Shown here piece by piece: positions 1 through 64,000 of a stretch of DNA of 64,000 nucleotides; the stretch's first letter is position 1; every line of letters begins with the position of its first letter. Source of the DNA: Heterodontus francisci (lineage: Eukaryota); contig NW_027140807.1 in assembly GCF_036365525.1 (NCBI RefSeq), forward strand, positions 1,054,001-1,118,000, in the 5' to 3' direction. The translations under genes and the position numbers were made by a program. The notes beneath the pieces are model-generated. The model ran no database searches. It had not been told where the DNA came from and saw only the letters and a list, made by a program, of their open reading frames with translations.

Positions 1-374
1 TTCACACCTGGTGTAGCTGTGGAGTAAAACATCAGCCGCGGCTCCTTCCCCGGTCCTGTCTGTACCAGAACATGTAACCGCTACTCTCATCCTCCACACG
101 GCACTCCAGTCCCACTCCCTCCCCAGGAAATCTGGAGATGGCGGTGGGATTCTGGCGGACCCTCGCGGAGATTGCGCCTGGGGGAAGAGACCGGGAGAGA
201 AGAAAGTCAGTGAACATGGACAATCTGGGATGTGAAGAATGAAGGAAGAAGAGAAAGATAGAGAGAAAGAAAATAAGAAAGAGAGCTGTTAATAAAAACA
301 ATGGGGGTGTGGGGTGGTGGTGAGAAAGATCCTTTACTTTGAAATAAGACCATGAGACTCAGTAACAGATACAT
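1..374 (-). pseudogene. TCR Vbeta-like segment, copy 1 (leader exon 338-374; V exon 177 to <1, runs off the window); frameshifted
   Basis: Leader MYLLLSLMVLFQ followed by a phase-1 GTAAAG donor. Acceptor tcttcccccAG, then SAISARVRQNPTAISRFPGEGVGLECRVEDESSGYMFWYRQD (Ig V Cys23 and WYRQ). A 1-nt deletion near 48-53 shifts the frame away from KEPRLMFYSTATPGV. Confidence 0.85.
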
Positions 375-460
375 CTTCCACTGGAAGCTTATCCTGCAAT
401 TGGGAAATCAGTGGAAAGAAGACAGTTGAGTCTTGTGAGGAGCCACATGTAGACTCAAGC

Positions 461-528
461 AAGTGATTCAGGTTTGCACAACACCTCCCTCCCTGATGGG
501 GAACCCACGCCCCTCTCTCTACCATTGG
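461..528 (-). promoter_or_regulatory. Putative V-segment promoter (CCAAT 524-528, GC box 505-513, AP-1/CRE-like AGTGATTCA 462-470)
   Basis: Motifs lie 90-155 bp upstream of the leader ATG and are largely conserved in the copies near 5.36-5.43 kb and 52.46-52.53 kb. Confidence 0.4.
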
Positions 529-534
529 CTGCCA

Positions 535-825
535 GTAGTTGCTGTGGCATTTATTGGTATCATTCTGCTGCTGAGGTTGTTGTTGTATTTGCTGGTGTTT
601 TTCTCCGACTGAGGTTGTTGAATTTGTTGGTGTTTGAATCTCCTGCTGATCTGTTGTTGAATTTGTTGGCCTTGTTCTCCTGCTGAGGTAGTTGTTGTGT
701 TGGTTGGTGTTTTCCCTGCTGAGGTTTTTGTTGTACTTGTTGTTTTCTTCCCTGTTTAAATTGTTGTTCAATTTGGTTTTTGCATGTTGAGGTTGTTGAT
801 GTATTTTTGGTGCGGTTATTTTCTA
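535..825 (-). repeat. Degenerate AAC-rich minisatellite (about 36-bp unit)
   Basis: Repeated gttgttgaatttgttggtgtt motifs; same family at 3440-3950, 5435-5740, 6850-7085, 46700-47650, 52540-52855 and 53995-54235. Confidence 0.8.
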
Positions 826-1232
826 TTTTTTAATTCATTCATGGGATTTTGGGCGATGCTGGTTGAGGTCAGCATTTATTGTCCATCCCTAATTGCCCCT
901 TGAGAAGGTGGTGGTGAGCTGCCTTCGTGAACCACTGCAGTCCATGTAGTGTAGGTACACCCACAGTGCTGTTAGGAAGGGAGTTTCAGGATTTTGACCC
1001 AGCGACAATGAAGGAACGGTGATATAGTTCCAAGTCACGATGGTGTGTGACTTGGAGGGGACCTTGCAGGCGGTGGTGTCCCCATGCTTCTGCTGCCCTT
1101 GTCCATCTAGTTGGTAGAGGCCGCGGGTTTGGAAGGTGCTGTCGAAGGAGCCTTGGTGCATAACTGCAGTGCTTTTTGCAGCTGGTACATACTGCTTCCA
1201 CTGTGCGTCGGTGGTGGTGGGAGTGAATATTT
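826..1232 (-). mobile_element. CR1-group LINE 3' end fragment
   Basis: ORF2 C-terminus SFIVAGSKS(W)NSLP...HHHLLKG plus 3' UTR with AATAAA and an A-rich tail; paralogous to 5740-6850 and 52855-53985. Confidence 0.8.
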
Positions 1233-1397
1233 AAGGTGATGTTTGTTTAGTTAGATTCCCCCAGAAGCTGTGGTGGGATTTGACCTCCTGTGCTCTGGAT
1301 TATTCAGTCGAGGCCTCTGGATTACTAGTCCCAGTAACATAACAGCTATACTACCATACCCCCAAAGACTGGGGGAAGGTGTATTACATCATTCCCG

Positions 1398-1720
1398 AGT
1401 TTATGCCGTGTTTCCTTGCATTCTAGTTACACTGTGTGTGTACTTGTGAGCCGCGCAGTAGTAAGTGATGTTGTCTTGTGCACGGGAGCTTTTCAAGGAC
1501 AGAGTCAAAGTGTTGGCTTGAGTCTCGTGCTGGGTTTCAATCCTTTTCCTGCATTTAGATGCAGAAAGTACACTCTATCTAATCCATTCCAGGCAGTCAC
1601 CAATCTGCAAGTACCAGTCCATACCAGTCATGTTGCCCTGCCCAATACTGCTGTGGAACGTGGTTACCTCCCCAGGAACCAGGGCGTTGGCCGCCGGGGA
1701 CTGGAGAACCATCTAACATC
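1398..1720 (-). pseudogene. TCR V pseudogene, Vdelta-like (family uncertain), with 23-RSS
   Basis: Minus-strand frame VLQSPAANALVPGEVTTFHSSIGQGNMTGMDWYLQIGDCLEWIR*SVLSASKCRKRIETQHETQANTLTLSLKSSRAQDNITYYCAAHKYT. Cys23 is replaced by Ser and there is a TAG at 1575-1577. RSS: CACAGTG (1430-1436), 23-nt spacer, GCATAAACT (1398-1406). A possible frameshifted leader lies at 1938-1972. Confidence 0.8.
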
Positions 1721-2263
1721 TGACAAGATTCTTCACACAGGATGGCAGATCAATGGGGAGAGAACGATAGAGGGTTACAGGGAGGGACAGAGGCAAAAGC
1801 AGAAGAAAGGGATTAAGAAGGAGACAAAATAATTTCCTCCAGTCACGCTGCTGCCTTCACACTTCTATTTGCTCGACAGGTTAAGCCCAATTATAAATCA
1901 GATTTATTACATTGATAAAACTATAAATGTGCCAAACCCGGAAGGATGAACACAAACCAGCTCAGTCTGCATCTGAGAAAGAGGAAAATTGGTAATGTTT
2001 AAGGATGATACTCTGTTAAAAGAATCCTAAATGCTGTTCAGATCAAGGAACAGTAAATTATTTCAGTTTGGTTGACGAGCTGATGATGTATAACAATGCA
2101 TAAAGTAACTATTACGAACATTAATTTCATCAACAATGGTACCAAATGGGGATAGTGGTGTTTCCTGTCTTAAAGGTGGAAAGCAGAAATATGGAATGGC
2201 AAGGAATCATGACCAGTATCTCCGAATAACACTTCAGTATCTTCTGTCAGCAGATCTCTAACT

Positions 2264-2586
2264 AGTTTGGTTTAGTTTAGAGATAGAGCACTGAAACAGG
2301 CCCTTCTGCCCACCGAGGCTGTGCCGACCATCAACCACCCATTTATACGAATCCGATACTAATTCCATATTCCTACCACATTCCCACCTGTCCCTATATT
2401 CCCCTACCACCTACCTATACAAGGGGCAAATATATAATGGCCAATTAACCTATCAACCAGCAAGTCTTTGGCATGTGGGAGGAAACCGGAGCACCCGGAG
2501 GAAACCCACGCAGACACAGGGAGAACTTGCAAACTCCACACAGGCAGTACCCAGAATTGAACCCGGGTCGCTGGAGCTGTGAGGCT
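2264..2586 (-). mobile_element. HE1-like V-SINE (tRNA-derived), 5' truncated
   Basis: B-box-like GGTTCAATTC, V-SINE core GTGTGGAGTTTGCA..TTCTCCC..GCGTGGGTTTCCTCCGGGTGCTCCGGTTTCCTCCCAC, CR1-derived tail ending in (TAAAC)n. Confidence 0.85.
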
Positions 2587-2779
2587 GGATCTGTGAGATT
2601 CGTTTCAGAGGAGGAGGCTCGTTATAAGCAATGTGATCAAACCGCCCCGCTACTGTGGAAACTGCAGACAATGTCGCTGGCATTGTATTCCATACAGAGC
2701 ACCCTCAGGCCACATCATACCAACAAATTCTTGGAGGGCAACAGAGCTGGACAGGCAGAGGCCATCCCAGGGAACCCCA

Positions 2780-3362
2780 CATAGGGAGAGATAAAGAACG
2801 AGTGAGAGAGAGAGGACAGCTGAGAGGGAGCAAGGGAGAGGTAGAGTGAGGCAAAGACAGAGAGAGAGAGACAGACTGATCAACAAAGCCACTGAGAGAT
2901 GGAATGATTCAGGGAAAATTAGTTCGAAAGAGAGAGAGAGAGAGAGATTGAGAGAACGAGTGACAGATAGAGAGAATGAGGCAATAGGAGGTGTAGAGAC
3001 AGACAGGGAGAGACAGAGACAGAGCGACACAGAGGCAGAAAATGAGAGGAGATTGTAAGAATTAATGAGAGAGAGAGAGAGAATAAGAGTGAGTGTGTGT
3101 GAGAGAGAAATGGAGACAGACAGCAAGAGTAAGCAAGGAAATGAGAGGCGGGAAAGAGAGGGGAAGGAAAGAAGAGAGTGAGATAAAGAGAGAGAATGAG
3201 ATTGGGTGCGTGTGTGAGAGACAGAAAGAGCAACAGAGCAGAGAGGAAATGAGAGAAGGAAGGAGAGACAGTGATAAAGAGAGAGAATGAGAATGTGTGA
3301 GAGAGGAAAGATAACAAGAGCAACAGAGAGAGAGAGAAACAGACATGAAGAGAGAGAGCCAA
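2780..3362. repeat. Degenerate (GA)n purine-rich tract
   Basis: Low-complexity GA repeats; source of the spurious Leu/Ser and Arg/Glu ORFs. Confidence 0.85.
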
Positions 3363-3439
3363 GAAACAATTTTACTGAACAATGTTAACCTTTTTAAAAA
3401 ATCAATATTGGTGAAGTCTGCTGTTCCCCTGGAGGAGAA

Positions 3440-3952
3440 ACCCCCCACCAAAATACAAAAACAACGGCAGCAGAATAAAAATACGAACAAATTGAACAAT
3501 AACTTCAACAGGAGGAAAGAAAAACAACAATAAATTCAATAACAACCTCAACAAGAAAGACACAAACAAATTCAACAACAACCTCAACAGGAAATAGCAC
3601 AAATAAATACAACAACTTAAAGAGGAAAAAGCACCAACAAATTCAACAACAACTTCAACAGGAAAAGCACCAACAAGTTCAACAACAAATTCAAATGGGA
3701 AAATACCAACAAATTCAACAACAACTTTAACAGGAGAAAAACACCTCCAGGTTCAACAACAAACTCAACAGGAAAAACGCCAACAAATTCAACAACAACC
3801 TCAACAGGAAAAACAGCAACAAAGTCAACAACTTCAGCGGGAGGAAACACCAACAAAGTCAACAACAACTTCAGCAGGAGAAAAACAGCAAATTCAACAG
3901 AAACTTCAGCAGGAGAAAAACACCAACAGATTCAACAACAACTTCAGCAGGA
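3440..3952 (+). repeat. AAC-rich minisatellite (about 36-bp unit)
   Basis: Unit approximately caccaacaaattcaacaacaacttcaacaggaaaag. Confidence 0.85.
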
Positions 3953-4044
3953 TCTGCACGTTGTCTGTTCATGGGATCTTGCCTTTTAGAAAGTGACTGC
4001 CACTGTTCCTACATTACAGCAGTGGCCGTACTTCGAAACAGTAG

Positions 4045-4392
4045 CAAAGAATATGGGAATAGCAAAACATGCGAGATCTTGGGCTTCATAAATAGAGCCA
4101 TTGAGTGCAAAAACTGGGAAGTTATGCTGAACCTTTATAAAGCTCTGGTTAGGCCACAACTGCAAACTTGCATCCAGTTCTGGTCACCACAATTTAGGAA
4201 GGAGGTGAGGTTCCTTGAGAGGGTGCAGAGGAGATTTACCAGAATCGTTCCAGGAATGGAGGATTTTAGTTACAAGGTTAGGTTGGAGAAGCTGGGGTTG
4301 TTCTCCCTGGAGAAACTGAGATTGCGTGGAGACCTGATAGAGGTGTACAAGATTGTGACAGGTTTAGATAAAGATTACAAAGAAAAGCTGCT
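4045..4392 (+). mobile_element. CR1 LINE ORF2 3' fragment
   Basis: ILGFINRAIECK..VMLNLYKALVRPQL..CIQFWSP..LERVQRRFTR..LEKLGLFSLEKLRLRGDLIEVYKI. Confidence 0.9.
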
Positions 4393-4589
4393 CCTCACCC
4401 AGGAGTCAGTCCCCAGCTCCACTGACTAGTCCCACAGTGTTGGTGTTCCTGCTCTTCGCTCCAGCTGCAAGGAATTTACAGCCCGACACGTCCTTGCCGA
4501 CCTTTTTGGTCCACACGAACGTCGTTCCACGCCCTCTTCATCTCGCCCCCAGCCACATCTCCTTCTGTTCCTCTCTCCCTCATGTCCTA

Positions 4590-4960
4590 TCCAACTGCCC
4601 CCCTCCCCCCCAGCTTAAATACATCTTCCCTATTCCTTTCATCCTGTGGTACTGAGTTCCACATTCTCCCCACTCTCTGGGTGAAGATGTTTCTCTCAAA
4701 TTTCCAATTGGATGTTTTGGTGACTGTATTATATTGACGCACCTGCCCCGTTTTTACTGGTCTCACCCGCAAATGCAAACATTTTTCTCTACATTTATCT
4801 GATCAAGACCCCTTTCATCATCTTAAATAGCTCGATCAGGTCACTCCTCAGCCTTCTCTTTTCTAGAGAAAAGAGCCCCAGTCTGTTCAGTCTTTTCCTG
4901 ATCATTATAACCTCTCACTTCTCGTATCATCCCTGAACATCTTTCTGTGTCTTCTTCATG
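4590..4960 (-). mobile_element. Degraded CR1 fragment
   Basis: FTQRVGRMWNSVP and GLFSLEKRRL-like motifs on the - strand. Confidence 0.7.
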
Positions 4961-5044
4961 TCGAAGACATGTTCACACTGCAGTAGGTAAACCCAACAGG
5001 ATACAGAGCTGCAGGCTTTTATCTGAAACAGGTGTTTCTGTTGG

Positions 5045-5275
5045 TGTTTTTGTTGAACTGCTCCATCTCTCTGAGTCACTGTGCAGACTCCAGGCACAGC
5101 AATGCATGGCCGAGTGATTCTCCCACAGGCTGGAGGACTCCAGGTTGAACTGGGCGTCAGTCGGTCACTTGGCGCTGAAACCCCCCACCGTCCCCTCTGA
5201 AATCACACTTGGTACAGCTGGGGAGTAAAACATTATTTTGAAATAAGACCATGAGACTCAGTAACAGATAAATCT
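5045..5275 (-). pseudogene. TCR Vbeta-like segment, copy 2: internally deleted, 3' half plus near-consensus 23-RSS
   Basis: MFYSPAVPSVISEGTVGGFSAK*PTDAQFNLESSSLWENHSAMHCCAWSL (5233-5084), then CACAGTG (5077-5083), 23-nt spacer and ACAAAAACA (5045-5053). The leader remnant (ATG changed to ATT) is fused directly to mid-V. The CAWS ending is Vbeta-like. Confidence 0.88.
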
Positions 5276-5739
5276 TCCACTGGAAGCTTATCCTAAAATT
5301 GGAAAATCAGTGGAAAGAAGAGAGTTGAGTCTTGTGAGAAGCCACATGAAGATTCAAGCAAGTGATTCAGGTTTGCACAACACCTCCCTCCCTGATGGGA
5401 AACCCACGCCCCTCTCTCTACCATTGGCTGCCAGTAGTTGTTGTTGCATTTGTTGGTATAATTTTGAAGTTGTTGTTGTATTTGTTATTGTATTTGCTGG
5501 TGTTTTTCTCCAACTGAGGTTGTTGAATTTGCTGGTGTTTGAATCTCCTGCTGATCTGTTGTTGAATTTGTTGACGCTGTTCTCCTGCTGAGGTAGTTGT
5601 TGTTTTTGTTGGTGTTTTCCCTGCTGAGGTTTTTGTCGTACTTCTTGTTTCCTTCCCTGCTTAAGTTGTTGAATTTTTTTTATGTTGAGGTTGTTGTTTT
5701 AATTTGCAGCTTTTTTCCCTGCTGAGGTTATTTTCCGTT

Positions 5740-6850
5740 TTTTAGCTCATTCATGGGATTTTGGGCGATGCTGGTTGAGGCCAACAATTATTGTCCATCC
5801 CTAATTGCCCCTTGAGAAGGTGGTGGTGAGCTGCCTTCTTGAACCGCTGCAGTCCATGTGGGGTGGGTACACCCACAGTGCTGTTAGGAAGGGAGTTCCA
5901 GGATTTTGACCCACAGTTAGTGAAGGAACAGCCGATATAGTTCCAAGTCAGGATGGTGTGTGACTTGGAGGGGAACCTGCAAGTGGTGGTGTTCCCATGC
6001 ATCTGCTGCCCTTGTCCTTCTAGGTGGTAGAGGTTGCGGGTTTGGAAGGTGTTGACGGAGGGAGCCTTGGTGCATTGCTGCAGTCGATCTTGTAGATGGT
6101 ACACACTGCTGACACTATGCATCAGTGGTTGAGGGAGTGAATGTTTGTAGATGGGGTGCCAATCAAGCGGGCTGCTTTGTCCCGGATGGTGTCGAGCTTC
6201 TTGAGTGTTGTTGGAGCTGCACCCATCCAGGCAAATGGACAGTATTCCATCACACTCCTGACTTGTGCCTTGTGGATGGTGGACAGGCTTTGGGGAGTCA
6301 GGAGGCGAGTTACTCGCCGCATGATTCCTAGCCTCTGACCTGCTCTTGTAGCCACAGTATTTATACGGCTACTCCAGTTCAGATTCTGTTCAATGGCAAT
6401 CCCCAGGATGTTGATAGTGGGGGATTCAGCGATGGTAATGCCATTGAATGTCAAAGGGAGATGGTTATATTCTCTCCTGTTGTAGATGGTCAATGCGTGG
6501 CACTTGTGTGGTGCGAATGTCAGGATTATCAGCCCAAGCCTGGATGTTGTCCAGGTCTTGCTACATCTGAACACGGGCTGCTTCAGAATCTGAGCTGTCG
6601 CAAATGATGCTGAACATTGTGAAATCATCAGTGAACATCCCCACTCTGACCTTATGATTGAAGGGAATTTCATTTATGAAGCAGTTGGAGATGGTGGAAC
6701 AGGACGTACCCGGGGATGGCGATAGCGAGCTCTGTGACATTGTCTGCAAGGCATGATTCCCTGAGTATGACTATGTCAGGTTGTTGCTTGACAGCTCTCC
6801 CAACCTTGGCACAAGGCCCGAAATGTTGGTAAGGAGGACCGTGCAGATTC
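5740..6850 (-). mobile_element. CR1-group LINE, RT and 3' region, disrupted
   Basis: FTDD RT motif, SPTINILGI..LNWSS..AGQRLGIMRR..QVRSVMEY..LDTIRDKAARLI; inserted in the AAC minisatellite. Confidence 0.85.
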
Positions 6851-7089
6851 AATTTGTTGTTGCATCTGCTGCTGTGTTTCACCTGCTGAAGTTGTCTTTG
6901 TTGCTTTTCTCCTCCTGACGCACTTCTTGAATTCTGTTGGTGTTTTTTTCTCCTCCTGACATTGGTTGGTGAGCTTTTTTTTGCCAACGTTGCTTCTGAA
7001 TTTGTTGGTGTTTTCCCTCGCTGAGGCTGTTGTTGAATTTGTTGATGCTTTTCGTGCTGAGGTTTTTGTTGCATTTGTTGTATTGCCCA

Positions 7090-7445
7090 GAGGAGGTTAC
7101 AGAGATAAGGAGGGTTGTAGGGCTGGAGGAGGTTACAGTGATAGGGAGTATTGTAGGGGCTGGAGGAGGTTACAGTGATAGGGAGTATTGTAGGGGCTGG
7201 AGGAAGTGACAGAGAGAGGGAGGGATGTAGGGCTCGAGGAGGTTTCAGAGATAGAGAGGATTGTCGGGGCTGGAGGAGGTTACAGAAATAGGGAAGCTTG
7301 TCGGGGGCTGGAGCGGGTTACGGAGATAGGGAGGGTTGCATTACCTTAAGCAGGATACAGACATAGGGAGGATTGGAGGAGCTGGAGGAGGTTACAGAGA
7401 TAGGGTGGGTTGTAGGGGCTGGAGGAGGTTACAGAGACAGGGATA
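7090..7445 (+). repeat. 37-bp minisatellite, about 9 copies
   Basis: Unit ggaggaggttacagagatagggagggttgtaggggct. Confidence 0.9.
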
Positions 7446-8309
7446 ATTGTCACTGTTCATCGAGTGTACTCAGTGTTAACCCCAGTATCATTCTGGTGAA
7501 TCTCAGCTGTATCTGGTCTAAGGCAAACAGCTGCTTGTTGAGGAAGGTGCCCAGACTGTGTGCAATATTCCAGATGTAGTCTAACCAGAGCCTCCTACAA
7601 CTGTGGCATTACCTCCAAACCCTTTGTATTGTAGCTTCTTCCATTAATCACACGTTCCATAATGCATGACTGGATGCACGCATACACCACACACACACTC
7701 CCAACTCTCTCTCCCCCACCCCCTCTCTCTCCTCAGTTTGTTTGACTATGTTGTTAGTTGTGCATCTTTGTCCTTCAGCTGATCGTATCTGAGCCTCTGA
7801 TATGAAGAGTCTATTGTTCTCAGTCCTTGACAAACACAACAGCTTCCTGCTTTGTAAAAGTTGACATTATCCTAGTTGACACACGGCACAACATTCAAAT
7901 CTGTTAGTCCCAGGGAATGCAAATATCAAAGCCGGCTCAGAAGTGTTAATGAGTCCATTGTGGGACTGAATGAATATCTGACAACCTGGCATGGACTCAG
8001 GGGCACTGACAGAATCAGCAATCCAGAGAGAATGGAAACTGTGGAAACTATCAAGGACTAGGCGTTGGACATGGGCTGGTTGGAACTGAGATGCACATTC
8101 AGACGCCCCTTTTCACAGGCACAGGTAACATTGAATAACAATGTGCTGCAAGGTGATTGTGATTACTGAGGGGACAGTGACATTGTGATTCTGTCACAGG
8201 AATATTATCTGGAGCCCTGGACTGACTGCACTGCCCAATGTGCTAATGATCTAACAGAGAAATGTGGGGACAGACGAATCCCACCCCATCAGAAACAAAT
8301 CCTCGAATA

Positions 8310-8990
8310 GTCCAACAGAGGAAGGCCATTCGGCCCATCGAGGGTTTGTCATCTCTTTCGAAAATCAACCCAGTTAATCCAACTCCCCACACTTTCACAC
8401 ATAATTCCCTCATTTAATTCCCCTTCAAGTATTGAGCCAATTCCCTTTTTGAATAATACCATTGAATTTCCACCACCCTATCAGACATTGCCCTCCAAAT
8501 CCAAACGACTCATGATATTAAAAAACATTTATCCTCATGTCACCTCTGGTACCTTTGCCCATCACATTAAAGCTGTGCCCTCTGGTGATCTATCGAATCT
8601 CCCCTTAACCTTCTCTACTCTAAGGAGAACTCCACTTTCTAGCCCAGTCTTTTTACTTGACTGAAATTCCTCACCAACTGAACCATCCGAGAAATTTTCT
8701 TCTGCATCCTCTCCAAAGCCTACAGGTCTTTCCTAAAGTGTGGTGCCCAGAATTGGGCACAATGTTCCAACAGGGACCGAACTGGTGTTTTATACAGGTT
8801 TGGCATGACTCCCGGAGTTTTGGACTCGACCTCTCTATTTCCAAAGCCCAGACTGGAATATGATTTATTAATCGCTTTCTCAACCTCCTCTGCCACCTTT
8901 AAATATTCCTGCACAAGCACCCCCAGGTCTCTCTGTTCTTGCACCACTTCACAAATTGTTTTGTTTCATCTCTCCTCATTCTTGCAGTCA
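8310..8990 (-). mobile_element. Degraded CR1 3' fragment
   Basis: QRDLGVLVQEYLKVA..LYKTPVRSLLEHCAQFWAPHFRKD. Confidence 0.8.
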
Positions 8991-9864
8991 AATTCAAACA
9001 TATCAAAGACTAATCCCACCCATATCTGGGACAAATTACCTGCTTATTATTATTCGGTCAGTCATGGACAATGGTCTGCCAGTAACTCTATAAAGTTTAC
9101 ATGCAACACTTTTCCTTCCAAAAAACAACATCCTCGGTGGTTCTTGTATTGGAGTTTATACCTGAAGCCCACTGCTATCTCAATTTTGGCAGTTGAGGAG
9201 CAGTCAGTGACTGAGACATTAACATCTGGTCAGGGACCCCTCACAATATCCCATGTCCTGAATACTCAAACACTCTCTCACTGAGACATTTATGTTCTCC
9301 TCATTCTCCTTTGTATGTGTTACTAACGCTGTATCTGTGCTATTTCGGAGATGGTATCACTGTCGCTGATGTGAGGATTTCATTGTTCTCATTCTGTGAC
9401 TATATTCTGAAAAACACAATCATTTACTTTAACCCCAACGACCTCAAGGAGGAAAATGGATGTCCGATCATTTGTCTCTCCGGAACATCTTGTTTCTCTG
9501 CCCCCTCTCATCATCCCCCCAATACTGACCCACTACTGATAAGAGAGGCATGTCTCCTGTGAATATTCTCTCCCTAATACTTAATGCCTATGAAAGATCA
9601 AATATACACAGCCAACTGGCAAATACTAACTATAATATTCAGAGTCCCAGCCCCAGGCTCCAATCTCCCTACACACTCTCTGTTGGGTAACTGAAGACAA
9701 GTTATGTTACAACAGCAAAGCCCCGTGGGTTAGCATGGTCCCAGGAGAAATATTAATTTGGTTTATTATGGCAGCTACTTTAACCAAAAGGCCTTCGTTT
9801 GCATAGATTATGTAATGTCATTCATCATTACTAAATGTTAATATTTCAGCCAACCAGCACTGCA

Positions 9865-10011
9865 GTCAATCCGTCGTGGTGTATATAGGGGTTGGAGCTG
9901 ACACTGAGACTGACACTGTTCACAGCAGAGTGGACCCGAGACTGAGGAGCAAGCAGCTGGAACTGAACCGACAACATCTCCCACCCAGTGACACCTCCAT
10001 TGGAGACTCTG
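9865..10011 (+). promoter_or_regulatory. Putative promoter (CAAT 9867, TATATA 9882-9887) and non-coding exon 1 of D8C gene A
   Basis: TATA-like box followed about 125 bp later by a strong donor G/GTAAGC at 10012; both are conserved in the paralogue (57962, 58092). Confidence 0.55.
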
Positions 10012-10458
10012 GTAAGCAGTCGGGTGTGGGAGGACTGTTAGAAAAAGCAAAGGAGTTTGTCACTTGCTAGGTGTTGACCCAAGGACTGTGTGTCCTGCTT
10101 CTCCTGAAACAACACCATCTCCATGAATAACCTTTGTCAGAAATTCAAAGAGGTTCGTTACAGGGATGCAGGAGACAGACCTGGAGGAGAGAGTCAGGAA
10201 CACATGTGGTTTATTCATAAAAGTTTTGGAGAGTGGAAAGGGTGAAGGATTGGAGTCAAGTTCCTGATGTTTAACAAGAACATGTAGCTGAACTCTCCTC
10301 TGTCTCTAAGAGCCCCAGTGAGAGAGCGATAATTAGATGGAGCTCACTCTCTGAACTCCTCGGCAACTCCCTATTTTATATTCCCTCCAATTTCCCTACT
10401 CGGTAATCTCTCTCAAATGTTTGTCTTGTGTTTCCCTTTCCAGAATCTCACCAGTAAG

Positions 10459-10492
10459 ATGTGGACTCTGCTGATCATTCTGGGTTACCTGA
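10459..10492 (+). CDS. Gene A signal-peptide exon (MWTLLIILGYL)
   Basis: Acceptor ccctttcCAG at 10441-10443, ATG in AAGATGT context, phase-1 donor GTGAGT. Splicing gives MWTLLIILGYLNSALT-DPC, a typical cleavable signal. Confidence 0.85.
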
Positions 10493-13400
10493 GTGAGTAA
10501 CTTTCATTCTCGACAAAGTTCACCCCCAGTACAACTGGAACAAGCTGTGCTTATTCACGCCATTAAATAGAATAATCTCCCAAATCTGATTGAAGAAATG
10601 TCTGACACGGCAGGGAAGGAGATGATTGGAGGTCTGACTGTTAGTTTAAAAGAGCAGACGGAGGTGGAGAGGCAGAAAGGTTTAGGAGGCCAGACATCTT
10701 GAAGCCACATCAGACAGTGTTGGAGGAAAGGGAGTGGAGGGAAGTTCGACAGGAGGCTTGGGTCAGAGAAACAGAGAGTTGGTGAAGATTACAGAAATGA
10801 GGTGGGAGAGGCCGTAGAGGTCATGAAAGAATTTGAACAGGAAGATGGAAATTGTACATCAAAGGCATTTGCAGCTGTGAACCAATGTGTGTCAGTGAGC
10901 ACAGGGGTGATGTGTGACTTAAACTTTCTGCAAGATAACATACAACAGCAGTGTGTTGGAGGAGACCTGACTTCTGGAAAGTGGAAGCTGGGAGGCTGGC
11001 CAGGAGAGGATTAGAAGATTTGATTCTCTCGAAGGTTGAGGGTTTTAGGTAGAGGATTGGCTGAGGCAAAATCAGTGATGACGGATATTAAGGAGGTTGT
11101 AATTGGCTGCCTTTGTGATGAAGAGGCTTCAGGGAAGGAAGCTGGGCTCAGTCGGAAGCAGGGCCGTGTGCTGATGAGAAATAGGAGAGGGGCAAGATAG
11201 ATTCTCGGGGTACCCTCGAGGTAACAGTGCCGGAGTGGGTAGGGAAGACACTGCAGGAGATTCTCTGGCTGAGACGAGGTTGGGTTGAGTGGAAGTAGGT
11301 GAGAGCAGTTCCACCCAGCTGGACTTGGAACGAGAGGTGTTGGCAGAGGGTAATGTGGTGAATTGTGTCAAAGACTGCCGACAGTTCGAGAAGGATGATC
11401 AGAAACAGTATTCCTGACTTGGCTCTTGCAGCTTCACTGCTGCTCAAACCCTTCACCAGTTATTTGGCACCTCTAGACTTGACTATTCCAAAGACCTCCT
11501 GGCTGATCTCTCACATTCCACCTTCCGTACATTGAGGTCATCCAATATGATACTGCCCAAGTCCCATTCTCCTTTCATCTCCGTGCTCACTGACCGACAC
11601 TGGCTCCCGGTTCAGCAAGGCCTGGATTTCAATATTCTCACAATCGTTTTTAGATCCTTCCATCACCTCGCCGTTCCCTACTGCTGAAATCATCTCCAGC
11701 CCCACAACCCTCAGAGATCTCTGCGCTACTGTAATTCAGGCCTCTTGAGTATTCCCGATTTGAATCCCTTCCACCATTGGCAGCTGTGCCTTCACCTGCC
11801 GAGGCTTAACGCTATGGAATTCTATCCCTCAACTTCTCCGTCTCTCCACCTCTCTTTCATCCTTTCAGAGACTCCTTAAAACCTCCTCTTTGACATTGCA
11901 TTTGGCCACCTGCCCTACCAGCTGCTTCTGTGGATCAGTGTCAGTTCGGGATGGTAACACACCGATGAAGTGCCTCGGGGCATTTTATTCCATCAAAGGC
12001 ACGACATAAATGCATATTGTTGTTGGTTTTGGGACTAAACGTTCCCTCTCCAGGACCCACCATTCACATTGGGTCGCTTGTTCTCCACCTGGCAGTTCTC
12101 GCTCCTCCTCCACTTTACATCTTTCCGACTGGGACGAAGTGAAGCTGAGATATTTACTGCTTTCTGTTCCCTGAGAGCTGGTGGTTAATCTAGAATAGGG
12201 AGGACTGTCTGTGAGCAGTGAGTTAGAGGGGGAGGCTGAGCTGGGAGACAGATGGAAACCCAGTTTAGAGAAGGAGGAAATTTTCCAGCTTTAATCTGGG
12301 GGGTTTTGACCAGGGCGGAGGTTGTAACTGAGATTATTGGTATTTTGGGATGGTGAAAGGCGCTGTGTAACATTAACTGTACTTTATATTAACATTAAAC
12401 ATCTTTGTGTCACTCAATCACAGACTCTGCACTCACTGACCCGTGTGTAAATCATACAGTCCTGGACCAGCCCTGGAGGAGCATCGATTGTACAGGGACT
12501 GAGTGCTCCGGTCAGGTGAAGTGTGATCGGTATCTTGTTCAAGGATGGTACAGATTTAACAGGTAATGTAAAGGAACAAATTCTGGGTAAATCAGTTAAT
12601 GAGGGAGGATTAAGGGATTTCCCCCAGTTTCTGGTACTCTCTGCTGGTACCAGTCTCTCTAAAAATTAATATTTACCATCAGTTCAAGGACTGACTCTGT
12701 GATTGTTGTTTCAGTTCTGGTGGATGGAAGATTCCGGACACTGTTGTCCCAGATAGCCACTGCTCCACAAAGCGTCCAGGCTGGTTACAGGGTAATTTCA
12801 GCCTTTATAATATCAGATTTACATTCACTGTCCAGCACTGTTCACATGGGTTACATTCTTCAATATTTATAAACTCTCATTTCAGGTTCCCATCCCAGTG
12901 TGGGACAGGGGGAAGTAACACGGACAGTTTGTTTCAACAGGGATGGAAATCGCTGCCACAGGACCCAGAAAATAAAGATCAAAAACTGCAGCAGTTATTT
13001 TGTTTATGCGCTGAAGCCTCCACCTGTCTGTAACGCTGCTTATTGCACAGGTAGATTGCTGTTTGTATATGGTGCAGATGGGTGATTCTGGGATGTCCCG
13101 TGTCACCCACAAAAATGAGACAGTTTACGCACTGCCCTCCTTTTTGTGAGGGACACAGTGAATATCGGATCTGTAAAACAGGGTGAACTCTTCACTAAAA
13201 CTCTAGGGAACTGAACCAGATGCTCGCTGTCTGGAGAGAGGGCTGGCATGTCTGGGTATTATTCTGTCAAGAATGCACTTGAGGATTCAGGTTTTCTAGT
13301 GAGTGTCAGACACAGCAGCAGGATCCTGACAGACTCTATGTGAAGGGCAGTCACTCTCGTCTCACCTCTTGAGTTCCACTCTTTTGTCCGTGTTTGAACC

Positions 13401-16400
13401 ACAGCTATGATGAGGTCTGGAGCTGAGTGACCCTGGCGGAGCACAAACTGACCATCACTGAACAGGTAATTGCTGAGCAAGTATCATTTGATAGCACTGT
13501 CGATGACACCTTCCATCATTTGACTGATGATAGAGAGTAGACTGATGGGACGGTAATTGGGTGGGTTGAACTTGCCCTGCTTTGACTTGTCATGCTTTTT
13601 ATGCACAGGACATGCCTGAGCAGATTTACACATTGCAGGGTAGATGCCAGTGTTGTAGCTGTACCAGAATAGCTTGGCTCAGGATGCAACAAGTTCTGGA
13701 GCACAGGTCTTCAGTACTACTTCAGGGATATTGTCAGGGCCCATAGCATTTGCAGTATTCAATGCCTTCAGTCATTTCTTGATATCACCTGGAGTGAATC
13801 GAATTGTCATCTGTGATGTTGGGGACTTCAGGAGCAGGCCGAGGTGGATCATCTACTCGGCACTTCTGGCTGAAGATGGTTGCAAATGCTTGAGTCTTAT
13901 CTTTCGCACTAATGTGCTGGGCTCCCTGATCTTTGAGGATGGGGATATTTCTGGGGCCTCCTCCTCCAGTTAGTTGTTTAATTATCTACTGCCCTTTATG
14001 ACTGGATGTGGCAGGACTGCAGAGCTCAGATCTGATCCGTTGGTTATGGGATCGCTTAGCTCTGTCTATCACATGCTGCTTCTGCTGTTTGGCACGCAGA
14101 TTGTCCTGGGTTGTAGTTTCACCAGGCTGACACCTCATTTTGAGGTATGCCTTGTGCTGCACTTTACATGCCCTCCTGCACTTTTCATTGAACCATGTTT
14201 GGTCTCCTGGCTTGATGGTCATGATAGAGTGGGGAATATACCGGACCATGAGGTTACAGATTGTGGTTGAGTACAATTCTGCTGCTGCTGTTGTTCCCAC
14301 AGCACCTCATGGATGCCCATTGTTGCATTGCTAGATTTGTTTGAATCTATCCCATTTAGCATGGTGATAGTGCCAGACAACACGATGGATGGTATCCTCA
14401 ATGTAAAGGCGGGACTTCGTCTCCACAAGGACTGTGCGGTGGTCACTCCTACCAATACTGTCATGGATATGTGGCAGGCAGATTGGTGAGGATGAAGTCA
14501 AGTATATTTTCACCTCTTGTTGATTCTGTCATCATCTGCCACAGTCGCAGACTAGCAGCTATGTCCTTTAGGACTCAGCCAGCTCGGTCAGGAGTGGGCG
14601 GCAGTGATTGAGGGGAGTGGGATGTAGTGAATGTGGGGAGTGGGATGTCGTGACTGAGGGGAGGGGGATGCAGTGACTGAGGGGAGTGGGATGCAGTGAC
14701 TGAGGGGAGTGGGATGCTGTAATTGAGGGAAGTGGGATGTAGTGACTGATGAGTGAGATGTGGTAACTGATGGGAGTAGGATGTAGAGATGCGGGGAGTG
14801 AGGTGCAGTGCTTGAAGGGAATGGTACGGTATGATTCGGTGGACCTTGTGTGGTAACATAGAGAAGTGGGATGCAGTTATTGAGGGGAGTAGGATGCCGT
14901 GACTGAGTGGAGTGGGATACACAGACTGAGGGGAGTGGGATGCAGTGACTGAGGGGAGCTGGATGCAGTGACTGAGGGGAGTGTGATATAGTGACTGAGG
15001 GGAGTGGAATACAGTGACTGTGGGGAGTGTGATGCAGTGACTGAGGGGAGTGTGATACAGTGACAGTGGGGAATGGGATACAGTGACTGAGGGGAGTGTG
15101 ATACAGTGACTGAGGGGAGTGTGATACAGTGACTGAGGGGAGTGGGATACAGTGACTGAGGGGAGTGGAATACAGTGACTGTGGGGAGTGTGATACAGTG
15201 ACTGAGGGGAGTGTGATACAGTAACTGAGGGGAGTGTGATCCAGTGACTGTGGGGAGTGGGATACAGTGACTGAGGGGAGTGGAATACATTGACTGAGGG
15301 GAGTGGAATACAGTGACTGTGGGGAGTAGGATACAGTGACTGAGGGGAGTGTGATACAGTGACTGAGGAGAGTGTGATACAGTAACTGAGGGGAGTGGAA
15401 TACAGTGACTGAGGGGAGTGGAATACAGTGACTGTGGGGAGTGGGATGCAGTGACTGAGGGGAGTGTGATCCCTTACATTTATCTTCACATCCTCCTCGC
15501 TTTCACTTGTCACTTGAACTTTTCCCAGTTCTGATGTCAGGTCACATATTAACATTAAACATCTTTCTGTCACTCAGTCACAGACTCTGCACTCACTGAC
15601 CCGTGTGTAAATCACACAGTCCTGGACCAGCCCTGGAGAAGCAGCGATTGTGATGTCACTGGGTGCTCCGGTCAGGAGAAGTGTGATGATAATCTTCACT
15701 TCGGATGGTACCGATTTAAAAGGTAATGTAAAGGAACAATTTCAGGGTAATCTAGTCAATATGGGCAGAGTAAGGGACTTCCCCCAGTTTCTGGTCCTAT
15801 TTGCTGGTACCAGTCTCTCTAACAGTTAATATTTACCATCAGTTCAGGGACTGACTCGATGATTGTTATTTCAGTTCTGGTGGATGGAAGATTCCGGAGA
15901 CTGCTGTCCCACATCATCGCTGCTCCACAAATGTTACAGGCTGGTTACAAGGTAATTTCAGCCTTTATAATATCAGATTTACATTCACTGTCCAGCACTG
16001 TTCACATGGGTTACTGTCTTCAATATTTATAAACTCTCATTTCAGGTTCCCATCCCAGCGTGGGACAGGGGGAAGTAACACGGACAGTTTGTTTATACTG
16101 GGGTAGAAAACACTGCGACAAGGTCCATGAGATAAAGATCAAAAACTGCAGCAGTTACTTCGTTTATGAGTTGAAGTCGTTGTTTCGTTGTGCTGCGTAT
16201 TGTACAGGTACTTTGATGCTTCTATATCATCCAGAGGGTGAAACTGGGATGTCCCGTGTCACCCACAGAAATGAGACAGTTTACTCGCTCCCCTCCTTAT
16301 TGTCAGGGACACAGTGAATAAAGGATCTGAAACACAAAGTGTACTTCACTGAAACTCTAGGGAACTGAACCAGACTCTGCTGTCCCTGTCTCTCAGGCAC

Positions 16401-19400
16401 TCTGATCCCTGCAGTGTTCATGGCTCACGTCAGGTCCCCACTGCAGTGCTGGGCACCTCACACTCCCTCTCCAGGAAACAATGTTCATGAAGAGTCGGAT
16501 TGGATGGTCGAGTGTTTGATAAAGATGAAAATCTGACACTGTCTGGACTCGAGTACTTAATACATGAGCTCTTTGGGTTTTCTCCACTCTGCCCTCTTCC
16601 TTTATTACAGATCCAGAGACTGTCGCAACTGAGGAACCCGAGGAACAAACAACTCGAGTATCCACGAGGGGATCATCGTCTACCCCTGCGGTGTCTGGAA
16701 CATCAGGTACCCCCCTTGTGGGTCCATTCGAAACAGGTTCCACACCCAATGTTACATCATAGAAGATCAGTCCTGGAGATCATCCAGTCTCTTACTGAGG
16801 GAAGTGGGATGGAGTGATTGAGGGAATTGGGATGAGTGACTGAGGGGAGTGGAATGTAGTGACTGAGGGGAGTGGATGCGGTGACTGAGGGGAGTGGGAT
16901 GGGGTGACTGAGGGGAGTGGGCTGGGGTGACTGAGGGGAGTGGGATGTAGTGACTGAGTGGAGTGGGATGTAGTTACTGAGGGGAGTGGGATGTGAACAA
17001 AGAACAAAGAACAAAGAAAATTACAGCACAGGAACAGGCTCTTCGGCCCTCCAAGCCTACGCCGATCCAGATCCTCTATCTAAACCTGTCGCCTATTTTC
17101 TAAGGGTCTGCATCTCTTTATTTCCTGCCCATTCATGTATCTGTCTAGATACATCTTAAAAGACGCTATCGTGCCCGCGTCTACCACCTCCACTGGCAAT
17201 GCATTCCATGCACCCACCACCCTCTGCGTAAATAACTTTCCACGCATATCTCCCCTAACCTTTTCCCCTTTCTCTTTGAACTCGTGTCCCCTTGTAATTG
17301 AATCCCCCACTCTGGGAAAAAGCTTCTAGCTATCCACCCTGTCTATACCTCTCATGATTTTGTGCACCTCAATCATGTCCCCCCTCAAGCTCCTTCTTTC
17401 TAATGAAAATAATCCTAATCTACTCAACCTCTCTTCATAGCTAGCGCCCTCCAAACCAGGCAACATCCTGGTGAACATCCTCTGCACCCTCTCCAAATCA
17501 TCCACATCCTTTTGGTAATGTGGCGACCAGAACTGCACGCAGTATTCCAAATGTGGCCGAACCAAAGTCCTATACAACTGTAACATGACCTGCCAACTCT
17601 TGTACTCAATGACCCGTCCGATGAACGAAAGCATGCCGTATGCCTTCTTGACCACTCTATTGACCTGCGTTGCCACCTTCAGGGAACAATGGACCTGAAC
17701 ACCCAAATCTCTCTGTACATCAATTTTCCCCAGGACTTTTCCATTTACTGTATAGTTCACTCTTGAATTGGATCTTCCAAAATGCATCACCTCGCATTTG
17801 CCCTGATTGAACTCCATCTGCCATTTCTCTGCCCAACTCTCCAATCTATCTATATTCTGCTGCATTCTCTGACAGTCCCCTTCACTATCTGCTACTCCAC
17901 CAATCTTAGTGTCGTCTGCAAACTTGCTAATCAGACCACCTATACTTTCCTCCAAATCATTTATGTATATCACAAACAACAGTGGTCCCAGCACAGATCC
18001 CTGTGGAACACCACTGGTCACACGTCTCCATTTTGAGAAACTCCCTTCCACTGCTACTCTCTGTCTCCTGTTGCCCAGCCAGTTCTTTATCCATCTAGCT
18101 AGTACACCTTGGACCCCATGCGCCTTCACTTTCTCCATCAGCCTACCATGGGGAACCTTATCAAACGCCTTACTGAAGTCCATGTTTCCGACATCTACAG
18201 CCCTTCCCTCATCAATCAACTTTGTCACTTCCTCAAAGAATTCTATTAAGTTGGTAAGACATGACCTTCCCTGCACAAAACCATGTTGCCTATCACTGAT
18301 AAGCCCATTTTCTTCCAGATGGGGATAGATCCTATCCCTCAGTATCTTCTCCAGCAGCTTCCCTACCACTGACGTCAGGCTCACCGGTCTATAATTACCT
18401 GGATTATCCCTGCTACCCTTCTTAAACAAGGGGGCAACATTAGCAATTCTCCAGTCCTCCGGGACCTCACCCGTGTTTAAGGATGTAGCAAAGATATCTG
18501 TTAAGGCCCCAACTATTTCCTCTCTCGCTTCCCACAGTAACCTGGGATAGATCCCATCCGGACCTGGGGACTTGTCCACGTTAATGCCTTTTAGAATACC
18601 CAACACTTCCTCCCTCCTTAGGCCGACTTGACCTAGAGTAATCAAACATCTGTCCCTAACCTCAACATCCGTCATGTCCCTCTCCTCGGTGAATACCAAT
18701 GCAAAGTATTCATTTGGAATCTCACCCATTTTCTCTGACTCCACACATAACTTTCCTCCTTTGTCCTTGAGTGGGCCAATCCTTTCTCTAGTTACCCTCT
18801 TGCTCCTTATATATGAATAAAAGGCTTTGGGATTTTCCTTAACCCTGTTTGCCAATAATATTTCATGACCCCTTTTAACACTCTTAATTCCTCGTTTCAG
18901 ATTGTGCCTACAATCCCGATATTCTTTCCAAGCTTCGTCATTCTTCAGCCGCCTAGACCTTATGTATGCTTCCTTTTTCCTCTTAGCTGGTCTCACAATT
19001 TCACCTGTCATCCATGGTTCCCTAATCTTGCCATTTCTATCCCTCATTTTCACAGGAACATGTCTCTCCTGCACACTAATCAACCTCTCTTTAAAAGCCT
19101 CCCACATATCACATGTGGATTTACCTTCAAACAGCTGCTCCCAATCTGCATTCCCCAGCTCCTGCCGAATTTTGGTATAGTTGTCCTTCCCCCAATTTAG
19201 CACTCTTCCTTTAGGACCACTCTTGTCTTTGTCCATGAGTATTCTAAACCTTACGGAATTGAGATCACTATTCCCAGAGTAGTCCCCTACTGAAACGTCA
19301 ACCACCTGGCCCGGCCCATTCCCCAACACCAGGTCCAGTATGGCCCCTTCCCGAGTTGGACTATTTACATACTGCTCTAGAAAACCCTCCTGGATGCTCC

Positions 19401-22400
19401 TTACAAATTCTGCTCCATCTAGACCTCTAACACTAAGTGAATCCCAGTCAATGTTGGGAAAATTAAAATCTCCTATCATCACCACCCTGTTGCTCTGACA
19501 GCTTTCCATAAACTGACTGAGTGGACTGTGATGTCGTGATTGAGGGGATTGGGATGTAGAGAATGCGGGGAGTGGCATGCAGTGATTGAGGGGAGTGGGA
19601 TGATGTAATTGAGGGGAGTGGGATGTAGTGAAGGAGGGGAGTGGGATGAAGTAATTGAGGGGAGTGGTATGCAGTGACTGAGGGGAGTGGACTGATGCAA
19701 TTGAGGGGAGTGTGATTGAGCGACTGAGGGGAGTGGGATGCAGTGACGGAGGGGAGTGGGATGATGCAGTTGAGGGGAGTGGGATGATTCAATTGAGGGG
19801 AGTGGGATGCCGTGACTAAGGGGAGTGGGATGCAGTGACTGCGGGGCGTGGGATGCATTGACTGAGGGGAGTGGGATGCAGTGACTGAGGGGAGTGGGAT
19901 GATGTAATTGAGGGGAGTGGCATGCAGAGACTGAGAGGAGTGGGATGCAGTGGCTGAGGGGAGTGGGATGGAGTGACTGAGGGGAGTGGGATGGGCTAAC
20001 TGAGGGGAGTGGGATGCAGTGACTGAGGTGCATGGGATGCAGTGACTGAGGGGAGTGGGATGATGTAATTGAGGGGAGTGGGATTTCGAGACTAAGGGGA
20101 TTGAGAAGATATGATTGAAGGGAGTGTGATTCAATGACTGAGGGCAGTGACATTTTATGACTGGGTAAAATGTAATGCAGTTCCTGTGCCAACTGGGATA
20201 CAGTGAGTGTGGACATGTGGATTGTCTCACAATGGTTTTTATATACACTAGCATCTGTGATTTACTGTACTCTAATCTATCCAGTTCGAACTTTCTCTCA
20301 CTCCTTCCCTCCCCCATGTTTCTTTCCCTTTATTACACATCCAGAGACTTCAACAACCTCAAGAACCAAGGAGCAAACAACTCCACAATCCATTGAGAAA
20401 GCACCATCTAACCCAATCGATACTTTCACCTCAGGTATCAGTTTTATGTTGTTCAATCAGGACGGGTTGATTCTTACACTGACTGCCTGATTTGGGTGAA
20501 TGGAATCTACCGCACAGGAAGAGGCCACTCGGCCCCTCTTGCTATCCTCTTCATCTAACCTTTTCCTTCCTTTTCCTTTCTCCCTCAGGTGTTTAACCAG
20601 ATTTACCTTAAATTTCATTTCCCTCGACCATTCAGGATTAATTCTACATTCTCACTACACCTTGGTGTACTTGTCCATAGTTCACTGAAGGCAGCAGCAC
20701 AGGTAGATCATGTGGTTTGGAAGGTATATGGGATACTTGCCTGTCTTAGCCGAGGCACAGAATATAAGAGCAGGGCGGTTATGATGGACCTGTACAAAAC
20801 GCTAGTTTGGCCACAGCTGGAGTACTGAGAACAGTTCTGGGCACCACAATATAGAAAGGATGTGATTGCACTGGAGAGGGTGCAGAGGAGATTCACCAGG
20901 AGGTTGCCTGGGCTGGAGCATTTCAGCTGAGAAAAGAGGCTGGATAGGCTATGGTTGTTTACCTTAGAGCAGAGAAGGCTGAGGGGGGACCTGATTGAGG
21001 TATACAAAATTATGAGGGGCATTGATCGGTTAGATTGGAAGAAACTGTTTCCCTTAGCGGAGGGGTCAGTAACCAGGAGGAATAGACTTAAGATAAAAGG
21101 CAAGAGGTTTATAGGCGATTTAAGGAAACAGATTTTCACCCTGAGGGTGGTTGGAATCTGGAACACACTGTCTGAAGAGGTGGTAGAGGCATGAACCCTC
21201 ACAACATTTAATAAGTATTTAGATAAGCACTTGAAACGCCGCAGCATACATGATTACGGGCCAAGTGCTGGAAAATGGGATTAGAATAGCGACGTGCTTG
21301 ATGATCGGCATGGACACGATGGGCCGAAGGGCCTGTTTCCATGCTGTATAATTGTATGAGTCTAGGGCTGTGACGCACTTTTCAGTAAAGAGGCTTCCTC
21401 TGAAATCACCACTGGATTTACTTGTGACTGTTTTATTTTCTATCCCTCTCTCTCCACCCTCCTCTCCCACTGCCTCTTTCTGCACTTCCTGTCAGTATCT
21501 CTTTTGCTCTCTGTGTATCTTTCTCTTTATATCTCTATATTTGCTCTCTCTCTCTGTCTGCCATTTTCACTTAGTCTCTGTCTATCTCTATCTGACAATT
21601 TCGTTTTCCCTCTGTCTCTCTCTTTATCTCTGTAACTCACTGCTCTCCCCATTTCGCTTCTTCTCTCGCTGTCTGTATCTGTTGCTCTCACTCTCGGACT
21701 CTTTCTTGATCTCTCACATTTTCTATCGCTCTCTTTCTTCTCATTTTTCTCTCCCTCTGTTGCCCTCTTTCACTCTGTCTCCCACTCTCACTGTCTCTAA
21801 CTCTCACACGTTATCTCTCACTCACAGTGACTGAGGGCAGTGGGATGCATTGACTGAGGGGAGTGGGATGCATTGACTGAGGGGAGTGGGATGTAGTGAC
21901 TAAGAGGAGTGCAATGTAATGGAAGAGGATGGTGGGGTGTAATGACTGAGAAGAGTGGGATAGACTGATGGAGGTGAATGGAATGCAATGACTGAGGGGA
22001 CTGGGATGGAGTGGCTGAGCGGAGTTGTGTGAAAGGTTTGAGGGGAGTGAGTTGTAGTGAATGAGGGGAGTGGAATACTGTGACTGATATTAGATCCAGA
22101 GAGTGAGGGAGAGTGGGAGGCAGTGACGGAGGGGCTTGGGATGCCGTGACTGAGGGCAGTGCGATGGCCTGACTGAGGGAGTGGGATGTTGTGACTGAGG
22201 GAAGTGGGAGTGCGAGTTAGAGCCTGAGAGTAGTGGGATGTAGTGACAGAGGGAGGTGGGATGCAGTGACTGAGGGGAGTGGGATAGACTAACGGAGCTG
22301 AGTGGGATGTAGTGACCTATGGGAGTGGGATGCGGTGACTGAGGGGAGTGGAATGTAGAGACCGAGGGTTGTGGGTTACACAGGCTGAGGGGAGTGTAAC

Positions 22401-25400
22401 ACAGTGACTGAGGGGAGAGTGATACAGTGACTGAGGGGAGTGGGATACAGCGACTGAGGGGAGTGGGATACAGCGACTGAGGGGAGTGGGATACAGCGAC
22501 TGAGGGGAGTGGGACACAGCGACTGAGGGGAGTGGGATACAGTGACTGAGTGTAGTGGGATACAGTAATGTCGTGATCAGGATGGAAGATGATGGATTTA
22601 TAAAGATTGATATCTCACTTTCTCCTGACACTAGTACCATCCTGTTGAAATGTTGTGTTTTTCTCCATCTCTCACTCTGCAATGTTTCCCTCCCTTTATT
22701 ACAGAGCCCATGACTTCCCAAACTCAGGAATCCGAGGAACAATCGACTGGAGAATCCACTGAGGTTTCATCCTCTATCCCAGTGGGCTCTGGAACCCCAG
22801 GTATCTGCCGTGCCGAATTATAATTACAGAAAGATGGAATCAGAGACTGGTTACAGCACAGAAAGAGGCCATTCAGCCCATCGTCACCGTGCCAGCTCTC
22901 TGCCAGAGCAATCCACCTACTCGCACTCCTGCCATTTCCCCATCACCCAGCAGATTGTTTCTCCTATGATAATTTTCCAATTCCCTTTTGAAAGCCTCAA
23001 TTGAACCTGCCTCCAGCGCACTCACAGGCAGTGCATTCCAGACCCTAACCACTCGCTGTGTGAAAAGGTTTTCCTGTCTCTGTTGCTACTTTTACCACTC
23101 ACCTAAAACCGGTGTCCTCTGGTTCTGGATTCTACCACCAATGGGAACAGTTTCTCCCTGTCAGCTCTGTCCACATCCCTCGTGATTTTGAACACCTCGA
23201 TCAAATCTTCTCTTAATCTTCTCTTCTCCAGGGAGAACAGCCCCATCTTCTCCAATCTATCCAAGTAACTGACGTCCCTCATCCTGGGAACCATTCTTGT
23301 AAATCATCTCCGCACCCTCTCGAATACCTTAACGTCCTTCCTAAGTATTCACCGCTCTCTGTCTTGCCACCTTCAATGATTTGTGCACACGTACGCCCAG
23401 GTCCCTCTGCCCCTGCACCCCCTTTACAATTGTATCCTTTATTTTATATTGCCTCTCCTCGTTCGTCCGACCAAAATGAATCACTTCACAATTCTCTGCA
23501 TTAAATTTCATCTGTCACTTGCCTGCCCATTCCACAGGTCTGTCTATGTCCACTTGAAGTCCATCACTATCCTTCTCACTGTTCACAATACTTCCAGGTC
23601 TTGTGCCCTCCACAACTTTTGAAATTCTGCCCTGTACACACAAATACAACACATTAATATACATCAAGAAAAACAGGGTTCGATCAATATTAAAGAGTAA
23701 AACACAGATGCACAGAGAATTAGGAGGGACAGATAACACTGGAGTAGAAAAGAGTAACGTATTGGACTGGGACAGTGTAAGAGGGATGGTGATGAGCTGA
23801 AAATTCAGTTTAATGTGTGTGTATATGGATGCACGGAGAGTGGTAAATAAGGTTGTTGAGCTGCAGGCCACGTGGAAATATGCTGTTGTGGCAATAACCG
23901 AGTCCTGGTTCTAAGAGAGGCAGGACTGGGTAGTGAATATTCCTGACAAGGTGTTCAGGAAAGAGAGGGAAGGAAGGAAAGGAGGAGGGGCATCAGTATT
24001 GTTTAAGGGGAGAATTACAGTGCTGGAAGAAGATGATGTCGGAGAGGAACCAAGGATAGAATCCATCAGATTAAAGTGAAACAACGAAAGAAATACCATG
24101 ACCTTTCTGGGTGTATGTTATAGGCCAACAACTAGTGGGAAAGATATAGATGAACAGATTTGCATAGAGCAACCAAGAGATGCAAGAGTTAAAGTGTAGA
24201 TATATCATTGGGCTATACTTATCTGAATATACTCTGGAATAGTAATAGTGTAAACGGCAGAGAGGGACAAGAGTTTCTCGAGTGTGTTCAGGAGAATTTC
24301 CTACGTCAGTTTGTTTCAAGTCCAACGAGGAAGGAGGCATTGCTGGATCTGGTTCTGGGAAATGAGGTTGGACAAGTGAATTAAGGGTCAGCCGGGGAAC
24401 ATTTGGGGACAGTGACCAGCGTATCATGTGGTTTAGGTTGGTAATGGAAAAGGACAAGGAGAAATGCGGAGGAAAGATAATTCAGTGAGGGAGAACCAAT
24501 CTCAATAGAGTGAGAACAGATCTGACCCAAATAATCTGGAATCATATTACAGATTCCCACACTGTGACGCCTGAAGTGCTCATTCCAAGAGACGCATCCA
24601 GTCTCTTAATGATGGAGTGTGGGGCAATGATAGAGGGCAGTTGGAAAACAGTGACAGAGGGGAGTGGGATGAAGTGACTGAAGGGACTGTGATACAGTGA
24701 CTGAGGGGATGGGACACAGTTACTGAGGGGAGTGTGATACAGCGACTGAGGAGAGTGTGATACAGCGACTGAGGGGAGAGTGAATCAGTGACTGAGGGGA
24801 GTGTGAAACAGTGACTGAGGGGAGTGTGATACATTGACTGAGGGGAGAGCGATACAGTGACTGAGGGGAGTGGGATCGGGCGACTGAGATGAGTGTGATA
24901 CACTGACTGAGATGAGTGTGATGCAGTGACTGAGGGGAGTGTGATAGAGACAGAGGGGAGTGTGACGCCGTGACTGAGGGGAGTTTGACACAATAATGTA
25001 GTGAACAGATGGAAGACTATGGTTTTATAAAGATTGATATCTGACATTCTCCTGACACTAGTACCATCCTGTTGACCTATTGTGTTATCCTCCATGTCTC
25101 ACTCTGCAATGTCTCCCTCCCTTTATTACAGAACCCGTGACTTACCAAACTCAGGAATCCGAGGAACAATCGACTGCAGAATCCACTGAGGGGCCCTCCT
25201 CTATCCCAGCGGGCTCTGGAAGCTCAGGTATCTGCCTTGTGGGGTTATCATCGCAGAATCATGGAATCATAAACCGGTTACAGCACAGAAAGAGGCCGTT
25301 CAGACAATCGTCACCGTGCCAGCTCTCTGCCTGAGCAACTCAACTGCTCCCACTCCTGCAATTTCCCCATCTCCCTGCAGATTGTTTCTCCTGTGATAAT

Positions 25401-28400
25401 TATCCAATTCCCTTTTGAAAGCCTCAATTGAACCTGCCTCCAGCACAGTCTCAGGCAGTGCATTCCAGACCCTAACCACTCGCTGTGTGAAAAGGTTTTC
25501 CTGTCTCTGTTGCTACTTTTACCACTCACTTAAAGCCGGTGCCCTCTGGTTCTGGATCCTCCCACCAATGGGAACAATTTCTCCCTGTCTACTCTGTCCA
25601 CATCCCTCGTGATTTTGAACATCTCGATTAAATCTCTTCTTAATCTTCTCTTCTCCAGGGACAAGAGCCCCAGCTTCTCCAATGTATCCATGTAACTGAC
25701 GTCCCTCATCCCAGGAACCATTCTCGTAAATCATTTCCGCACCCTCTCGAATACCTTCACATCCTTCCGAACGTATTAACCGCTCTCTGGACCTGTCTTG
25801 CCACCTTCAATGATTTGTGCACACGTACGCCCAGGTCCCTCTGCCCCTGCACCCCCTTTGCAATTGTATCCTTTATTTTATATTGCCTCTCCTCGTTCGT
25901 CCGACCAAAATGAATCACTTCACAATTCTCTGCGTTAAGTTTCATCTGCCACTGTCTGCCAATCCCACCAGCCTGTCTATAACCTCCTGACGTCTATCAC
26001 TATCCTCCTCACAGTTTACAATACTTCCAGGTTTTGTGTCATCTGCAAATTTTGAAATTGTGGCATGTACGCCCCAGTCTATGTCATTAATATACACCAG
26101 GGAAAACAGGGGTCCGAGCAATATTACAGATCAAAACACAGATGCACAGAGAATTAGGAGGGACAGATAACACTGGAGTAGAAAAGAGTAACGTATTAGA
26201 CAGGGACAGTGTAAGAGGGAAGGTGATGAGCTGTAGATTCAGTTCAATGTGTGTGTATATGAGAATGCAATGAGAGTGGTAAAAAAGGTTGTTGAGCTGC
26301 AGGCGCAGATAGCCATGTGGAAATATGATGTTGTGTCAATAACAGAGTCCTGGCTCTAAGAGGGGCAGGACCTGGTAGTGAATATTCCTGACTACAATGT
26401 GCTCAGGAAAGGGAGGGATGGAAGGAAAGGAGGAGGGGTATCAGTATTGATAAAGAGGAACATTACAGTGCTGGAAAGAGATGATGTCGGAGAGGAACCA
26501 AGGATAGAATCCATCAGATTAGAATGAAACAAGGAAAGAAATACCATTACCTTTCTGGGTGTATTCTATAGGCCAACAAGTAGTGGGAAAGATATAGAGG
26601 AACAGATTTGCATGGAGCAACCAAGAAGTGCAAGAGTTAAAGTGTAGATATATCGTTGGGCTTTAGTTATCTGAATATAGACTGGGATAGTAATAGTGTA
26701 AAGGGCAGAGAGGGACAAGAATTTCTAGAGTGTGTCCAGAAGGATTCCCTCCGTCAGTTTGTTTCCAGTCCAACGAGGAAGGAGGCATTGCTGGATCTGG
26801 TTCTGGGAAATGTGGTTGGATAAGTGAATTATGGGTCAGTCGGGGAACATTTAGGGGACAGTGACCATCATATCATGTGGTTTAGGTTGGCAATGGAAAA
26901 GGACAATGAGAAATCCGGAGGAAAGATAATTCATTGAGGGAGAACCAATCTCAGTAGAGTGAGAACAGATCTGACCCAAATAAACTGGAATCATATTATA
27001 GACACACATAGTGTGATACCTGACGTGCTCAGTCTCAGTGACCCATCCAGTCTCTTACTGATGGAGTGTGGGGAAATGACAGAGGGCAGTGGGATATAAT
27101 GACCGAGGGGAGTGGGATGTACTGTCTGAGGGGTGAGGGATGTAATGACTGAGGGGAGAGGGATATAGTGACTGTGGGCAGTGGGATATAGTGAGTGAGG
27201 GGAGAGGGATGCAGTGACTGAGGGGAATGGGACATCGTGACTGAGGGGAGTTGGATATAGTGACTGTGGGCAGTGGGACATAGTGATTGAGGGTACTGTG
27301 ATAAAGTGACTGAGGGGAGTATGATACAGTCACTGAGGGGAGTGGGATGCTGCGACTGAGGGCTGTTTGATAGTGTGACTGTGGGGAGTGGGATACAGTG
27401 ACTGAGAGGAGTGTGATACAGTGACTGAGAGAGTGTGATGCAGTGACTGAGGGGCGTGTGATGCAGTGACTGAGGGGAGCGTAATACAGCGACTGAGGAG
27501 AGTCTGATACAGCGACAGAGGGGAGTGAGATACAGCGACTGGCGTGTGTGTGATACAGTGACTGAGGTGAGTGTGATACAGTGAGTGAGGGGAGTGTGAT
27601 ATAGGGACTGAGGTGATTGTGATTGAGTGACTGAGGGGAATGTGATACAGTGACTGAGGGGAGTGTGATATAGTGACTGAGGTGAGTGTGATGCAGTGAC
27701 TGAGGGGAGCGTGACGCCGTGACTGAGGGGAGTGTGACACAGTAATGTATTGAACAGGATGGAAGATTATGGTTTTATAAAGATTGTTATCTGTCATTCT
27801 CCTGACACGAGCACCATCCTGTTGACCTGATGTGTGTTTCTCCATGTCTCACTTGGCAATGTCTCCCTCCCTTTATTACAGAACCCGTGACTTCCCAAAC
27901 TCAGGAATCCGAGGAACAATCGACTAGAGAATCTACTGAGGTTTCATCCTCCACCCCAGCGGGCTCTGGAAGCTCAGGTACCTGCCTTGTGCGGTTATCA
28001 TCGCAGAATCATGGAATCAGAGACTGGTTACAGCACAGAAAGAGCCCGTTGAGCCCATCGTCACTGTGACAGCTCGACGCCTGTGCAACTAACCTACTCC
28101 TACTCCTGCTATTTCCCCGTCGCACTGCAGATTGTTTCGCCAATGACAATTTTCCAATTCCCTTTTGAAAGCCTCAATTGAACCTACCTCCAGCACACTC
28201 TCAGGCAGTGCATTTCAGATCCTAACCACACGCTGTGTGAAAAGGTTTTACTGTCTCTGTTGTAATTTTTACCACTCACCTAAAACCGGTGCCCTCTGGT
28301 TCTGGATCCTCCCACCAATGGGACTTAGGGGTGTGGGGCATAGTTACTGGGGGAGAGGGATGTAGTGACTGAGGGGAGAAGGTTGCACTGACCGAGGTGA

Positions 28401-31400
28401 GTGGGATATAGTGACTGAGGGCAGTGGGACATTGTGACTGAGGGCAGTGGGATATAGTGAGTGAGGGGAGAGGGATGTAGTGACTGAGGGGAGTGGGACA
28501 GAGTGACTTAGGGTAGTGGGATATAGTGAGTGAGGGGAGAAGGATGTAGTGACTGAGGGGAGTGGGACATAGTGACTGAGGGGAGTGGGATATAGTCATT
28601 GAGGGCAGTGGGACATAGTGACTGAAGGCAGTGGGATATAGTGATTGAGGGCACTGGGATGTAGTAACTGAGCGGAGTGGGACGTAGTGACTGAGGGCCG
28701 TGGGATATAGTGACTTAGGGCAGTGGGATGTATTGACTTTGCGGAGTGGGATGTGGTAACTGCGGAGAGTGGGATGTAGTGACTGAGGTGAGTGGGATAC
28801 AGTGACTGAGGGGAGTGGGATACAGAGACTGAGGGTAGTATGATGCAGTGTCTGAGGGGAGTGGAATACAGCGACTGAGGGGAGTGTGATGCAGTCACTG
28901 AGGGTAGTGTGATACAGTGTCTGAGGGGAGTATGAAACAGTCACTGAGGGGAGTGTGATGCAGCGACTGAGGGTAGTGAGATACAGTGTCTGAGGGGAAC
29001 TTGATACAGTGACTGAGGGTAGTGTGATGCAGTGACAGAGGGGGTGTGATACAGTGAGTGAGGGGAGTGTGATACAGTGACTGAGGGGAATGTGATACAG
29101 TGACTGAGGGGAGTGTGATACAATGACAGAGGAAGTGTGATACAGTGACAGAGTGGAGTCTGACACAGTGAGTGAGGGGAGTGTGATACAGTGACTGAGG
29201 GGAGTGTGATGCAGTACAGAGGGAAGTGTGATACTGTGACTGAGCGAGTGTGACACAGTGACTGAGGGGAGTGTGATACAGTGTCTGAGGGGAGTGTGAT
29301 ACAGTGTCTGAGGGGAGTGCGATACAGTGACTGAGGGGAATGTGATACATGACTGAGGGGAGTGTGATACAGAGTCTGAGGGGAGTATGAAACAGTCACT
29401 GAGGGGAGTGTGATGCAGCGACTGAGGGTAGTATGATACAGTGTCTGAGGGGAACTTGTTACAGTGACTGAGGTTAGTGTGATGCAGTGACAGAGGGAGT
29501 GTGATACAGTGACAGAGGGGAATGTGATACAGTGAGTGAGGGGAGTGTGATGCAGTGACTGAGGGGAATGTGATACAGTGACTGAGGGGAGTGTGATACA
29601 ATGACAGAGGAAGTGTGATACAGTGACAGAGTGGAGTCTGACACAGTGAGTGAGGGGAGTGTGATACAGTGACTAAGGGGAGTGTGATGCAGTGACAGAG
29701 GGAAGTGTGATACTGTGACTGAACGAGTGTGACACAGTGACTGAGGGGAGTGTGATGGAGTGACTCAAGGACTGTGATACAGTGTCTGAGGGGAGTAGGA
29801 TACGGTCACTGAGGGGAGTGGGATGCAGCGACTGAGTGTACTGTGACACCGTGACTGAGGGGAGTATGATACAGTCACTGAGGGGAGTGGGATGCAGCGA
29901 ATGAGGGTAGTGTGATCGAGTGACTGTGGGGAGTGGAATACATTGACTGAGAGGAATGTGATATAGTGACTGAGGGAAGTGTGATACAGTGACTGAGAGA
30001 GTGTGATGCAGTGACTGAGGGGAGTGTGATGCAGTGACTGAGGTGAGTGTGATACAGTGACTGAGGTGAGTGGGATACAGTGAGTGAGGGGAGTATGATA
30101 TAGTGACTGAGGTGAGTGTGATGCAGTGACCGCTGGGAGTGTGATGCAGTGACTGCTGGGAGTGGGATACAGTGAGTGAGGGGAGTATGAGATAGTGACT
30201 GAGGTGAGTGTGATGCAGTGACCGCTGGGAGTGTGATACAGTGACTGAGGGGAGTGTGACGCAGTAATGTAGTGAACAGGATGGAAGATAATGGTTTTAT
30301 AAAGATTGTTATCTGTCATTCTCCTGACACGAGCACCATCCTGTTGACCTGATGTGTTTTTCTCCATGTCTCACTTTGCAATGTCTCCCTCCCTTTGTTA
30401 CAGAACCCGTGACTTCCCAAACTCAGGAATCCGAGGAACAATCGACTAGAGAATCTACTGAGGTTTCATCCTCCACCCCAGCGGGCTCTGGAAGCTCAGG
30501 TACCTGTCATGTGGGGTCATCATCGCAGAATCATGGTATCAGTGACTGGTTACAGCACAGGAAGAGGCCATTGAGCCCATCGTCACCTTGACAGCTCTAT
30601 GCCTGTGCAACTCATCTACTCCCACTCCTGCAATTTCCCCGTCGCACTGCAGATTATTTCTCCAATGACAATTTTCCAATTCCCTTTTGAAAGCCTCAAT
30701 TGAACCTGCCTCCAGCACACTCTCAGGAAGTGCATTTCAGATCCTAACCACTCGCTGTGTGAAAAGGTTTTCCTGTCTCTGTTGTGACTTTTACCACTCA
30801 CCTATATCCGGTGCCCTCCAGTTCTGGATCCTCCCACCAATGGGACTTAGGGGAGTGGGGCATAGTTAGTGGGGGAGATGGATGTAGTGACTGAGGGGAG
30901 AAGGTTGCACTGACCGAGGTGAGTGGGATATAGTGACTGAGGGCAGTGGGGCATAGTGACTGAGGGCAGTGGGATATAGTGAGTGAGGGGAGAGGGATGT
31001 AGTGACTGAGGGGAGTGGGACAGAGTGACTTAGGGTAGTGGGTTATAGTGAGTGAGGGGAGAGGGATGTAGTGACTGAGGGGAGTGGGATGTAGTTACTG
31101 AGGGCAGCTGGACATAGTGATTGAGGGCAGTGGGATGTCGTGACAGAGGGGAGTGAGACATAGTGAATGAGGGGAGTGGGATATAGTGAGTGAGGGGAGA
31201 GGGATATAGTGACTGAGGGGAGTGGGATATAGTTACTGAGGGCAGTAGGACATAGTGATTGAGGGCAGTGGGATATAGTCATCGAGGGGTGCGGAACATA
31301 GTGACTGAGGGGAGTGGGATATAGTCATTCAGGGGAGTGGGATATAGTCATTGTGGGCAGTGGGACATAGTGACTGAGGGCAGTGGGACATAGTCACTGA

Positions 31401-34400
31401 GGTGAGTGGGATATAGTGACTGATGGGATATGGATGCAGTGATTGAGGGCAGTGGGAGATAGTCACTGAGCAGAGTGGGTCGTAGTGACTGAGGGCAGTG
31501 GGTTATAGTGACTGAGGGCAGTGGTATGTATTCACTGTGCAGAGTGGGATGTGGTAACTGCGGAGTGTGGGATGCAGTGACTGAGGTGAGTGGGATACAG
31601 TGACTGAGGTGAGTGTGATACAGTGACTGAGGGCAGTGGGATACAGTGACTGAGAGGAGTTGATACAGTGACTGAGATATTGTGATGCAGTGACTGAGGT
31701 GAGTGTGATGCAGTGACTGCTGGGAGTGTGATACAGTGACTGAGGGGTGTGTGACGCAGTAATGTCGTGAACAGGATGGAAGATAATGGTTTTATAAAGA
31801 TTGTTATCTGTCATTCTCCTGACACGAGCACCATCCTGTTGACCTGATGTGTTTTTCTCCATGTCTCACTTTGCAATGTCTCCCTCCCTTTAATACAGAA
31901 CCCGTGACTTCCCAAACGCAGGAATCCGAGGAACAATCGACTAGAGAATCTACTGAGGTTTCATCCTCCACCCCAGCGGGCTCTGGAAGCTCAGGTACCT
32001 GCCTTGTGGTGTTATCATCGCAGAATCATGGAATCAGAGACTGGTTACAACACAGAAAGAGGCCATTGAGCCCATCGTCACCGTGACAGCTGTATGCCTG
32101 TGCAACGCACCTACTCCCAGTCCTGCCAATTCCCCATCTCCCAGCAGATTGATTCTCCGATGACAATTTTCCAATTCCCTTTTGAAGGCCTCAATTGAAC
32201 CTGCCTCCAGCACACTCTCAGGCAGTGCATTTCAGATCCTAACCACTCGCTGTGTGAAAAGATTTTCCTGTCTCTGTTGTGACTTACATCACTCACCTAA
32301 AGCCGGTGCCCTCTAGTTCTGGATCCTCCCACCAATGGGACTGAGGGGAGTGGGACATAGTTACTGAGGGGAGAGTGATGCAGTGACTGAGGGGAGAAGG
32401 TTGCACTGACCGAGGGGAGTGGGATATAGTGACTGAGGGCAGTGGGACATAGTGACTGAGGGTAGTGTGATACAATGACAGAGGAAGTGTGATACAGTGA
32501 CTGAGAGAGTGTGATACAGTGACTGAGAGAGTGTGACACAGTGACAGAGGGAAGTGGGATACAGTGACTGAATGTGTGGGATACAGTGACTGAGGGGATT
32601 GTGATACTGTGACAGCGGGGAGTGTGATACAGTGACTGAGAGAGTGTGATACGGTGACTGGGGTAGAGTGATACAGTGACTCCGGGAGTGTGATACACTG
32701 TCTGAGGAGAGTGGGATGCAGTGACTGAGGGGAGTGTGATGCAGTGTCTGAGGGGTGTAGGATAAAGTGAACTGAAGGGAGTGTGATCCAGTGACTGGAG
32801 GAGTGTGATACAGTGACTGAGGGGAGTGTGATACAGTGTCTGAGGGTAGTATGATACAGTCACTGAGGGGAGTGCGATGCAGCGACTGAGGGTAGTGTGA
32901 TACAGTGTCTGAGGGGGATGTGATACAGTGACAGAGGGTAGAGTGATACAATGACAGAGGAAGAGTGATACAGTGACAGAGGGGAGTGTGATACAGTGGG
33001 TGAGGGGAGTGTGATGCAGTGACTAAGGGGAGCATTATACAGTGACTGAGGGGAGTGTGATACAGTGACTCCGGGAGTGTGATACAGTGATTGAGGGGAG
33101 TGCGATAAAGTTACGGAGGGGAGTGTTATACACTGACTGAGGGGATTGGGATACAGTGACTGAAGGGAGTGTGATACAGTGACTGGAGGAGTGTGACACA
33201 GTGACTGAGGGGAGTGTGATACAGTGTCTGAGGGTAGTATGATACAGTCACTGAGGGGAGTGCGATGCAGCGACTGAGGGTAGTGTGATACAGTGTCTGA
33301 GGGGGATGTGATACAGTGACAGAGGGTAGAGTGATACAATGACAGAGGAAGAGTGATACAGTGACAGAGGGGAGTGTGATACAGTGGGTGAGGGGAGTGT
33401 GATGCAGTGACTGAGGGGAGCATTATACAGTGACTGAGGGGAGTGTGATACAGTGACTCCGGGAGTGTGATACAGTGATTGAGGTGAGTACAATAAAGTT
33501 ACGGAGGGGAGTGTTATACACTGACTGAGGGGATTGGGATACAGTGACTGAAGGGAGTGTGATCCAGTGACTGGAGGAGTGTGATACAGTGACTGAGGGG
33601 AGTGTGATACTGTGTCTGAGGGTAGGATGATACAGTCACTGAGGGGAGTGCGATGCAGCGACTGAGGGTAGTGAGATGCAGTGTCTGAGGGGGATGTGAT
33701 ACAGTGACAGAGGGTAGAGTGATACAATGACAGAGGAAGAGTGATACAGTGACAGAGGGGAGTGTGATACAGTGGGTGAGGGGAGTGTGATGCAGTGACT
33801 AAGGGGAGCATTATACAGTGACTGAGGGGAGTGTGATACAGTGACTCCGGGAGTGTGATACAGTGATTGAGGGGAGTGCGATAAAGTTACGGAGTGGAGT
33901 GTTATACACTAACTGAGGGGATTGGGATACAGTGCCGGAAGGGAGTGTGATACAGTGACTGAGGGCTGTGGGATGCAGTGACTGAGGGGAGTAGGATACA
34001 GACACTGAGGGGAGTGGGATGCAGCGACTGAGGGTAGTGTGATACAGTGACTGAGGGGAGTGTGATACAGTCACTGAGGAGAGGGGAATGCAGCGACTGA
34101 GGGGAGTGGGGTACAGTGACTGAAGGGAGTGTGATACAGTGACTGAGGGGTGTGGGATGCAGTGACTGAGGGGAGTAGGAAACAGTCACTGAGGGGAGTG
34201 GGATGCAGCCACTGAGGGTAGTGTGTTACAGTGACTGAGGGGAGTATGATACAGTCACTGAGGAGAGTGGAATGCAGCGACTGAGGGGAGTGTGATAGAG
34301 TGACTGAGGGGAGTGTGATACAGTGACTAAGGGGAGCATTATACAGTGGCTGAGAGAGTGTGATACGGTGACTGGGGGAGAGTGATACAGTGACTGTGGG

Positions 34401-37400
34401 GAGTGTGATACACTGTCTGAGGAGAGTGGGATGCAGTGACTGAGGGGAGTGTGATGCAGTGTCTGAGTGGTGTAGGATACAGTGAACTGAAGGGAGTGTG
34501 ATACAGTGACTGGGGGAGTGTGATACAGTGACTGAGGGGAGTGTGATACAGTGTCTGAGGGTAGTATGATACAGTCACTGAGGGGAGTGCGATGCAGCGA
34601 CTGAGGGTAGTGTGATACAGTGTCTGAGGGGGATGTGATACAGTGACAGAGGGGAGAGTGATACAATGACAGAGGAAGAGTGATACAGTGACAGAGGGGA
34701 GTGTGATACAATGGGTGAGTGGAGTGTGATACAGTGACTAAGGGGAGCATTATACAGTGACTGAGGGGAGTGTGATACAGTGACTCAGGGAGTGTGATAC
34801 AGTGATTGAGTGGAGTGCGATAAAGTTACGGAGGGTAGTGTTATACACTGTCTGAGGGGATTGGGATACAGTGACCGAAGGGAGTGTGATTCAGAGACTG
34901 AGGGGTGTGGGATGCAGTGACTGAGGGTAGTAGGATACAGTCACTGAGGGGAGTGGGATGCAGCGACTGAGGGTAGTGTGATGCAGTGACTGAGGGGAGA
35001 ATTATACAGTGACTGAGGGGAGTGTGATACAGTGACTCAGGGAGTGTGATACAGTGATTGAGTGGAGTGCGATAAAGTTACGGAGGGTAGTGTTATACAC
35101 TGTCTGAGGGGATTGGGATACAGTGACTGAAGGGAGTGTGATCCAGTGACTGGAGGAGTGTGATACAGTGACTGAGGGGAGTGTGATACAGTGTCTGAGG
35201 GTAGTATGATACAGTCACTGAGGGGAGTGCGATGCAGTGACTGAGGGTAGTGTGATGCAGTGTCTGAGGGGAGTATGATACAGTCACTGAGGAGAGGGGA
35301 ATGCAGTGACTGAGGGGAGTGGGATACAGTGACTGAAGGGAGTGTGATACAGTGACTGAGGGGTGTGGGATGCAGTGACTGAGGGGAGTAGGATACAGTC
35401 ACTGCGGGGAGTGGGATCAGCGACTGAGCATAGTGTGATGCAGTGACTGAGGGGAGTATGATCCAGTCACTGAGGAGAGTGGAATTCAGTGGCTGAGGGG
35501 AGTGTGATAGAGTGACTGAGGGGAGTGGGATACAGTGACTGAGGTGAGCGTGATACAGTGAAAGAGGGAAGTGGGATACAGTGACTGAGAGAGTGTGATA
35601 CAGTGACAGAGGGAAATGGGATACAGTGACTGAATGTGTGGGATACAGTGACTGAGGGGTGTGTGATACTGCGACAGCGGGGAGTGCGATACAGTGACTG
35701 ATAGAGTGTGATACAGTGACTGGGGGAGAGTGATACAGTGACTGAGGGGAGTGTGATACAGCGACTGAGAGAGTGTGATACAGTGACAGAGGGAAGTGGG
35801 ATACAGTGACTGAATGTGTGGGATACAGTGACTGATAGAGTGTGATACAGTGACTGGGGGAGTGTGATACTGCGACAGCGGGGAGTGCGATACAGTGACT
35901 GATAGAGTGTGATACAGTGACTGGGGGAGTGTGGTACATTGACTGAGGGGAGTGTGATACTCTGTCTGAGTAGAGTGGGATGCAGTGACTGAAGCGAATA
36001 TAATGCAGTGACTGAGTGGAGTGTGATACATTGAATGAGGGGAGTGTGAGACTCTGTCTGAGGGGAGTGGGATACAGTGAACTGAAGGGAGTGTGATACT
36101 GTGACTGGGGGAGTGTGATACAGTGACTGAGGAGAGTGTGATACACTGTCTGAGGGGAGTGGAGTGCAGTGACTGAAGGGAATATAATGCAGTGACTGAG
36201 GGGAGTGTGATACAGTGCCTGAGGGGCGTGTGTTGCAGTCGCTGAGGGGAGTGTGATACAGCGACTGAGGGGAGTGTGATACAGTGACTGAGGGGAATGT
36301 GATAAAGTGACTGAGGTGAGTGTAATGCAGTGACTGAGGGGAGTGTGATAGAGACTGAGGGCAGCATGATGCTCAAACTCAGGAATCCGAGGAACAATTG
36401 ACTAGAGAATCTACTGAGGTTTCATCCACTACCCGAGCGGGCTCTGGAAGCTAAGGTATCTGCTTTGTGGGGTTATCATCGCAGAATCATGGAATCAAAG
36501 ACTGGTTACGGCACAGAAAGTTTCTGTTCAGCCCATCTTCACTGAGCCAGCTCTCTGGCAGTGCAACTCACCTACTCCCACTCCTGCCATTTTCCTGTCG
36601 CCCTGCAGATTTTTTCTGCCATGACAATTATCCAATTCCCTTTTGAAAGCCTCAATTAAACCTGCCTCCAGCACACTCTCATGCAGTGCATTTCAGATCC
36701 TAACCACTCGCTGTGTGAAAAGGTTTCCCTGCCTCTGTTGTGACTTTTACCACTCACCTAAATGCGTTGCTCTCTAGTTCTGGATCCTCCCACCAAGAGG
36801 AACAGTTTTTCCCTGACTACTCTGTCCAGTTCCCTCTTGATTATGAACATCTTGCTCAAATCTCGTCTTAATCGTCTCTTCTCCACGGAGAACAGCCCCA
36901 GCTTCTCCGATCTATTCATGTCACTGACGTCCCTCATCCCGGGAACCATTCTGGTAAATCTTCTCTGCACCCTCTCGAATACCTTAACATCCTTCCTAAG
37001 TATTGACCGCTCTCTCGACCTGTCTTGCCACCTTCAATGATTTGTGCACATGTCCCCCCAGGTCCCTCTGCCCCTGCACCTCCTTTAGAATTGTAGCCTT
37101 TATTTTATATTGCCTCTCGTTCGTCCGACCAAAATGAATCACTTCACAATTCTCTGTGATAAATTTCATTTGCCAGTGTCTGCCCATCCCACCAGCCTGT
37201 CTATGACCTCCTGACGTCTATCACTGTCCTCCTCACAGTTCACAATACAACCAGGTTTTGTGTCATCTGCAGAATTTGAAAGTGTGCCCTGTACGCCCCA
37301 GTCTATGTCATTAATATATACATCAGGAAAAACAGTGGTCTGAGCAATATTAGAGAGCAAAGCACAGATGCACAGAGAATTAGCAGGGACAGATAACACT

Positions 37401-39907
37401 GGAGTCGATAAGAGTATCGTATTAGACGGGGGCAGTGGAAGAGGAAAGGAGATAAGCTGTAAATTCAGTTTAATGTGTGTGTATATGGAGGCACGGAGAG
37501 TGGTAAATAAGGTTGTTGAGCTTCAGGCGCAGATAGCCACGTGGAAATATGATGTTGTGGCAATAACAGGGTCCTGGCTCTAAGTGGGGCAGGACTGGGT
37601 AGTGAATATTCCTGACTACAAGGTGTTCAGGAAAGAGAGGGGAGGAAGGAAAGGAGGAGGGGTATCAGTATTGATTAAGGGGAACATTGCAGTGCTGTTT
37701 TCTTTTCTCTCTCTTGTTCTCACTCATTCCAGATCTCCCTTACTCTTTTCTGTCTCACTCCTGTCGCCTTCCCTCCTTTTCTCTCATTCCTGCTCTCTGT
37801 TGTTCTCTGACTCCACTTTCCCCCTGTCGTTTCGCTGATCACTTTGATAATCTCCTGAATTTTCTCTGTTAGTTTTTTTTCCTTGTCGGAGTCGTAACTG
37901 ATTCTGCAGCCGATGATGTCTGGTGTCTCCCCTCGGTAAAGGCTGGTATACATTGATTCAGTGTGTCGAGGGAGTTAGATTACATACGAGAGGAGGTTCT
38001 GTGTTAAAACACTTCTGTCCACTCATCCAGCGTTCTGAATCCCAGTGAAATTCCTCTTGTCTTTATTTGATCCTCTCAGACTCGGGGATTCCGTCTACTC
38101 CCGAGGAACCTCCCGACTCCCAGCCTGTTTCTGATGATGGTGGGAACATTTCAGATTCTCCACATTTCAGGAATATTAAATCCCTCCTCCTGTCTCAGTC
38201 TGGCACAAATATATCAGGACCGAGGGCCTCCAAACAGCTGTGTGATCGTTCTGTGTAGGGAAACCCATCGTTCTCACTCTCTCTCTCTGCCTTGTCTGTG
38301 CTGTCAGACAAGAGTTGCAGTCGCTTGTGTTCAGTCTGAGTGGAATCATTGGGAAACACAGAAACGTAAACGTTCAGAAATTCCTTCAGAAATATCTTTG
38401 AGCTTCTATCTCACATCCCTCTCTCTCTTACTCTCAGTTTTATCTCTGTCTCTCCTTTATCTGCCTTTCACACGCATATATAAATATATTTCATTTCTGT
38501 AACCGCCTCTCTCCGATGCGGGTCTCAGTTTCTCCAGCTCCCTCTTTCGCCTCACTCTGTCTCCCACTCTCTCTGATGTTCTGTCTCCCTGTCTGTCTCT
38601 CTGACTCTCACTTTCTCTCTCTGTCTCTCTCACAGATGCTCTTTGTCTGTCTCTCTGTCTTTGTCTTTGTCAGAGGGACAGAGAGCATCAGAGAGAGAGA
38701 GAGAGTGAGAGTGAGAGACAGAGACAGAGAAAAGGGCAGTGAGACCGGAGTAAACACGGAATGCAAATGATCTCGGGAGATGGAACAAGAGGCAATGGAG
38801 AAGAGAGTGCAGGATAGAGGATGATAACACAGGGAGGGCAGATTAGAGACAAGACGAGTTGAGATAGAGAGAATAACAGAGACAGATGAACAAACGAGTG
38901 GATGACAAACTGGAGGAAAGAGAGTTTAAATTAGAGAGGCGAGATCATTCGAAATACGTCCCGTGCCCTGTGCTAAACTCTGGGTGTGTTCAACCTGTTG
39001 ATGTTGTGACTGTTGTGTTTAGATACCAAATACAAGAGGATTAATGTGAAGATCACTTCAATGACTGATCTGGATGATGAAACTGCAAAGAGAATCGTTG
39101 TGGAGAGGGTAAGAGACTGCACTGTACTGAGGAGAAACACGGGAGACAACAGATCCTCCCTCTCACTGTCTGTATTCACTGAATGGGAACTCCAGGTCAT
39201 TATTTAAACAGCTCTAATTCCCCTCTGCTTATCTTCTGGTCCCCCAGATCAGGCTTGTGAGGGGTTGAATGGGCTTCCTCCTGAGCCTGTGTGAAAGGCT
39301 CGAGAGCGGGTGAGGGGGCTGAATGGCCTTCTCCTGTTCCTGTGTAAGAACTCGAAAGAGGGGCTCAATGGCCTCCTCCTGTTCCTGTGTAACAGATTCG
39401 AGGGGATGAATGGCCTCCTCGTTGTACGGTAACCTCTCTCTGATCTTCCCTCTCACTCTCCCCATTCTCTCTTTATGTCCTTTCTATCTCTGTCTCTTTC
39501 TCTGCCTCGCTCACCCACTCTGTATTTCTCTTTCTTTGTCTTTCTTTCTGTCTGTGTCTGTCTCTCCCTCACTGCATCTCTGACGACCTCTCGCTCTCAC
39601 GCCATCTGTTTCTCTACCTCTGTCTCAATCCCTGTAGCTCTCCCACCCTCCCTCTCCATCTCTCCCTCTATCTGAGTATCTTTGCCTCACCCTGTCTCTC
39701 ACTGTCTTGTCCCCACCCTTTCTCCCGATCTCTGTCTGTATCCTCTCTGTCTCTTTCTATTCACTCCTCCCCTTGCAGTAATACTCATCGTTTCTCCTCT
39801 CTGCGATGCAGATGAAGCAGATGTTCCAGGATCAGTGTCCACACACGAAGCTCGAATTGGATCCAGAAGACGTTCAGTGCTCGGCTAGTGCGCCTGTGGA
39901 AGTGTGA
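10459..39907 (+). CDS. Gene A (spliced model): secreted uromodulin/GP2/OIT3-like protein with 2 D8C(D10C) domains, S/T/E-rich stalk and short C-terminal module, no ZP domain
   Basis: Joins 10459-10492, 12424-12562, 12715-12791, 12886-13050, 15584-15722, 15875-15951, 16046-16207, 16611-16706, (20345-20434), 22705-22800, 25132-25227, 27882-27977, 30404-30499, 31899-31994, 38080-38139, 39023-39108 and 39812-39907. All junctions are GT-AG with compatible phases and no internal stops; 536 aa, or 566 aa with the optional exon. Confidence 0.8.
10570..12025. mobile_element. L2 LINE relics (RT fragment on - strand about 10570-11420; 3' end on + strand about 11560-12025)
   Basis: LIILLELSAVFDTIHHITLCQHLS..LGGTALTYFHS is a degenerate L2 LDLSAAFDTVDH motif; CACTGGCTCCCGGTT (HWLP) and a TTG tail are also present. 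Confidence 0.75.
12424..13050 (+). CDS. Gene A D8C domain 1 (three exons: 12424-12562, 12715-12791, 12886-13050)
   Basis: DPCVNHTVLDQPWRS..KCD....GWYRF.SSGGWKIP..CST..GWLQGSHPSVGQGEVTRTVCF..C..IKIKNCSSYFVYALKPPPVCNAAYCT matches the UMOD/GP2 D8C signature. Confidence 0.93.
13325..14590 (-). mobile_element. CR1-group LINE fragment (endonuclease end to RT start), disrupted
   Basis: HDSIGRSDHRTVLVE, KPGDQTWFNEKCRRAC, NYRPISLLS and GHSAPDLI motifs. Confidence 0.85.
14590..15470 (+). repeat. G-rich 23-bp satellite array
   Basis: Unit cagtgactgaggggagtg(t/g)gat(a/g). Confidence 0.95.
15584..16207 (+). CDS. Gene A D8C domain 2 (three exons: 15584-15722, 15875-15951, 16046-16207)
   Basis: DSALTDPCVNHTVLDQPWRSSDCDVTGCSGQEKCDDNLHFGWYRFKSSGGWKIPETAVPHHRCSTNVTGWLQGSHPSVGQGEVTRTVCLYWGRKHCDKVHEIKIKNCSSYFVYELKSLFRCAAYCT; splice sites intact. 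Confidence 0.93.
16611..16706 (+). CDS. Gene A stalk exon 1 (96 bp, phase 1-1)
   Basis: tttattacAG / DPETVATEEPEEQTTRVSTRGSSSTPAVSGTS / GTACCC. Confidence 0.8.
16790..16995 (+). repeat. 23-bp satellite (left part of an array split by CR1)
   Basis: Same unit as 14590-15470; continues at 19513-20150. Confidence 0.9.
16996..19513 (-). mobile_element. Young 5'-truncated CR1 LINE with near-intact ORF2 (endonuclease end plus RT)
   Basis: ORF 17326-19578: GDFNFPNIDW, NYRPVSLTS, DFSKAFDKVPH, GVPQGSVLGP, FADD. A single nonsense codon precedes an in-frame continuation to 17080; 3' tail (TTCTTTG)n. Confidence 0.97.
19513..20150 (+). repeat. 23-bp satellite (right part)
   Basis: Same unit. Confidence 0.9.
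20339..20434 (+). CDS. Gene A stalk exon 2 (ancestral acceptor mutated AG>AC; in-frame cryptic acceptor at 20343-20344)
   Basis: Homologous to 16611-16706: (DP)ETSTTSRTKEQTTPQSIEKAPSNPIDTFTS / GTATCA. Confidence 0.5.
20660..21365 (+). mobile_element. CR1 LINE 3' fragment
   Basis: LGVLVHSSLKAAAQVD..LYKTLVWPQLEY..LEQRRLRGDLIEVYKIMRG..WNTL plus the 3' UTR gggccgaagggcctgtttcc. Confidence 0.9.
21825..22570 (+). repeat. 23-bp satellite array (preceded by a CT-rich tract at about 21430-21825)
   Basis: Same unit, degenerate at the 5' end. Confidence 0.9.
22705..22800 (+). CDS. Gene A stalk exon 3 (96 bp)
   Basis: EPMTSQTQESEEQSTGESTEVSSSIPVGSGTP; AG/GT intact. Confidence 0.8.
22830..24545. mobile_element. 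CR1 with inverted halves (3' part on - strand 22830-23680; endonuclease part on + strand 23690-24545)
   Basis: Minus: LEKMGLFSLEKRRLREDLIEVFKI. Plus: MCVYMDARRVVNKVVELQA..VVAITESW and DHxIM motifs. Repeated at 25255-26995 and 36485-37695. Confidence 0.85.
25132..25227 (+). CDS. Gene A stalk exon 4 (96 bp)
   Basis: EPVTYQTQESEEQSTAESTEGPSSIPAGSGSS; AG/GT intact. Confidence 0.8.
25255..26995. mobile_element. Duplicated inverted CR1 (copy of 22830-24545)
   Basis: Colinear with 22830-24545. Confidence 0.85.
27882..27977 (+). CDS. Gene A stalk exon 5 (96 bp)
   Basis: EPVTSQTQESEEQSTRESTEVSSSTPAGSGSS; AG/GT intact. Confidence 0.8.
30404..30499 (+). CDS. Gene A stalk exon 6 (96 bp)
   Basis: Same peptide as exon 5; AG/GT intact. 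Confidence 0.8.
31899..31994 (+). CDS. Gene A stalk exon 7 (96 bp)
   Basis: Same peptide as exon 5; AG/GT intact. Confidence 0.8.
36374..36455 (+). pseudogene. Dead stalk exon copy
   Basis: 5' end and acceptor replaced by satellite; last codon TCA>TAA (QTQESEEQLTRESTEVSSTTRAGSGS*). Confidence 0.8.
36485..37695. mobile_element. Third long copy of the inverted CR1
   Basis: Colinear with 25255-26470. Confidence 0.85.
38080..38139 (+). CDS. Gene A acidic/Pro linker exon (60 bp, phase 1-1)
   Basis: tcctctcAG / DSGIPSTPEEPPDSQPVSDD / GTGGGA; composition matches the stalk, donor is weaker. Confidence 0.6.
39023..39108 (+). CDS. Gene A penultimate coding exon (phase 1-0)
   Basis: tgtgtttAG / DTKYKRINVKITSMTDLDDETAKRIVVER / GTAAGA (strong donor). 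Confidence 0.7.
39250..39425 (+). repeat. Short tandem repeat (about 42 bp x4) resembling a CR1 3' UTR end
   Basis: ctcgaggggctgaatggcctcctcctgttcctgtgtaa-like units. Confidence 0.6.
39812..39907 (+). CDS. Gene A terminal coding exon
   Basis: Polypyrimidine tract and gcAG, then phase-0 MKQMFQDQCPHTKLELDPEDVQCSASAPVEV*. No canonical AATAAA was seen within 1.8 kb downstream. Confidence 0.62.
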   Translation: MKQMFQDQCPHTKLELDPEDVQCSASAPVEV

Positions 39908-40534
39908 AGGAGTTTGGACATGTCAACAAGCATCCAACACGTGTGATCCAGTCTCTGTGTGTTTTGCATCCTCACTCAATCACTGTGCCATCTTATCTTC
40001 ACCTTGTTTAACTCAAGGAAATTGTCAGCAAAGGGTTAATCTCCGACTAGAAGTATGCTAATGTTATACTGTAATTGGTGTGTCTTTATACTGCAGGGTT
40101 GTGGGAGCTTTAAGCTATTGCTTTGTTAAATAGAGAAGTACGATCCCATTTGTATCCAGTGACCACTGGTCAGCTGAACCCAGACTAACCTGACAGCTCT
40201 GGCCAGTTACAGGATGAAGTGATCTCAGGTTTAATGAGGGAGTTTCTTTAAAGATCTACCATTGAGTAGAGGTCCCTAAGCTTCATGGAGCTGTCAGCAC
40301 TGAGAATTGGGGCAAGGAAAACAGTTCGTCCTTGTCCAAGGAGAACCTCAGGGTAGATAACATCTTTTAAATTGAGGGTTCATGCAGAATGGGGGATCGG
40401 TTGATGCTGAACTTTGCAGAATCAAAATATATTGAAAAGGAAAGCTTTCATTGAGTACAAAGCATTTATGTGTGGCATATGTCAAATGTTTAATAACAAA
40501 GGAAGGGAGTTATACTGAGCTCAGGAACCTAATG

Positions 40535-41035
40535 CTGACAACACTCCATCTCAATAACACCTCTGTGAACGCTTCCATTGTCTCTGCTCTGCCACACTGC
40601 TTGTCTAACATCCAATACTGGATGAGCAGATATTTTCTCCTACTAAATATTGGGAAGACTGAAGCCATTGTCTGTGATCCTCGACACAAATGTCATTCTT
40701 GGACCACCGACACCATCTCTGGTACCTGTCTGAAACTGATCAAGACAGTTTTTAGCCTTTGTTGTTGTGTTTGACCCCGAGATGAGTTTCCGACCACATA
40801 TCCACACCATCACCAAGACTGTCCATTTCCACCTCCATACCATCTCTCGACTCCGACCCTGCCTCAGCTCATCTGCTGCTGAAACACTAATCCGTGTCTC
40901 TGTTACCTCGAGCCTGGACTATTCCAATGCTCTCCTGGCCAAGCTCACATCTTTCACACTTCCTGATCTTATCCTCATACAAACATTTGCTGTGTCTTAA
41001 CTCACTCAGAACCTTGTTCACCCATCCCCCTGAAA
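40535..41035 (+). mobile_element. L2 LINE RT fragment
   Basis: CLSNIQYWMSRYFLLLNIGKTEAIV..FDPEMSFRPHI..HLHTISRLRPCLS..SLDYSNALL. Confidence 0.85.
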
Positions 41036-41664
41036 TGATTGTCATTCAGTGACTCCCAGCTACTCTCCAATTTCCCAATATTAACATCCAGATCAGTCAG
41101 TTGAACTGTTGTGAAATGACTCATTGGTCACAACTCTCTAGTGTAACGATGTAAAACGTCTGCAATAAGTGAACATGGCTGCGTATCTTCCATTGATGGA
41201 CATTCAGACAAGGAGAGCTGCAGCTTGGAAAGGGCTTTTAACGTGTTTGACTCCCTGACCACCCAGTGTGATTGTAAATCTGATTGTAAACTGTGTGTTT
41301 AAAGTTTTATTGCATTCTCTGTCTGCTCAATATATCTATGAACGCTAAACCTGACCGTCTCAAGAAGATTATTGATGTTGCTGGAATGACTTTCCCATCT
41401 GATCATGGAAATCCAATGTTTTCTTGTTCTGGGAGGGAACACGCACTGTTAAATGATTGCTGAGGGCTGGGATCAGAAGGGATGTGACTGTACGTAGTGG
41501 GTCTGCCCAGCATTCCCCAAACCTCATGCTGCTCCATTCTATTCTGGTCTGTGCTTCCACCCTGGATAATCCAGCTCACTTGAGGACTCACAGAGGAAAA
41601 TGAGAAATCCTGGCAACAGGAGTGGACCATTCGGCCCATTCGAGCTTGCTGTTGACGTGATGAA

Positions 41665-42553
41665 CCTGGCCCTTCAAAAGCCATTTGATACAGTTCCACA
41701 CAACAGACTTGTGAGCAAACATGTAGTTCATTGAATAAAAGGGATGGTAACAACATGCATATAAAATTGGCTGAGTGACAAAAAAACTGAGAATAGTGAT
41801 TAATGGATGTTTTCGGGCTGGAAGAAGGTTTGTGGTGGAGTTCCCCAGGGATCAGTGGTGGGACCCTGGCATTTCCTGATATATATTAATGTCCTAGACC
41901 TCGGTGTACAGGGCACAACTTCAAAATTTGCAAATGATACGAAACCTGGAAGCATTGTGAAGTGTGAGGTGGATAGCGTAAAACTTCAAAAGGACAGAGA
42001 CAAATTGGTGGAATGGGCGGACAAGTGACAGATGAGGTTCAATGTGAGGAAATGTGAAGTGATTAATTTTGGGAGGAAGACCATGGAGAGACAATATAGA
42101 ATAGAGGTTACGATTCTAAAGAGGGTGCAGGAGCAGAAAGACCTGGATGCATTTGTGCATAAGTCATTGAAGGTGGCAGGACAGGTTGAGAGAGTGGTTC
42201 ATAAAGTATACAGTATCCTGGGCTTTATTAATAGTGGCACAGATTATAAGAGCAACGAAGTTATTTTGAACTTGTGCAAGGCACTAGTTCGTCCTCAGCT
42301 GGAGTATTGCCTCCAGTTTTGGGTGCTGCACTTGAGAAAAGATGTGAGGGCATTGGAGAGAGTACAGACAAGATTCACAAGAATGGTTCCAGGGATGAGG
42401 AATTTCAGTTATGAAGATAGATTCGAGAAGTTAGGGCTGTTTTCCTTGGAGAAGAGAAGGCAGAGAGGTGATTTGAGAGAGATATTCAAAATCATGAGGG
42501 GTCTGGACAGAGTAGATAGAGAGAAACTGTTCCCACTCGTGAAAGGATCAAGA
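41665..42553 (+). mobile_element. CR1 LINE RT/3' region, left part (resumes at 45314-45600)
   Basis: KAI*YSSTQ (degenerate KAFDTVPH region), GVPQGSVVGP, FAND, LGLFSLEKRR..LFPLVKGSR; TRGHRF continues at 45314. Confidence 0.92.
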
Positions 42554-42800
42554 CCAGGGCGCACAGTGATGCAGTGGTTAGCACTGCAGCCTCACAGCTC
42601 CAGCGACCCGGGTTCGATTCTGGGTACTGCCTGTGCGGAGTTTGCAAGTTCTCCCTGTGACCGTGTGGGTTTCTGCTGGCTGCTCTGTTTTCCTCCCACA
42701 GCAATGACTTGCAGGTTGATAGGTAAATTGGCCATTGGAAATTGCCCCGAGTGTAGGTCGGTGATAGGGAGTATGCAGGGTTAGTCTTAATGGGTTGTTG
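42554..42800 (+). mobile_element. HE1-like V-SINE, 5' part (tail at 45253-45312)
   Basis: A box GCAGTGGTTAGC, B box GGTTCGATTC and V-SINE core. Confidence 0.88.
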
Positions 42801-45252
42801 TCATGGACTGCGACACCGACCAGCCCCTGGTGTGCAGCAAGGTTGGACTCAAACCAAAGAAGCTGCATCACTCCAAGCAGAAGGGCTGCCCGCGCATCAC
42901 ACTGGCAGAATTTCTCATCCACAGCGGTTACATAAGTTTCTAAATTCACTTGAAAAAGCCCTTCAAAACACTCCCACAGGGGATGCAGAGACCAAAAGGG
43001 TCCACATCAGAGACGCCATCTATGACTCAGCAATGACCACCTATGGCAAATGTGTGAAGCGGAATGCAGGCTGGTTTCAATCTCACATTGAAGAGCTGGA
43101 ACCTGTCATAGCCACTAAGCGCATTACACTGCTGAACTCCAAGAAAGTCCCCAGCGAGTTAACATCCGCAGCACTTAAAGCAGCCAGAAGCACTGCGCAA
43201 ATGACTACTGGCAACACCTATGCAGTCATATTCAGCTGGCCTCCGACACTGGAAATATCAGAGGAATGTATGATGGCATGAAGAGAACTTTTGGGCCAAC
43301 CATCAAGAAGATCACCCCTCTCAAATCTGAATCAGGGGACACAATTACTGACCAAAGCAAGCAAATGGACCGCTGGGTGGAACACTACCTAGAACTGTAC
43401 TCCAGGGAAAATGTTGTCACTGATACCACCCTCAATGCAGCCCAGTCTCTGCCAGTCATGGATGAGCTGGACGTACAGCTAACAAAATCGGAACTTGGTG
43501 ATGCCATTGATTCTCTCGCCAGTGGAAAAGCCCCTGGGAAAGGATAGCATTACCCCTGAAATAGTCAAGAGTGCCAAGCCTGCTATACTGTCAGCACTGA
43601 ACGAAGTGCTTTGCCTGTGCTGGGACGAGGGAGCAGTACCACAGGACATGCGCGATGCCAATATCATCACCCTCTATATGAACAAGGGTGACCACGGTGA
43701 CTGCAACAACTACCGTGGAATCTCTCTGCTCAGCATAGCAGGGAAAGTCTTCGCTCGAGTCGAATTAAACATGCTCCAGAAGCTGGCTGAGCATGTCTAC
43801 CCTGAGGCACAGTGAGGCTTTCGAGCAGAGAGATCTACTATTGACATGCTGTTCTCCCTTCGCCAGCTACAGGAGAAATGCTGTGAACAACAGATGTCCC
43901 TCTACATTTCTTTCATTGATCTCACCAAAGCCTTTGACCTCGTCAGCAGACGTGGTCTCTTCAGACTACTAGAAAAGATTGGATGTCCACCAAAGCTACT
44001 AAGTATCATCACCTCATTCCATGACAATATGAAAGGCACAATTCAGCACAGCGGCGCCTCATCAGACCCCTTTCCTATCCTGAGTGGCGTGAAACAGGGC
44101 TGTGTTCTCGCACCTACACTGTTTGGGATCTTCTTCTCCCTGCTGCTCACACATGCGTTCAAGTCTTCAGAAGAAGGAACTTTCCTCCACACAAGATCAG
44201 GGGGCAGGTTGTTCAACCTTGCCCGTCTAAGACCGAAGACCAAAGTACGGAAAGTCCTCATCAGGGAACTCCTCTTTGCTGACGATGCAGCATTAACATC
44301 TCACACTGAAGAGTGTCTGCAGAGACACATCGACAGGATTGCGGCTGCCTGCAACGAATTTGACCTCACCATCATCCTCAAGAAAACGAGCATCATGGGA
44401 CAGGATGTCAGAAATGTTCCATCCATCAATATCAGCGACCACGCTTTGGAAGTGCTTCAAGAGTTCACCGACCTAGGCTCAACTATCACCATTAACCTGT
44501 CTCTCGATGCAGAAATCAACAAGCGCATGGGAAAGGCTTCCGCTGCTATGCCCAGACCGGCCAAGAGGGTGTGGGAAAATGGCGCACTGACACAGAACAC
44601 AAAAGTCCAAGTGTATCATGCCTGTGTCCTCAGTACCTTCCTGCATGGCAGCAAGGCCTGGACAACGTATGTCAGCCAAGAGCGACGCCTCAATTCATTC
44701 CATCTTCACTGCCTCCGGAGAATGCTTGGCATCAGGACCGTATCTCCAACACAGACGTTCTCGAGACGACCAACATCCCCAGCATATAAGCCAGCGGAGC
44801 ATCAGATGGCTTGGCCATGTGAGCCGCATGGAAGATGGCAGGATCCCCAAGGACACATTGTACAGCGAGCTCGTCACTGGTATCAGACCCACCAGATGTC
44901 CATGTCTCCACTTTAAAGACGTCTGCAAATGCGACATGAAGTCCTGTGACATTGATCACAAGTCGTGGGAGTCAGTTGCCAGCGATCGCCAGAGCTGGCA
45001 GACAACCATAAAGGTGGGTCTGAAGAGTGGCGAGTTGGAGAGACTTAGCAGTTGGCAGGAAAAAAGACAGAAGCGCAAGGAGAGAGCCAACTGTGTAACA
45101 GCCCCGACAACCAATTTTATATGTAGCACCTGTGGAAGAGTCTGTTACTCTAGAATTGGCCTTTATAGCCACTCCAGGCGCTGTTCCACAAACCACTGAC
45201 CACCTTCAGGCGCTTACCCATTGTCTTCGAGACAAGGAGGCCAAAGAAGAAG
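42801..45252 (+). mobile_element. RTE-clade LINE, 5' truncated, frameshifted
   Basis: NYRGISLLS, FIDLTKAFD, GVKQGCVLAPTLF, LFADD, RWLGHVSRMEDGRIPK, C-terminal CSTC..SH zinc knuckle and (GAA)n tail. Confidence 0.95.
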
Positions 45253-45313
45253 TTCGGCATGACTGGGTGGGCCGAAGGGTCTGTTTCAATGCTGTATCTC
45301 TAATAAATATTAA

Positions 45314-45600
45314 ACGAGAGGACACAGATTTACAATATTTGGTAAGAGAAGCAAAAGTGACATGAGGAAAGACTTTTCACACAGCGAGTCTGGAATGCGC
45401 TACCTGAGAACGTGGTGGAGGCAGGTTCAATTGAAGCATTCAAAAGGGAATTAGACAGTTATATGAAAAGGAAGAATGTGCATGGTGAAAGGAGGAAGCC
45501 GGGGGAATGGACCTGAAGAAGTTGCTCTTTCAGAGAGCCAGTGGACATGATGGGCTGAATGGCCTCCTTCTGCATTATCACAATTCTATGATTGTTATGA
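45314..45600 (+). mobile_element. CR1 3' end (continuation of 41665-42553)
   Basis: TRGHRF..WNALPENVVEAGSIEAFKRELDSY plus 3' UTR and ttctatgatt tail. Confidence 0.88.
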
Positions 45601-46699
45601 GGAAAGGTTGAAGAGTTTGGCCAAATCGACTCAACTCAAAGGTTGAGTCTGTGGAACTCGGTTCCCCGGAGAGCATCGGAGGCTGGGCCATTGAATATAT
45701 TCAAGCTTGAGTTGGACAGATTTTTGATCTACAAGGGAGTCAGGGTTATAGGGGGAAGACAGGAAAGTGGAGTTAAAGCTACAATCAGATCAGCCATGAT
45801 CTTATAGAATGGCTGAGCAGGCTCGAGGGGCCAACAAACACGCAATGATATCAGTTCAACTCCTGTTGAGTTAATTGCTGATATCAGGAATGGCTCTGTC
45901 ACTGAACCCCCTCACTGTTCATACACAGAGCAGACTTCTCAACCTCTGCTTATAGGATAATCCCCACATATCCCTTCCACTGTTTGCAACAGGCAAGGTA
46001 CGGGCCGTATCTCACCAGCCCATGCTTGCAAAACTAAATACACAGTTTCCAACATGAGATGTGATTCTGCAAATGGACAACATTTGCTAAATAATCATGT
46101 GCTAAGAATTACACTGACAAAAAAATTTAAAATTGGCATTCTTGCGGATTGTCCTGGTGAGTGCAAGATGAAGAGCTTTGACAACATGTCGCTATTTTCG
46201 GCAATACTCAAGTTCTGTACTTCCAAACGACTACCTCAATGACATCACCCTTTAAATTCCTATACTCAAGGGAATATGACACATGACCATACAAACTGTG
46301 AAGCTAATTTAACCCTTTTAAACCCGATGTCACTGCCTCCAAGGCTGAGATATCCTTCCTGAGCTGCGGTGCAGGTGCACAGAACTGAACAGAATTCCTC
46401 CAGATGGGGTCGAATCAGAGCTTCATACAACAGTAACACAACATCCAGCGCTTTCTATTCCAGCCTCCTTGATGGAAAAAGGACAACATTCTTTGTTGTA
46501 GTAGTTACTTCATTTTAATTATTTGACCTGGAAACAAATCTGCAGAAAGGTTATTTCAGCGAGCGGGAGGTCACTCCATGGAACAGGCTTCCAGGGAGAT
46601 GCTGGAAGCAATTATTACATGTACATTCGAGAGATTTCACTCAGAGATACAGTTTTAGTGTAAGCTGAGTCATGAGGGGTGGTGAGTGTAACATGTTTA

Positions 46700-47650
46700 G
46701 GAGGAACAGGGGAATTCAACAGTAATTTCAGGAGGGGGAAAAAGAACAACAAATACAATAACTTCAGGAGCAAAAATACACGAACAAATACAGCAATAAC
46801 TTCAGGAGGGAAATAAACAAATGCCACAACAAGTCGAACAGGGAACGAGCAGCAACAAATTCAACAACAACCTCAACAGGAGAGAAACACCAACAAATTC
46901 AACAGCATCTTGAACAGGGAAAGAGCACCAACAAATTCAACAACAACCTCACCAGGAGAGAAACACTAACAAATGCAACAACAACTTGAACAGAGAACGA
47001 GCACCAACAAATTCTACAACAACCTCAACAGGAGGGAAACAACAACAAAGAACAACAACCTCAGCAGCAGAGAAACCAACAAACTCAACAACAATCTCAA
47101 CAGGAGAAAAACACCAACAAATACAAAAACCTCCTCAACAGGGCAGAAACACCAACAACTGCAGCATCAATTTCAAGAGGAGAAAAACACCGACAAGTTC
47201 CAAAACACGGTCAGCAGGAGAAACACAGCAAATTCAAAAACAACTGCAGGTGGAGAAAAGCACCAAGAAATCGAGCAACATCGAGTGAAAAACACCGACA
47301 GATACAGCAACAACTTCAAGAGAAAAACACCAACAGATACAACACCACCCTTGGCAGAAGCAAAAACAGTTAACTTCAACAACAAGTTCAGCAAGCGAAA
47401 AGCACCAACAAATTCAAAAGTAATTTCGGCAGAAAAACACAAACAAATTCAACAGCAACGACGTCAGCCAGAGAAACACCCCAACAAATACAAAAACAAC
47501 CTCAACAGGATAAAATACCAACAAATTCAACAATTTCAACCGGAAAAGAACAGCTTTGTGAGGACAAAAAAAATCTAACAAATACAACAACTTCAGTAGC
47601 TGATAATCACAAACAAATTCAACATCAGCAGAAGGGGAAAACACACCGAT
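46700..47650 (+). repeat. AAC-rich minisatellite
   Basis: caacaaattcaacaacaacctcaacaggagagaaacac units. Confidence 0.85.
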
Positions 47651-47879
47651 AAATTGGGCAATGGCACAAGCTGTTGGAGGGACAGGAAATCGTTCACGGG
47701 GGGACATAGTATCTGATTGGCTGCAGCGCCCCACATGTTTGGAGGTCAAAGGGGTCAAAAGCTGCCTCCAGCTTCCGCGCAACCGCGGTTTCGGCGACAT
47801 GTGAGCACGCATGTGGGGGGAGGGGCCAGCACCAAACTGCACCGCCAGAACTGTCCCAAACTCTTAAAGGGACCCAACG

Positions 47880-48400
47880 TGGACAGACAGAGCAAGAGAC
47901 TGAGAGAGCAAGTGACAGAGAGGGAAATAGAAAAGAGAGAGTGATGGGGGAGAGAGAGAGAGAAATGAGCTTGAAAGAATAATAGAGAGATGGAGAGACT
48001 GAGAGAAAATAGGTGATGGGGAGAGAGTGAGAGAGCAAGAGATGGTGAGAAATGGAGGGAGAATTTCCTCAATTGGATAGAGATGGAGAGAGAGTGATAG
48101 AGAGATGTAAAGAGCGATCAAAGAGAAAGGAAGGTGGAGAGTGAGGGACTGGTAGAGTTTGAGAGTGAGGAAACAGACAAATGGAGAGATAAAGGTGAGG
48201 AAAGAGTAACAGAGTGAAAGAGAGAGAGAGAGTGGGAAGGAAAATGAGAAATCAGAGGAAACGAGTAGACACAGGGTGTACAGAAAGAGCGAAAAATGAA
48301 TGAGTGTCCGTCAGAGAGAGAGGGGAATTCCGGGATAGATGTGGGCAGAGAGAGAGGCAGACAGTGTGTGTGTGCGTGAGAGAGAGAGAGAGAGAGAGAT
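47880..48400. repeat. Degenerate (GA)n tract
   Basis: Low complexity. Confidence 0.8.
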
Positions 48401-49929
48401 CAGCACACGTTCATAGTATAGAAAGACTCGCCGTGTTAATCAGTCATTTAATTGGGTGCACAACCAGACAAAAGTAACTTTATTCCCGGGTGAATGAGTG
48501 GAGTCAGACATATAAAAAACAGATTGCAGGTTAAGGCCCAGATAAGCTTTATTAAAGATTAAAAGTTGCAGAGAGAAGTCACCCAGTAATCCTGGTTGCA
48601 ACCCATTGGACTCGATACAATGGTCCAAAAATATTATCACTGCCAATCAAACAAATTCATCAGCTCTACAGCAAACAGTGAAATATCCATAAACTGCAGT
48701 GTTTAATGATTGGAGGAAGATGGCAGAGCATGACTGAGAACATGTAGAAAGACACAAAGTATTTGTTTAGTTTCTCTGCCTTTGTCCTCTGATGAGAGGC
48801 TGAGTAAATTGGACCTGTATTCTCTGGAGTTTAGAAGAATGAGAGGTGATCCTATTGAAACATATCAGATTCTAAAGGGACTGGATAGGATCGACACTGA
48901 GAGATTGTTACCGCTGCTCGGGAAATGAAAGCCTCCCTTATCCCTTCCTAACCAGCTTACCCACCTGTCCTGTCAGCCTCAGGAATCAGTGAACATTCAC
49001 TTCAAGGCCCCCCGGGGTTCACAGACAAAGAGACAATGTTGGAGAACAGTCACGTTGTTAGGCTAGATCGAAAGGGCAAATGTCAAATATATTCATAGTT
49101 TGATGTAATCCTGTGTACACAGATGTACAAGAAATAGGCTTAGAGTGAGAAACATCAGGAGAGAGGGATAAATACAGATGGAGAGAGGGCACCAGTGAGA
49201 AAGGGAGAGATAGGCATGGAGAGAGAAGTGGAGAGCTACTCTTACTGGTAATCTCTCTCCATCTCTGTCTTCCCCTCTCTCTTACTCACTCAATCACTAG
49301 TTCCCCTCTCTGCTAATCTGTCCATGTTTATCTCTCTCCTCTTCTCTCTCTATCTCGATCTCCCTCTGTACCCTCTCAATCCCAATCTCTAGCCGTTTCA
49401 TACCTTCAACGATGCTGCACACAGTTTTGCGGAAACACTGACCGACACTGTCCTTCCCAATCTCTTCCTCTTTCTCTCTGGTACTCTCTCCCCAGTGCTA
49501 TCCTTCCCTCTCTCTTTGTTCTTTTCTATCTCTATACCCATCCCTGTCTTTCGCACTGTTACTCTCTCCATCTGGATGGAGGAGGAGAAGGAGAGGCATA
49601 TATAGCTTTACTCTGTATCTAACCCCACACTGTACCTGCCCTGGGAGTGTTTGATAGAACAGAGAAGGCAGAGATTGACTCAATAGCTAACTAATAGCTT
49701 GGCAGCATTTGATGGGACAGTGTAGATGGAGCTTTACTCTGTATCCCTGCAATTTAGAAGGTTAAGGGGTGATCTGATCAATGTTTGAAGTGGTGCATGG
49801 GGTGCCAATCAAGTGGGCTGCTTTGTCCTGGATGGTGTCGAGCTTCTGGAGTGTTCTGTAGAGGGACAGAGTGTATACAACATTGGATAAGGGACAGAAC
49901 ACAGAGAGTAGTGGTGAATGGTTGGTTCA

Positions 49930-50545
49930 GACTGGAGGTCCGAATCTATCCCTGAAATAATCTTATGCACTTCTATTCACTCTTCCCACAATCTCCTTTG
50001 CTCTATGGAGACCAAACCCAGCTTTTCCAACCTAACTTTGTCGCTAAAATCCCTCATCCCAGTAACCATTCTGCTAAATCTCCTCTGCAACCTCTCAAGG
50101 ACTATCCCCTCCTTCCTAAAGTGTGGTGACCAGAACTGGACACAATTCTCCAATTGGGGCCTAACCAGAGCTTTATAAATGTTCAGCATAACCTCCCTGC
50201 TTTTGTACTCACTGTATACAGTGTACATTGTGGTACAGGGGTATTCCCCAGTGGTTTGGATTAGGACAACTGATCGTTTTGATATATATTAATGACTTGG
50301 ACTTGGGTTTACAGGGCATAACTTCAACATTGTGCCATCTGCAATGGAACAAACAGGGAAGGGAATAGTAGTAGACTTCAGTTGGATAGAGGCAGTCTGG
50401 TGAAATGGTGAGACTCATGGCAGGTTAACTTCAATGCTGAGAAATGTAAAATGATGCATTTTGGAAGGAAGGCTGAGAAGAAGCGATATAAACTAAATGG
50501 TATCATGTTAAAATGGGTGCAGGGACAAAGAGATCTGGGATTTCA
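49930..50545. mobile_element. CR1 fragments (- strand 49930-50210; + strand 50230-50545)
   Basis: YKSREVMLNIYKALVRPQLENCVQFWSPHF; GIPQ..LIYINDLD..FNAEKCKMMHFG. Confidence 0.8.
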
Positions 50546-51569
50546 CTTGTGTCACTTTTTATATCTTAAAGATTCAATTTGGGGCTTGCAATCTGTAAGT
50601 TGAATCTAGCTTCATCCCGAAAAGTGTTAACAAACGTGTTGGGAAATGTGTCAAAAGCTGTTTCCATTCAGACATTCCTGCATTGTGGACGTTTGAGCTA
50701 TCTTTGCAGAGACAGGAAATAGGGGTGTTTGAATGGACCAGCAGGTTTTGGTTGATGCAATAAGGTGAGAATTTGAATTGTTTCCCTTGCAGATCCACAG
50801 AATTGAAGGTATTTACAGAACACCACATGAAGTAGTTTACCAATGTCTGACAAACTTCAAAGAATTCAGACACATGGAAGAAGAGGAGAAGGGAACAATA
50901 TACAAAACCTGAGACAGTCAGACAACAGCAGTAGGAAAATGAATCGCTTTTTATGTGTTTTAATTTGAAGGCCTGAACTGATGATTGAAAAAGCAGGAGT
51001 TCAAATCCCACACTGGGCTGTTGTGAATTTGAATTCTGTTTTTTCAAAAAGAAACATCAATCTGGAATTAAAAAACCTCTCGGATGGAATGATTCACTCC
51101 TGTCTACTAGTGCAAAGCCCGTGTGTGTCTCAATTTTGCTGCATTCATGAACGATTTAAGATGATGGGGTAGAATGACACCAATGACACAAAAATAGGCA
51201 GCGTTGTAAGCAGTGTAGCTGGAAGCATCAAATTACAAAGAGATAATGATATCTTAAATAAATGGGCAAAACTGTGGTAGATAGATTTCAATGTCGGTAA
51301 AAAATACTAGAGCAGAGTACTTTACAAATGCTGAAAAACAAGAAACACTGGTGGTCCAAAGAGACTTGGGGGGTCCATGTCCATTTGAGTGCAGTGTAGA
51401 TTTACCAGAATGATAACTGGACTCAAAGGGATAAATTACGAGGTGATATTACACAAACTGGGGATTTATTCCCTGAAAGTTAGGAGGATCAAGGTGATTT
51501 GTTCAAAGTTGTTGAGATATTAAGGGGAACTGATGGGGTAGTTTTGGATAAAGTATTTCAGCAGCATGG

Positions 51570-52023
51570 GAACATAGGAACAGGAGTAGGCCATTCAGCC
51601 CATCGAGCCTGCTCCACCATCCAATACTATCATGGCTGATCATCCATTTCAATGCCTTTTCCCCAGACTATCCTCATATCCCTTTATGTCATTGGTATTT
51701 AGAAATCTGTCAATCTCTGCTTTAGACATACTCAATGACTGAGCTTCCACAGCCCTCTGGGGTAGAGAATTCCAAAGATTCACAACCCTCTGAGTAAAGA
51801 CATTTCTCCTCATCTCCGTCCTAAGTGGCTTCCCCCTTATTTTGAAATTGTGTCCCCTGGTTCTAGACTCCCGTACCAAAGGAGACATCTTACCTGCATC
51901 GAACCTGTCTATCCCTTTATGTATTTTGTATATTTCAATAAGATCACCTCTCATTCTTCTGAATCCCAATGAGTACAGGCCCAACCTGTTCAACCATTCC
52001 TCAGAAGACAACCCCATTATCCC
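51570..52023 (-). mobile_element. CR1 3' end abutting and truncating Vbeta copy 3
   Basis: LGLYSLGFRRMRGDLIEIYKI..FTQRVVNLWNSLPQ plus 3' UTR; a degraded + strand CR1 lies at 51170-51560. Confidence 0.9.
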
Positions 52024-52024
52024 A

Positions 52025-52377
52025 GGAGTAAAACATCAGCCGCGGCTCCTTCGCCTGTCCTGTCTGTACCAGAACATGGAACCGTTACCCTCACCCTCCA
52101 CACGACACTCCAGTCCTACTCCCTCCCTAGGAAGTCTGGAGATGGCGGTGGAAGCTGACGGACCCTCGCTGAGATCGTGCCTGGGGGAAGAGACAGGGAG
52201 AGAAGAAGATCAGTGAACAGGGACAATCTGGAATGTGAGGAATGAAGGAAGGAGAGAAAGATAGAGAGAAAGACAATAAGAAAGAGAGCTGTTAGCACAA
52301 ACAATGGGGGTGTGGGGTGGTGGTGAGAAAGATCCCTTACTTTGAAATAAGACCATGAGACTCAGTAACAGATACAT
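52025..52377 (-). pseudogene. TCR Vbeta-like segment, copy 3 (leader 52341-52377; V exon 52180-52025), frameshifted and 3' truncated
   Basis: MYLLLSLMVLFQ/GTAAG; STISARVRQL, frameshift, TAISRLPREGVGLECRVEGEGNGSMFWYRQD, frameshift, KEPRLMFYS; no RSS (replaced by CR1). Confidence 0.85.
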
Positions 52378-52854
52378 CTTCCACTGGAAGCTGATCCTGC
52401 AATTGGGAAATCAGTGGAAAGAAGAGAGTTGAGTCTTGTGTGCAGCCACATGAAAACTCAAGGAAGTGATTCAAGTTTGCACAACACCTCCCTCCCTGAT
52501 GGGAAACACACACCCCTTTCTCTACCATTGGCTTCCACTCGTTGCTGTTGAATTTGTTGGTATCATTCTGCTGCTGAAGTTGTTGGTGTATTTGTTGCTG
52601 TATTTGCTGGTGTTTTTCTCCGACTGAGGTTGTTGAATTTGTTGGTGTTTGAATCTCCTGCTGATCTGTTGTTGAATTTGTTGGCGTTGTTCTCCTGCTG
52701 AGGTAATTGTTGTGTTGGTTGGTGTTTTCCCTTCTGAGGTTTTTGTTGAGGTTGTTGTTTCCTTCCCTGCTTAACTTGTTGTTGCATTTTTTAATGTTGT
52801 GGTTGTTGTTGTATTTTTTTGCGTTTATATTCCCTGCTGAGGTTACTTTCTCTT

Positions 52855-53985
52855 TTTGAATTCATTCTTGAGATTTTGGGCGATGCTGCTGGAGGCCAGC
52901 ATTTATTGTCCATCCTTTTCGCCCCTTGAGAAGGTGGTGGTGAGCTGCCTTCTTGAACTGCTGCAGTCCATGTGGGGTAAGTACACCCACAGTGCTGTTA
53001 GGAAGGGAATTCCAGGATTTTGACCCAGCGACAGTGAAGGAACGGCGATATAGTTCCAAGTCAGGATGGTGTGTGACTTGGAGGGGAACCTGCAAGTGAT
53101 GGTGTTCCCAAGGATCTGCTGCCCTTGTCCTTCTAGGTGGTAGAGGTCCAGGGTTTGGAAGGTGCTGACGAGGGAGCCTTGGTGCATTGCTGCAGTGCAT
53201 CTTGTAGATGGTACACATTGCTGCCACTGAGCATCGGTGGTGGAGGGAGTGAAAGTTGTGGATGGGTGGAGGGAGTGAAAGTTTGTTGATGGTTTGCCAA
53301 TCAAGCGGACTGCTTTGTCCTGCATGGTGTCGAGCTTCTTGAGTTTTGTTGGAGCTGCACCCATCCAGGCAAGTGGAGAGTATTCCATCACACTCCTGAC
53401 TTGTACCTTGTAGATGGTGGACAGGCTTTGGGGAGTCAGGAGGTGAGTTGCTTGTCACAGGATTTCTAGCCTCTGTCCTGCTCTTGAAGCCACAATATTT
53501 ATATGGCTATCCCAGTTCAGTTTCTGGTCAATGGTAACCCTTTAGGATGTTGATAGTGGGGGATTCAGCGATGTTAATTCCATTGAATGTCAAGGGGAGA
53601 TGGTTAGATTCTCTTTTAATTGAGATGGTCATTGCCTGGCACTTATGTGACACGAATGTTTCTTGCCAATTATCAGCTCAAACCTGGATGTTGTCCAGGT
53701 CCTGCGACATCTGAACACGGGCTGCATCAGAATCTGAGGTGTCACGAATGATGCTGAACATTGTGCAATCATCAGTGAACATCCCCACTTCTGATCTTTT
53801 GATTGAAGGGAGTTCATTGATGAAGCAGTTGAAGATTGTGGGACAGGACATACCCGGGGATGGGGATGACGAGGTGTGTGACATTGTCTGTAAGGCATAA
53901 TTCCCTGAGTATGACGATGTCAGGCTGTTGCTTGACAGCTCTCCCAACTTTGGCACAAGCCCCTAAATGTTGGTAAGGAGGATTT
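52855..53985 (-). mobile_element. CR1-group LINE (duplicate of 5740-6850)
   Basis: MEYSPLAWMGAAPTKLKKLD, FTDD. Confidence 0.85.
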
Positions 53986-54239
53986 TGCAGGTTCGACATG
54001 TTGTTGCATCTGTTGCTGTGTTTCGCCTGCTGAAGTTGTATTTATTACTTTTCTCCTCCTGAAGCACTTGTTGAATTCTGTTGATGTTCTTTCTCCTCCT
54101 GACGTTGTTGTATTTGTTGGTGAGCTTTTTTTTTGCCAAAGTTGCTTCTCAAATTGTTGGTGTTTTCCCCTGCTGAGGTTGTTGTTGAATTTGTTAATGA
54201 TTTTCGTGCTGAGGTTTTTGTTGCATTTGTCGTATTGCC

Positions 54240-55505
54240 CGGAGGAGGTTACAGAGATAGGGAGGAATGTTGGGGCTGGAGGAGGTTACAGAGAAAGGGA
54301 GGGTTGTCAGGCGGGAGGAGGTTACAGAGATAGGAAGGGTTGTAGGGGTCTGGAGGAGGTTACAGAGAGAGGGAGGCTTCTTGGGTCTGGAGGAGGTTAC
54401 AGAGAAAGGGAGGGTTGTCGGGCAGGAGGAGGTTACACAGATAGGAAGGGTTGTAGGGGCTGGAGGAGGTTACAGAGATAGGGAGGGATGTTGGGGCTGG
54501 AGGAGGTTACAGAGAAAGGGAGGGTTGTCGGGCGAGAGGAGGTTACACAGATAGGAAGGGTTGAGGGGCTGGAGGAGGTTACAGAGATAGGGAGGGATGT
54601 TGGGGCTGGAGGCAGTTACAGAGATAGGGAGGGTTGTAGGGGCTGGAGGAGGTTACAGAGATAGGGAGGGTTGTTGGGCTGGAGGAGATTACAGTGATAG
54701 GGAGGGTTGTTGGGGCTGGAGGAGGTTACAGTGATAGGAAGGTTTGTAGGGGCTGGAGATGGTTACAGAGATAGGGACGTTGTTGGGGCTGGAGGCTGTT
54801 ACAGAGATAAGGGGCTTGTAGGGGCCGAAGGAGGTTACAGAGATAGGGAGGCTTGTTGGTTCTGAAGGAAGTTACAGAGATAGGGAGAGTTGTCGGGATG
54901 GAGGAAGCTACAGAGATAGGGAGGGTTGTAGGGGCTGGAGGAGGTTACAGTGTTAAGGAGGGTGGCAGGGTCTGCAGGAGGCTACAGAGATGGGGATGGT
55001 TGTCGGGCTGGAGGAAGCTACAGAGATAGGGAGGGTTGTAGCGGCTGAAAGAGGTTACAGAGATAGGGATGGTTGTTGGTGCTGAAGGAAGTGACAGAGA
55101 TAGGGATGGTAGTCGGGCTGGAGGAAGCTACAGAGATAGGGAGGGTTGTAGGGGATGGTGGAGGTTACAGAGATAGGGAGCATTGTAGGCTGGAGGAGGT
55201 TACAGAGATAGGGAGGGTTGTACGGGATGGACGAGGTTACAGAGATCGGGACGGTTGTAGACTGGGGGAGGTTACAGACATAGCGTTGGTTTTCGGGGCT
55301 GGAGGTCATTACAGAGATCGGGATGGTTGTCGGGGCTAGAGGAAGTTACAGAAACAGGGAAGGTTGTCGGAGTTTGGAGGAGGTTACAGATGTCGGAAGG
55401 GTTGCATTATCTTATGGAGGTAGCAGAGATAGGGAGGGTTGCATTACCTTGAGGAGATTGCTGTGATAGGGAGGGCTGTAGGAGCTGCAGGAGGTTACAG
55501 AGAGA
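54240..55505 (+). repeat. 37-bp minisatellite, about 34 copies
   Basis: Same unit as 7090-7445. Confidence 0.92.
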
Positions 55506-57944
55506 GTGATATCTCTCACTGATCATGGAATGTATTCACTGTCAACCCCAGTATCATTCTGGTGAATCTCAGCTGTATCTGGTCGGTGGCCAACAGCTGC
55601 TTGCTGAGGTAAGGTGTCCAGACTGAGTGCAATATTCCGGACATAGTCTAACCAGAGCCTCCTACAACTGTGGCATTACCTCCAAACCCTTTGTATTTTA
55701 GACTCTTTCATTAATCACACGTTCAATAATGCATGACTGGATGCATGCACACACACACTCCCAACTCTCACTCCCTCTCTCTCTCTCTCTCCTCAGTTTG
55801 TTTGACTATGTTGTTAGTTGTGCACCTTTGCCCTTCAGCTGATCTTACCTGTGCCTATGATGTGAAGAGTCTATTGTTCTCAGTCCTTGACAAACACAAC
55901 AGCTTCCTGCTTTGTAAAGGTTGATATTTTCCTATCAGTGACACACGGCACAACATTCAAATCTGTTAGTCCCAGGGAATGCAAATATCAAAGCCGGCTC
56001 AGAAGTGTTAATGGGTCCATTGTGGGACTGAATGAATATCTGAGAACCTGGCATGGACACAGGGGCACTGACAGAATCAGCAATCCAGTGAGAATGGAGA
56101 CAGTGGAAACTATCAAGGACTAGGCGTTGGACATGGGCTGGTTGGAACTGAGATGCACATTCAGACGCCCCTTTTCACAGGCAGTGTAACATTGAGTAAC
56201 AATGTGCTGCAAGGTGATTGTGATTACTGAGGGGACAGTGACATTGTGATTCTGTCACAGGAATATTATCTAGAACCCTGGACTGACTGCACTGCCCAAT
56301 GTGCTAATGATCTAACAGAGAAATGTGGGGACAGACGAATCCCACCCCATCAGAAACAAATCCTAGAATAGTACAACAGAGGGAGGCCATTCGGCCCATC
56401 GAGGGTTTGTCATCTCTTTCGAAAATCAACCCAGTTCATCCAACTCCGCTCTCTTTCACCGTTTCCCTCAATTTATTCCCCTTCAAATATTGAGCCAATT
56501 CCCTTTTTGAATAATACCATTGAATTTCCACCACCCTATCAGACATTGCCCTCCAAATCCAAACCACTCATGATATTAAAAAACATTTATCCTCATGTCA
56601 CCTCTGGTACCTTTGCCCATCACATTAAAGATGTGCCCTCTGGTGATCTATCGAATCTCCCCTTAACCTTCTCTGCTCTAAGGAGAACGTCCCTTTCTAG
56701 CCCAGTCTTTTTACTTGACTGAAATTCCTCACCAACTGAACCATCCGAGCAAATCTCTTCTGCACCCTCTCCAAAGCCTGCAGGTCTTTCCGAAAGTGTG
56801 GTGCCCAGAACTGGGCACAATATTCCAACAGGGGCCGACCTGGTGGTTTATACAGGTTTGGCATGACTCCCGGACTTTTGTACTCGACGTCTCTATTTAC
56901 AAAGCCCAGACGCCAATCTGATTTATTGATCGCTTTCTCAACCTACCCTGTCACCTTTAAATATTCCTGCACAAGCATCCCCCAGGTCTCTCTGTTCTTG
57001 CACCACTTCACAAATTGTATTGTTTCATCTCTCCTCATTCTTGCAGTCAAAATCAAACATATCAAAGACTAATCCCACCCATATCTGGGACAAATTACCC
57101 GCTTATTATTATTCAGTCAGTAATGGACAATGGTCTGCCAGTAACTCTATAAAGTTTACATACAACACTTTTCCTTCCGTAAAACAATATTCTCGGTGAT
57201 TCTTGTATTGAAGTTTATACCGAAATCCCACTGCTATCCCAATGTTAGCAGGTGTGGAGCAGTCAGTGACTGAGACATTAACATTTGGTCAGGGACCCCT
57301 CACAATATCCCATGTCCTGAATACTCAAACACTCTCTCACTGAGAAATTTATGTCCTCCTCATTCTGGTTTGTATGTGTTACTAACGCTGTATCTGTGCT
57401 ATTTAGGAGATGGTATCACTGTCGCTGATGTGAGGATTTCATTGTTCTCATTCTGTGACTACATTCTGAAAAACACAATCATTTACTTTAACCCCAACGA
57501 CCTCAGGGAGGAAAATGGATGTCTGATCATTTGTCTCTCTGGAACATATTGTTTCTCTGGCCCTCTCATCATCCCCCCAATACTGACCCACTACTGATAA
57601 GAGAGGCATGTCTCCTGGGAATATTCTCTCCCTAACATTCAGTCCCTATGAAAGATCAAATATACACAGACAATTTGAAAATACCGACACAATACTGACT
57701 ATAATTTTCAGAGACCCAGCCCCAGGCTCCAATCTCCCTACACCCTTCCTGTTGGGTAAGTGACGACAAGTTATGTTACAACAGCAAAGTCCAGTTGGTT
57801 AGCAAAGGCCCAGGAGAAATATTAACTTGCTTTATTATGGCAGCTCCTTTCACCGAAAGGCCTTCGTTTGCATAGATTATGTCATATTATTAATTATTAC
57901 TGAATGTAAATATTTCAGCCAACCAGCACTGCGGTCAGTCACTG

Positions 57945-58091
57945 GTCAATCCGTCGTGGTGTATATAGGGGTTGGAGCTGTCACTGAGACTGATACTGTT
58001 CACAGCAGAGTGGACCCGAGACTGAGGAGCAAGCAGCTGGAACTGAACCGACAACATCTCCCACCCAGCGACATCTACTTTGGAGACTCTG
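57945..58091 (+). promoter_or_regulatory. Putative promoter and non-coding exon 1 of gene B
   Basis: TATATA 57962-57967; donor GTAAGC at 58092. Confidence 0.55.
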
Positions 58092-58555
58092 GTAAGCAGT
58101 CGGGTATGGGAGGACTGCTCGAAACAGCACAGGAGTTTGTCATTTGCTAGGTGTTGACCCAGGGGGAATGTGTCCTGCTTTTCCTGAAACAACACCATCC
58201 TCAGTAATAACCTTTGTCAGAAATTCAAAGAGGTTCGTTACAGGAATGCAGGAGACAGACCTGGAGGAGAGAGTCAGGAACACATGTGGTTTGTTCATAA
58301 AAGTTTTGGAGAGTGGAAAGGGTGAAGGATTGGAGTCAAGTTCCTGATGTTTATCAAGAACATGTAGTTGAGCTCACCTCTGTCTGTAGGAGCCACAGTG
58401 AGAGAGAGAGAGATAGATGGAGCTCACCTCTCTGAACAGATATACTGACAAACTCCTCTTCAACTCCTTATTTAATATTCCCTCCAATTGCACGATTCCT
58501 TTAGTTCTCTCAAATGTTTGTCTTGTGTTTCCCTTTCCAGGATCTCACCAGTAAG

Positions 58556-61149
58556 ATGTGGACTCTGCTGATCATTCTGGGTTACCTGAGTGAGTAACTT
58601 TCATTCTCGACAAAGTTCACCCCCAGTACAACTGGAACAAGCTGTGTTTATTCAAACCGTTATATAGAATAATCTCCCAAGATGTTGCACAGAAATCTGA
58701 TGGAAGAAATGTCTGACACGGCAGGGAAGGAGATGATTGGAGGGCTAACTGTTAGTTTAAAAGAGCAGACGGAGGTGGAGAGGCAGAAAGGTTTAGGAGG
58801 CTGGACATCTTGAAGCCACATCAGACACTGCTGGAGGAAAGGGAGTGGAGGGAAGTTCTACAGGAGGCTTGGGTCAGAGAAACAGAGAGTTGGTGAAGAT
58901 TACAGAAATGAGGTGGGAGAGGGTGGAGAGGTCATGAAAGAATTTGAACAGGAAGATGGAAGTTGTACATCAAAGGCGTTTGCAGCTGTGAACCAATGTG
59001 GGTCAGAGAGCACAGGGGTGATGTGTGACTTAAACTTTCTGCAAGATAACATGCAACAGCAGTGTGTTGGAGGAGACCTGACTTCTGGAAAGTGGAAGCT
59101 GGGAGGCTGGCCAGGAGTGGATTAGAAGATTTGATTCTCTAGAAGGTAGAGGGTTTTTGGTAGAGGATTGGCTGAGGAAAAATCAGTGATGGTGGATATT
59201 ACGGAGGTTGTAATTGGATGCCATTGTGATGAGGAGGCTACAGGGAAGGAAGCTGGGCACAGTCGGAAGCTGATGAGAAATTGGAGAGGGACAAGATAGA
59301 TTCTCGGGGTACCCTAGAGGTAACAGTGCTGGAGTGGGTAGGGAAGACACTGCAGGAGATTCTCTGGCTGAGACTAGACTGGGTTGAGTGGAAATAGGCC
59401 AGAGCAGTTCCACCCAGCTGGACATGGAAGGAGAGGTGTTGGCGATGTATAGTGTGGTGAATTGTGTCAAAGACTGCCGACAATTCGAGAAGGATGATCA
59501 GAAACGGTATTCCTGACTTGGCTCTTGCAGCTTCACTGCTGCTCAAACCCTTTACCAGTTCTTTGGTACCTCTAGACTTGACTATTCCAAAGATCTCCTG
59601 GCTGATCTCTCACATTCCACCTTCTGTACATCTTGGTCATCCAGTATGATACTGCCCAAGTCCCGTTCACCTTTCATCTCTGTGCTCACTGACCTGCACT
59701 GGCTCCCGGTTCAGCAAGGCCTGGATTTCAATATTCTCACAATCGTTTCCAGATCCTTCTATCACCTCGCCGTTCCCTACCGCTGAAATCATCTCCAGCC
59801 CCACAACCCTCGGAGATCTCTGCGCTCCTCTAATTCAGGCCTCTTGAGTATTCCCGATTCGAATCCCTTCCACTATTGGCAGCTGTGCCTTCACCTGCCG
59901 AGGCTTAACGCAAGGGAATTCTCTCCCTCAACTTCTCCGTCTCTCCACCTCTCTTTCATCCTTTCAGACACTCCTTAAAACCTACCTCTTTGACATAGCA
60001 TTTGGCCACCTGCCCGACCAGCTGCTTCTGTGGATCGGTGTCAGTTCGGGATGGTAACACACCGATGAAGTGCTTTGGGACATTTTATTACATCAAAGGC
60101 AGTACATAAATGCAGGTTGTTGTTGGTTTTGAGACTACACGTTCCCTCTCCAGGACCCACCAGTCACACTGGGTCGCTTGTGCTCCACCTGGCAGTTCTC
60201 GCTCCTCCTCCACTTTACATCTTTCCAACTGGGATGAAGTGAAGCTGAGATATTTACTGCTTTCTGCTACCTGAGAGCTGGTGGTTAATCTAGAATAGGG
60301 AGGACTGTCTGTGAGCAGTGAGTTAGAGGGGGAGGCTGAGCTGGGAGACAGATGGAAACCCAGTTTAGAGAAGGAGGACATTTTCCAGCTTTAATCTGGG
60401 GGGTTTTGACCAGGGCGGAGGGTGAAACTGAGATTATTGGTATTTTGGGAGGGTACAAGGCGCTGTTTAACATTAACTGTACTTTATATTAACATTAAAC
60501 ATCTTTCTGTCACTCAGTCACAGACTCCACACTCACTGACCCGTGTGTAAATCACACAGTCCTGGACCAGCCCTGGAGGAGCATCGATTGTACTGGGACT
60601 GAGTGCTCTGATCAGGTGAAGTGTGATCAGAATCTTGCTCAAGGATGGTACAGATTTAAAAGGTAATGTAAAGGAACAAATTCTGGGTAAATCAGTTAAT
60701 GAGGGAGGAGTAAGGGATTTCCCCCAGTTTCAGGTACTATCTGCTGTTACCAGTCTCTCTAACAGTTAATATTTACCATCAGTTCAGGGACTGACTCTGT
60801 GATTATTGTTTCAGTTCTGGTGGATGGAAGATTCCGGACACTGTTGTCCCAGATAGCCACTGCTCCACACGTGCCTCAGGCTGGTTACAGGGTAATTTCC
60901 GTCTTAAAAAATCAGATTTTCATTCACTGTCCAGCACTGTTCACATGGGTTACATTCTTCAATATTTATAAACTCTCATTTCAGGTTCCCATCCCAGTGT
61001 GGGACAGGGGGAAGTAACGAGGACAGTTTGTTTTAACAAGGCTGGAAATCGCTGTCACTGGACCCAGGAAATAAAGATCAAAAACTGCAGCAGTTATTTT
61101 GTTTATGAGTTGAAGCCTCCACCTGACTGTGAAGCTGTTTATTGTACAG
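58556..61149 (+). CDS. Gene B (5' part; continues beyond the window): signal peptide plus first D8C domain
   Basis: Exons 58556-58589, 60524-60662, 60815-60891 and 60985-61149: MWTLLIILGYLNSTLTDPCVNHTVLDQPWRSIDCTGTECSDQVKCDQNLAQGWYRFKSSGGWKIPDTVVPDSHCSTRASGWLQGSHPSVGQGEVTRTVCFNKAGNRCHWTQEIKIKNCSSYFVYELKPPPDCEAVYCT. Open frame and intact splice sites. Confidence 0.9.
58690..60125. mobile_element. L2 relics (duplicate of 10570-12025)
   Basis: LIILLELSAVFDTIHHTIHRQHLS..LGGTALAYFHS. Confidence 0.75.
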
Positions 61150-61409
61150 GTAGATTGCTGTTCATGGTGCAGATGGGTGATTCTGGGATGTCCCGTGTCA
61201 CCCATAGAAATGAGACAGTTTACTCACTGCCCTCCTTTTTGTAAGGGACACAGTGAATAAAGGATCTGTAAAACAGAGTGAACTCTTCACTAAAACTCTA
61301 GGGAACTGAACCAGACGCTCGCTGTCTGGAGAGAGGGCTGGCATGTCTGGGTAGTATTCTGTCAGGTCTACAATTGAGGAGATTCAGGTTTTCTGGTGAG
61401 TATCAGACA

Positions 61410-62660
61410 CAGCAGCAGGATCCTGACAGACTCTATGTGAAGGGCAGTCACTCTCACCTCACCTCTTGAGTTCCACTCTTTTGTCCATGTTTGAACCACA
61501 CTGTAATGAGGTCAGGTGCTGAGTGACCCCGGCGGAACCCAAACTGACCATCACTGAACAGGCGATTGCTGAGCAAGTACCACTTGATAGCACTGTCGAT
61601 GAGACCTTCCATCATTTTACTGATGATAGAGAGTAGACTGATGGGACGGTAATTGGGTGGGTTGAACTTGCCCTGCTTTGACTTGTCCTGCTTTTTATGT
61701 ACAGGACATGCCTGGGCAGTTTTCCACATTGCAGGGTAGATGCCAGTGTTGTAGCTGCACTGGAACAGCTTGGCTAAGGATGCAACAAGTTCTGGAGCAC
61801 AGGTACTTCCGCGATATTGTCAGGGCCCATAGCCTTTGCAGTATCCAGTGCCTTCAGTCATTTCTTGATATCAAGTGGAGTGAATCGAATTGGCTGAAGA
61901 CTGGCATCTGTGATGCTTGGGACTGCAGGAGAAGGCCGAGATGTCTCATCAACTCGGCACTTCTGGCTGAAGAATTTTGCAAATGCTTCAGCCTTATCTT
62001 TCGCACTGATGTGCTGGGCTCCCTGATCATTGAGGATGGGGATGTTTGTGGGGCCACCTCCTCCAGTTAGTTGTTTAATTGTCTACTGCCATTCACGACT
62101 GGATGTCGCAGGACTGCAGAGCTTAGATCTGATCCGTTGGTTATCGGATCGCTTAGTTCTGTCGATCACATGCTGCTTCTGCTGTTTGGCATGCAGATAG
62201 TCCTGGGTTGTAGCTTCACCAGGCTGACACCTCATTTTGAGGTATGCCTTGTGCTGCACTTTGCATGCACTCTTCATTGAACCACGTTTGGTCTCCTGGC
62301 TTGATGGTCATGATAGAGTGGGGGGATATACCGGACCATGAGGTTACAGATTGTGGTTGAGTACATTTCTGCTGCTGCTGTTGTTCCCACAGCACCTCAT
62401 GGATGCCCATTGTTGCATTGCTAGACTTGTTTGAATCTATCCCATTCAGCACGGTGATAGTGCCACACAACACGATGGACGGTATCCTCAATGTGAAGGC
62501 GGGACTTCGTCTCCACAAGGACTGTGCGGTGGTCACTCCCACCAATACTGTCATCAGCAGATGGTTATGTGGCAGGCAGATTGGTGAGGATGACGTCAAG
62601 TATATTTTCTCCCCTTGTTGGTTCTGTCATCACCTGCCGCAGTCCCAGACTAGCAGCTCG
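61410..62660 (-). mobile_element. CR1-group LINE fragment (duplicate of 13325-14590)
   Basis: WKTAQACPVHKK..NYRPISLLSIISKMMEG..QFGFRRGHSAPDLI. Confidence 0.88.
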
Positions 62661-64000
62661 GTCAGGAGTGGGCTGCAGCGACTGAGGGCAGTGGGATGTA
62701 GTGACTGAGGGGAATGAGATGTAGTGACTGAGGAGAGTGGGATGCAGTGAATGTGGGGAGTGGGATGTAGCGACTGAGGGGAGGGGGATACAGTGACTGA
62801 GGGGAGTGGGATACAGTGACTGAGGGTAGTGGGATGTAGTGACTGAGGGGAGTGGGGTATAGTGACTGAGGGGAGTGGGATGTAGTGACTGAAGGGAGTG
62901 GGATACAGTGACTGAGGGGAGTGGGATGTAGTGACTGAAGGGAGTGGGATGCTGTAATTGAGGGAAGTGGGATGCAGTGACTGATGAGTAGGATGTGGTA
63001 ACTGAGGGGAGTGGGGTACAGTGACTGAGGGGAGTGGGATGACGAGACTGAGGGGAGTAGGATGTAGTGACTGATGGGAGTGGGATACAGTGACTGAGGG
63101 TAGTGGGGTACAGTGACTGAGGGGAGTGGGATGACGAGACTGAGGGGAGTAGGATGTAGTGACTGATGGGAGTGGGATACAGTGACTGAGGGTAGTGGGA
63201 TGTAGTGACTGAGGGGAGTGGGGTACAGTGACTGAGGGGAGTGGGATGTAGTGACTGAAGGGAGTGGGATACAGTGACTGAGGGTAGTGGGATGTAGTGA
63301 CTGAAGGGAGTGGGGTACAGTGACTGAGGGGAGTGGGATGTAGTGACTGAAGGGAGTGGGATACAGTGACTGAGGGTAGTGGGATGTAGTGACTGAGGGG
63401 AGTGGGGTACAGTGACTGAGGGGAGTGGGATGTAGTGACTGAAGGGAGTGGGATACAGTGACTGAGGGTAGTGGGATGTAGTGACTGAAGGGAGTGGGAT
63501 ACAGTGACTGAGGGTAGTGGGATGTAGTGACTGAAGGGAGTGGGGTACAGTGACTGAGGGTAGTGGGATGTAGTGACTGAGGGGAGTGGGGTACAGTGAC
63601 TGAGGGGAGTGGGATGTAGTGACTGAAGGGAGTGGGATACAGTGACTGAGGGGAGTGGGATGTAGTGACTGAAGGGAGTGGGATACAGTGACTGAGGGGA
63701 GTGGGATGTAGTGACTGAAGGGAGTGGGATGCTGTAATTGAGGGAAGTGGGATGCAGTGACTGATGAGTAGGATGTGGTAACTGAGGGGAGTGGGGTACA
63801 GTGACTGAGGGGAGTGGGATGACGAGACTGAGGGGAGTAGGATGTAGTGACTGAGGGGAGTGGGATGTAGTGACTGAGGGTAGTGGGGTACAGTGACTGA
63901 GGGGAGTGGGATGTAGTGACTGAAGGGAGTGGGATGCTGTAATTGAGGGAAGTGGGATGCAGTGACTGATGAGTAGGATGTGGTAACTGAGGGGAGTGGG
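62660..64000 (+). repeat. 23-bp satellite, homogenised, with higher-order blocks
   Basis: tagtgactgaggggagtgggatg units; the block at 62941 recurs at 63721 and again near 63930. Confidence 0.95.

Follow-up and report, generated by a model that had tools for sequence, protein, structure and literature searches.

A D8C-mucin gene array bordering inverted V segments in the multi-copy T-cell receptor beta region of the horn shark assembly

The assembly of the horn shark (Heterodontus francisci) contains 21 D-J-C sets belonging to the locus for T-cell receptor beta (TRB), in place of the usual one. The stretch analysed here (the window; 64,000 nucleotides of scaffold C761) probably belongs to a series of D8C-mucin genes repeated in tandem where an inverted V array has its outer end, within a TRB region that occurs in the assembly as these 21 units. 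Segmental duplications have likely carried along, as a passenger, the V remnant that adjoins each gene. The best reading is one of nested segmental duplication, in which the cassette of V remnant and D8C gene represents ordinary hitch-hiking; what stands out is that TRB is present in many copies.

TRB units in the assembly

The region is a TRB locus. The first-pass annotation, which recognised TCR V segments in the window, left the D, J and C exons to be located; they lie ~90 kb upstream of it. D-J-C clusters occur at C761:940-966k and 1356-1378k, within 664 kb free of N that also holds 91 V segments flanked by a 23-bp RSS, 61 of them open (the filter reduced 93 matches to 91 by dropping two false ones at D segments, and misses some V types). 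The V-set profile scores horn shark V segments above its cut-off, and the V motif family YVEQSP...AVYFCA matches the nurse shark beta V2/V3 primers. The C1 exon is of the beta type, the TM exon carries a Tyr/Lys motif, and the top TCR matches in the PDB are beta chains.

All 21 C-beta exons, distributed over six unplaced scaffolds, are open and have a TM exon and splice donors, and every one is preceded by D (12/23 RSS) and J segments. The D core is of the GGGACAGGGGG type, and the J segments carry a 12-RSS and FGxG. The C regions of the 21 units differ by 1.65% on average and fall into 15 distinct sequences at 0.3% or 9 at 1%. C transcripts are spliced (GT..AG joints 399>720, 741>2113 and 2219>3165) in three RNA-type runs, which represent one sample, perhaps the source of the assembly itself, as collapsed contigs with no single-copy baseline. 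Among the reads matched to the C-region and D8C stretches, none showed a rearranged V-D-J.

Each unit consists of forward V segments, D-J(-D-J)-C, inverted V segments and then two to eight D8C genes that face the last V segments. With tens of V segments, one or two D, ~12 J and a single C, a unit is not a minicluster of the shark Ig type, which has only one V and one J alongside two or three D and C. An inverted, decayed C-like exon has no J on its strand, and a genome-wide scan with the C1 set was overwhelmed by Ig constant exons. The MOXD2/EPHB6 flanks were not found on the TRB scaffolds, all unplaced: none of the 17 Eph matches and none of the 6 monooxygenase matches falls there, and EPHB6- and MOXD2-type domains are located on other scaffolds. 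All seven scaffolds are unplaced, and the count of 21 could be halved if both haplotypes were retained.

Duplicated block and D8C genes of the window

The cassette duplication at 5.0-15.5 kb and from 52.0 kb, first noticed by the model annotation, is real: 5233-15470 and 52337-63569 form a repeated block with 86-92% identity at an offset of 47-48 kb (86.0% across 2268 bp and 91.1% across 7551 bp, E=0). The shorter V, AAC and LINE block at 1-1.2 kb is also present and aligns with both larger blocks over 21-1232. The AAC, LINE, 37-bp and 23-bp repeats are located where they had been described (Table 1), with an AAC-type unit of 35-38 bp. The V segment and the D8C gene are arranged head-to-head, as proposed, with 4.6-5.5 kb from the V leader to the first D8C exon. 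Since the V at 5.0 kb is a 3' half and that at 52.0 kb a 5' half, the two large blocks share only the leader and ~12 bases of the V exon on the V side. V copy 1 extends past the window edge to a 23-RSS at C761:1053882. The first reading did not include the second dead V (1420-1740). The truncated V half, used as a protein query, gave no match.

Table 1. Features of the window (positions in nucleotides from its first letter).
Feature	Position	Strand	Remark
TRBV pseudogene copy 1, 5' part of V exon	1-200	-	1-nt deletion after WYRQD
Leader region of V copy 1	330-440	-	
AAC-type minisatellite (35-36 bp) and LINE fragment	564-1232	.	common to all three blocks
Further dead V segment of a different kind, with 23-RSS	1398-1740	-	
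V copy 2: TRBV exon 3' half and 23-RSS (5045-5083)	5045-5232	-	5' half deleted
V leader remnant, AAC minisatellite, LINE fragment, second AAC repeat, 37-bp minisatellite (7090-7443)	5233-7443	.	first cassette; 37-bp repeat, 9.6 copies
D8C gene 1, 5' untranslated exon	9880-10011	+	approximate start; spliced RNA-type contigs of paralogues
D8C gene 1, signal-peptide exon	10444-10492	+	ATG at 10459
D8C gene 1, first D8C (D10C) domain	12424-13050	+	three exons, open, 10 Cys
23-bp minisatellite	14591-15470	.	recurs beside each mucin exon
D8C gene 1, second D8C domain	15584-16204	+	three exons, open
D8C gene 1, Ser/Thr/Pro/Glu-rich repeat exons	16611-36458	+	
D8C gene 1, last three exons	38080-39907	+	38080-38139, 39023-39108, 39812-stop
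V copy 3: leader and TRBV exon 5' half	52025-52440	-	two frameshifts; LINE cuts at 52025
AAC minisatellites, LINE fragment, 37-bp minisatellite	52530-55503	.	second cassette; 37-bp repeat, 34.5 copies
D8C gene 2, first exons	57940-64000	+	ATG at 58556; first D8C domain 60524-61150

The proposed period of ~48 kb agrees with the 48.1 kb observed in the window, but 10 spacings on the scaffold range from 32.1 to 52.0 kb, which contradicts a single fixed 48-kb unit. Copies 1 and 3 indeed both lack one base after WYRQD relative to an open paralogue (C761:1247204). The conclusion drawn from this deletion, that the V was dead before duplication, is limited to the copy-1/copy-3 lineage because other cassette types carry lesions of their own, either a change of W to a stop or the loss of the 5' part, and two copies are still open. 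Several separate lesions inactivate the cassette V across types.

D8C gene 1 stops at ~39.9 kb and not at 15.5 kb, as had been assumed. The splice joints 10008>10443 and 10011>12417 in RNA-type contigs of paralogues support its 5' exon; the contigs over D8C are mostly ~4-15% divergent from the window copy, so splicing is demonstrated for the D8C family rather than for this copy. Repeat exons start at ~16611, 22705, 25132, 27882, 30404 and 31899, and further copies at ~20338 (without an AG acceptor) and ~36365 (with a stop) look dead. The 23-bp minisatellite forms an 8 kb array at 28342-36361. The short tail of gene 1 matches no Pfam family and no ZP module, and nothing useful on it emerged from the ESM Atlas. 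D8C gene 2 runs past the window to ~C761:1139500.

D8C exon 3 exceeds the cut-off of Pfam PF23283, and the domain matches PDB 7p6r (E 1e-24). The first D8C domains have 8 invariant Cys within the 123 codons compared, and the N65 sequon of GP2 (DPCQNYT) aligns to DPCVNH[TS], which is kept in 24 of 24 domains. The protein is composed of a signal peptide, two D8C domains and mucin-like repeats, with no ZP module; no ZP module, EGF domain or GPI anchor was found, and PF23283 stands alone in four full-length database models. Mucin-like repeats in place of ZP and EGF indicate that it is not a filament-forming member. The protein is predicted to be secreted and, by homology, likely acts as a glycan decoy for bacterial adhesins, like the decoy module of GP2 and uromodulin. 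ZP-less D8C mucins make up a large shark family that is apparently undescribed.

Between the V arrays are 39 uromodulin-like D8C-mucin genes (39 signal exons of the subfamily, all on TRBV-bearing scaffolds). A dead V remnant lies head-to-head with 35 of them, and for the other four the retrieved sequence ended short of the V side. V and D8C have been copied together in a genuine TRB region. Of 20 stretches sampled from the ends and interiors of scaffolds, 11 had neither V nor D8C. Four scaffolds on which V went undetected hold at least 113 additional D8C exons. D8C genes also multiply without a V nearby.

Origin of the amplification

The V-side marker defines clean cassette types. It tracks the promoter (rho 0.63, p 0.001), but its distances show no correlation with those of the D8C exons (rho 0.06, p 0.11, n=32), and the two trees are incongruent, an outcome that the first-pass annotation had listed among those that would refute it. 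The flanks of cassette types are 8.8% apart and the two window cassettes 8-14%, while six consecutive type-B cassettes at 32 kb are 0.36% apart. Both C-beta and D8C frames are maintained open.

We propose that unequal crossing-over, with a breakpoint within the last inverted V segments, would have produced the first V and D8C cassettes. Blocks of several hundred kb, containing V arrays, D-J-C and D8C genes, would then have multiplied, and local tandem gains may be ongoing, as the type-B cassettes suggest. Gene conversion or crossing-over may swap D8C exons between cassettes, which would uncouple the D8C tree from the V side. Gene conversion could also make the C regions seem younger and blur this order of events.

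It is possible, though doubtful, that selection for a larger TCR-beta repertoire amplified the large unit, with the D8C genes as passengers at that level. The C exons are open in all 21 units, and exon variation (12/346 and 4/107 sites) is below that of most flanking introns (24/291, 115/1341 and 51/911), but open frames are partly expected because the TRB copies are young. At one C position, two paralogue letters occur at ~82:18 in RNA-type contigs, close to the 18:3 of the assembly; these letters could also be two alleles. Repertoire selection also leaves the local D8C tandem runs without an open V unexplained.

The first-pass annotation credited selection on the D8C gene with the amplification of the cassette. 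We consider it unlikely that a gain from more D8C protein lies behind this amplification and that of the whole region. The cassette V remnants are dead, and 36 of 36 first D8C domains examined lack a stop (0 stops in 24 distinct domains, versus 6.8 expected under neutrality by a rough estimate). Changes are clustered in patches between the invariant cysteines, and the omcin genes of zebrafish, which are related, have undergone expansion and confer protection from bacteria (PMC11415648, in part). However, pN/pS is 0.63 for TRB-linked D8C and 0.69 for the V-free arrays, with no overall excess of amino-acid change, which shows upkeep and not selection for copy number. The 39 TRB-linked genes are a modest addition to the D8C exons that exist elsewhere, a stop interrupts the signal exon in three of the 39, which rank among the youngest tandem copies, and the large unit holds open TRB genes, with 11 synonymous versus 5 replacement codon variants in C-beta.

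An artefact of assembly, in the form of haplotypes left uncollapsed or of a false duplication, is very improbable. The scaffolds are unplaced, certain copies show 100% identity along 661 bp and 3 of 210 C-region pairs are <0.1% apart, but 215 variable sites in 3.2 kb define 15 distinct C regions where two haplotypes permit two, D/J content differs between units of one gap-free stretch, 21 of 22 checked read-contig variant letters occur in at least 7 assembled copies (the 22nd in 6), the contig depth of D8C flank to C-beta is ~2.2 versus 39/21=1.9 assembled (a weak comparison, as depth is not copy number), and the two window cassettes are 8-14% apart. As regards the window, an artefact is largely refuted.

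Comparison with other TRB loci and biological meaning

The multi-copy TRB has a precedent in the same species. Rast and Litman (PNAS, 1994) reportedly described horn shark TCR-beta as 'multicluster', with blots and library screens that suggested many V, J and C copies. Named Heterodontus francisci proteins are 95-100% identical to the present loci; the units here are translocons and not one-V miniclusters. To our knowledge, D8C genes were not part of that work. In mammalian TRB, trypsinogen genes are interspersed, a secreted non-receptor family duplicated with V segments. The analogy drawn by the first-pass annotation holds for position only: in the horn shark the passenger is instead a D8C mucin, situated where the inverted V segments end on their far side, and no trypsin motif occurs in the 1.47 Mb scanned (one spurious match).

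A review describes the TCR genes of cartilaginous fish as translocons, as in mammals (PMC6795676, in part). As excerpts of PMC11754216 describe for amniotes, the horn shark has 23-RSS V segments, 12/23 D segments with a GGGACAGGGGG-type core and inverted V segments after C; amniotes have one to five inverted V segments, whereas the horn shark has at least 13, followed by D8C genes. Salmonids have several complete TRB V-D-J-C loci, some in opposite orientation, for which the problem of allelic exclusion has been raised (PMC10464911, in part). Those 3-4 loci arose by genome duplication and lie on two chromosomes, in contrast to the 21 young units here, and four is the highest TRB locus count found in the literature (same excerpts). 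The consulted portions of PMC12227049, PMC2192082, PMC11372145, PMC3457774 and PMC1845163 make no statement on TRB copy number. The horn shark D8C protein shares the D8C/D10C domain and the N65-equivalent sequon with the GP2/uromodulin decoy module (PMC8930769, in part) and tandem gene expansion with zebrafish omcins (PMC11415648, in part), but has mucin-like repeats instead of a ZP module or EGF.

On balance, we lean towards the view that the horn shark would draw its MHC-restricted T-cell repertoire from ~10-20 putatively separately rearranging TRB loci, the largest number known, that one receptor per cell may be enforced across loci as in shark IgH clusters, and that the amplicon would tie these loci to fast-shuffling secreted mucins acting as bacterial decoys. 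If this is true, a species with as many as 21 open and nearly identical TRB units would decide the old claim reported for horn shark TCR-beta, and locus exclusion at an MHC-restricted receptor would become directly testable, because the TRB units differ by enough bases to be distinguished in single cells.

TRB units around the cassettes

The window occupies C761:1054001-1118000, and database proteins matching this DNA at 95–100% identity come from Heterodontus francisci. The scaffold that carries it (C761, 1.99 Mb of a 6.0-Gb assembly) contains 664 kb without any N, in which 91 V segments are flanked by RSSs and 61 are open by the V filter used. The TCR D, J and C elements that the first-pass annotation had proposed to look for lie on the same stretch as the cassettes. 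Along it, a V(+) array is followed by D-J-C and an inverted V array, then by four D8C genes, and after these by a second series of V(+) array, D-J-C and inverted V array. In the PDB, the top TCR matches of the C exon are beta chains, ranking under a few Ig heavy chains. The D core and the 12/23 spacers agree with TRB as described in PMC11754216, and one V family fits the nurse shark beta primers given in PMC5931798.

An assembly search with the C exon returned 21 matches (98–100% identity) over six scaffolds and none on chromosome-size scaffolds. All 21 C-beta exons are open with a TM exon, and all have D and J upstream in the correct orientation. An additional D-J-D-J set at the start of C761, whose C would fall past the scaffold start, is possibly a 22nd unit. 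The mean difference between the 3.2-kb C regions is 1.65%; 215 of their sites vary, and 3 of 210 pairs are less than 0.1% apart. They form 18, 15, 14 and 9 groups at 0.1, 0.3, 0.5 and 1%, respectively. An assembly artefact, one of the refuters named beforehand for the duplication, does not account for this diversity: two haplotypes are ruled out as its sole source, although retention of both might make the count twice too high. At all 22 positions compared (27 listed), read contigs over the C region (one sample, possibly the assembly's own source) carry a letter that also occurs among the assembled paralogues, mostly the majority letter, which is what collapse of a multi-copy family would give. 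Contig depth is 49–52 over C-beta and 71–129 over the D8C flanks, a ratio near the assembled 39/21 that is weak without a single-copy baseline. GT..AG joints between C exons occur in three RNA-type runs.

A second, inverted C-beta-like exon, frameshifted and ~40–55% identical in parts, lies 16–19 kb past the working C and ahead of the inverted V array; no J was found on its strand. Possibly it is what remains of an ancient tail-to-tail second TRB, which would account for the inverted V genes. The C1-set exon arrays on two other scaffolds (C46 and C8) are probably Ig clusters, and by these arrays young amplification is common at receptor loci of this genome.

Horn shark TCR-beta was reportedly described as multicluster by Rast and Litman in 1994. 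A review describes cartilaginous fish TCR genes as translocon-type (PMC6795676), and salmonids have 3–4 TRB loci according to PMC10464911. A literature search, mainly over the main texts of open-access papers, found nothing linking shark, T cell receptor and D8C, and no annotation of this horn shark TRB/D8C locus.

Features of the window and of the TRB, D8C and related scaffolds
Feature	Location	Strand	Description
V copy 1	window ~1-440		whole but frameshifted; extends beyond window edge
V copy 2	window 5045-5232		3' half only, with 23-RSS
V copy 3	window 52025-52440		5' half only, truncated by LINE
Duplicated block	window 5233-15470 and 52337-63569		86-92% identity, offset 47-48 kb
Short third copy of block	window 21-1232
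D8C gene 1	window ~9.9-39.9 kb		one untranslated and one signal exon, two D8C domains of three exons each, mucin exons, three tail exons
First D8C exon acceptor	window 12416-12423		AA at usual acceptor; in-frame AG 6 bases downstream
23-bp minisatellite	window 14591-36361		beside every mucin exon and second D8C domain
LINE inside D8C gene	window 17326-19788	-	open reverse-transcriptase frame, 820 codons
Second LINE	window 42757-45199	+	broken, in spacer
D-J-D-J	C761:4.4-13.6 kb
D-J-D-J-C	C761:940-966 kb
D-J-C	C761:1356-1378 kb
Inverted C-beta-like exon	C761:983.0-983.3 kb, 1392.2-1392.5 kb	-
Same exon type	C1317:320.9k; C407:320.5k, 503.1k, 1521.6k
C1-set exon arrays	C46:16.27-16.87 Mb; C8:115-125 Mb		long arrays of near-identical exons; spacing ~16.5 kb on C46
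Sister-subfamily D8C arrays	C325, C1075, C220, C328		multi-megabase; two-domain genes; signal exon 83-86% identical

The D8C mucin gene and its relatives

Self-comparison of the window recovered the duplicated block with its short third copy, and all the repeats named in the first-pass annotation were found; the V+D8C cassette is a genuine duplication. Six Ser/Thr/Pro-rich exons of D8C gene 1 look intact, and the layout matches that of paralogue models in the database. The 23-bp minisatellite lies next to the second D8C domain as well as to each mucin exon, so it may promote changes in exon number.

The D8C domain matches the GP2 and uromodulin structures. The GP2 N65 sequon bears the FimH-binding glycan (PMC8930769), and the aligned sequon is kept in 24 of 24 distinct D8C domains. 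No ZP module was found in the D8C-mucin proteins (database models of paralogues), which places the shark mucin outside the uromodulin/GP2/omcin family; judging from sequence, it likely acts like the decoy part of those proteins. Zebrafish omcins show tandem expansion and protect against bacteria, as reported in PMC11415648. D8C relatives across sharks and skates gave 29 matches, and spliced transcripts of D8C paralogues are present in RNA-type runs.

Probable nested duplication of the cassettes, and maintenance of D8C and C-beta

An exact-pattern scan for signal exons of this D8C subfamily gave 39, every one on a TRBV-bearing scaffold (seven such scaffolds); in three of them codon 2 is a stop. 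Of 36 D8C genes, 32 have a dead V head-to-head within ~7.5 kb, as do 3 of 3 more; flank sequence is too short for the remaining 4. By the V side, the cassettes carry a 5'-deleted V (n = 11), a LINE-cut V (n = 13) or a second V family nearest (n = 8). Instead of the fixed ~48-kb period first proposed, spacing ranges from 32.1 to 52.0 kb (10 intervals) and tracks mucin exon number (2 to 8).

The claim that the V was dead before duplication stands in part. One base is missing after WYRQD in both V copies 1 and 3, relative to an open paralogue; the deletion falls within a few consecutive C and G bases, so that its common origin is likely but short of proof. However, the V was inactivated on more than one occasion, and two copies that are still open lie past the D8C gene that ends a run.

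The V-side tree divides the cassette types (2 changes vs 14.6 shuffled), and the V side correlates with the promoter (rho 0.63, p 0.001). The V and D8C trees, which were to be compared, are not congruent: the V side against the D8C exons gives rho 0.06 (p 0.11) and 15 changes vs 17.8. Different V types can adjoin identical D8C exons, from which we infer exon exchange between cassettes as the simplest cause of the disagreement. The flanks of type B cassettes differ by 8.8% from those of other types and by 0.36% among themselves, which suggests that the cassettes would have formed first, followed by whole-locus copies, with local tandem gains last.

D8C genes also multiply without V. By hand count, 113 of the best 150 matches to D8C exon 3 lie on C325, C1075, C220 and C328; 200 kb sampled from two of these scaffolds contains 9 D8C genes spaced ~20–25 kb apart and no V segment (one spurious match), and all 51 matches of an open V family are confined to the TRB scaffolds. 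The sister-subfamily arrays hold at least 113 domains, and 3 of 18 rebuilt domains are broken.

The first D8C domain is free of stops in 36 of 36 genes, where a neutral tree of that length would yield roughly 6.8. The D8C pN/pS is 0.63, with changes clustered in patches, and of the codon variants in the C-beta exons 11 are synonymous and 5 are replacements. D8C and C-beta are both maintained, which is evidence of upkeep and does not in itself demonstrate selection for copy number. The first-pass account, in which selection on D8C drove the amplification, is consistent with the open D8C frames, but neither these nor the pN/pS show selection on copy number, and it is possible but unproven. The cassette is best explained by hitch-hiking within nested duplications, and the value of the result lies in the surrounding many-copy TRB region rather than in the cassette itself.

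What the first reader, a model, noticed from the sequence alone, without database searches (positions are those of the whole stretch)
9865..39907. ZP-less secreted tandem D8C/D10C 'decoy-module' protein on a variable mucin-like stalk, forming a tandem gene family
Seen: a complete phase-compatible gene that the ORF track does not capture (signal peptide, D8C, D8C, 6-7 S/T/E repeats, about 60-aa tail, stop) and a second intact-looking paralogue 48 kb downstream. Established: in uromodulin and GP2 this domain is the branch/decoy module that engages the bacterial adhesin FimH and sits on a ZP polymerisation module with a GPI anchor. I found no ZP exons, TM segment or GPI signal here. Inference: a soluble, multigene mucosal or humoral recognition family that displays the decoy domain on a glycosylated stalk instead of a ZP filament.
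Basis: partly seen in the sequence, partly recalled or inferred. Interest (0 to 1): 0.85.

Follow-up and report, generated by a model that had tools for sequence, protein, structure and literature searches.

The report
Shark ZP-less D10C stalk gene
This is a real, intact-looking shark gene for a secreted protein with two uromodulin/GP2-type heads, an acidic sugar-bearing stalk and a small conserved tail but no filament-forming ZP module; it belongs to a large shark-and-ray gene family that is predicted in public databases but that nobody has studied.

Summary
On the + strand, 17 exons with canonical AG/GT sites and matching phases give a 568-codon reading frame. It has a leader (ATG at 10459, not 9865), two D10C-type domains of three exons each, seven Ser/Thr/Glu stalk exons plus one broken copy, three tail exons, and a stop at 39905-39907.

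RefSeq models from the horn shark Heterodontus francisci have the same architecture and the same C-terminus (XP_067884563.1). An 8.4-kb duplicate that is 90% identical starts a second copy 48 kb downstream.

Pfam scans of 329 ORFs around and after the gene found no ZP domain. No exon encodes a hydrophobic anchor. RNA contigs show the leader spliced to the first D10C exon, but they probably come from the downstream copy.

The family is present across sharks and rays. It is named inconsistently in databases, and I found no paper on it. The decoy reading is only partly supported. The GP2 N65 sequon is conserved, but the beta-hairpin half of the decoy module, the UMOD N275 sequon and one canonical disulfide are missing.

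Function is inferred, not shown. The scan already followed up this family on the adjacent DNA (s1-872196).

The parts
10459..10492 (+). Leader exon. It encodes MWTLLIILGYL plus 1 base, ends in phase 1 and has the donor A|GTGAGT. A strong acceptor (cctttccag) lies 16 nt upstream of the ATG.
   Evidence: It is 100% identical in the downstream copy at 58556-58589. It has the same N-terminus as XP_067884563.1. An RNA contig joins 10491/2 to 12417/8.
12424..12562 (+). D10C-1 exon a. It carries 4 Cys and the sequon NHT, which aligns with GP2 N65. The canonical acceptor at 12415-17 reads CAA; the in-frame AG at 12422-23 is used in this model.
12715..12791 (+). D10C-1 exon b (SGGWKIPDTVVPDSHCSTKRPGWLQ), with 1 Cys.
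12886..13050 (+). D10C-1 exon c, with 5 Cys; it ends in phase 1.
   Evidence: Pfam D8C_UMOD, E 4.9e-08, 33.5 bits. It matches UMOD and GP2 chains in the PDB at about E 1e-7.
15578..15722 (+). D10C-2 exon a, with 4 Cys and the NHT sequon.
   Evidence: D10C-1 and D10C-2 are 86% identical at the DNA level.
15875..15951 (+). D10C-2 exon b, with 1 Cys and an NVT sequon.
16046..16207 (+). D10C-2 exon c, with 5 Cys. If its donor is not used, the frame reads through to a stop that overlaps an AATAAA at 16317.
   Evidence: Pfam D8C_UMOD, E 1.2e-05, 25.8 bits.
16611..16706 (+). Stalk exon 1 (96 nt, phase 1-1): PETVATEEPEEQTTRVSTRGSSSTPAVSGTS.
20345..20434 (+). Stalk exon 2, a diverged 90-nt variant whose acceptor is shifted by 6 nt.
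   Evidence: It is used in RefSeq model XP_067883189.1.
22705..22800 (+). Stalk exon 3 (96 nt).
25132..25227 (+). Stalk exon 4 (96 nt).
27882..27977 (+). Stalk exon 5 (96 nt).
30404..30499 (+). Stalk exon 6 (96 nt). A second donor 36 nt downstream would add GTCHVGSSSQNH, as in XP_067884563.1.
31899..31994 (+). Stalk exon 7 (96 nt).
36371..36451 (+). Broken eighth stalk cassette. The acceptor has been replaced by minisatellite, and an in-frame TAA sits just before the donor.
38080..38139 (+). Tail exon 1, an acidic, proline-rich linker (SGIPSTPEEPPDSQPVSDD).
   Evidence: Matches XP_067884563.1 over its 21-residue alignment; the last aligned residue (G) reads into the intron, and the spliced codon gives D here.
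39023..39108 (+). Tail exon 2 (TKYKRINVKITSMTDLDDETAKRIVVER); it ends in phase 0.
   Evidence: The motif is conserved across the family.
39812..39907 (+). Tail exon 3 (MKQMFQDQCPHTKLELDPEDVQCSASAPVEV) with the TGA stop at 39905-39907.
28342..36361 (.). The largest of the 23-bp minisatellite arrays (GGAGTGGGATACAGTGACTGAGG) that precede the stalk exons from 20.3 kb onward (a short array follows s16). Each repeated cassette is made of an array, a stalk exon and antisense LINE debris.
58556..61149 (+). Downstream paralogue: leader 58556-58589 and D10C-1 exons 60518/24-60662, 60815-60891 and 60985-61149. Its acceptor is the intact CAG.

Best explanation
This is one copy of an elasmobranch family of secreted, ZP-less D10C glycoproteins.

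**What is shown**
- A 17-exon, 568-codon open frame.
- It encodes a cleavable-looking leader and two uromodulin/GP2-type D10C domains. Four of the five canonical disulfides are kept, and a lineage-specific cysteine pair is added.
- It has a roughly 220-residue acidic Ser/Thr-rich stalk, built by serial duplication of a cassette made of a 96-nt phase 1-1 exon, a minisatellite and LINE debris.
- It ends in a roughly 59-residue C-terminal tail that is conserved from sharks to rays.
- There is no ZP module, transmembrane segment or GPI signal.

**What is inferred about how it works**
- The protein is released as a soluble, heavily glycosylated molecule.
- The D10C heads sit at the end of an extended stalk. 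Each probably carries an N-glycan at the position of GP2 N65.
- The heads either offer that glycan to microbial lectins, acting as a decoy or agglutinin, or bind ligands through their variable loops.
- The tail has a nearly invariant cysteine 4-10 residues from the C-terminus. In many members this cysteine is unpaired. It may link chains covalently and so provide the multivalency that the ZP filament gives in UMOD and GP2.
For: - **Gene model.** Splice sites, phases and exon translations are. Exon-by-exon tblastn of RefSeq XP_067884563.1 (472 aa) and XP_067883189.1 (about 96% identical to this locus) is.
- **D10C identity.** Pfam PF23283. PDB sequence matches to GP2 and UMOD. The AlphaFold model of the paralogue has pLDDT above 90 in both heads, and Foldseek matches GP2 7p6r at TM 0.85, rmsd 1.2 A.
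- **Glycan site.** DPCVNHT aligns with GP2 61-DPCQNYTLL-69. N65 carries oligomannose, and N65A impairs FimH binding (PMC8930769).
- **No ZP or anchor.**
- **Expression of the family.** A spliced RNA contig joins the leader to D10C exon a, and a second contig comes from a paralogue with a different leader.
- **Selection on the frame.** There are no stops or indels in 415 nt of D10C-1 exons compared with the downstream copy, while the flanking non-coding DNA carries gaps. The three youngest stalk exons are 99-100% identical, while their downstream flanks are 89-92% identical.
- **Family and tail.** More than 90 D8C-only relatives were found in sharks and rays. The tail profile hits 32 of the 255 proteins fetched; those whose species was looked up are sharks or rays, and most hits lie within a few residues of the C-terminus. 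The tail has pLDDT 86-93 and a helix at 431-449 in the model.
Against: - The spliced RNA contig differs from this copy at three positions in 68 nt, exactly where the downstream copy differs. Contig depth over D10C-1 exons b and c is near zero at 93% likeness or better. Transcription of this particular copy is therefore not shown.
- The canonical acceptor of D10C-1 exon a is CAA in this copy.
- There is no beta-hairpin to shield the N65-type glycan, so it may be processed to complex type and lose lectin-decoy value.
- The stalk is poor in proline (2-3 of 31 residues) compared with classical mucin PTS repeats.
- The first AATAAA after the stop is 1.8 kb downstream.
- A dimer prediction for the tail gave no answer.
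- Tissue, glycosylation and ligands are all unknown.
- Whole-protein analyses used the RefSeq paralogue, not the joined exons of this window.
Confidence: 0.6

Rival explanations
1. The family is a direct-binding recognition family rather than a glycan decoy. The D10C heads bind targets such as microbes or self ligands through four fast-changing surface loops. The tandem array diversifies like an innate immune receptor family.
For: - Replacements between this copy and the downstream copy cluster in four stretches: 12510-12558, 12770-12778, 12939-12971 and 13008-13040.
- pN is 0.065, about equal to intron divergence of 5-7%, while the cysteines and framework stay fixed.
- The same stretches differ between D10C-1 and D10C-2.
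- The family is multigene and sits among TCR V segments.
Against: - pN/pS is about 0.5 overall, from only 32 differences, so there is no significant excess of replacements.
- No ligand is known for any D10C domain apart from its glycan and the Bence-Jones epitope.
- Linkage to V segments may be coincidental.
Confidence: 0.2
2. This particular copy is a decaying, non-functional duplicate inside an otherwise active family.
For: - The canonical acceptor is lost at 12415-17 (CAA versus CAG in the downstream copy).
- The acceptor of the 20.3-kb stalk exon is shifted, and one stalk cassette is broken.
- The RNA contigs that were laid fit the downstream copy better.
- RefSeq has only a partial model for the nearly identical locus.
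Against: - All 17 exons are open, and every junction has AG/GT in a compatible phase.
- Both shifted acceptors are in frame.
- There are no indels in the exons, while the neighbouring introns carry them.
- The youngest stalk exons are kept identical.
Confidence: 0.15
3. The protein is an acidic secretory phosphoprotein or granule-matrix component. The Ser-x-Glu-rich stalk is phosphorylated by a Fam20C-type kinase rather than O-glycosylated. The protein then serves in calcium binding or in packaging of secretions, as GP2 does in zymogen granules.
For: - Each canonical stalk exon has two S-x-E/D motifs, 16% acidic residues and few prolines.
- GP2 is a granule protein (established knowledge).
Against: - S-x-E motifs are common in any Ser/Glu-rich sequence.
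- The stalk repeat units differ completely between species; Mustelus, for example, has basic GKSTTRE repeats. That argues for a spacer role, not a specific acidic function.
Confidence: 0.05
4. The gene is longer than modelled. Its transcripts continue to ZP, EGF, TM or GPI exons, so it is an ordinary UMOD/GP2/omcin-type filament protein.
For: Teleost omcins and some multi-D8C proteins from a coral and a loach do carry ZP modules (PMC11415648).
Against: - No ZP, EGF or anchor signal appears in any ORF between the stop and the next copy on either strand.
- The next gene unit begins at about 55 kb.
- The RefSeq paralogue and 32 relatives end at the same tail.
Confidence: 0.03

Closest known systems
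Human GP2 and uromodulin decoy module (beta-hairpin + D10C; PDB 7P6R, 7PFP, 7Q3N)
   Same: The D10C fold and sequence match: about 40% identity, Foldseek TM 0.85 on the paralogue model. Eight of the ten cysteines are conserved, as is the N-glycan sequon at GP2 N65.
   Different: - There is no beta-hairpin, no EGF domains, no ZP module and no GPI anchor.
- The C3-C6 disulfide is lost, and a new cysteine pair sits in a 4-residue insert.
- The UMOD N275 sequon is absent.
- There are two heads in tandem, carried on a Ser/Thr stalk with a new C-terminal tail.
Teleost omcin family (zebrafish omc1-15, PMC11415648)
   Same: It is a lineage-specific tandem expansion of genes with several D10C domains. 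Gene number varies between species, and a role in resistance to bacteria has been demonstrated for omc5.
   Different: - Omcins keep EGF IV, the ZP module and a predicted GPI anchor.
- They were described as teleost-specific.
- The shark family has none of these parts and has its own stalk and tail.
OIT3/LZP and other 'uromodulin-like' annotations
   Same: They share Pfam PF23283. RefSeq names several shark members 'OIT3-like', 'uromodulin-like' or 'GP2-like'.
   Different: OIT3 is a ZP protein. The names are automatic transfers from the D8C match only.
Secreted mucins with exon-encoded Ser/Thr repeats
   Same: Both have repeated, symmetric-phase exons that encode S/T-rich spacers, and the copy number changes by unequal duplication. 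Some relatives are auto-named 'mucin-5AC-like' or 'integumentary mucin-like'.
   Different: - The stalk has low proline and high glutamate.
- There are no VWD, CK or SEA domains.
- The repeats are separate exons in 1.5-3.7-kb cassettes, not one large PTS exon.
Secretory tailpiece of IgM/IgA (analogy only)
   Same: Both are short C-terminal extensions with a near-terminal cysteine. In immunoglobulins this cysteine makes inter-chain disulfides and multimers.
   Different: There is no sequence similarity. The shark tail is about 59 residues with a predicted helix. Oligomerisation is untested.

Membership tests
UMOD/GP2/OIT3 D8C-D10C domain (Pfam PF23283) | Profile match above Pfam's gathering score | tested here: met
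   Exon c of D10C-1 scores 33.5 bits against a cut-off of 27. Exon c of D10C-2 alone scores 25.8, just under the cut-off. The downstream copy scores 31.8. The full-length paralogue scores 85.7 bits with two stretches.
UMOD/GP2/OIT3 D8C-D10C domain (Pfam PF23283) | D10C fold as in the GP2 crystal structure | tested here: met
   The AlphaFold model of the paralogue XP_067884563.1 has pLDDT above 90 in both heads. Foldseek gives 7p6r at E 4e-15, TM(target) 0.85-0.86 and rmsd 1.2 A. The window's own joined exons were not folded.
UMOD/GP2/OIT3 D8C-D10C domain (Pfam PF23283) | Ten canonical cysteines forming C1-C8, C2-C9, C3-C6, C4-C10 and C5-C7 (PMC8930769) | tested here: not met
   There are ten Cys per domain, but only eight are homologous. 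C3 (ETC becomes DTV) and C6 (NCC becomes NRC) are both absent. A new pair lies in the insert C-TGTE-C between C1 and C2 (alignments; disulfide map).
GP2/UMOD 'decoy module' | Bipartite module: a disulfide-stapled beta-hairpin packed on D10C, forming the glycan groove | tested here: not met
   Only about 8 residues lie between the leader and the first D10C cysteine. D10C-2 follows D10C-1 directly. GP2 residues 29-57 have no counterpart.
GP2/UMOD 'decoy module' | N-glycan sequon at GP2 N65 or UMOD N275 | tested here: met
   The GP2-type site is met: DPCVNHT in both domains aligns with DPCQN65YT. The UMOD-type site is not met: WLQGSHP stands where UMOD has WLN275GTHP.
GP2/UMOD 'decoy module' | High-mannose glycan bound by FimH or another microbial lectin | not testable with these tools
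   This needs glycoproteomics and binding assays.
UMOD/GP2/omcin filament proteins | C-terminal ZP module (ZP-N/ZP-C), with or without EGF IV | tested here: not met
   Pfam scans covered 130 + strand ORFs of 45 aa or more (36.4-57.2 kb), 93 minus-strand ORFs of 55 aa or more there, and 106 ORFs of 55 aa or more in 1-14.5 kb (+ strand only to 10.4 kb). No ZP or EGF match was found. The paralogue has D8C only.
UMOD/GP2/omcin filament proteins | GPI-anchor signal or transmembrane segment | tested here: not met
   The maximum Kyte-Doolittle mean over 11 residues is 0.85 or less in every exon after the leader. The C-terminus is ...DVQCSASAPVEV. No dedicated GPI predictor was available.
Secreted protein | N-terminal signal peptide | tested here: inconclusive
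   MWTLLIILGYL is hydrophobic (KD 2.07) and conserved as M-[WRK]-[TS]-LLLILG-x-L across the family. No SignalP run was possible, and the joined leader-plus-exon sequence was not submitted.
Mucin-like stalk | Tandem Ser/Thr/Pro-rich repeats that are densely O-glycosylated | tested here: inconclusive
   The exons are 39-48% Ser+Thr, 10-16% acidic and only 6-10% Pro. The region is predicted disordered (pLDDT below 50). Glycosylation cannot be tested here.

The most novel reading that the evidence does not exclude
Sharks and rays have an unrecognised humoral or mucosal defence family. Its members are soluble molecules that become multivalent through a cysteine-bearing tail instead of a ZP filament. 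Their D10C heads diversify in surface loops, their stalk length is tuned by exon-cassette duplication, and their genes have expanded inside T-cell-receptor V arrays.
Probability: 0.2. Interest if true: 0.8.

Novelty: new variant of a known kind. Interest (0 to 1): 0.52.

Why it matters
In the proteins studied so far (uromodulin, GP2, teleost omcins), D10C domains are displayed on ZP filaments. A large, conserved family that shows the same head on a soluble stalk with a new tail would mean the domain works without polymerisation. That gives a clean system for asking what D10C does by itself. It would also add an unstudied component to the secreted defences of cartilaginous fish, and it is a clear example of domain spacing evolving by duplication of an exon-plus-repeat cassette. 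The family is already in RefSeq under misleading automatic names ('uromodulin-like', 'OIT3-like', 'mucin-5AC-like', 'melanoma-associated antigen E1-like'), so a proper description would also correct the annotation.

Tried and rejected
- **Signal peptide at 9865.** None is there. Only the ATG at 10459 fits, and it is conserved in the paralogue and in RefSeq.
- **The search for homologous proteins with one exon plus its read-through tail.** No candidates, because of the length window.
- **The same tool restricted to the tail region of P0010.** It returned only four Heterodontus proteins, so it says nothing about wider distribution.
- **ESM Atlas search with the tail.** One unnamed chordate cluster at 0.82, below the level of a lead.
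- **PDB sequence searches with the two tail exons.** No match at E up to 10.
- **Complex prediction with two copies of the tail (residues 410-472 of P0010).** No answer: score 0.02, the partner folded poorly, and the alignment was not used. This is not evidence either way.
- **The look-up of sequencing runs.** It returned only three small runs of one sample, with kind guessed. They proved to be RNA because the contigs are spliced, but they do not show that this copy is transcribed.
- **Poly(A) signal.** No AATAAA or ATTAAA lies within 1.8 kb of the stop.
- **Joined protein.** The spliced protein of this window was never joined or submitted. Exons were searched one by one by reference, and whole-protein work used the RefSeq paralogue.

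Full report
**What is in the sequence**

The window is vertebrate DNA full of LINE debris and minisatellites. On the + strand, stop-free pieces at 12.4-13.1 kb and 15.5-16.3 kb read as two copies of a uromodulin/GP2-type cysteine-rich domain.

Pfam D8C_UMOD (PF23283) matches the third exon of each copy at 33.5 and 25.8 bits. It also matches a further copy at 61 kb at 31.8 bits. The first and third exons of domain 1 match GP2 and uromodulin chains in the PDB.

**Gene model**

I read the DNA at every candidate boundary. I then tabulated the exons without joining them.

- The leader runs from 10459 to 10492.
- Each D10C domain is split over three exons.
- There are seven stalk exons. Six are 96 nt long and one diverged copy is 90 nt. 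All are phase 1-1, with a strong ...tttattacag acceptor and a CAG|GTA donor.
- Three tail exons end in TGA at 39905-39907.
- Every junction is AG/GT and the phases chain without a break. The total is 1707 nt, or 568 codons plus the stop.
- An eighth stalk cassette at 36.37 kb has lost its acceptor to minisatellite and has an in-frame TAA.

Exons were searched singly by reference.

**Independent support**

A HMMER search of 1.84 billion representative proteins with one exon found 1350 relatives. The closest are RefSeq models from the horn shark Heterodontus francisci.

XP_067884563.1 (472 aa) is a paralogue with exactly this architecture. Mapped exon by exon on the window, it reproduces the D10C, stalk and tail exons; its N-terminus matches the leader. 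The three tail exons are 100%, 87% and 97% identical, and the C-terminus and stop are the same.

XP_067883189.1 (326 aa) is a partial model about 96% identical to this locus. It uses the 20.3-kb variant stalk exon.

The window therefore most likely comes from H. francisci or a very close relative.

- There is no ATG or signal peptide at 9865. The coding start is 10459 (MWTLLIILGYL). It is identical in the downstream copy and matches the paralogue's N-terminus.
- A strong acceptor lies 16 nt upstream of the ATG, and a TATATAG lies at 9882-9888.
- In this copy the usual acceptor of D10C-1 exon a is CAA rather than CAG (12415-12417). An AG 6 nt downstream keeps the frame at the cost of two residues near the predicted signal cleavage site.

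**RNA evidence**

Only three small runs from one sample were offered. When laid on 10400-14590, they proved to be RNA:

- One contig joins 10491/2 to 12417/8, that is, the leader to D10C exon a.
- Another joins a different leader (MRTLLLILCSL) to the same acceptor.

The first contig has three mismatches in 68 nt. This copy and the downstream copy differ at exactly three positions in that stretch (12428, 12429, 12455). Exons b and c have almost no contig depth at 93% likeness or better.

The family is therefore transcribed and spliced as modelled. Expression of this particular copy is not shown.

**No ZP and no anchor**

- Pfam scans covered 130 + strand ORFs between the stop and the next copy, 93 minus-strand ORFs there, and 106 ORFs on both strands upstream. 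They gave reverse transcriptase and one weak V-set match, but no ZP or EGF domain.
- After the leader, no exon has a hydrophobic stretch, and the C-terminus is polar.
- The next gene unit begins at about 55 kb. The segment 7092-15470 is repeated at 55160-63569 with 90% identity, and 1-7 kb matches 52-54.6 kb. This is a tandem array with a unit of about 48 kb.

**How close the head is to the GP2/UMOD decoy module**

The AlphaFold model of the paralogue is confident in both heads. It superposes on the GP2 crystal structure at TM 0.85 and 1.2 A.

The GP2 paper defines the decoy module as a disulfide-stapled beta-hairpin packed on D10C. The FimH-binding oligomannose glycan (UMOD N275, GP2 N65) sits in the groove between the two parts, and the five disulfides are C1-C8, C2-C9, C3-C6, C4-C10 and C5-C7 (PMC8930769).

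In the shark domains:
- The GP2 N65 sequon is kept (DPCVNHT versus DPCQNYT).
- The N275 sequon is absent (WLQGSHP).
- C3 and C6 are both missing, and a new cysteine pair sits in a four-residue insert (CTGTEC).
- There is no room for a hairpin.

The head is a D10C variant, not the complete decoy module. Whether its glycan stays oligomannose is open.

**Stalk**

- Each exon is 39-48% Ser+Thr and 10-16% acidic, with few prolines. The region is predicted disordered.
- From the 20.3-kb exon onward each exon follows a 23-bp minisatellite array (a short array follows the 16.6-kb exon instead), and from the 22.7-kb exon onward antisense LINE debris follows. The cassettes are 1.5-3.7 kb apart.
- The three youngest exons are 99-100% identical, while their downstream flanks are 89-92% identical.
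- Repeat units differ completely between species. The stalk therefore behaves as a spacer whose length changes by cassette duplication.

**Tail**

- The last 59 residues form a conserved block: T-x-Y-K-x-I-x-V-K-[IV]-T-S ... E-x-A-K-x-I ... Q-C ... D-V-Q-C.
- A profile built from the tail finds 32 of the 255 fetched D8C proteins. Those whose species was looked up are sharks or rays, and most hits lie within a few residues of the C-terminus.
- In the model it has pLDDT 86-93 and one helix.
- No Pfam family, PDB sequence or named Atlas cluster matches it.
- The last cysteine is almost invariant. The first is missing in several lineages, which leaves the last one unpaired. That suggests inter-chain disulfides, but this is an inference.
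- A dimer prediction gave no answer.

**Family and literature**

- More than 90 relatives of 260-826 aa carry only PF23283. They come from Heterodontus, Mustelus, Carcharodon, Cetorhinus, Rhincodon, Chiloscyllium, Hemiscyllium, Scyliorhinus, Pristiophorus, Heptranchias, Hypanus, Hemitrygon, Mobula, Amblyraja, Leucoraja, Rhinoraja and Pristis, plus some characiform teleosts.
- Tandem D8C arrays also occur in corals, a sea anemone, a scallop, amphioxus and teleosts, some with ZP modules. Tandem D8C is therefore old.
- What looks specific to elasmobranchs is the combination of head, exon-cassette stalk and tail without ZP.
- Of the 35 papers in the library that mention a D8C or D10C domain, none among the 30 listed concerns these proteins.
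- The nearest studied case is the teleost omcin cluster. It keeps EGF IV, ZP and GPI, and it protects zebrafish against E. coli (PMC11415648).
- Notes from this scan report the same family on other pieces of this genome, interleaved with TCR V segments. A follow-up on the adjacent DNA reached the same reading. I also found V-type fragments on the minus strand at 35-358 and 1404-1574.

**Evolutionary rate**

Between this copy and the downstream copy, the D10C-1 exons are 92.3% identical and the introns 92-95%. pN is 0.065 and pS is 0.13, and there are no indels in the exons. Replacements cluster in four stretches, while the cysteines and framework are fixed. This fits relaxed or diversifying change in the loops, but the numbers are too small to test.

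**Verdict**

- It goes too far in calling the head 'the decoy module' and in assigning a recognition role.
- The protein family is already predicted in RefSeq but has not been characterised. I class it as a new variant of a known kind, of moderate interest.

Noticed in passing
window 35-358 (-) and 1404-1574 (-): These are T-cell-receptor-type V fragments on the opposite strand. One ORF reads ...GLECRVEDESSGYMFWYRQ. Another ends ...DNITYYCA. One of the scanned ORFs gave a weak Pfam V-set match (E 0.0025).
   Followed up: partly
window 16208-16322: If the donor after D10C-2 is not used, the frame runs on for 36 codons to a stop that overlaps an AATAAA at 16317. The downstream copy has an AATAAA at 61256 after its D10C-1. 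This could give a short, heads-only isoform without stalk or tail.
   Followed up: no
window 30500-30535: The sixth stalk cassette alone has a second donor (CATG|GTATCA) 36 nt downstream. It would add GTCHVGSSSQNH, the same extension seen in RefSeq XP_067884563.1.
   Followed up: partly
window 17326-19578 (-): A 750-aa open LINE ORF2 (endonuclease plus reverse transcriptase) lies in the intron between stalk exons 1 and 2. Further RVT_1 ORFs lie on the + strand among the ORFs scanned between 36.4 and 57.2 kb.
   Followed up: partly
window 14591-15470, 16794-16994, 19514-20149, 21825-22566, 24648-24992, 27077-27743, 28342-36361, 62665-64000: A 23-bp G-rich minisatellite (GGAGTGGGATACAGTGACTGAGG) is always in the same orientation. 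It fills the introns and gives them a strong GC skew. On the minus strand it reads as long SPQSL/HTPLSH pseudo-ORFs.
   Followed up: partly
window 3519-3952, 46816-47533; 7090-7443, 54241-55503: Two further tandem-repeat families (36-38 bp CAACAAATTCAACAACAACCTCAACAG... and 37 bp GGAGGAGGTTACAGAGATAGGGAGGGTTGT...) recur at matching places in successive gene units.
   Followed up: no
window 13340-14590: RNA contig depth is very high (thousands) in all three runs over the intron between D10C-1 and D10C-2, with many internal joints. This looks like an abundantly transcribed repeat, not part of the gene.
   Followed up: no
window 12510-12558, 12770-12778, 12939-12971, 13008-13040: Amino-acid replacements between the two copies in the window cluster in four short stretches of D10C-1. 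The same stretches differ between D10C-1 and D10C-2.
   Followed up: partly

What the first reader, a model, noticed from the sequence alone, without database searches (positions are those of the whole stretch)
12424..16207. CDR-like hypervariable loops in the D8C domains
Seen: between domains A1 and A2, the 13 codons after TRTVC read FNRDGNRCHRTQK vs LYWGRKHCDKVHE. Twelve of the 13 codons change amino acid, ten of them by a single base, and only Cys is kept. The preceding GSHPSVGQGEVTRTVC differs by one silent base, and the adjacent 94-bp intron by 2 bases. Other variable patches are IDCTGTEC/SDCDVTGC, RYLVQ/DNLHF/QNLAQ, DSHCSTKRP/HHRCSTNVT/DSHCSTRAS and PPPVCN/SLFRC/PPPDCE. About 36 of 127 residues differ between A1 and A2, and 17 between A1 and gene B, mostly in the same patches. 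Caveat: A1 vs B also has about 10 silent changes, so whole-domain dN/dS may be below 1. Inference: site-specific diversifying selection on a ligand-binding surface, i.e. a germline-diversified binder repertoire.
Basis: partly seen in the sequence, partly recalled or inferred. Interest (0 to 1): 0.85.

Follow-up and report, generated by a model that had tools for sequence, protein, structure and literature searches.

The report
Hypervariable loops in shark D8C genes
Horn-shark genes related to the human gut and urinary anti-bacterial proteins GP2 and uromodulin form a large, expressed family whose rigid cysteine-rich head keeps its core constant while five surface loops change faster than neutral DNA, as expected of a germline-encoded recognition repertoire.

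Summary
The window (horn shark, Heterodontus francisci) holds three paralogous three-exon D8C/D10C modules, A1, A2 and B, whose amino-acid differences fall into five cysteine-bracketed patches.

I defined hypervariable codons independently, from 118 domains of other elasmobranchs or from rays alone (a separate clade). On those codons my own codon model gives omega of about 3-4, against about 0.26-0.46 for the rest of the domain.
- LRT p is 6e-6 to 4e-4, and 0 of 120 null simulations reached the observed value.
- Letting the patches have their own rate keeps omega near 3 (p 0.02-0.07; 3 of 120 simulations).
- The young pair A1-B alone gives 2.2-3.3 (p 0.015-0.08).

Patch nonsynonymous divergence is 3-5 times intron divergence. 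Framework synonymous divergence equals intron divergence, so conversion does not explain the contrast. One ~150-bp A1/A2 conversion tract is real and ends at the main patch.

The main patch is the tip of the beta-E/beta-F hairpin, which is conserved between human GP2 and UMOD. RNA contigs show several spliced paralogs expressed, and DNA contigs suggest dozens to hundreds of modules.

Binding, and clustering of the patches on one face, remain untested. The scan's first readers noted this gene family on other DNA of the same genome, but noted the hypervariability only on this same stretch.

The parts
10459..10492 (+). Gene A signal-peptide exon (MWTLLIILGYL plus 1 base), GT donor at 10493
   Evidence: Regex on the translated window. 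It matches the N-termini of P0009 and P0161 and the RNA loose end upstream of exon 1.
12424..12562 (+). A1 exon 1 (module positions 1-45). It holds patch 1 (12483-12503, between the new Cys22-Cys27 pair) and patch 2 (12510-12542). The family's usual acceptor at 12416-12417 is AA here.
   Evidence: An RNA contig covers 12497-12561 with 0 differences.
12715..12791 (+). A1 exon 2, holding patch 3 (12737-12778, around Cys62, the counterpart of GP2 C4)
   Evidence: Pfam D8C_UMOD hit on this piece. RNA depth lies on the exon only.
12886..13050 (+). A1 exon 3, holding patch 4 (12933-12971, tip of the beta-E/beta-F hairpin) and patch 5 (13008-13037)
   Evidence: Pfam PF23283 E 2.5e-6. AF2 secondary structure.
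12775..12935 (+). A1/A2 gene-conversion tract (end of exon 2, intron 2, first 16 codons of exon 3). It ends at patch 4.
   Evidence: 3 differences in 143 nt against 14-20% elsewhere (p 5e-8). Ten sites have A1=A2 but differ in B, although A1 and B are sisters elsewhere.
14591..15470 (+). 23-bp minisatellite in the A1-A2 intron. The same array precedes every stalk exon by about 110-200 bp.
   Evidence: TRF; exon positions.
15578..15722 (+). A2 exon 1 (true start 15578, acceptor AG at 15576-15577)
   Evidence: RNA joint 13050 to 12418. CTVTDSALT in P0009, P0161 and P0163.
15875..15951 (+). A2 exon 2 (patch 3 with an extra NVT sequon)
16046..16207 (+). A2 exon 3 (patch 4 at 16093-16131; patch 5 one codon shorter)
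16595..40997 (+). Rest of gene A: Ser/Thr/Glu-rich mucin-like stalk exons (about 16595, 20344, 22701, 25128, 27878, 30403, 31898, 36371) and C-terminal exons (about 37885-40997)
   Evidence: tblastn of horn-shark proteins P0009, P0033, P0163 and P0165 on the window.
58556..58589 (+). Gene B signal-peptide exon
60518..61149 (+). Gene B first D8C module (exons 60518-60662, 60815-60891, 60985-61149). It lies in a segmental duplicate of the gene A 5' region (7092-15470 matches 55160-63569 at 90%).

Best explanation
Genes A and B encode secreted proteins. Each has a signal peptide, then tandem D10C-type heads (the GP2/uromodulin D8C fold without its beta-hairpin, EGF or ZP parts), then a long acidic Ser/Thr-rich mucin-like stalk and a short C-terminal tail. 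They belong to a large elasmobranch-wide family that sits among TCR-beta V segments.

Within each 127-residue head, a disulfide-locked framework is under strong purifying selection. Five cysteine-bracketed loops, above all the tip of the beta-E/beta-F hairpin, accumulate amino-acid changes and indels faster than neutral DNA.

The diversity is germline. It arises in three ways: duplication of modules and genes, probably aided by the flanking minisatellites; positively selected point changes in the loops; and short-tract conversion that homogenises framework and introns and reshuffles patches between modules.

Most likely (inferred, not shown) the loops form a protein recognition surface for variable microbial or other ligands at mucosal surfaces. 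On this reading the family is a germline repertoire of binders on a decoy-type scaffold.
For: SHOWN: fold and family
- Pfam D8C_UMOD on exons 2 and 3 and on horn-shark proteins.
- The AF2 model of P0009 has pLDDT above 90 in both heads. It matches the GP2 decoy module 7P6R at rmsd 1.8 A over 122 columns, 43% identity. phmmer gives E 2.5e-30.

SHOWN: selection
- Framework omega is 0.03-0.12.
- With hypervariable codons defined from 118 non-Heterodontus domains, omega is 3.9 (LRT 20.6, p 6e-6).
- With a free patch rate, omega is 3.2 (p 0.022).
- Without patch 4 it is 4.1, without patch 5 it is 3.9, and for A1-B alone it is 2.5 (p 0.036).
- With codons defined from rays only, omega is 2.9-4.1 (p 5e-5 to 4e-4). 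Ray domains form a separate clade.
- Parametric bootstrap: 0 of 120 (shared rate) and 3 of 120 (free rate) null data sets reach the observed LRT.
- Patch pN is 0.54 against introns at 0.12-0.16 (A1-A2). It is 0.24 against 0.05 for introns and 0.10 for the flank (A1-B).
- Patch 4 has 14 nonsynonymous and 0 synonymous changes.

SHOWN: family-wide pattern
- The same positions are hypervariable within rays and sharks (Spearman 0.35-0.9).
- Indels are confined to the patches, and horn-shark paralogs are patch mosaics.
- Patch 4 is conserved between human GP2 and UMOD (AHWSGNCCFW against AHWSGHCCLW).

SHOWN: expression and numbers
- RNA contigs cover only the exons, with module-to-module and signal-exon joints and several distinct paralogs.
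- About 200 DNA contigs at least 80% alike lie on the 851 bp. Summed depth is 800-4850 against about 10-13 for single contigs.

INFERRED: the loops act as a binding surface, and the proteins act at mucosal surfaces.
Against: - Only three codon sequences could be analysed, with my own ML implementation and not codeml or HyPhy.
- With a free rate for the patches, significance is modest (p 0.02-0.07).
- Whole-domain dN/dS is below 1.
- Conversion is demonstrably active, so a single history per module is an approximation.
- No coordinates were available, so clustering on one face is untested.
- No ligand, tissue or binding data exist.
- The copy-number estimate comes from summed contig depth, which the tool warns is not a copy number.
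Confidence: 0.45

Rival explanations
1. The selection is the same but the logic is reversed. The heads are decoys or targets that microbes (adhesins, proteases, toxins) bind. The loops diversify to escape exploitation or to mimic varied host receptors, and do not themselves bind ligands.
For: GP2 and UMOD act as decoys for FimH through an N-glycan (PMC8930769). The sequon equivalent to GP2 N65 (CVNHT) is kept in all three modules, and a second sequon (NCS) is invariant. Omega above 1 fits an arms race in either direction.
Against: In GP2 and UMOD the decoy element is the glycan in the beta-hairpin/D10C groove. The beta-hairpin is absent here. The N9 sequon is not conserved across the family (entropy 1.8 bits; many domains have VTHT or VDHT). 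Nothing here tells the direction of binding.
Confidence: 0.2
2. There is no positive selection. The loops are simply unconstrained, and gene conversion homogenises the framework, exaggerating the contrast.
For: Whole-domain omega is 0.46-0.62. A conversion tract of about 150 bp is real. Paralogs are mosaics. The free-rate test is only p 0.02-0.07. There are three sequences only.
Against: Framework dS (0.23-0.29) is not below intron divergence (0.14-0.20), so the framework is not generally homogenised. Patch pN exceeds intron divergence 3-5 fold, and omega is about 3 even with a free rate. The A1-B pair is young and collinear over 8.4 kb and still gives omega 2.2-3.3. The main loop is conserved between GP2 and UMOD, so it is not intrinsically unconstrained.
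Confidence: 0.2
3. The patches are mutational hot spots (for example motif-targeted deamination or error-prone repair in a locus that is a target of somatic hypermutation in sharks), so both kinds of change are elevated there.
For: Synonymous differences look higher in patch codons (5.5 of 14.5 sites against 13.5 of 65.8). The fitted patch rate multiplier is 1.3-2. The genes lie in a TCR V array. Somatic hypermutation of shark TCR genes is from general knowledge, not tested here.
Against: Omega stays near 3 when the patch rate is free. Patch 4 has 14 nonsynonymous and 0 synonymous changes. The synonymous excess is small, and NG86 path averaging over multi-hit codons inflates it.
Confidence: 0.07

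Closest known systems
Decoy module (beta-hairpin + D10C, formerly 'D8C') of human GP2 and uromodulin (PDB 7P6R/7P6S/7P6T, 7PFP; PMC8930769)
   Same: Same fold (Foldseek rmsd 1.8 A over 122 columns, 43% identity) and Pfam PF23283. Four of the five D10C disulfides have aligned cysteines (C1-C8, C2-C9, C4-C10, C5-C7). A sequon sits at the position of GP2 N65. The proteins are secreted.
   Different: There is no beta-hairpin, no EGF domains and no ZP polymerisation module. The C3-C6 disulfide is lost and a new Cys22-x4-Cys27 pair appears. The heads are in tandem on a mucin-like stalk. There are dozens to hundreds of copies where mammals have one gene each. The beta-E/beta-F hairpin is conserved between GP2 and UMOD, where it carries the Bence-Jones light-chain epitope, but is the most variable part here.
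Germline-encoded, diversifying-selected secreted immune-type multigene families (amphioxus VCBPs, snail FREPs, sea-urchin 185/333 (Transformer), teleost NITRs). Comparison from general knowledge, not tested here.
   Same: It works like them: many paralogs, a conserved scaffold with hypervariable patches, diversification by duplication, selection and conversion, and several members expressed in one animal.
   Different: The scaffold is different (D10C, not Ig, fibrinogen or LRR). No evidence of somatic diversification. Ligands are unknown. The genes are embedded in a TCR-beta V array.
Cysteine-framework hypervariable peptides (conotoxins, some defensins). From general knowledge.
   Same: Invariant cysteines and framework, with inter-cysteine loops evolving at omega above 1.
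   Different: These are 127-residue domains in modular mucin-like proteins, not small processed peptides.

Membership tests
D8C/D10C domain (Pfam PF23283 D8C_UMOD) | Significant match to the family profile | tested here: met
   Exon 3 alone: E 2.5e-6, 28 bits against a cut-off of 27. Horn-shark paralog P0009: E 2.6e-24, two stretches.
D8C/D10C domain (Pfam PF23283 D8C_UMOD) | D10C fold as solved for GP2 | tested here: met
   AF2 model of paralog P0009 against 7P6R_A: rmsd 1.8 A, 122 columns, TM(target) 0.83. The model is of a paralog about 80% identical to A1 and B, not of the window's own spliced protein.
GP2/UMOD decoy module | N-terminal beta-hairpin with Cx-Cy disulfide packed on D10C | tested here: not met
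   The module starts 6-8 residues before C1. The alignment to 7P6R begins at Cy/C1. The signal-peptide exon, or the previous module, splices directly onto it.
GP2/UMOD decoy module | Five D10C disulfides C1-C8, C2-C9, C3-C6, C4-C10, C5-C7 | tested here: inconclusive
   The cysteines of four pairs align. C3 is replaced by Val and only one Cys stands at the C6/C7 doublet. Two extra cysteines (positions 22 and 27) appear. Pairing is inferred from alignment only.
GP2/UMOD decoy module | High-mannose N-glycan recognised by FimH (GP2 N65 / UMOD N275) | not testable with these tools
   The NHT sequon aligned with GP2 N65 is present in A1, A2 and B. The UMOD N275 site is absent. Glycan type is unknown.
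GP2/UMOD/OIT3 ZP-module proteins | C-terminal ZP polymerisation module | tested here: not met
   No ZP hit in P0009, P0161, P0163, P0165 or P0033. The downstream exons of gene A encode a stalk and a short tail.
Genes under diversifying selection | Omega significantly above 1 at a predefined set of sites | tested here: met
   Omega 2.9-4.1, p 6e-6 to 4e-4. With a free patch rate, p is 0.02-0.07. The bootstrap supports this. Three sequences only.
CDR-like binding loops | Variable residues in loops, length-variable, on a conserved scaffold | tested here: met
   17 of 26 hypervariable positions are in coil and 9 at the end of a hairpin. Family indels occur only after positions 27-35, 89-95 and 116-121.
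CDR-like binding loops | Loops contiguous on one face and contacting ligand | not testable with these tools
   Model coordinates are not returned. Disulfides C2-C9 and C4-C10 tie patches 2, 3 and 5 together, which is only an inference.

The most novel reading that the evidence does not exclude
Elasmobranchs have a previously undescribed germline repertoire of variable recognition proteins on the D10C scaffold. It is a third kind of hypervariable scaffold in vertebrates, beside Ig/TCR V domains and lamprey LRR cassettes. It is amplified to about 100 or more modules together with TCR-beta V segments and secreted on mucin stalks.
Probability: 0.35. Interest if true: 0.9.

Novelty: new variant of a known kind. 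Interest (0 to 1): 0.72.

Why it matters
GP2 and uromodulin are single-copy innate decoys in mammals. A shark family of the same fold has lost the polymerising part, multiplied massively, and places positively selected, length-variable loops on the hairpin that is conserved in mammals. That points to a new germline strategy of mucosal recognition at the base of the jawed vertebrates. The family sits physically inside an antigen-receptor V array. It also offers a small, disulfide-rigid scaffold with natural loop diversity. Four literature searches found no description of the family.

Tried and rejected
A multi-paralog codeml, MEME or GARD analysis was therefore impossible. I used the three modules of the window with site classes defined from other species.
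- Reads: read laying showed only 40 of 165 variant rows, so a per-site diversity profile across genomic paralogs could not be built from reads.
- Structure: model coordinates are not exposed, so spatial clustering of the patches was not tested.
- Spliced protein: the joined spliced protein of the window was not sent to any search or folding tool. Exons were searched one by one by reference, and a database paralog (P0009) was folded in its place. Joined codons were used only inside local scripts, for dN/dS and for a local HMM run against the fetched proteins.
- Post-hoc bias: the patch omega of 1.27 on patches picked from these same sequences was discarded as biased. It was replaced by independently defined sets.
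- Independence: I considered that shared d1/d2 history could make shark-derived site classes non-independent. I therefore repeated the tests with ray-only classes after showing that rays form a separate clade.
- Literature: searches for D8C/D10C in sharks, TCR loci or selection found nothing relevant. A shark skin-mucus proteome paper does not mention these proteins.
- RSS scan: it found only one convincing RSS.
Full report
**What is there**

The window is from the horn shark, Heterodontus francisci. Earlier notes say so, and the nearest database proteins are H. francisci RefSeq models.

blastn finds three copies of a 0.72-kb unit: A1 at 12380-13100, A2 at 15546-16256 (86% identical) and B at 60480-61195 (93%). 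Each unit is three short exons with AG/GT borders, phase 1-1, together 381 nt or 127 codons.

Exon 3 alone passes Pfam's threshold for D8C_UMOD (E 2.5e-6), and exon 2 hits the same model weakly.

In the 13 codons after TRTVC there are 14 base differences between A1 and A2. All are nonsynonymous.

**Gene models**

Signal-peptide exons (MWTLLIILGYL) lie at 10459-10492 for gene A and 58556-58589 for gene B.

Downstream of A2, gene A continues with Ser/Thr/Glu-rich stalk exons. Each is preceded by a 23-bp minisatellite. C-terminal exons run to about 41.0 kb.

Horn-shark paralogs P0009 and P0161 show the full layout: signal peptide, two D8C heads, an acidic mucin-like stalk and a tail of about 60 residues. 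They have no EGF, ZP or transmembrane part.

The RefSeq model nearest to gene A (P0033) starts in a spurious exon at 14492-14602 and omits A1.

The 5' part of gene A and gene B lie in a segmental duplication: 7092-15470 matches 55160-63569 at 90% identity.

**Expression and family size**

I laid contigs of four runs from the same animal on 12300-13150.

- Two runs behave as RNA. Depth lies on the three exons only and is zero in the introns.
- There are joints from exon 3 (13050) back to 12418, which is one module spliced to the next.
- A loose end upstream of exon 1 reads as the signal-peptide exon.
- Contigs of several distinct paralogs are present.
- One 65-nt contig is identical to A1 over patch 2.

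A2 therefore starts at 15578 and B at 60518. In A1 this AG is AA.

The two DNA runs gave about 200 and 182 distinct contigs at least 80% alike. Summed word depth was 800-4850 per bin, against about 10-13 for the lowest single contigs. With the tool's caveat that depth is not copy number, this suggests dozens to hundreds of modules.

**Is the contrast more than relaxed constraint?**

Patches picked from these same sequences give omega of about 1.3, but that choice is circular.

I therefore defined hypervariable codons from other species. A profile search found more than 1700 D8C proteins. Their closest members (60% identity or more) are all from sharks and rays.

The entropy of 118 non-Heterodontus domains picks 26 codons (at least 2.4 bits).

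On the three window modules, a GY94-type model with a shared synonymous rate gives:
- omega 3.9 for these codons and 0.26 for the rest (LRT 20.6, p 6e-6);
- 4.1 without patch 4 and 3.9 without patch 5;
- 2.5 (p 0.036) for the young A1-B pair alone;
- 3.2 (p 0.022) when the patch class has its own rate.

A1-A2 divergence might share history with the d1/d2 domains of other sharks. I therefore repeated the test with classes defined from rays only. Ray domains form a separate clade in a FastTree (support 0.82 and 0.98).
- Shared rate: omega 2.9-4.1 for the 15-26-codon sets (p 5e-5 to 4e-4); 2.1 (p 0.009) for the widest, 32-codon set.
- Free rate: 2.3-3.3 (p 0.03-0.07).
- A1-B alone: 2.2-3.3 (p 0.015-0.08) for the 15-26-codon sets; 1.7 (p 0.26) for the widest.

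A parametric bootstrap shows the tests are calibrated. None of 120 null data sets reaches the shared-rate LRT, and 3 of 120 reach the free-rate LRT.

Counting gives the same picture.
- A1-A2: patch nonsynonymous divergence is 0.54, against 0.12-0.16 in introns.
- A1-B: it is 0.24, against 0.05 in introns and 0.10 in the 8.4-kb flank.

**Conversion**

Framework synonymous divergence (0.23-0.29) is no lower than intron divergence (0.14-0.20). The framework as a whole is therefore not homogenised; it is conserved at the protein level (omega 0.03-0.12).

One tract is an exception. From about 12775 to 12935, A1 and A2 differ at 3 of 143 sites (p 5e-8). They share ten states against B, although A1 and B are sisters elsewhere.

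This short A1/A2 conversion stops exactly at patch 4.

Horn-shark paralog proteins are patch mosaics. For example, P0161 domain 1 carries an A2-type patch 1, and P0165 combines a d1-type exon 1 with d2-type exons 2-3. Conversion, or exon exchange, therefore also reshuffles patches.

**Structure**

AF2 on P0009 with 76 homologues gives both heads at pLDDT mostly above 90. Foldseek's only significant hits are the GP2 decoy module (7P6R, rmsd 1.8 A over 122 columns, 43% identity) and uromodulin. phmmer agrees (E 2.5e-30).

Compared with the published structure (PMC8930769), the shark head lacks the beta-hairpin. It keeps the cysteines of C1-C8, C2-C9, C4-C10 and C5-C7, has lost C3-C6, and has gained a Cys22-x4-Cys27 pair that frames patch 1.

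Patch 4 is the distal half of the long beta-E/beta-F hairpin (strands 81-90 and 93-105). The paper identifies this element as the light-chain (Bence-Jones) epitope of uromodulin.

That hairpin is nearly identical between human GP2 and UMOD. It is therefore not an intrinsically free loop, and its hypervariability here is a lineage-specific change of regime.

Of the 26 hypervariable positions, 17 are in coil and 9 at the hairpin end. Insertions and deletions across the family occur only in the patches.

Whether the patches form one face could not be computed, because coordinates are not returned. The disulfide map ties patches 2, 3 and 5 together, which is only suggestive.

**Reading**

Shown:
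- the fold;
- the tandem, ZP-less, mucin-stalk architecture;
- expression of several paralogs;
- a large family;
- hypervariable, length-variable loops at the same positions across elasmobranchs;
- omega above 1 on independently defined sites;
- a conversion tract.

Inferred: that the loops are a recognition surface, and that the proteins act at mucosal surfaces.

Rivals are an arms-race decoy or escape role, relaxed constraint plus conversion, and local hypermutability.

**Context and limits**

- A TRBV-like pseudo-V with a 23-RSS lies at about 5084-5300 on the minus strand. This agrees with first-reader notes that this family is embedded in a TCR V array elsewhere in the genome.
- The joined spliced protein was not sent to any search tool.

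Noticed in passing
window 12416-12423: The family's usual exon-1 acceptor (AG at 12416-12417 in A2, B and nearly all genomic contigs) is AA in A1. A1 can only use the AG 6 nt downstream, which is in frame and gives two residues fewer. The RefSeq model nearest gene A omits A1 altogether.
   Followed up: partly
window 14591-15470, 16794-16994, 19514-20149, 21825-22566, 24648-24992, 27077-27743, 28342-36361, 62665-64000: A 23-bp G-rich minisatellite (GGAGTGGGATRCAGTGACTGAGG) ends about 110-200 bp upstream of A2 exon 1 and of every stalk exon. One array is 8 kb long and interrupted by stalk exons. It looks like the substrate for unequal crossing-over that multiplies exons and modules.
   Followed up: partly
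window ~5084-5300, minus strand: TRBV-like V remnant (...DAQFNLESSSLWENHSAMHCCAWSL) followed by heptamer CACAGTG, a 23-bp spacer and nonamer ACAAAAACA. There are stop codons upstream, so it is probably a pseudo-V, antisense to the D8C genes.
   Followed up: partly
protein P0165 (H. francisci), compared with window modules: Its single D8C domain combines a d1-type exon 1 with d2-type exons 2-3. Because all modules share phase and exon layout, this could be a real hybrid module, cross-module alternative splicing, or an annotation artefact.
   Followed up: no
window 12792-12885 (intron 2): Intron 2 has summed contig depth as high as the most conserved exon parts (3100-3950, against 230-1000 in intron 1). 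It therefore seems unusually conserved across the whole family, either by frequent conversion or because it has a function.
   Followed up: no
P0009 residues ~415-465; window ~39022-39904: The C-terminal tail after the stalk folds confidently (pLDDT 87-94, helix 431-449) but matches no Pfam family. A short stretch (MFQDQCPHTK) weakly resembles uromodulin 498-507 in the ZP-C region, so it may be a ZP remnant.
   Followed up: no
proteins P0001, P0003, P0010 (corals), P0004 (Nematostella), P0007 (loach), P0040 (bullfrog): Proteins with 4-17 tandem D8C domains also exist in cnidarians, a teleost and a frog, some with EGF or ZP-N. Tandem D8C arrays are therefore ancient or recurrent. Their variability was not examined.
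   Followed up: no
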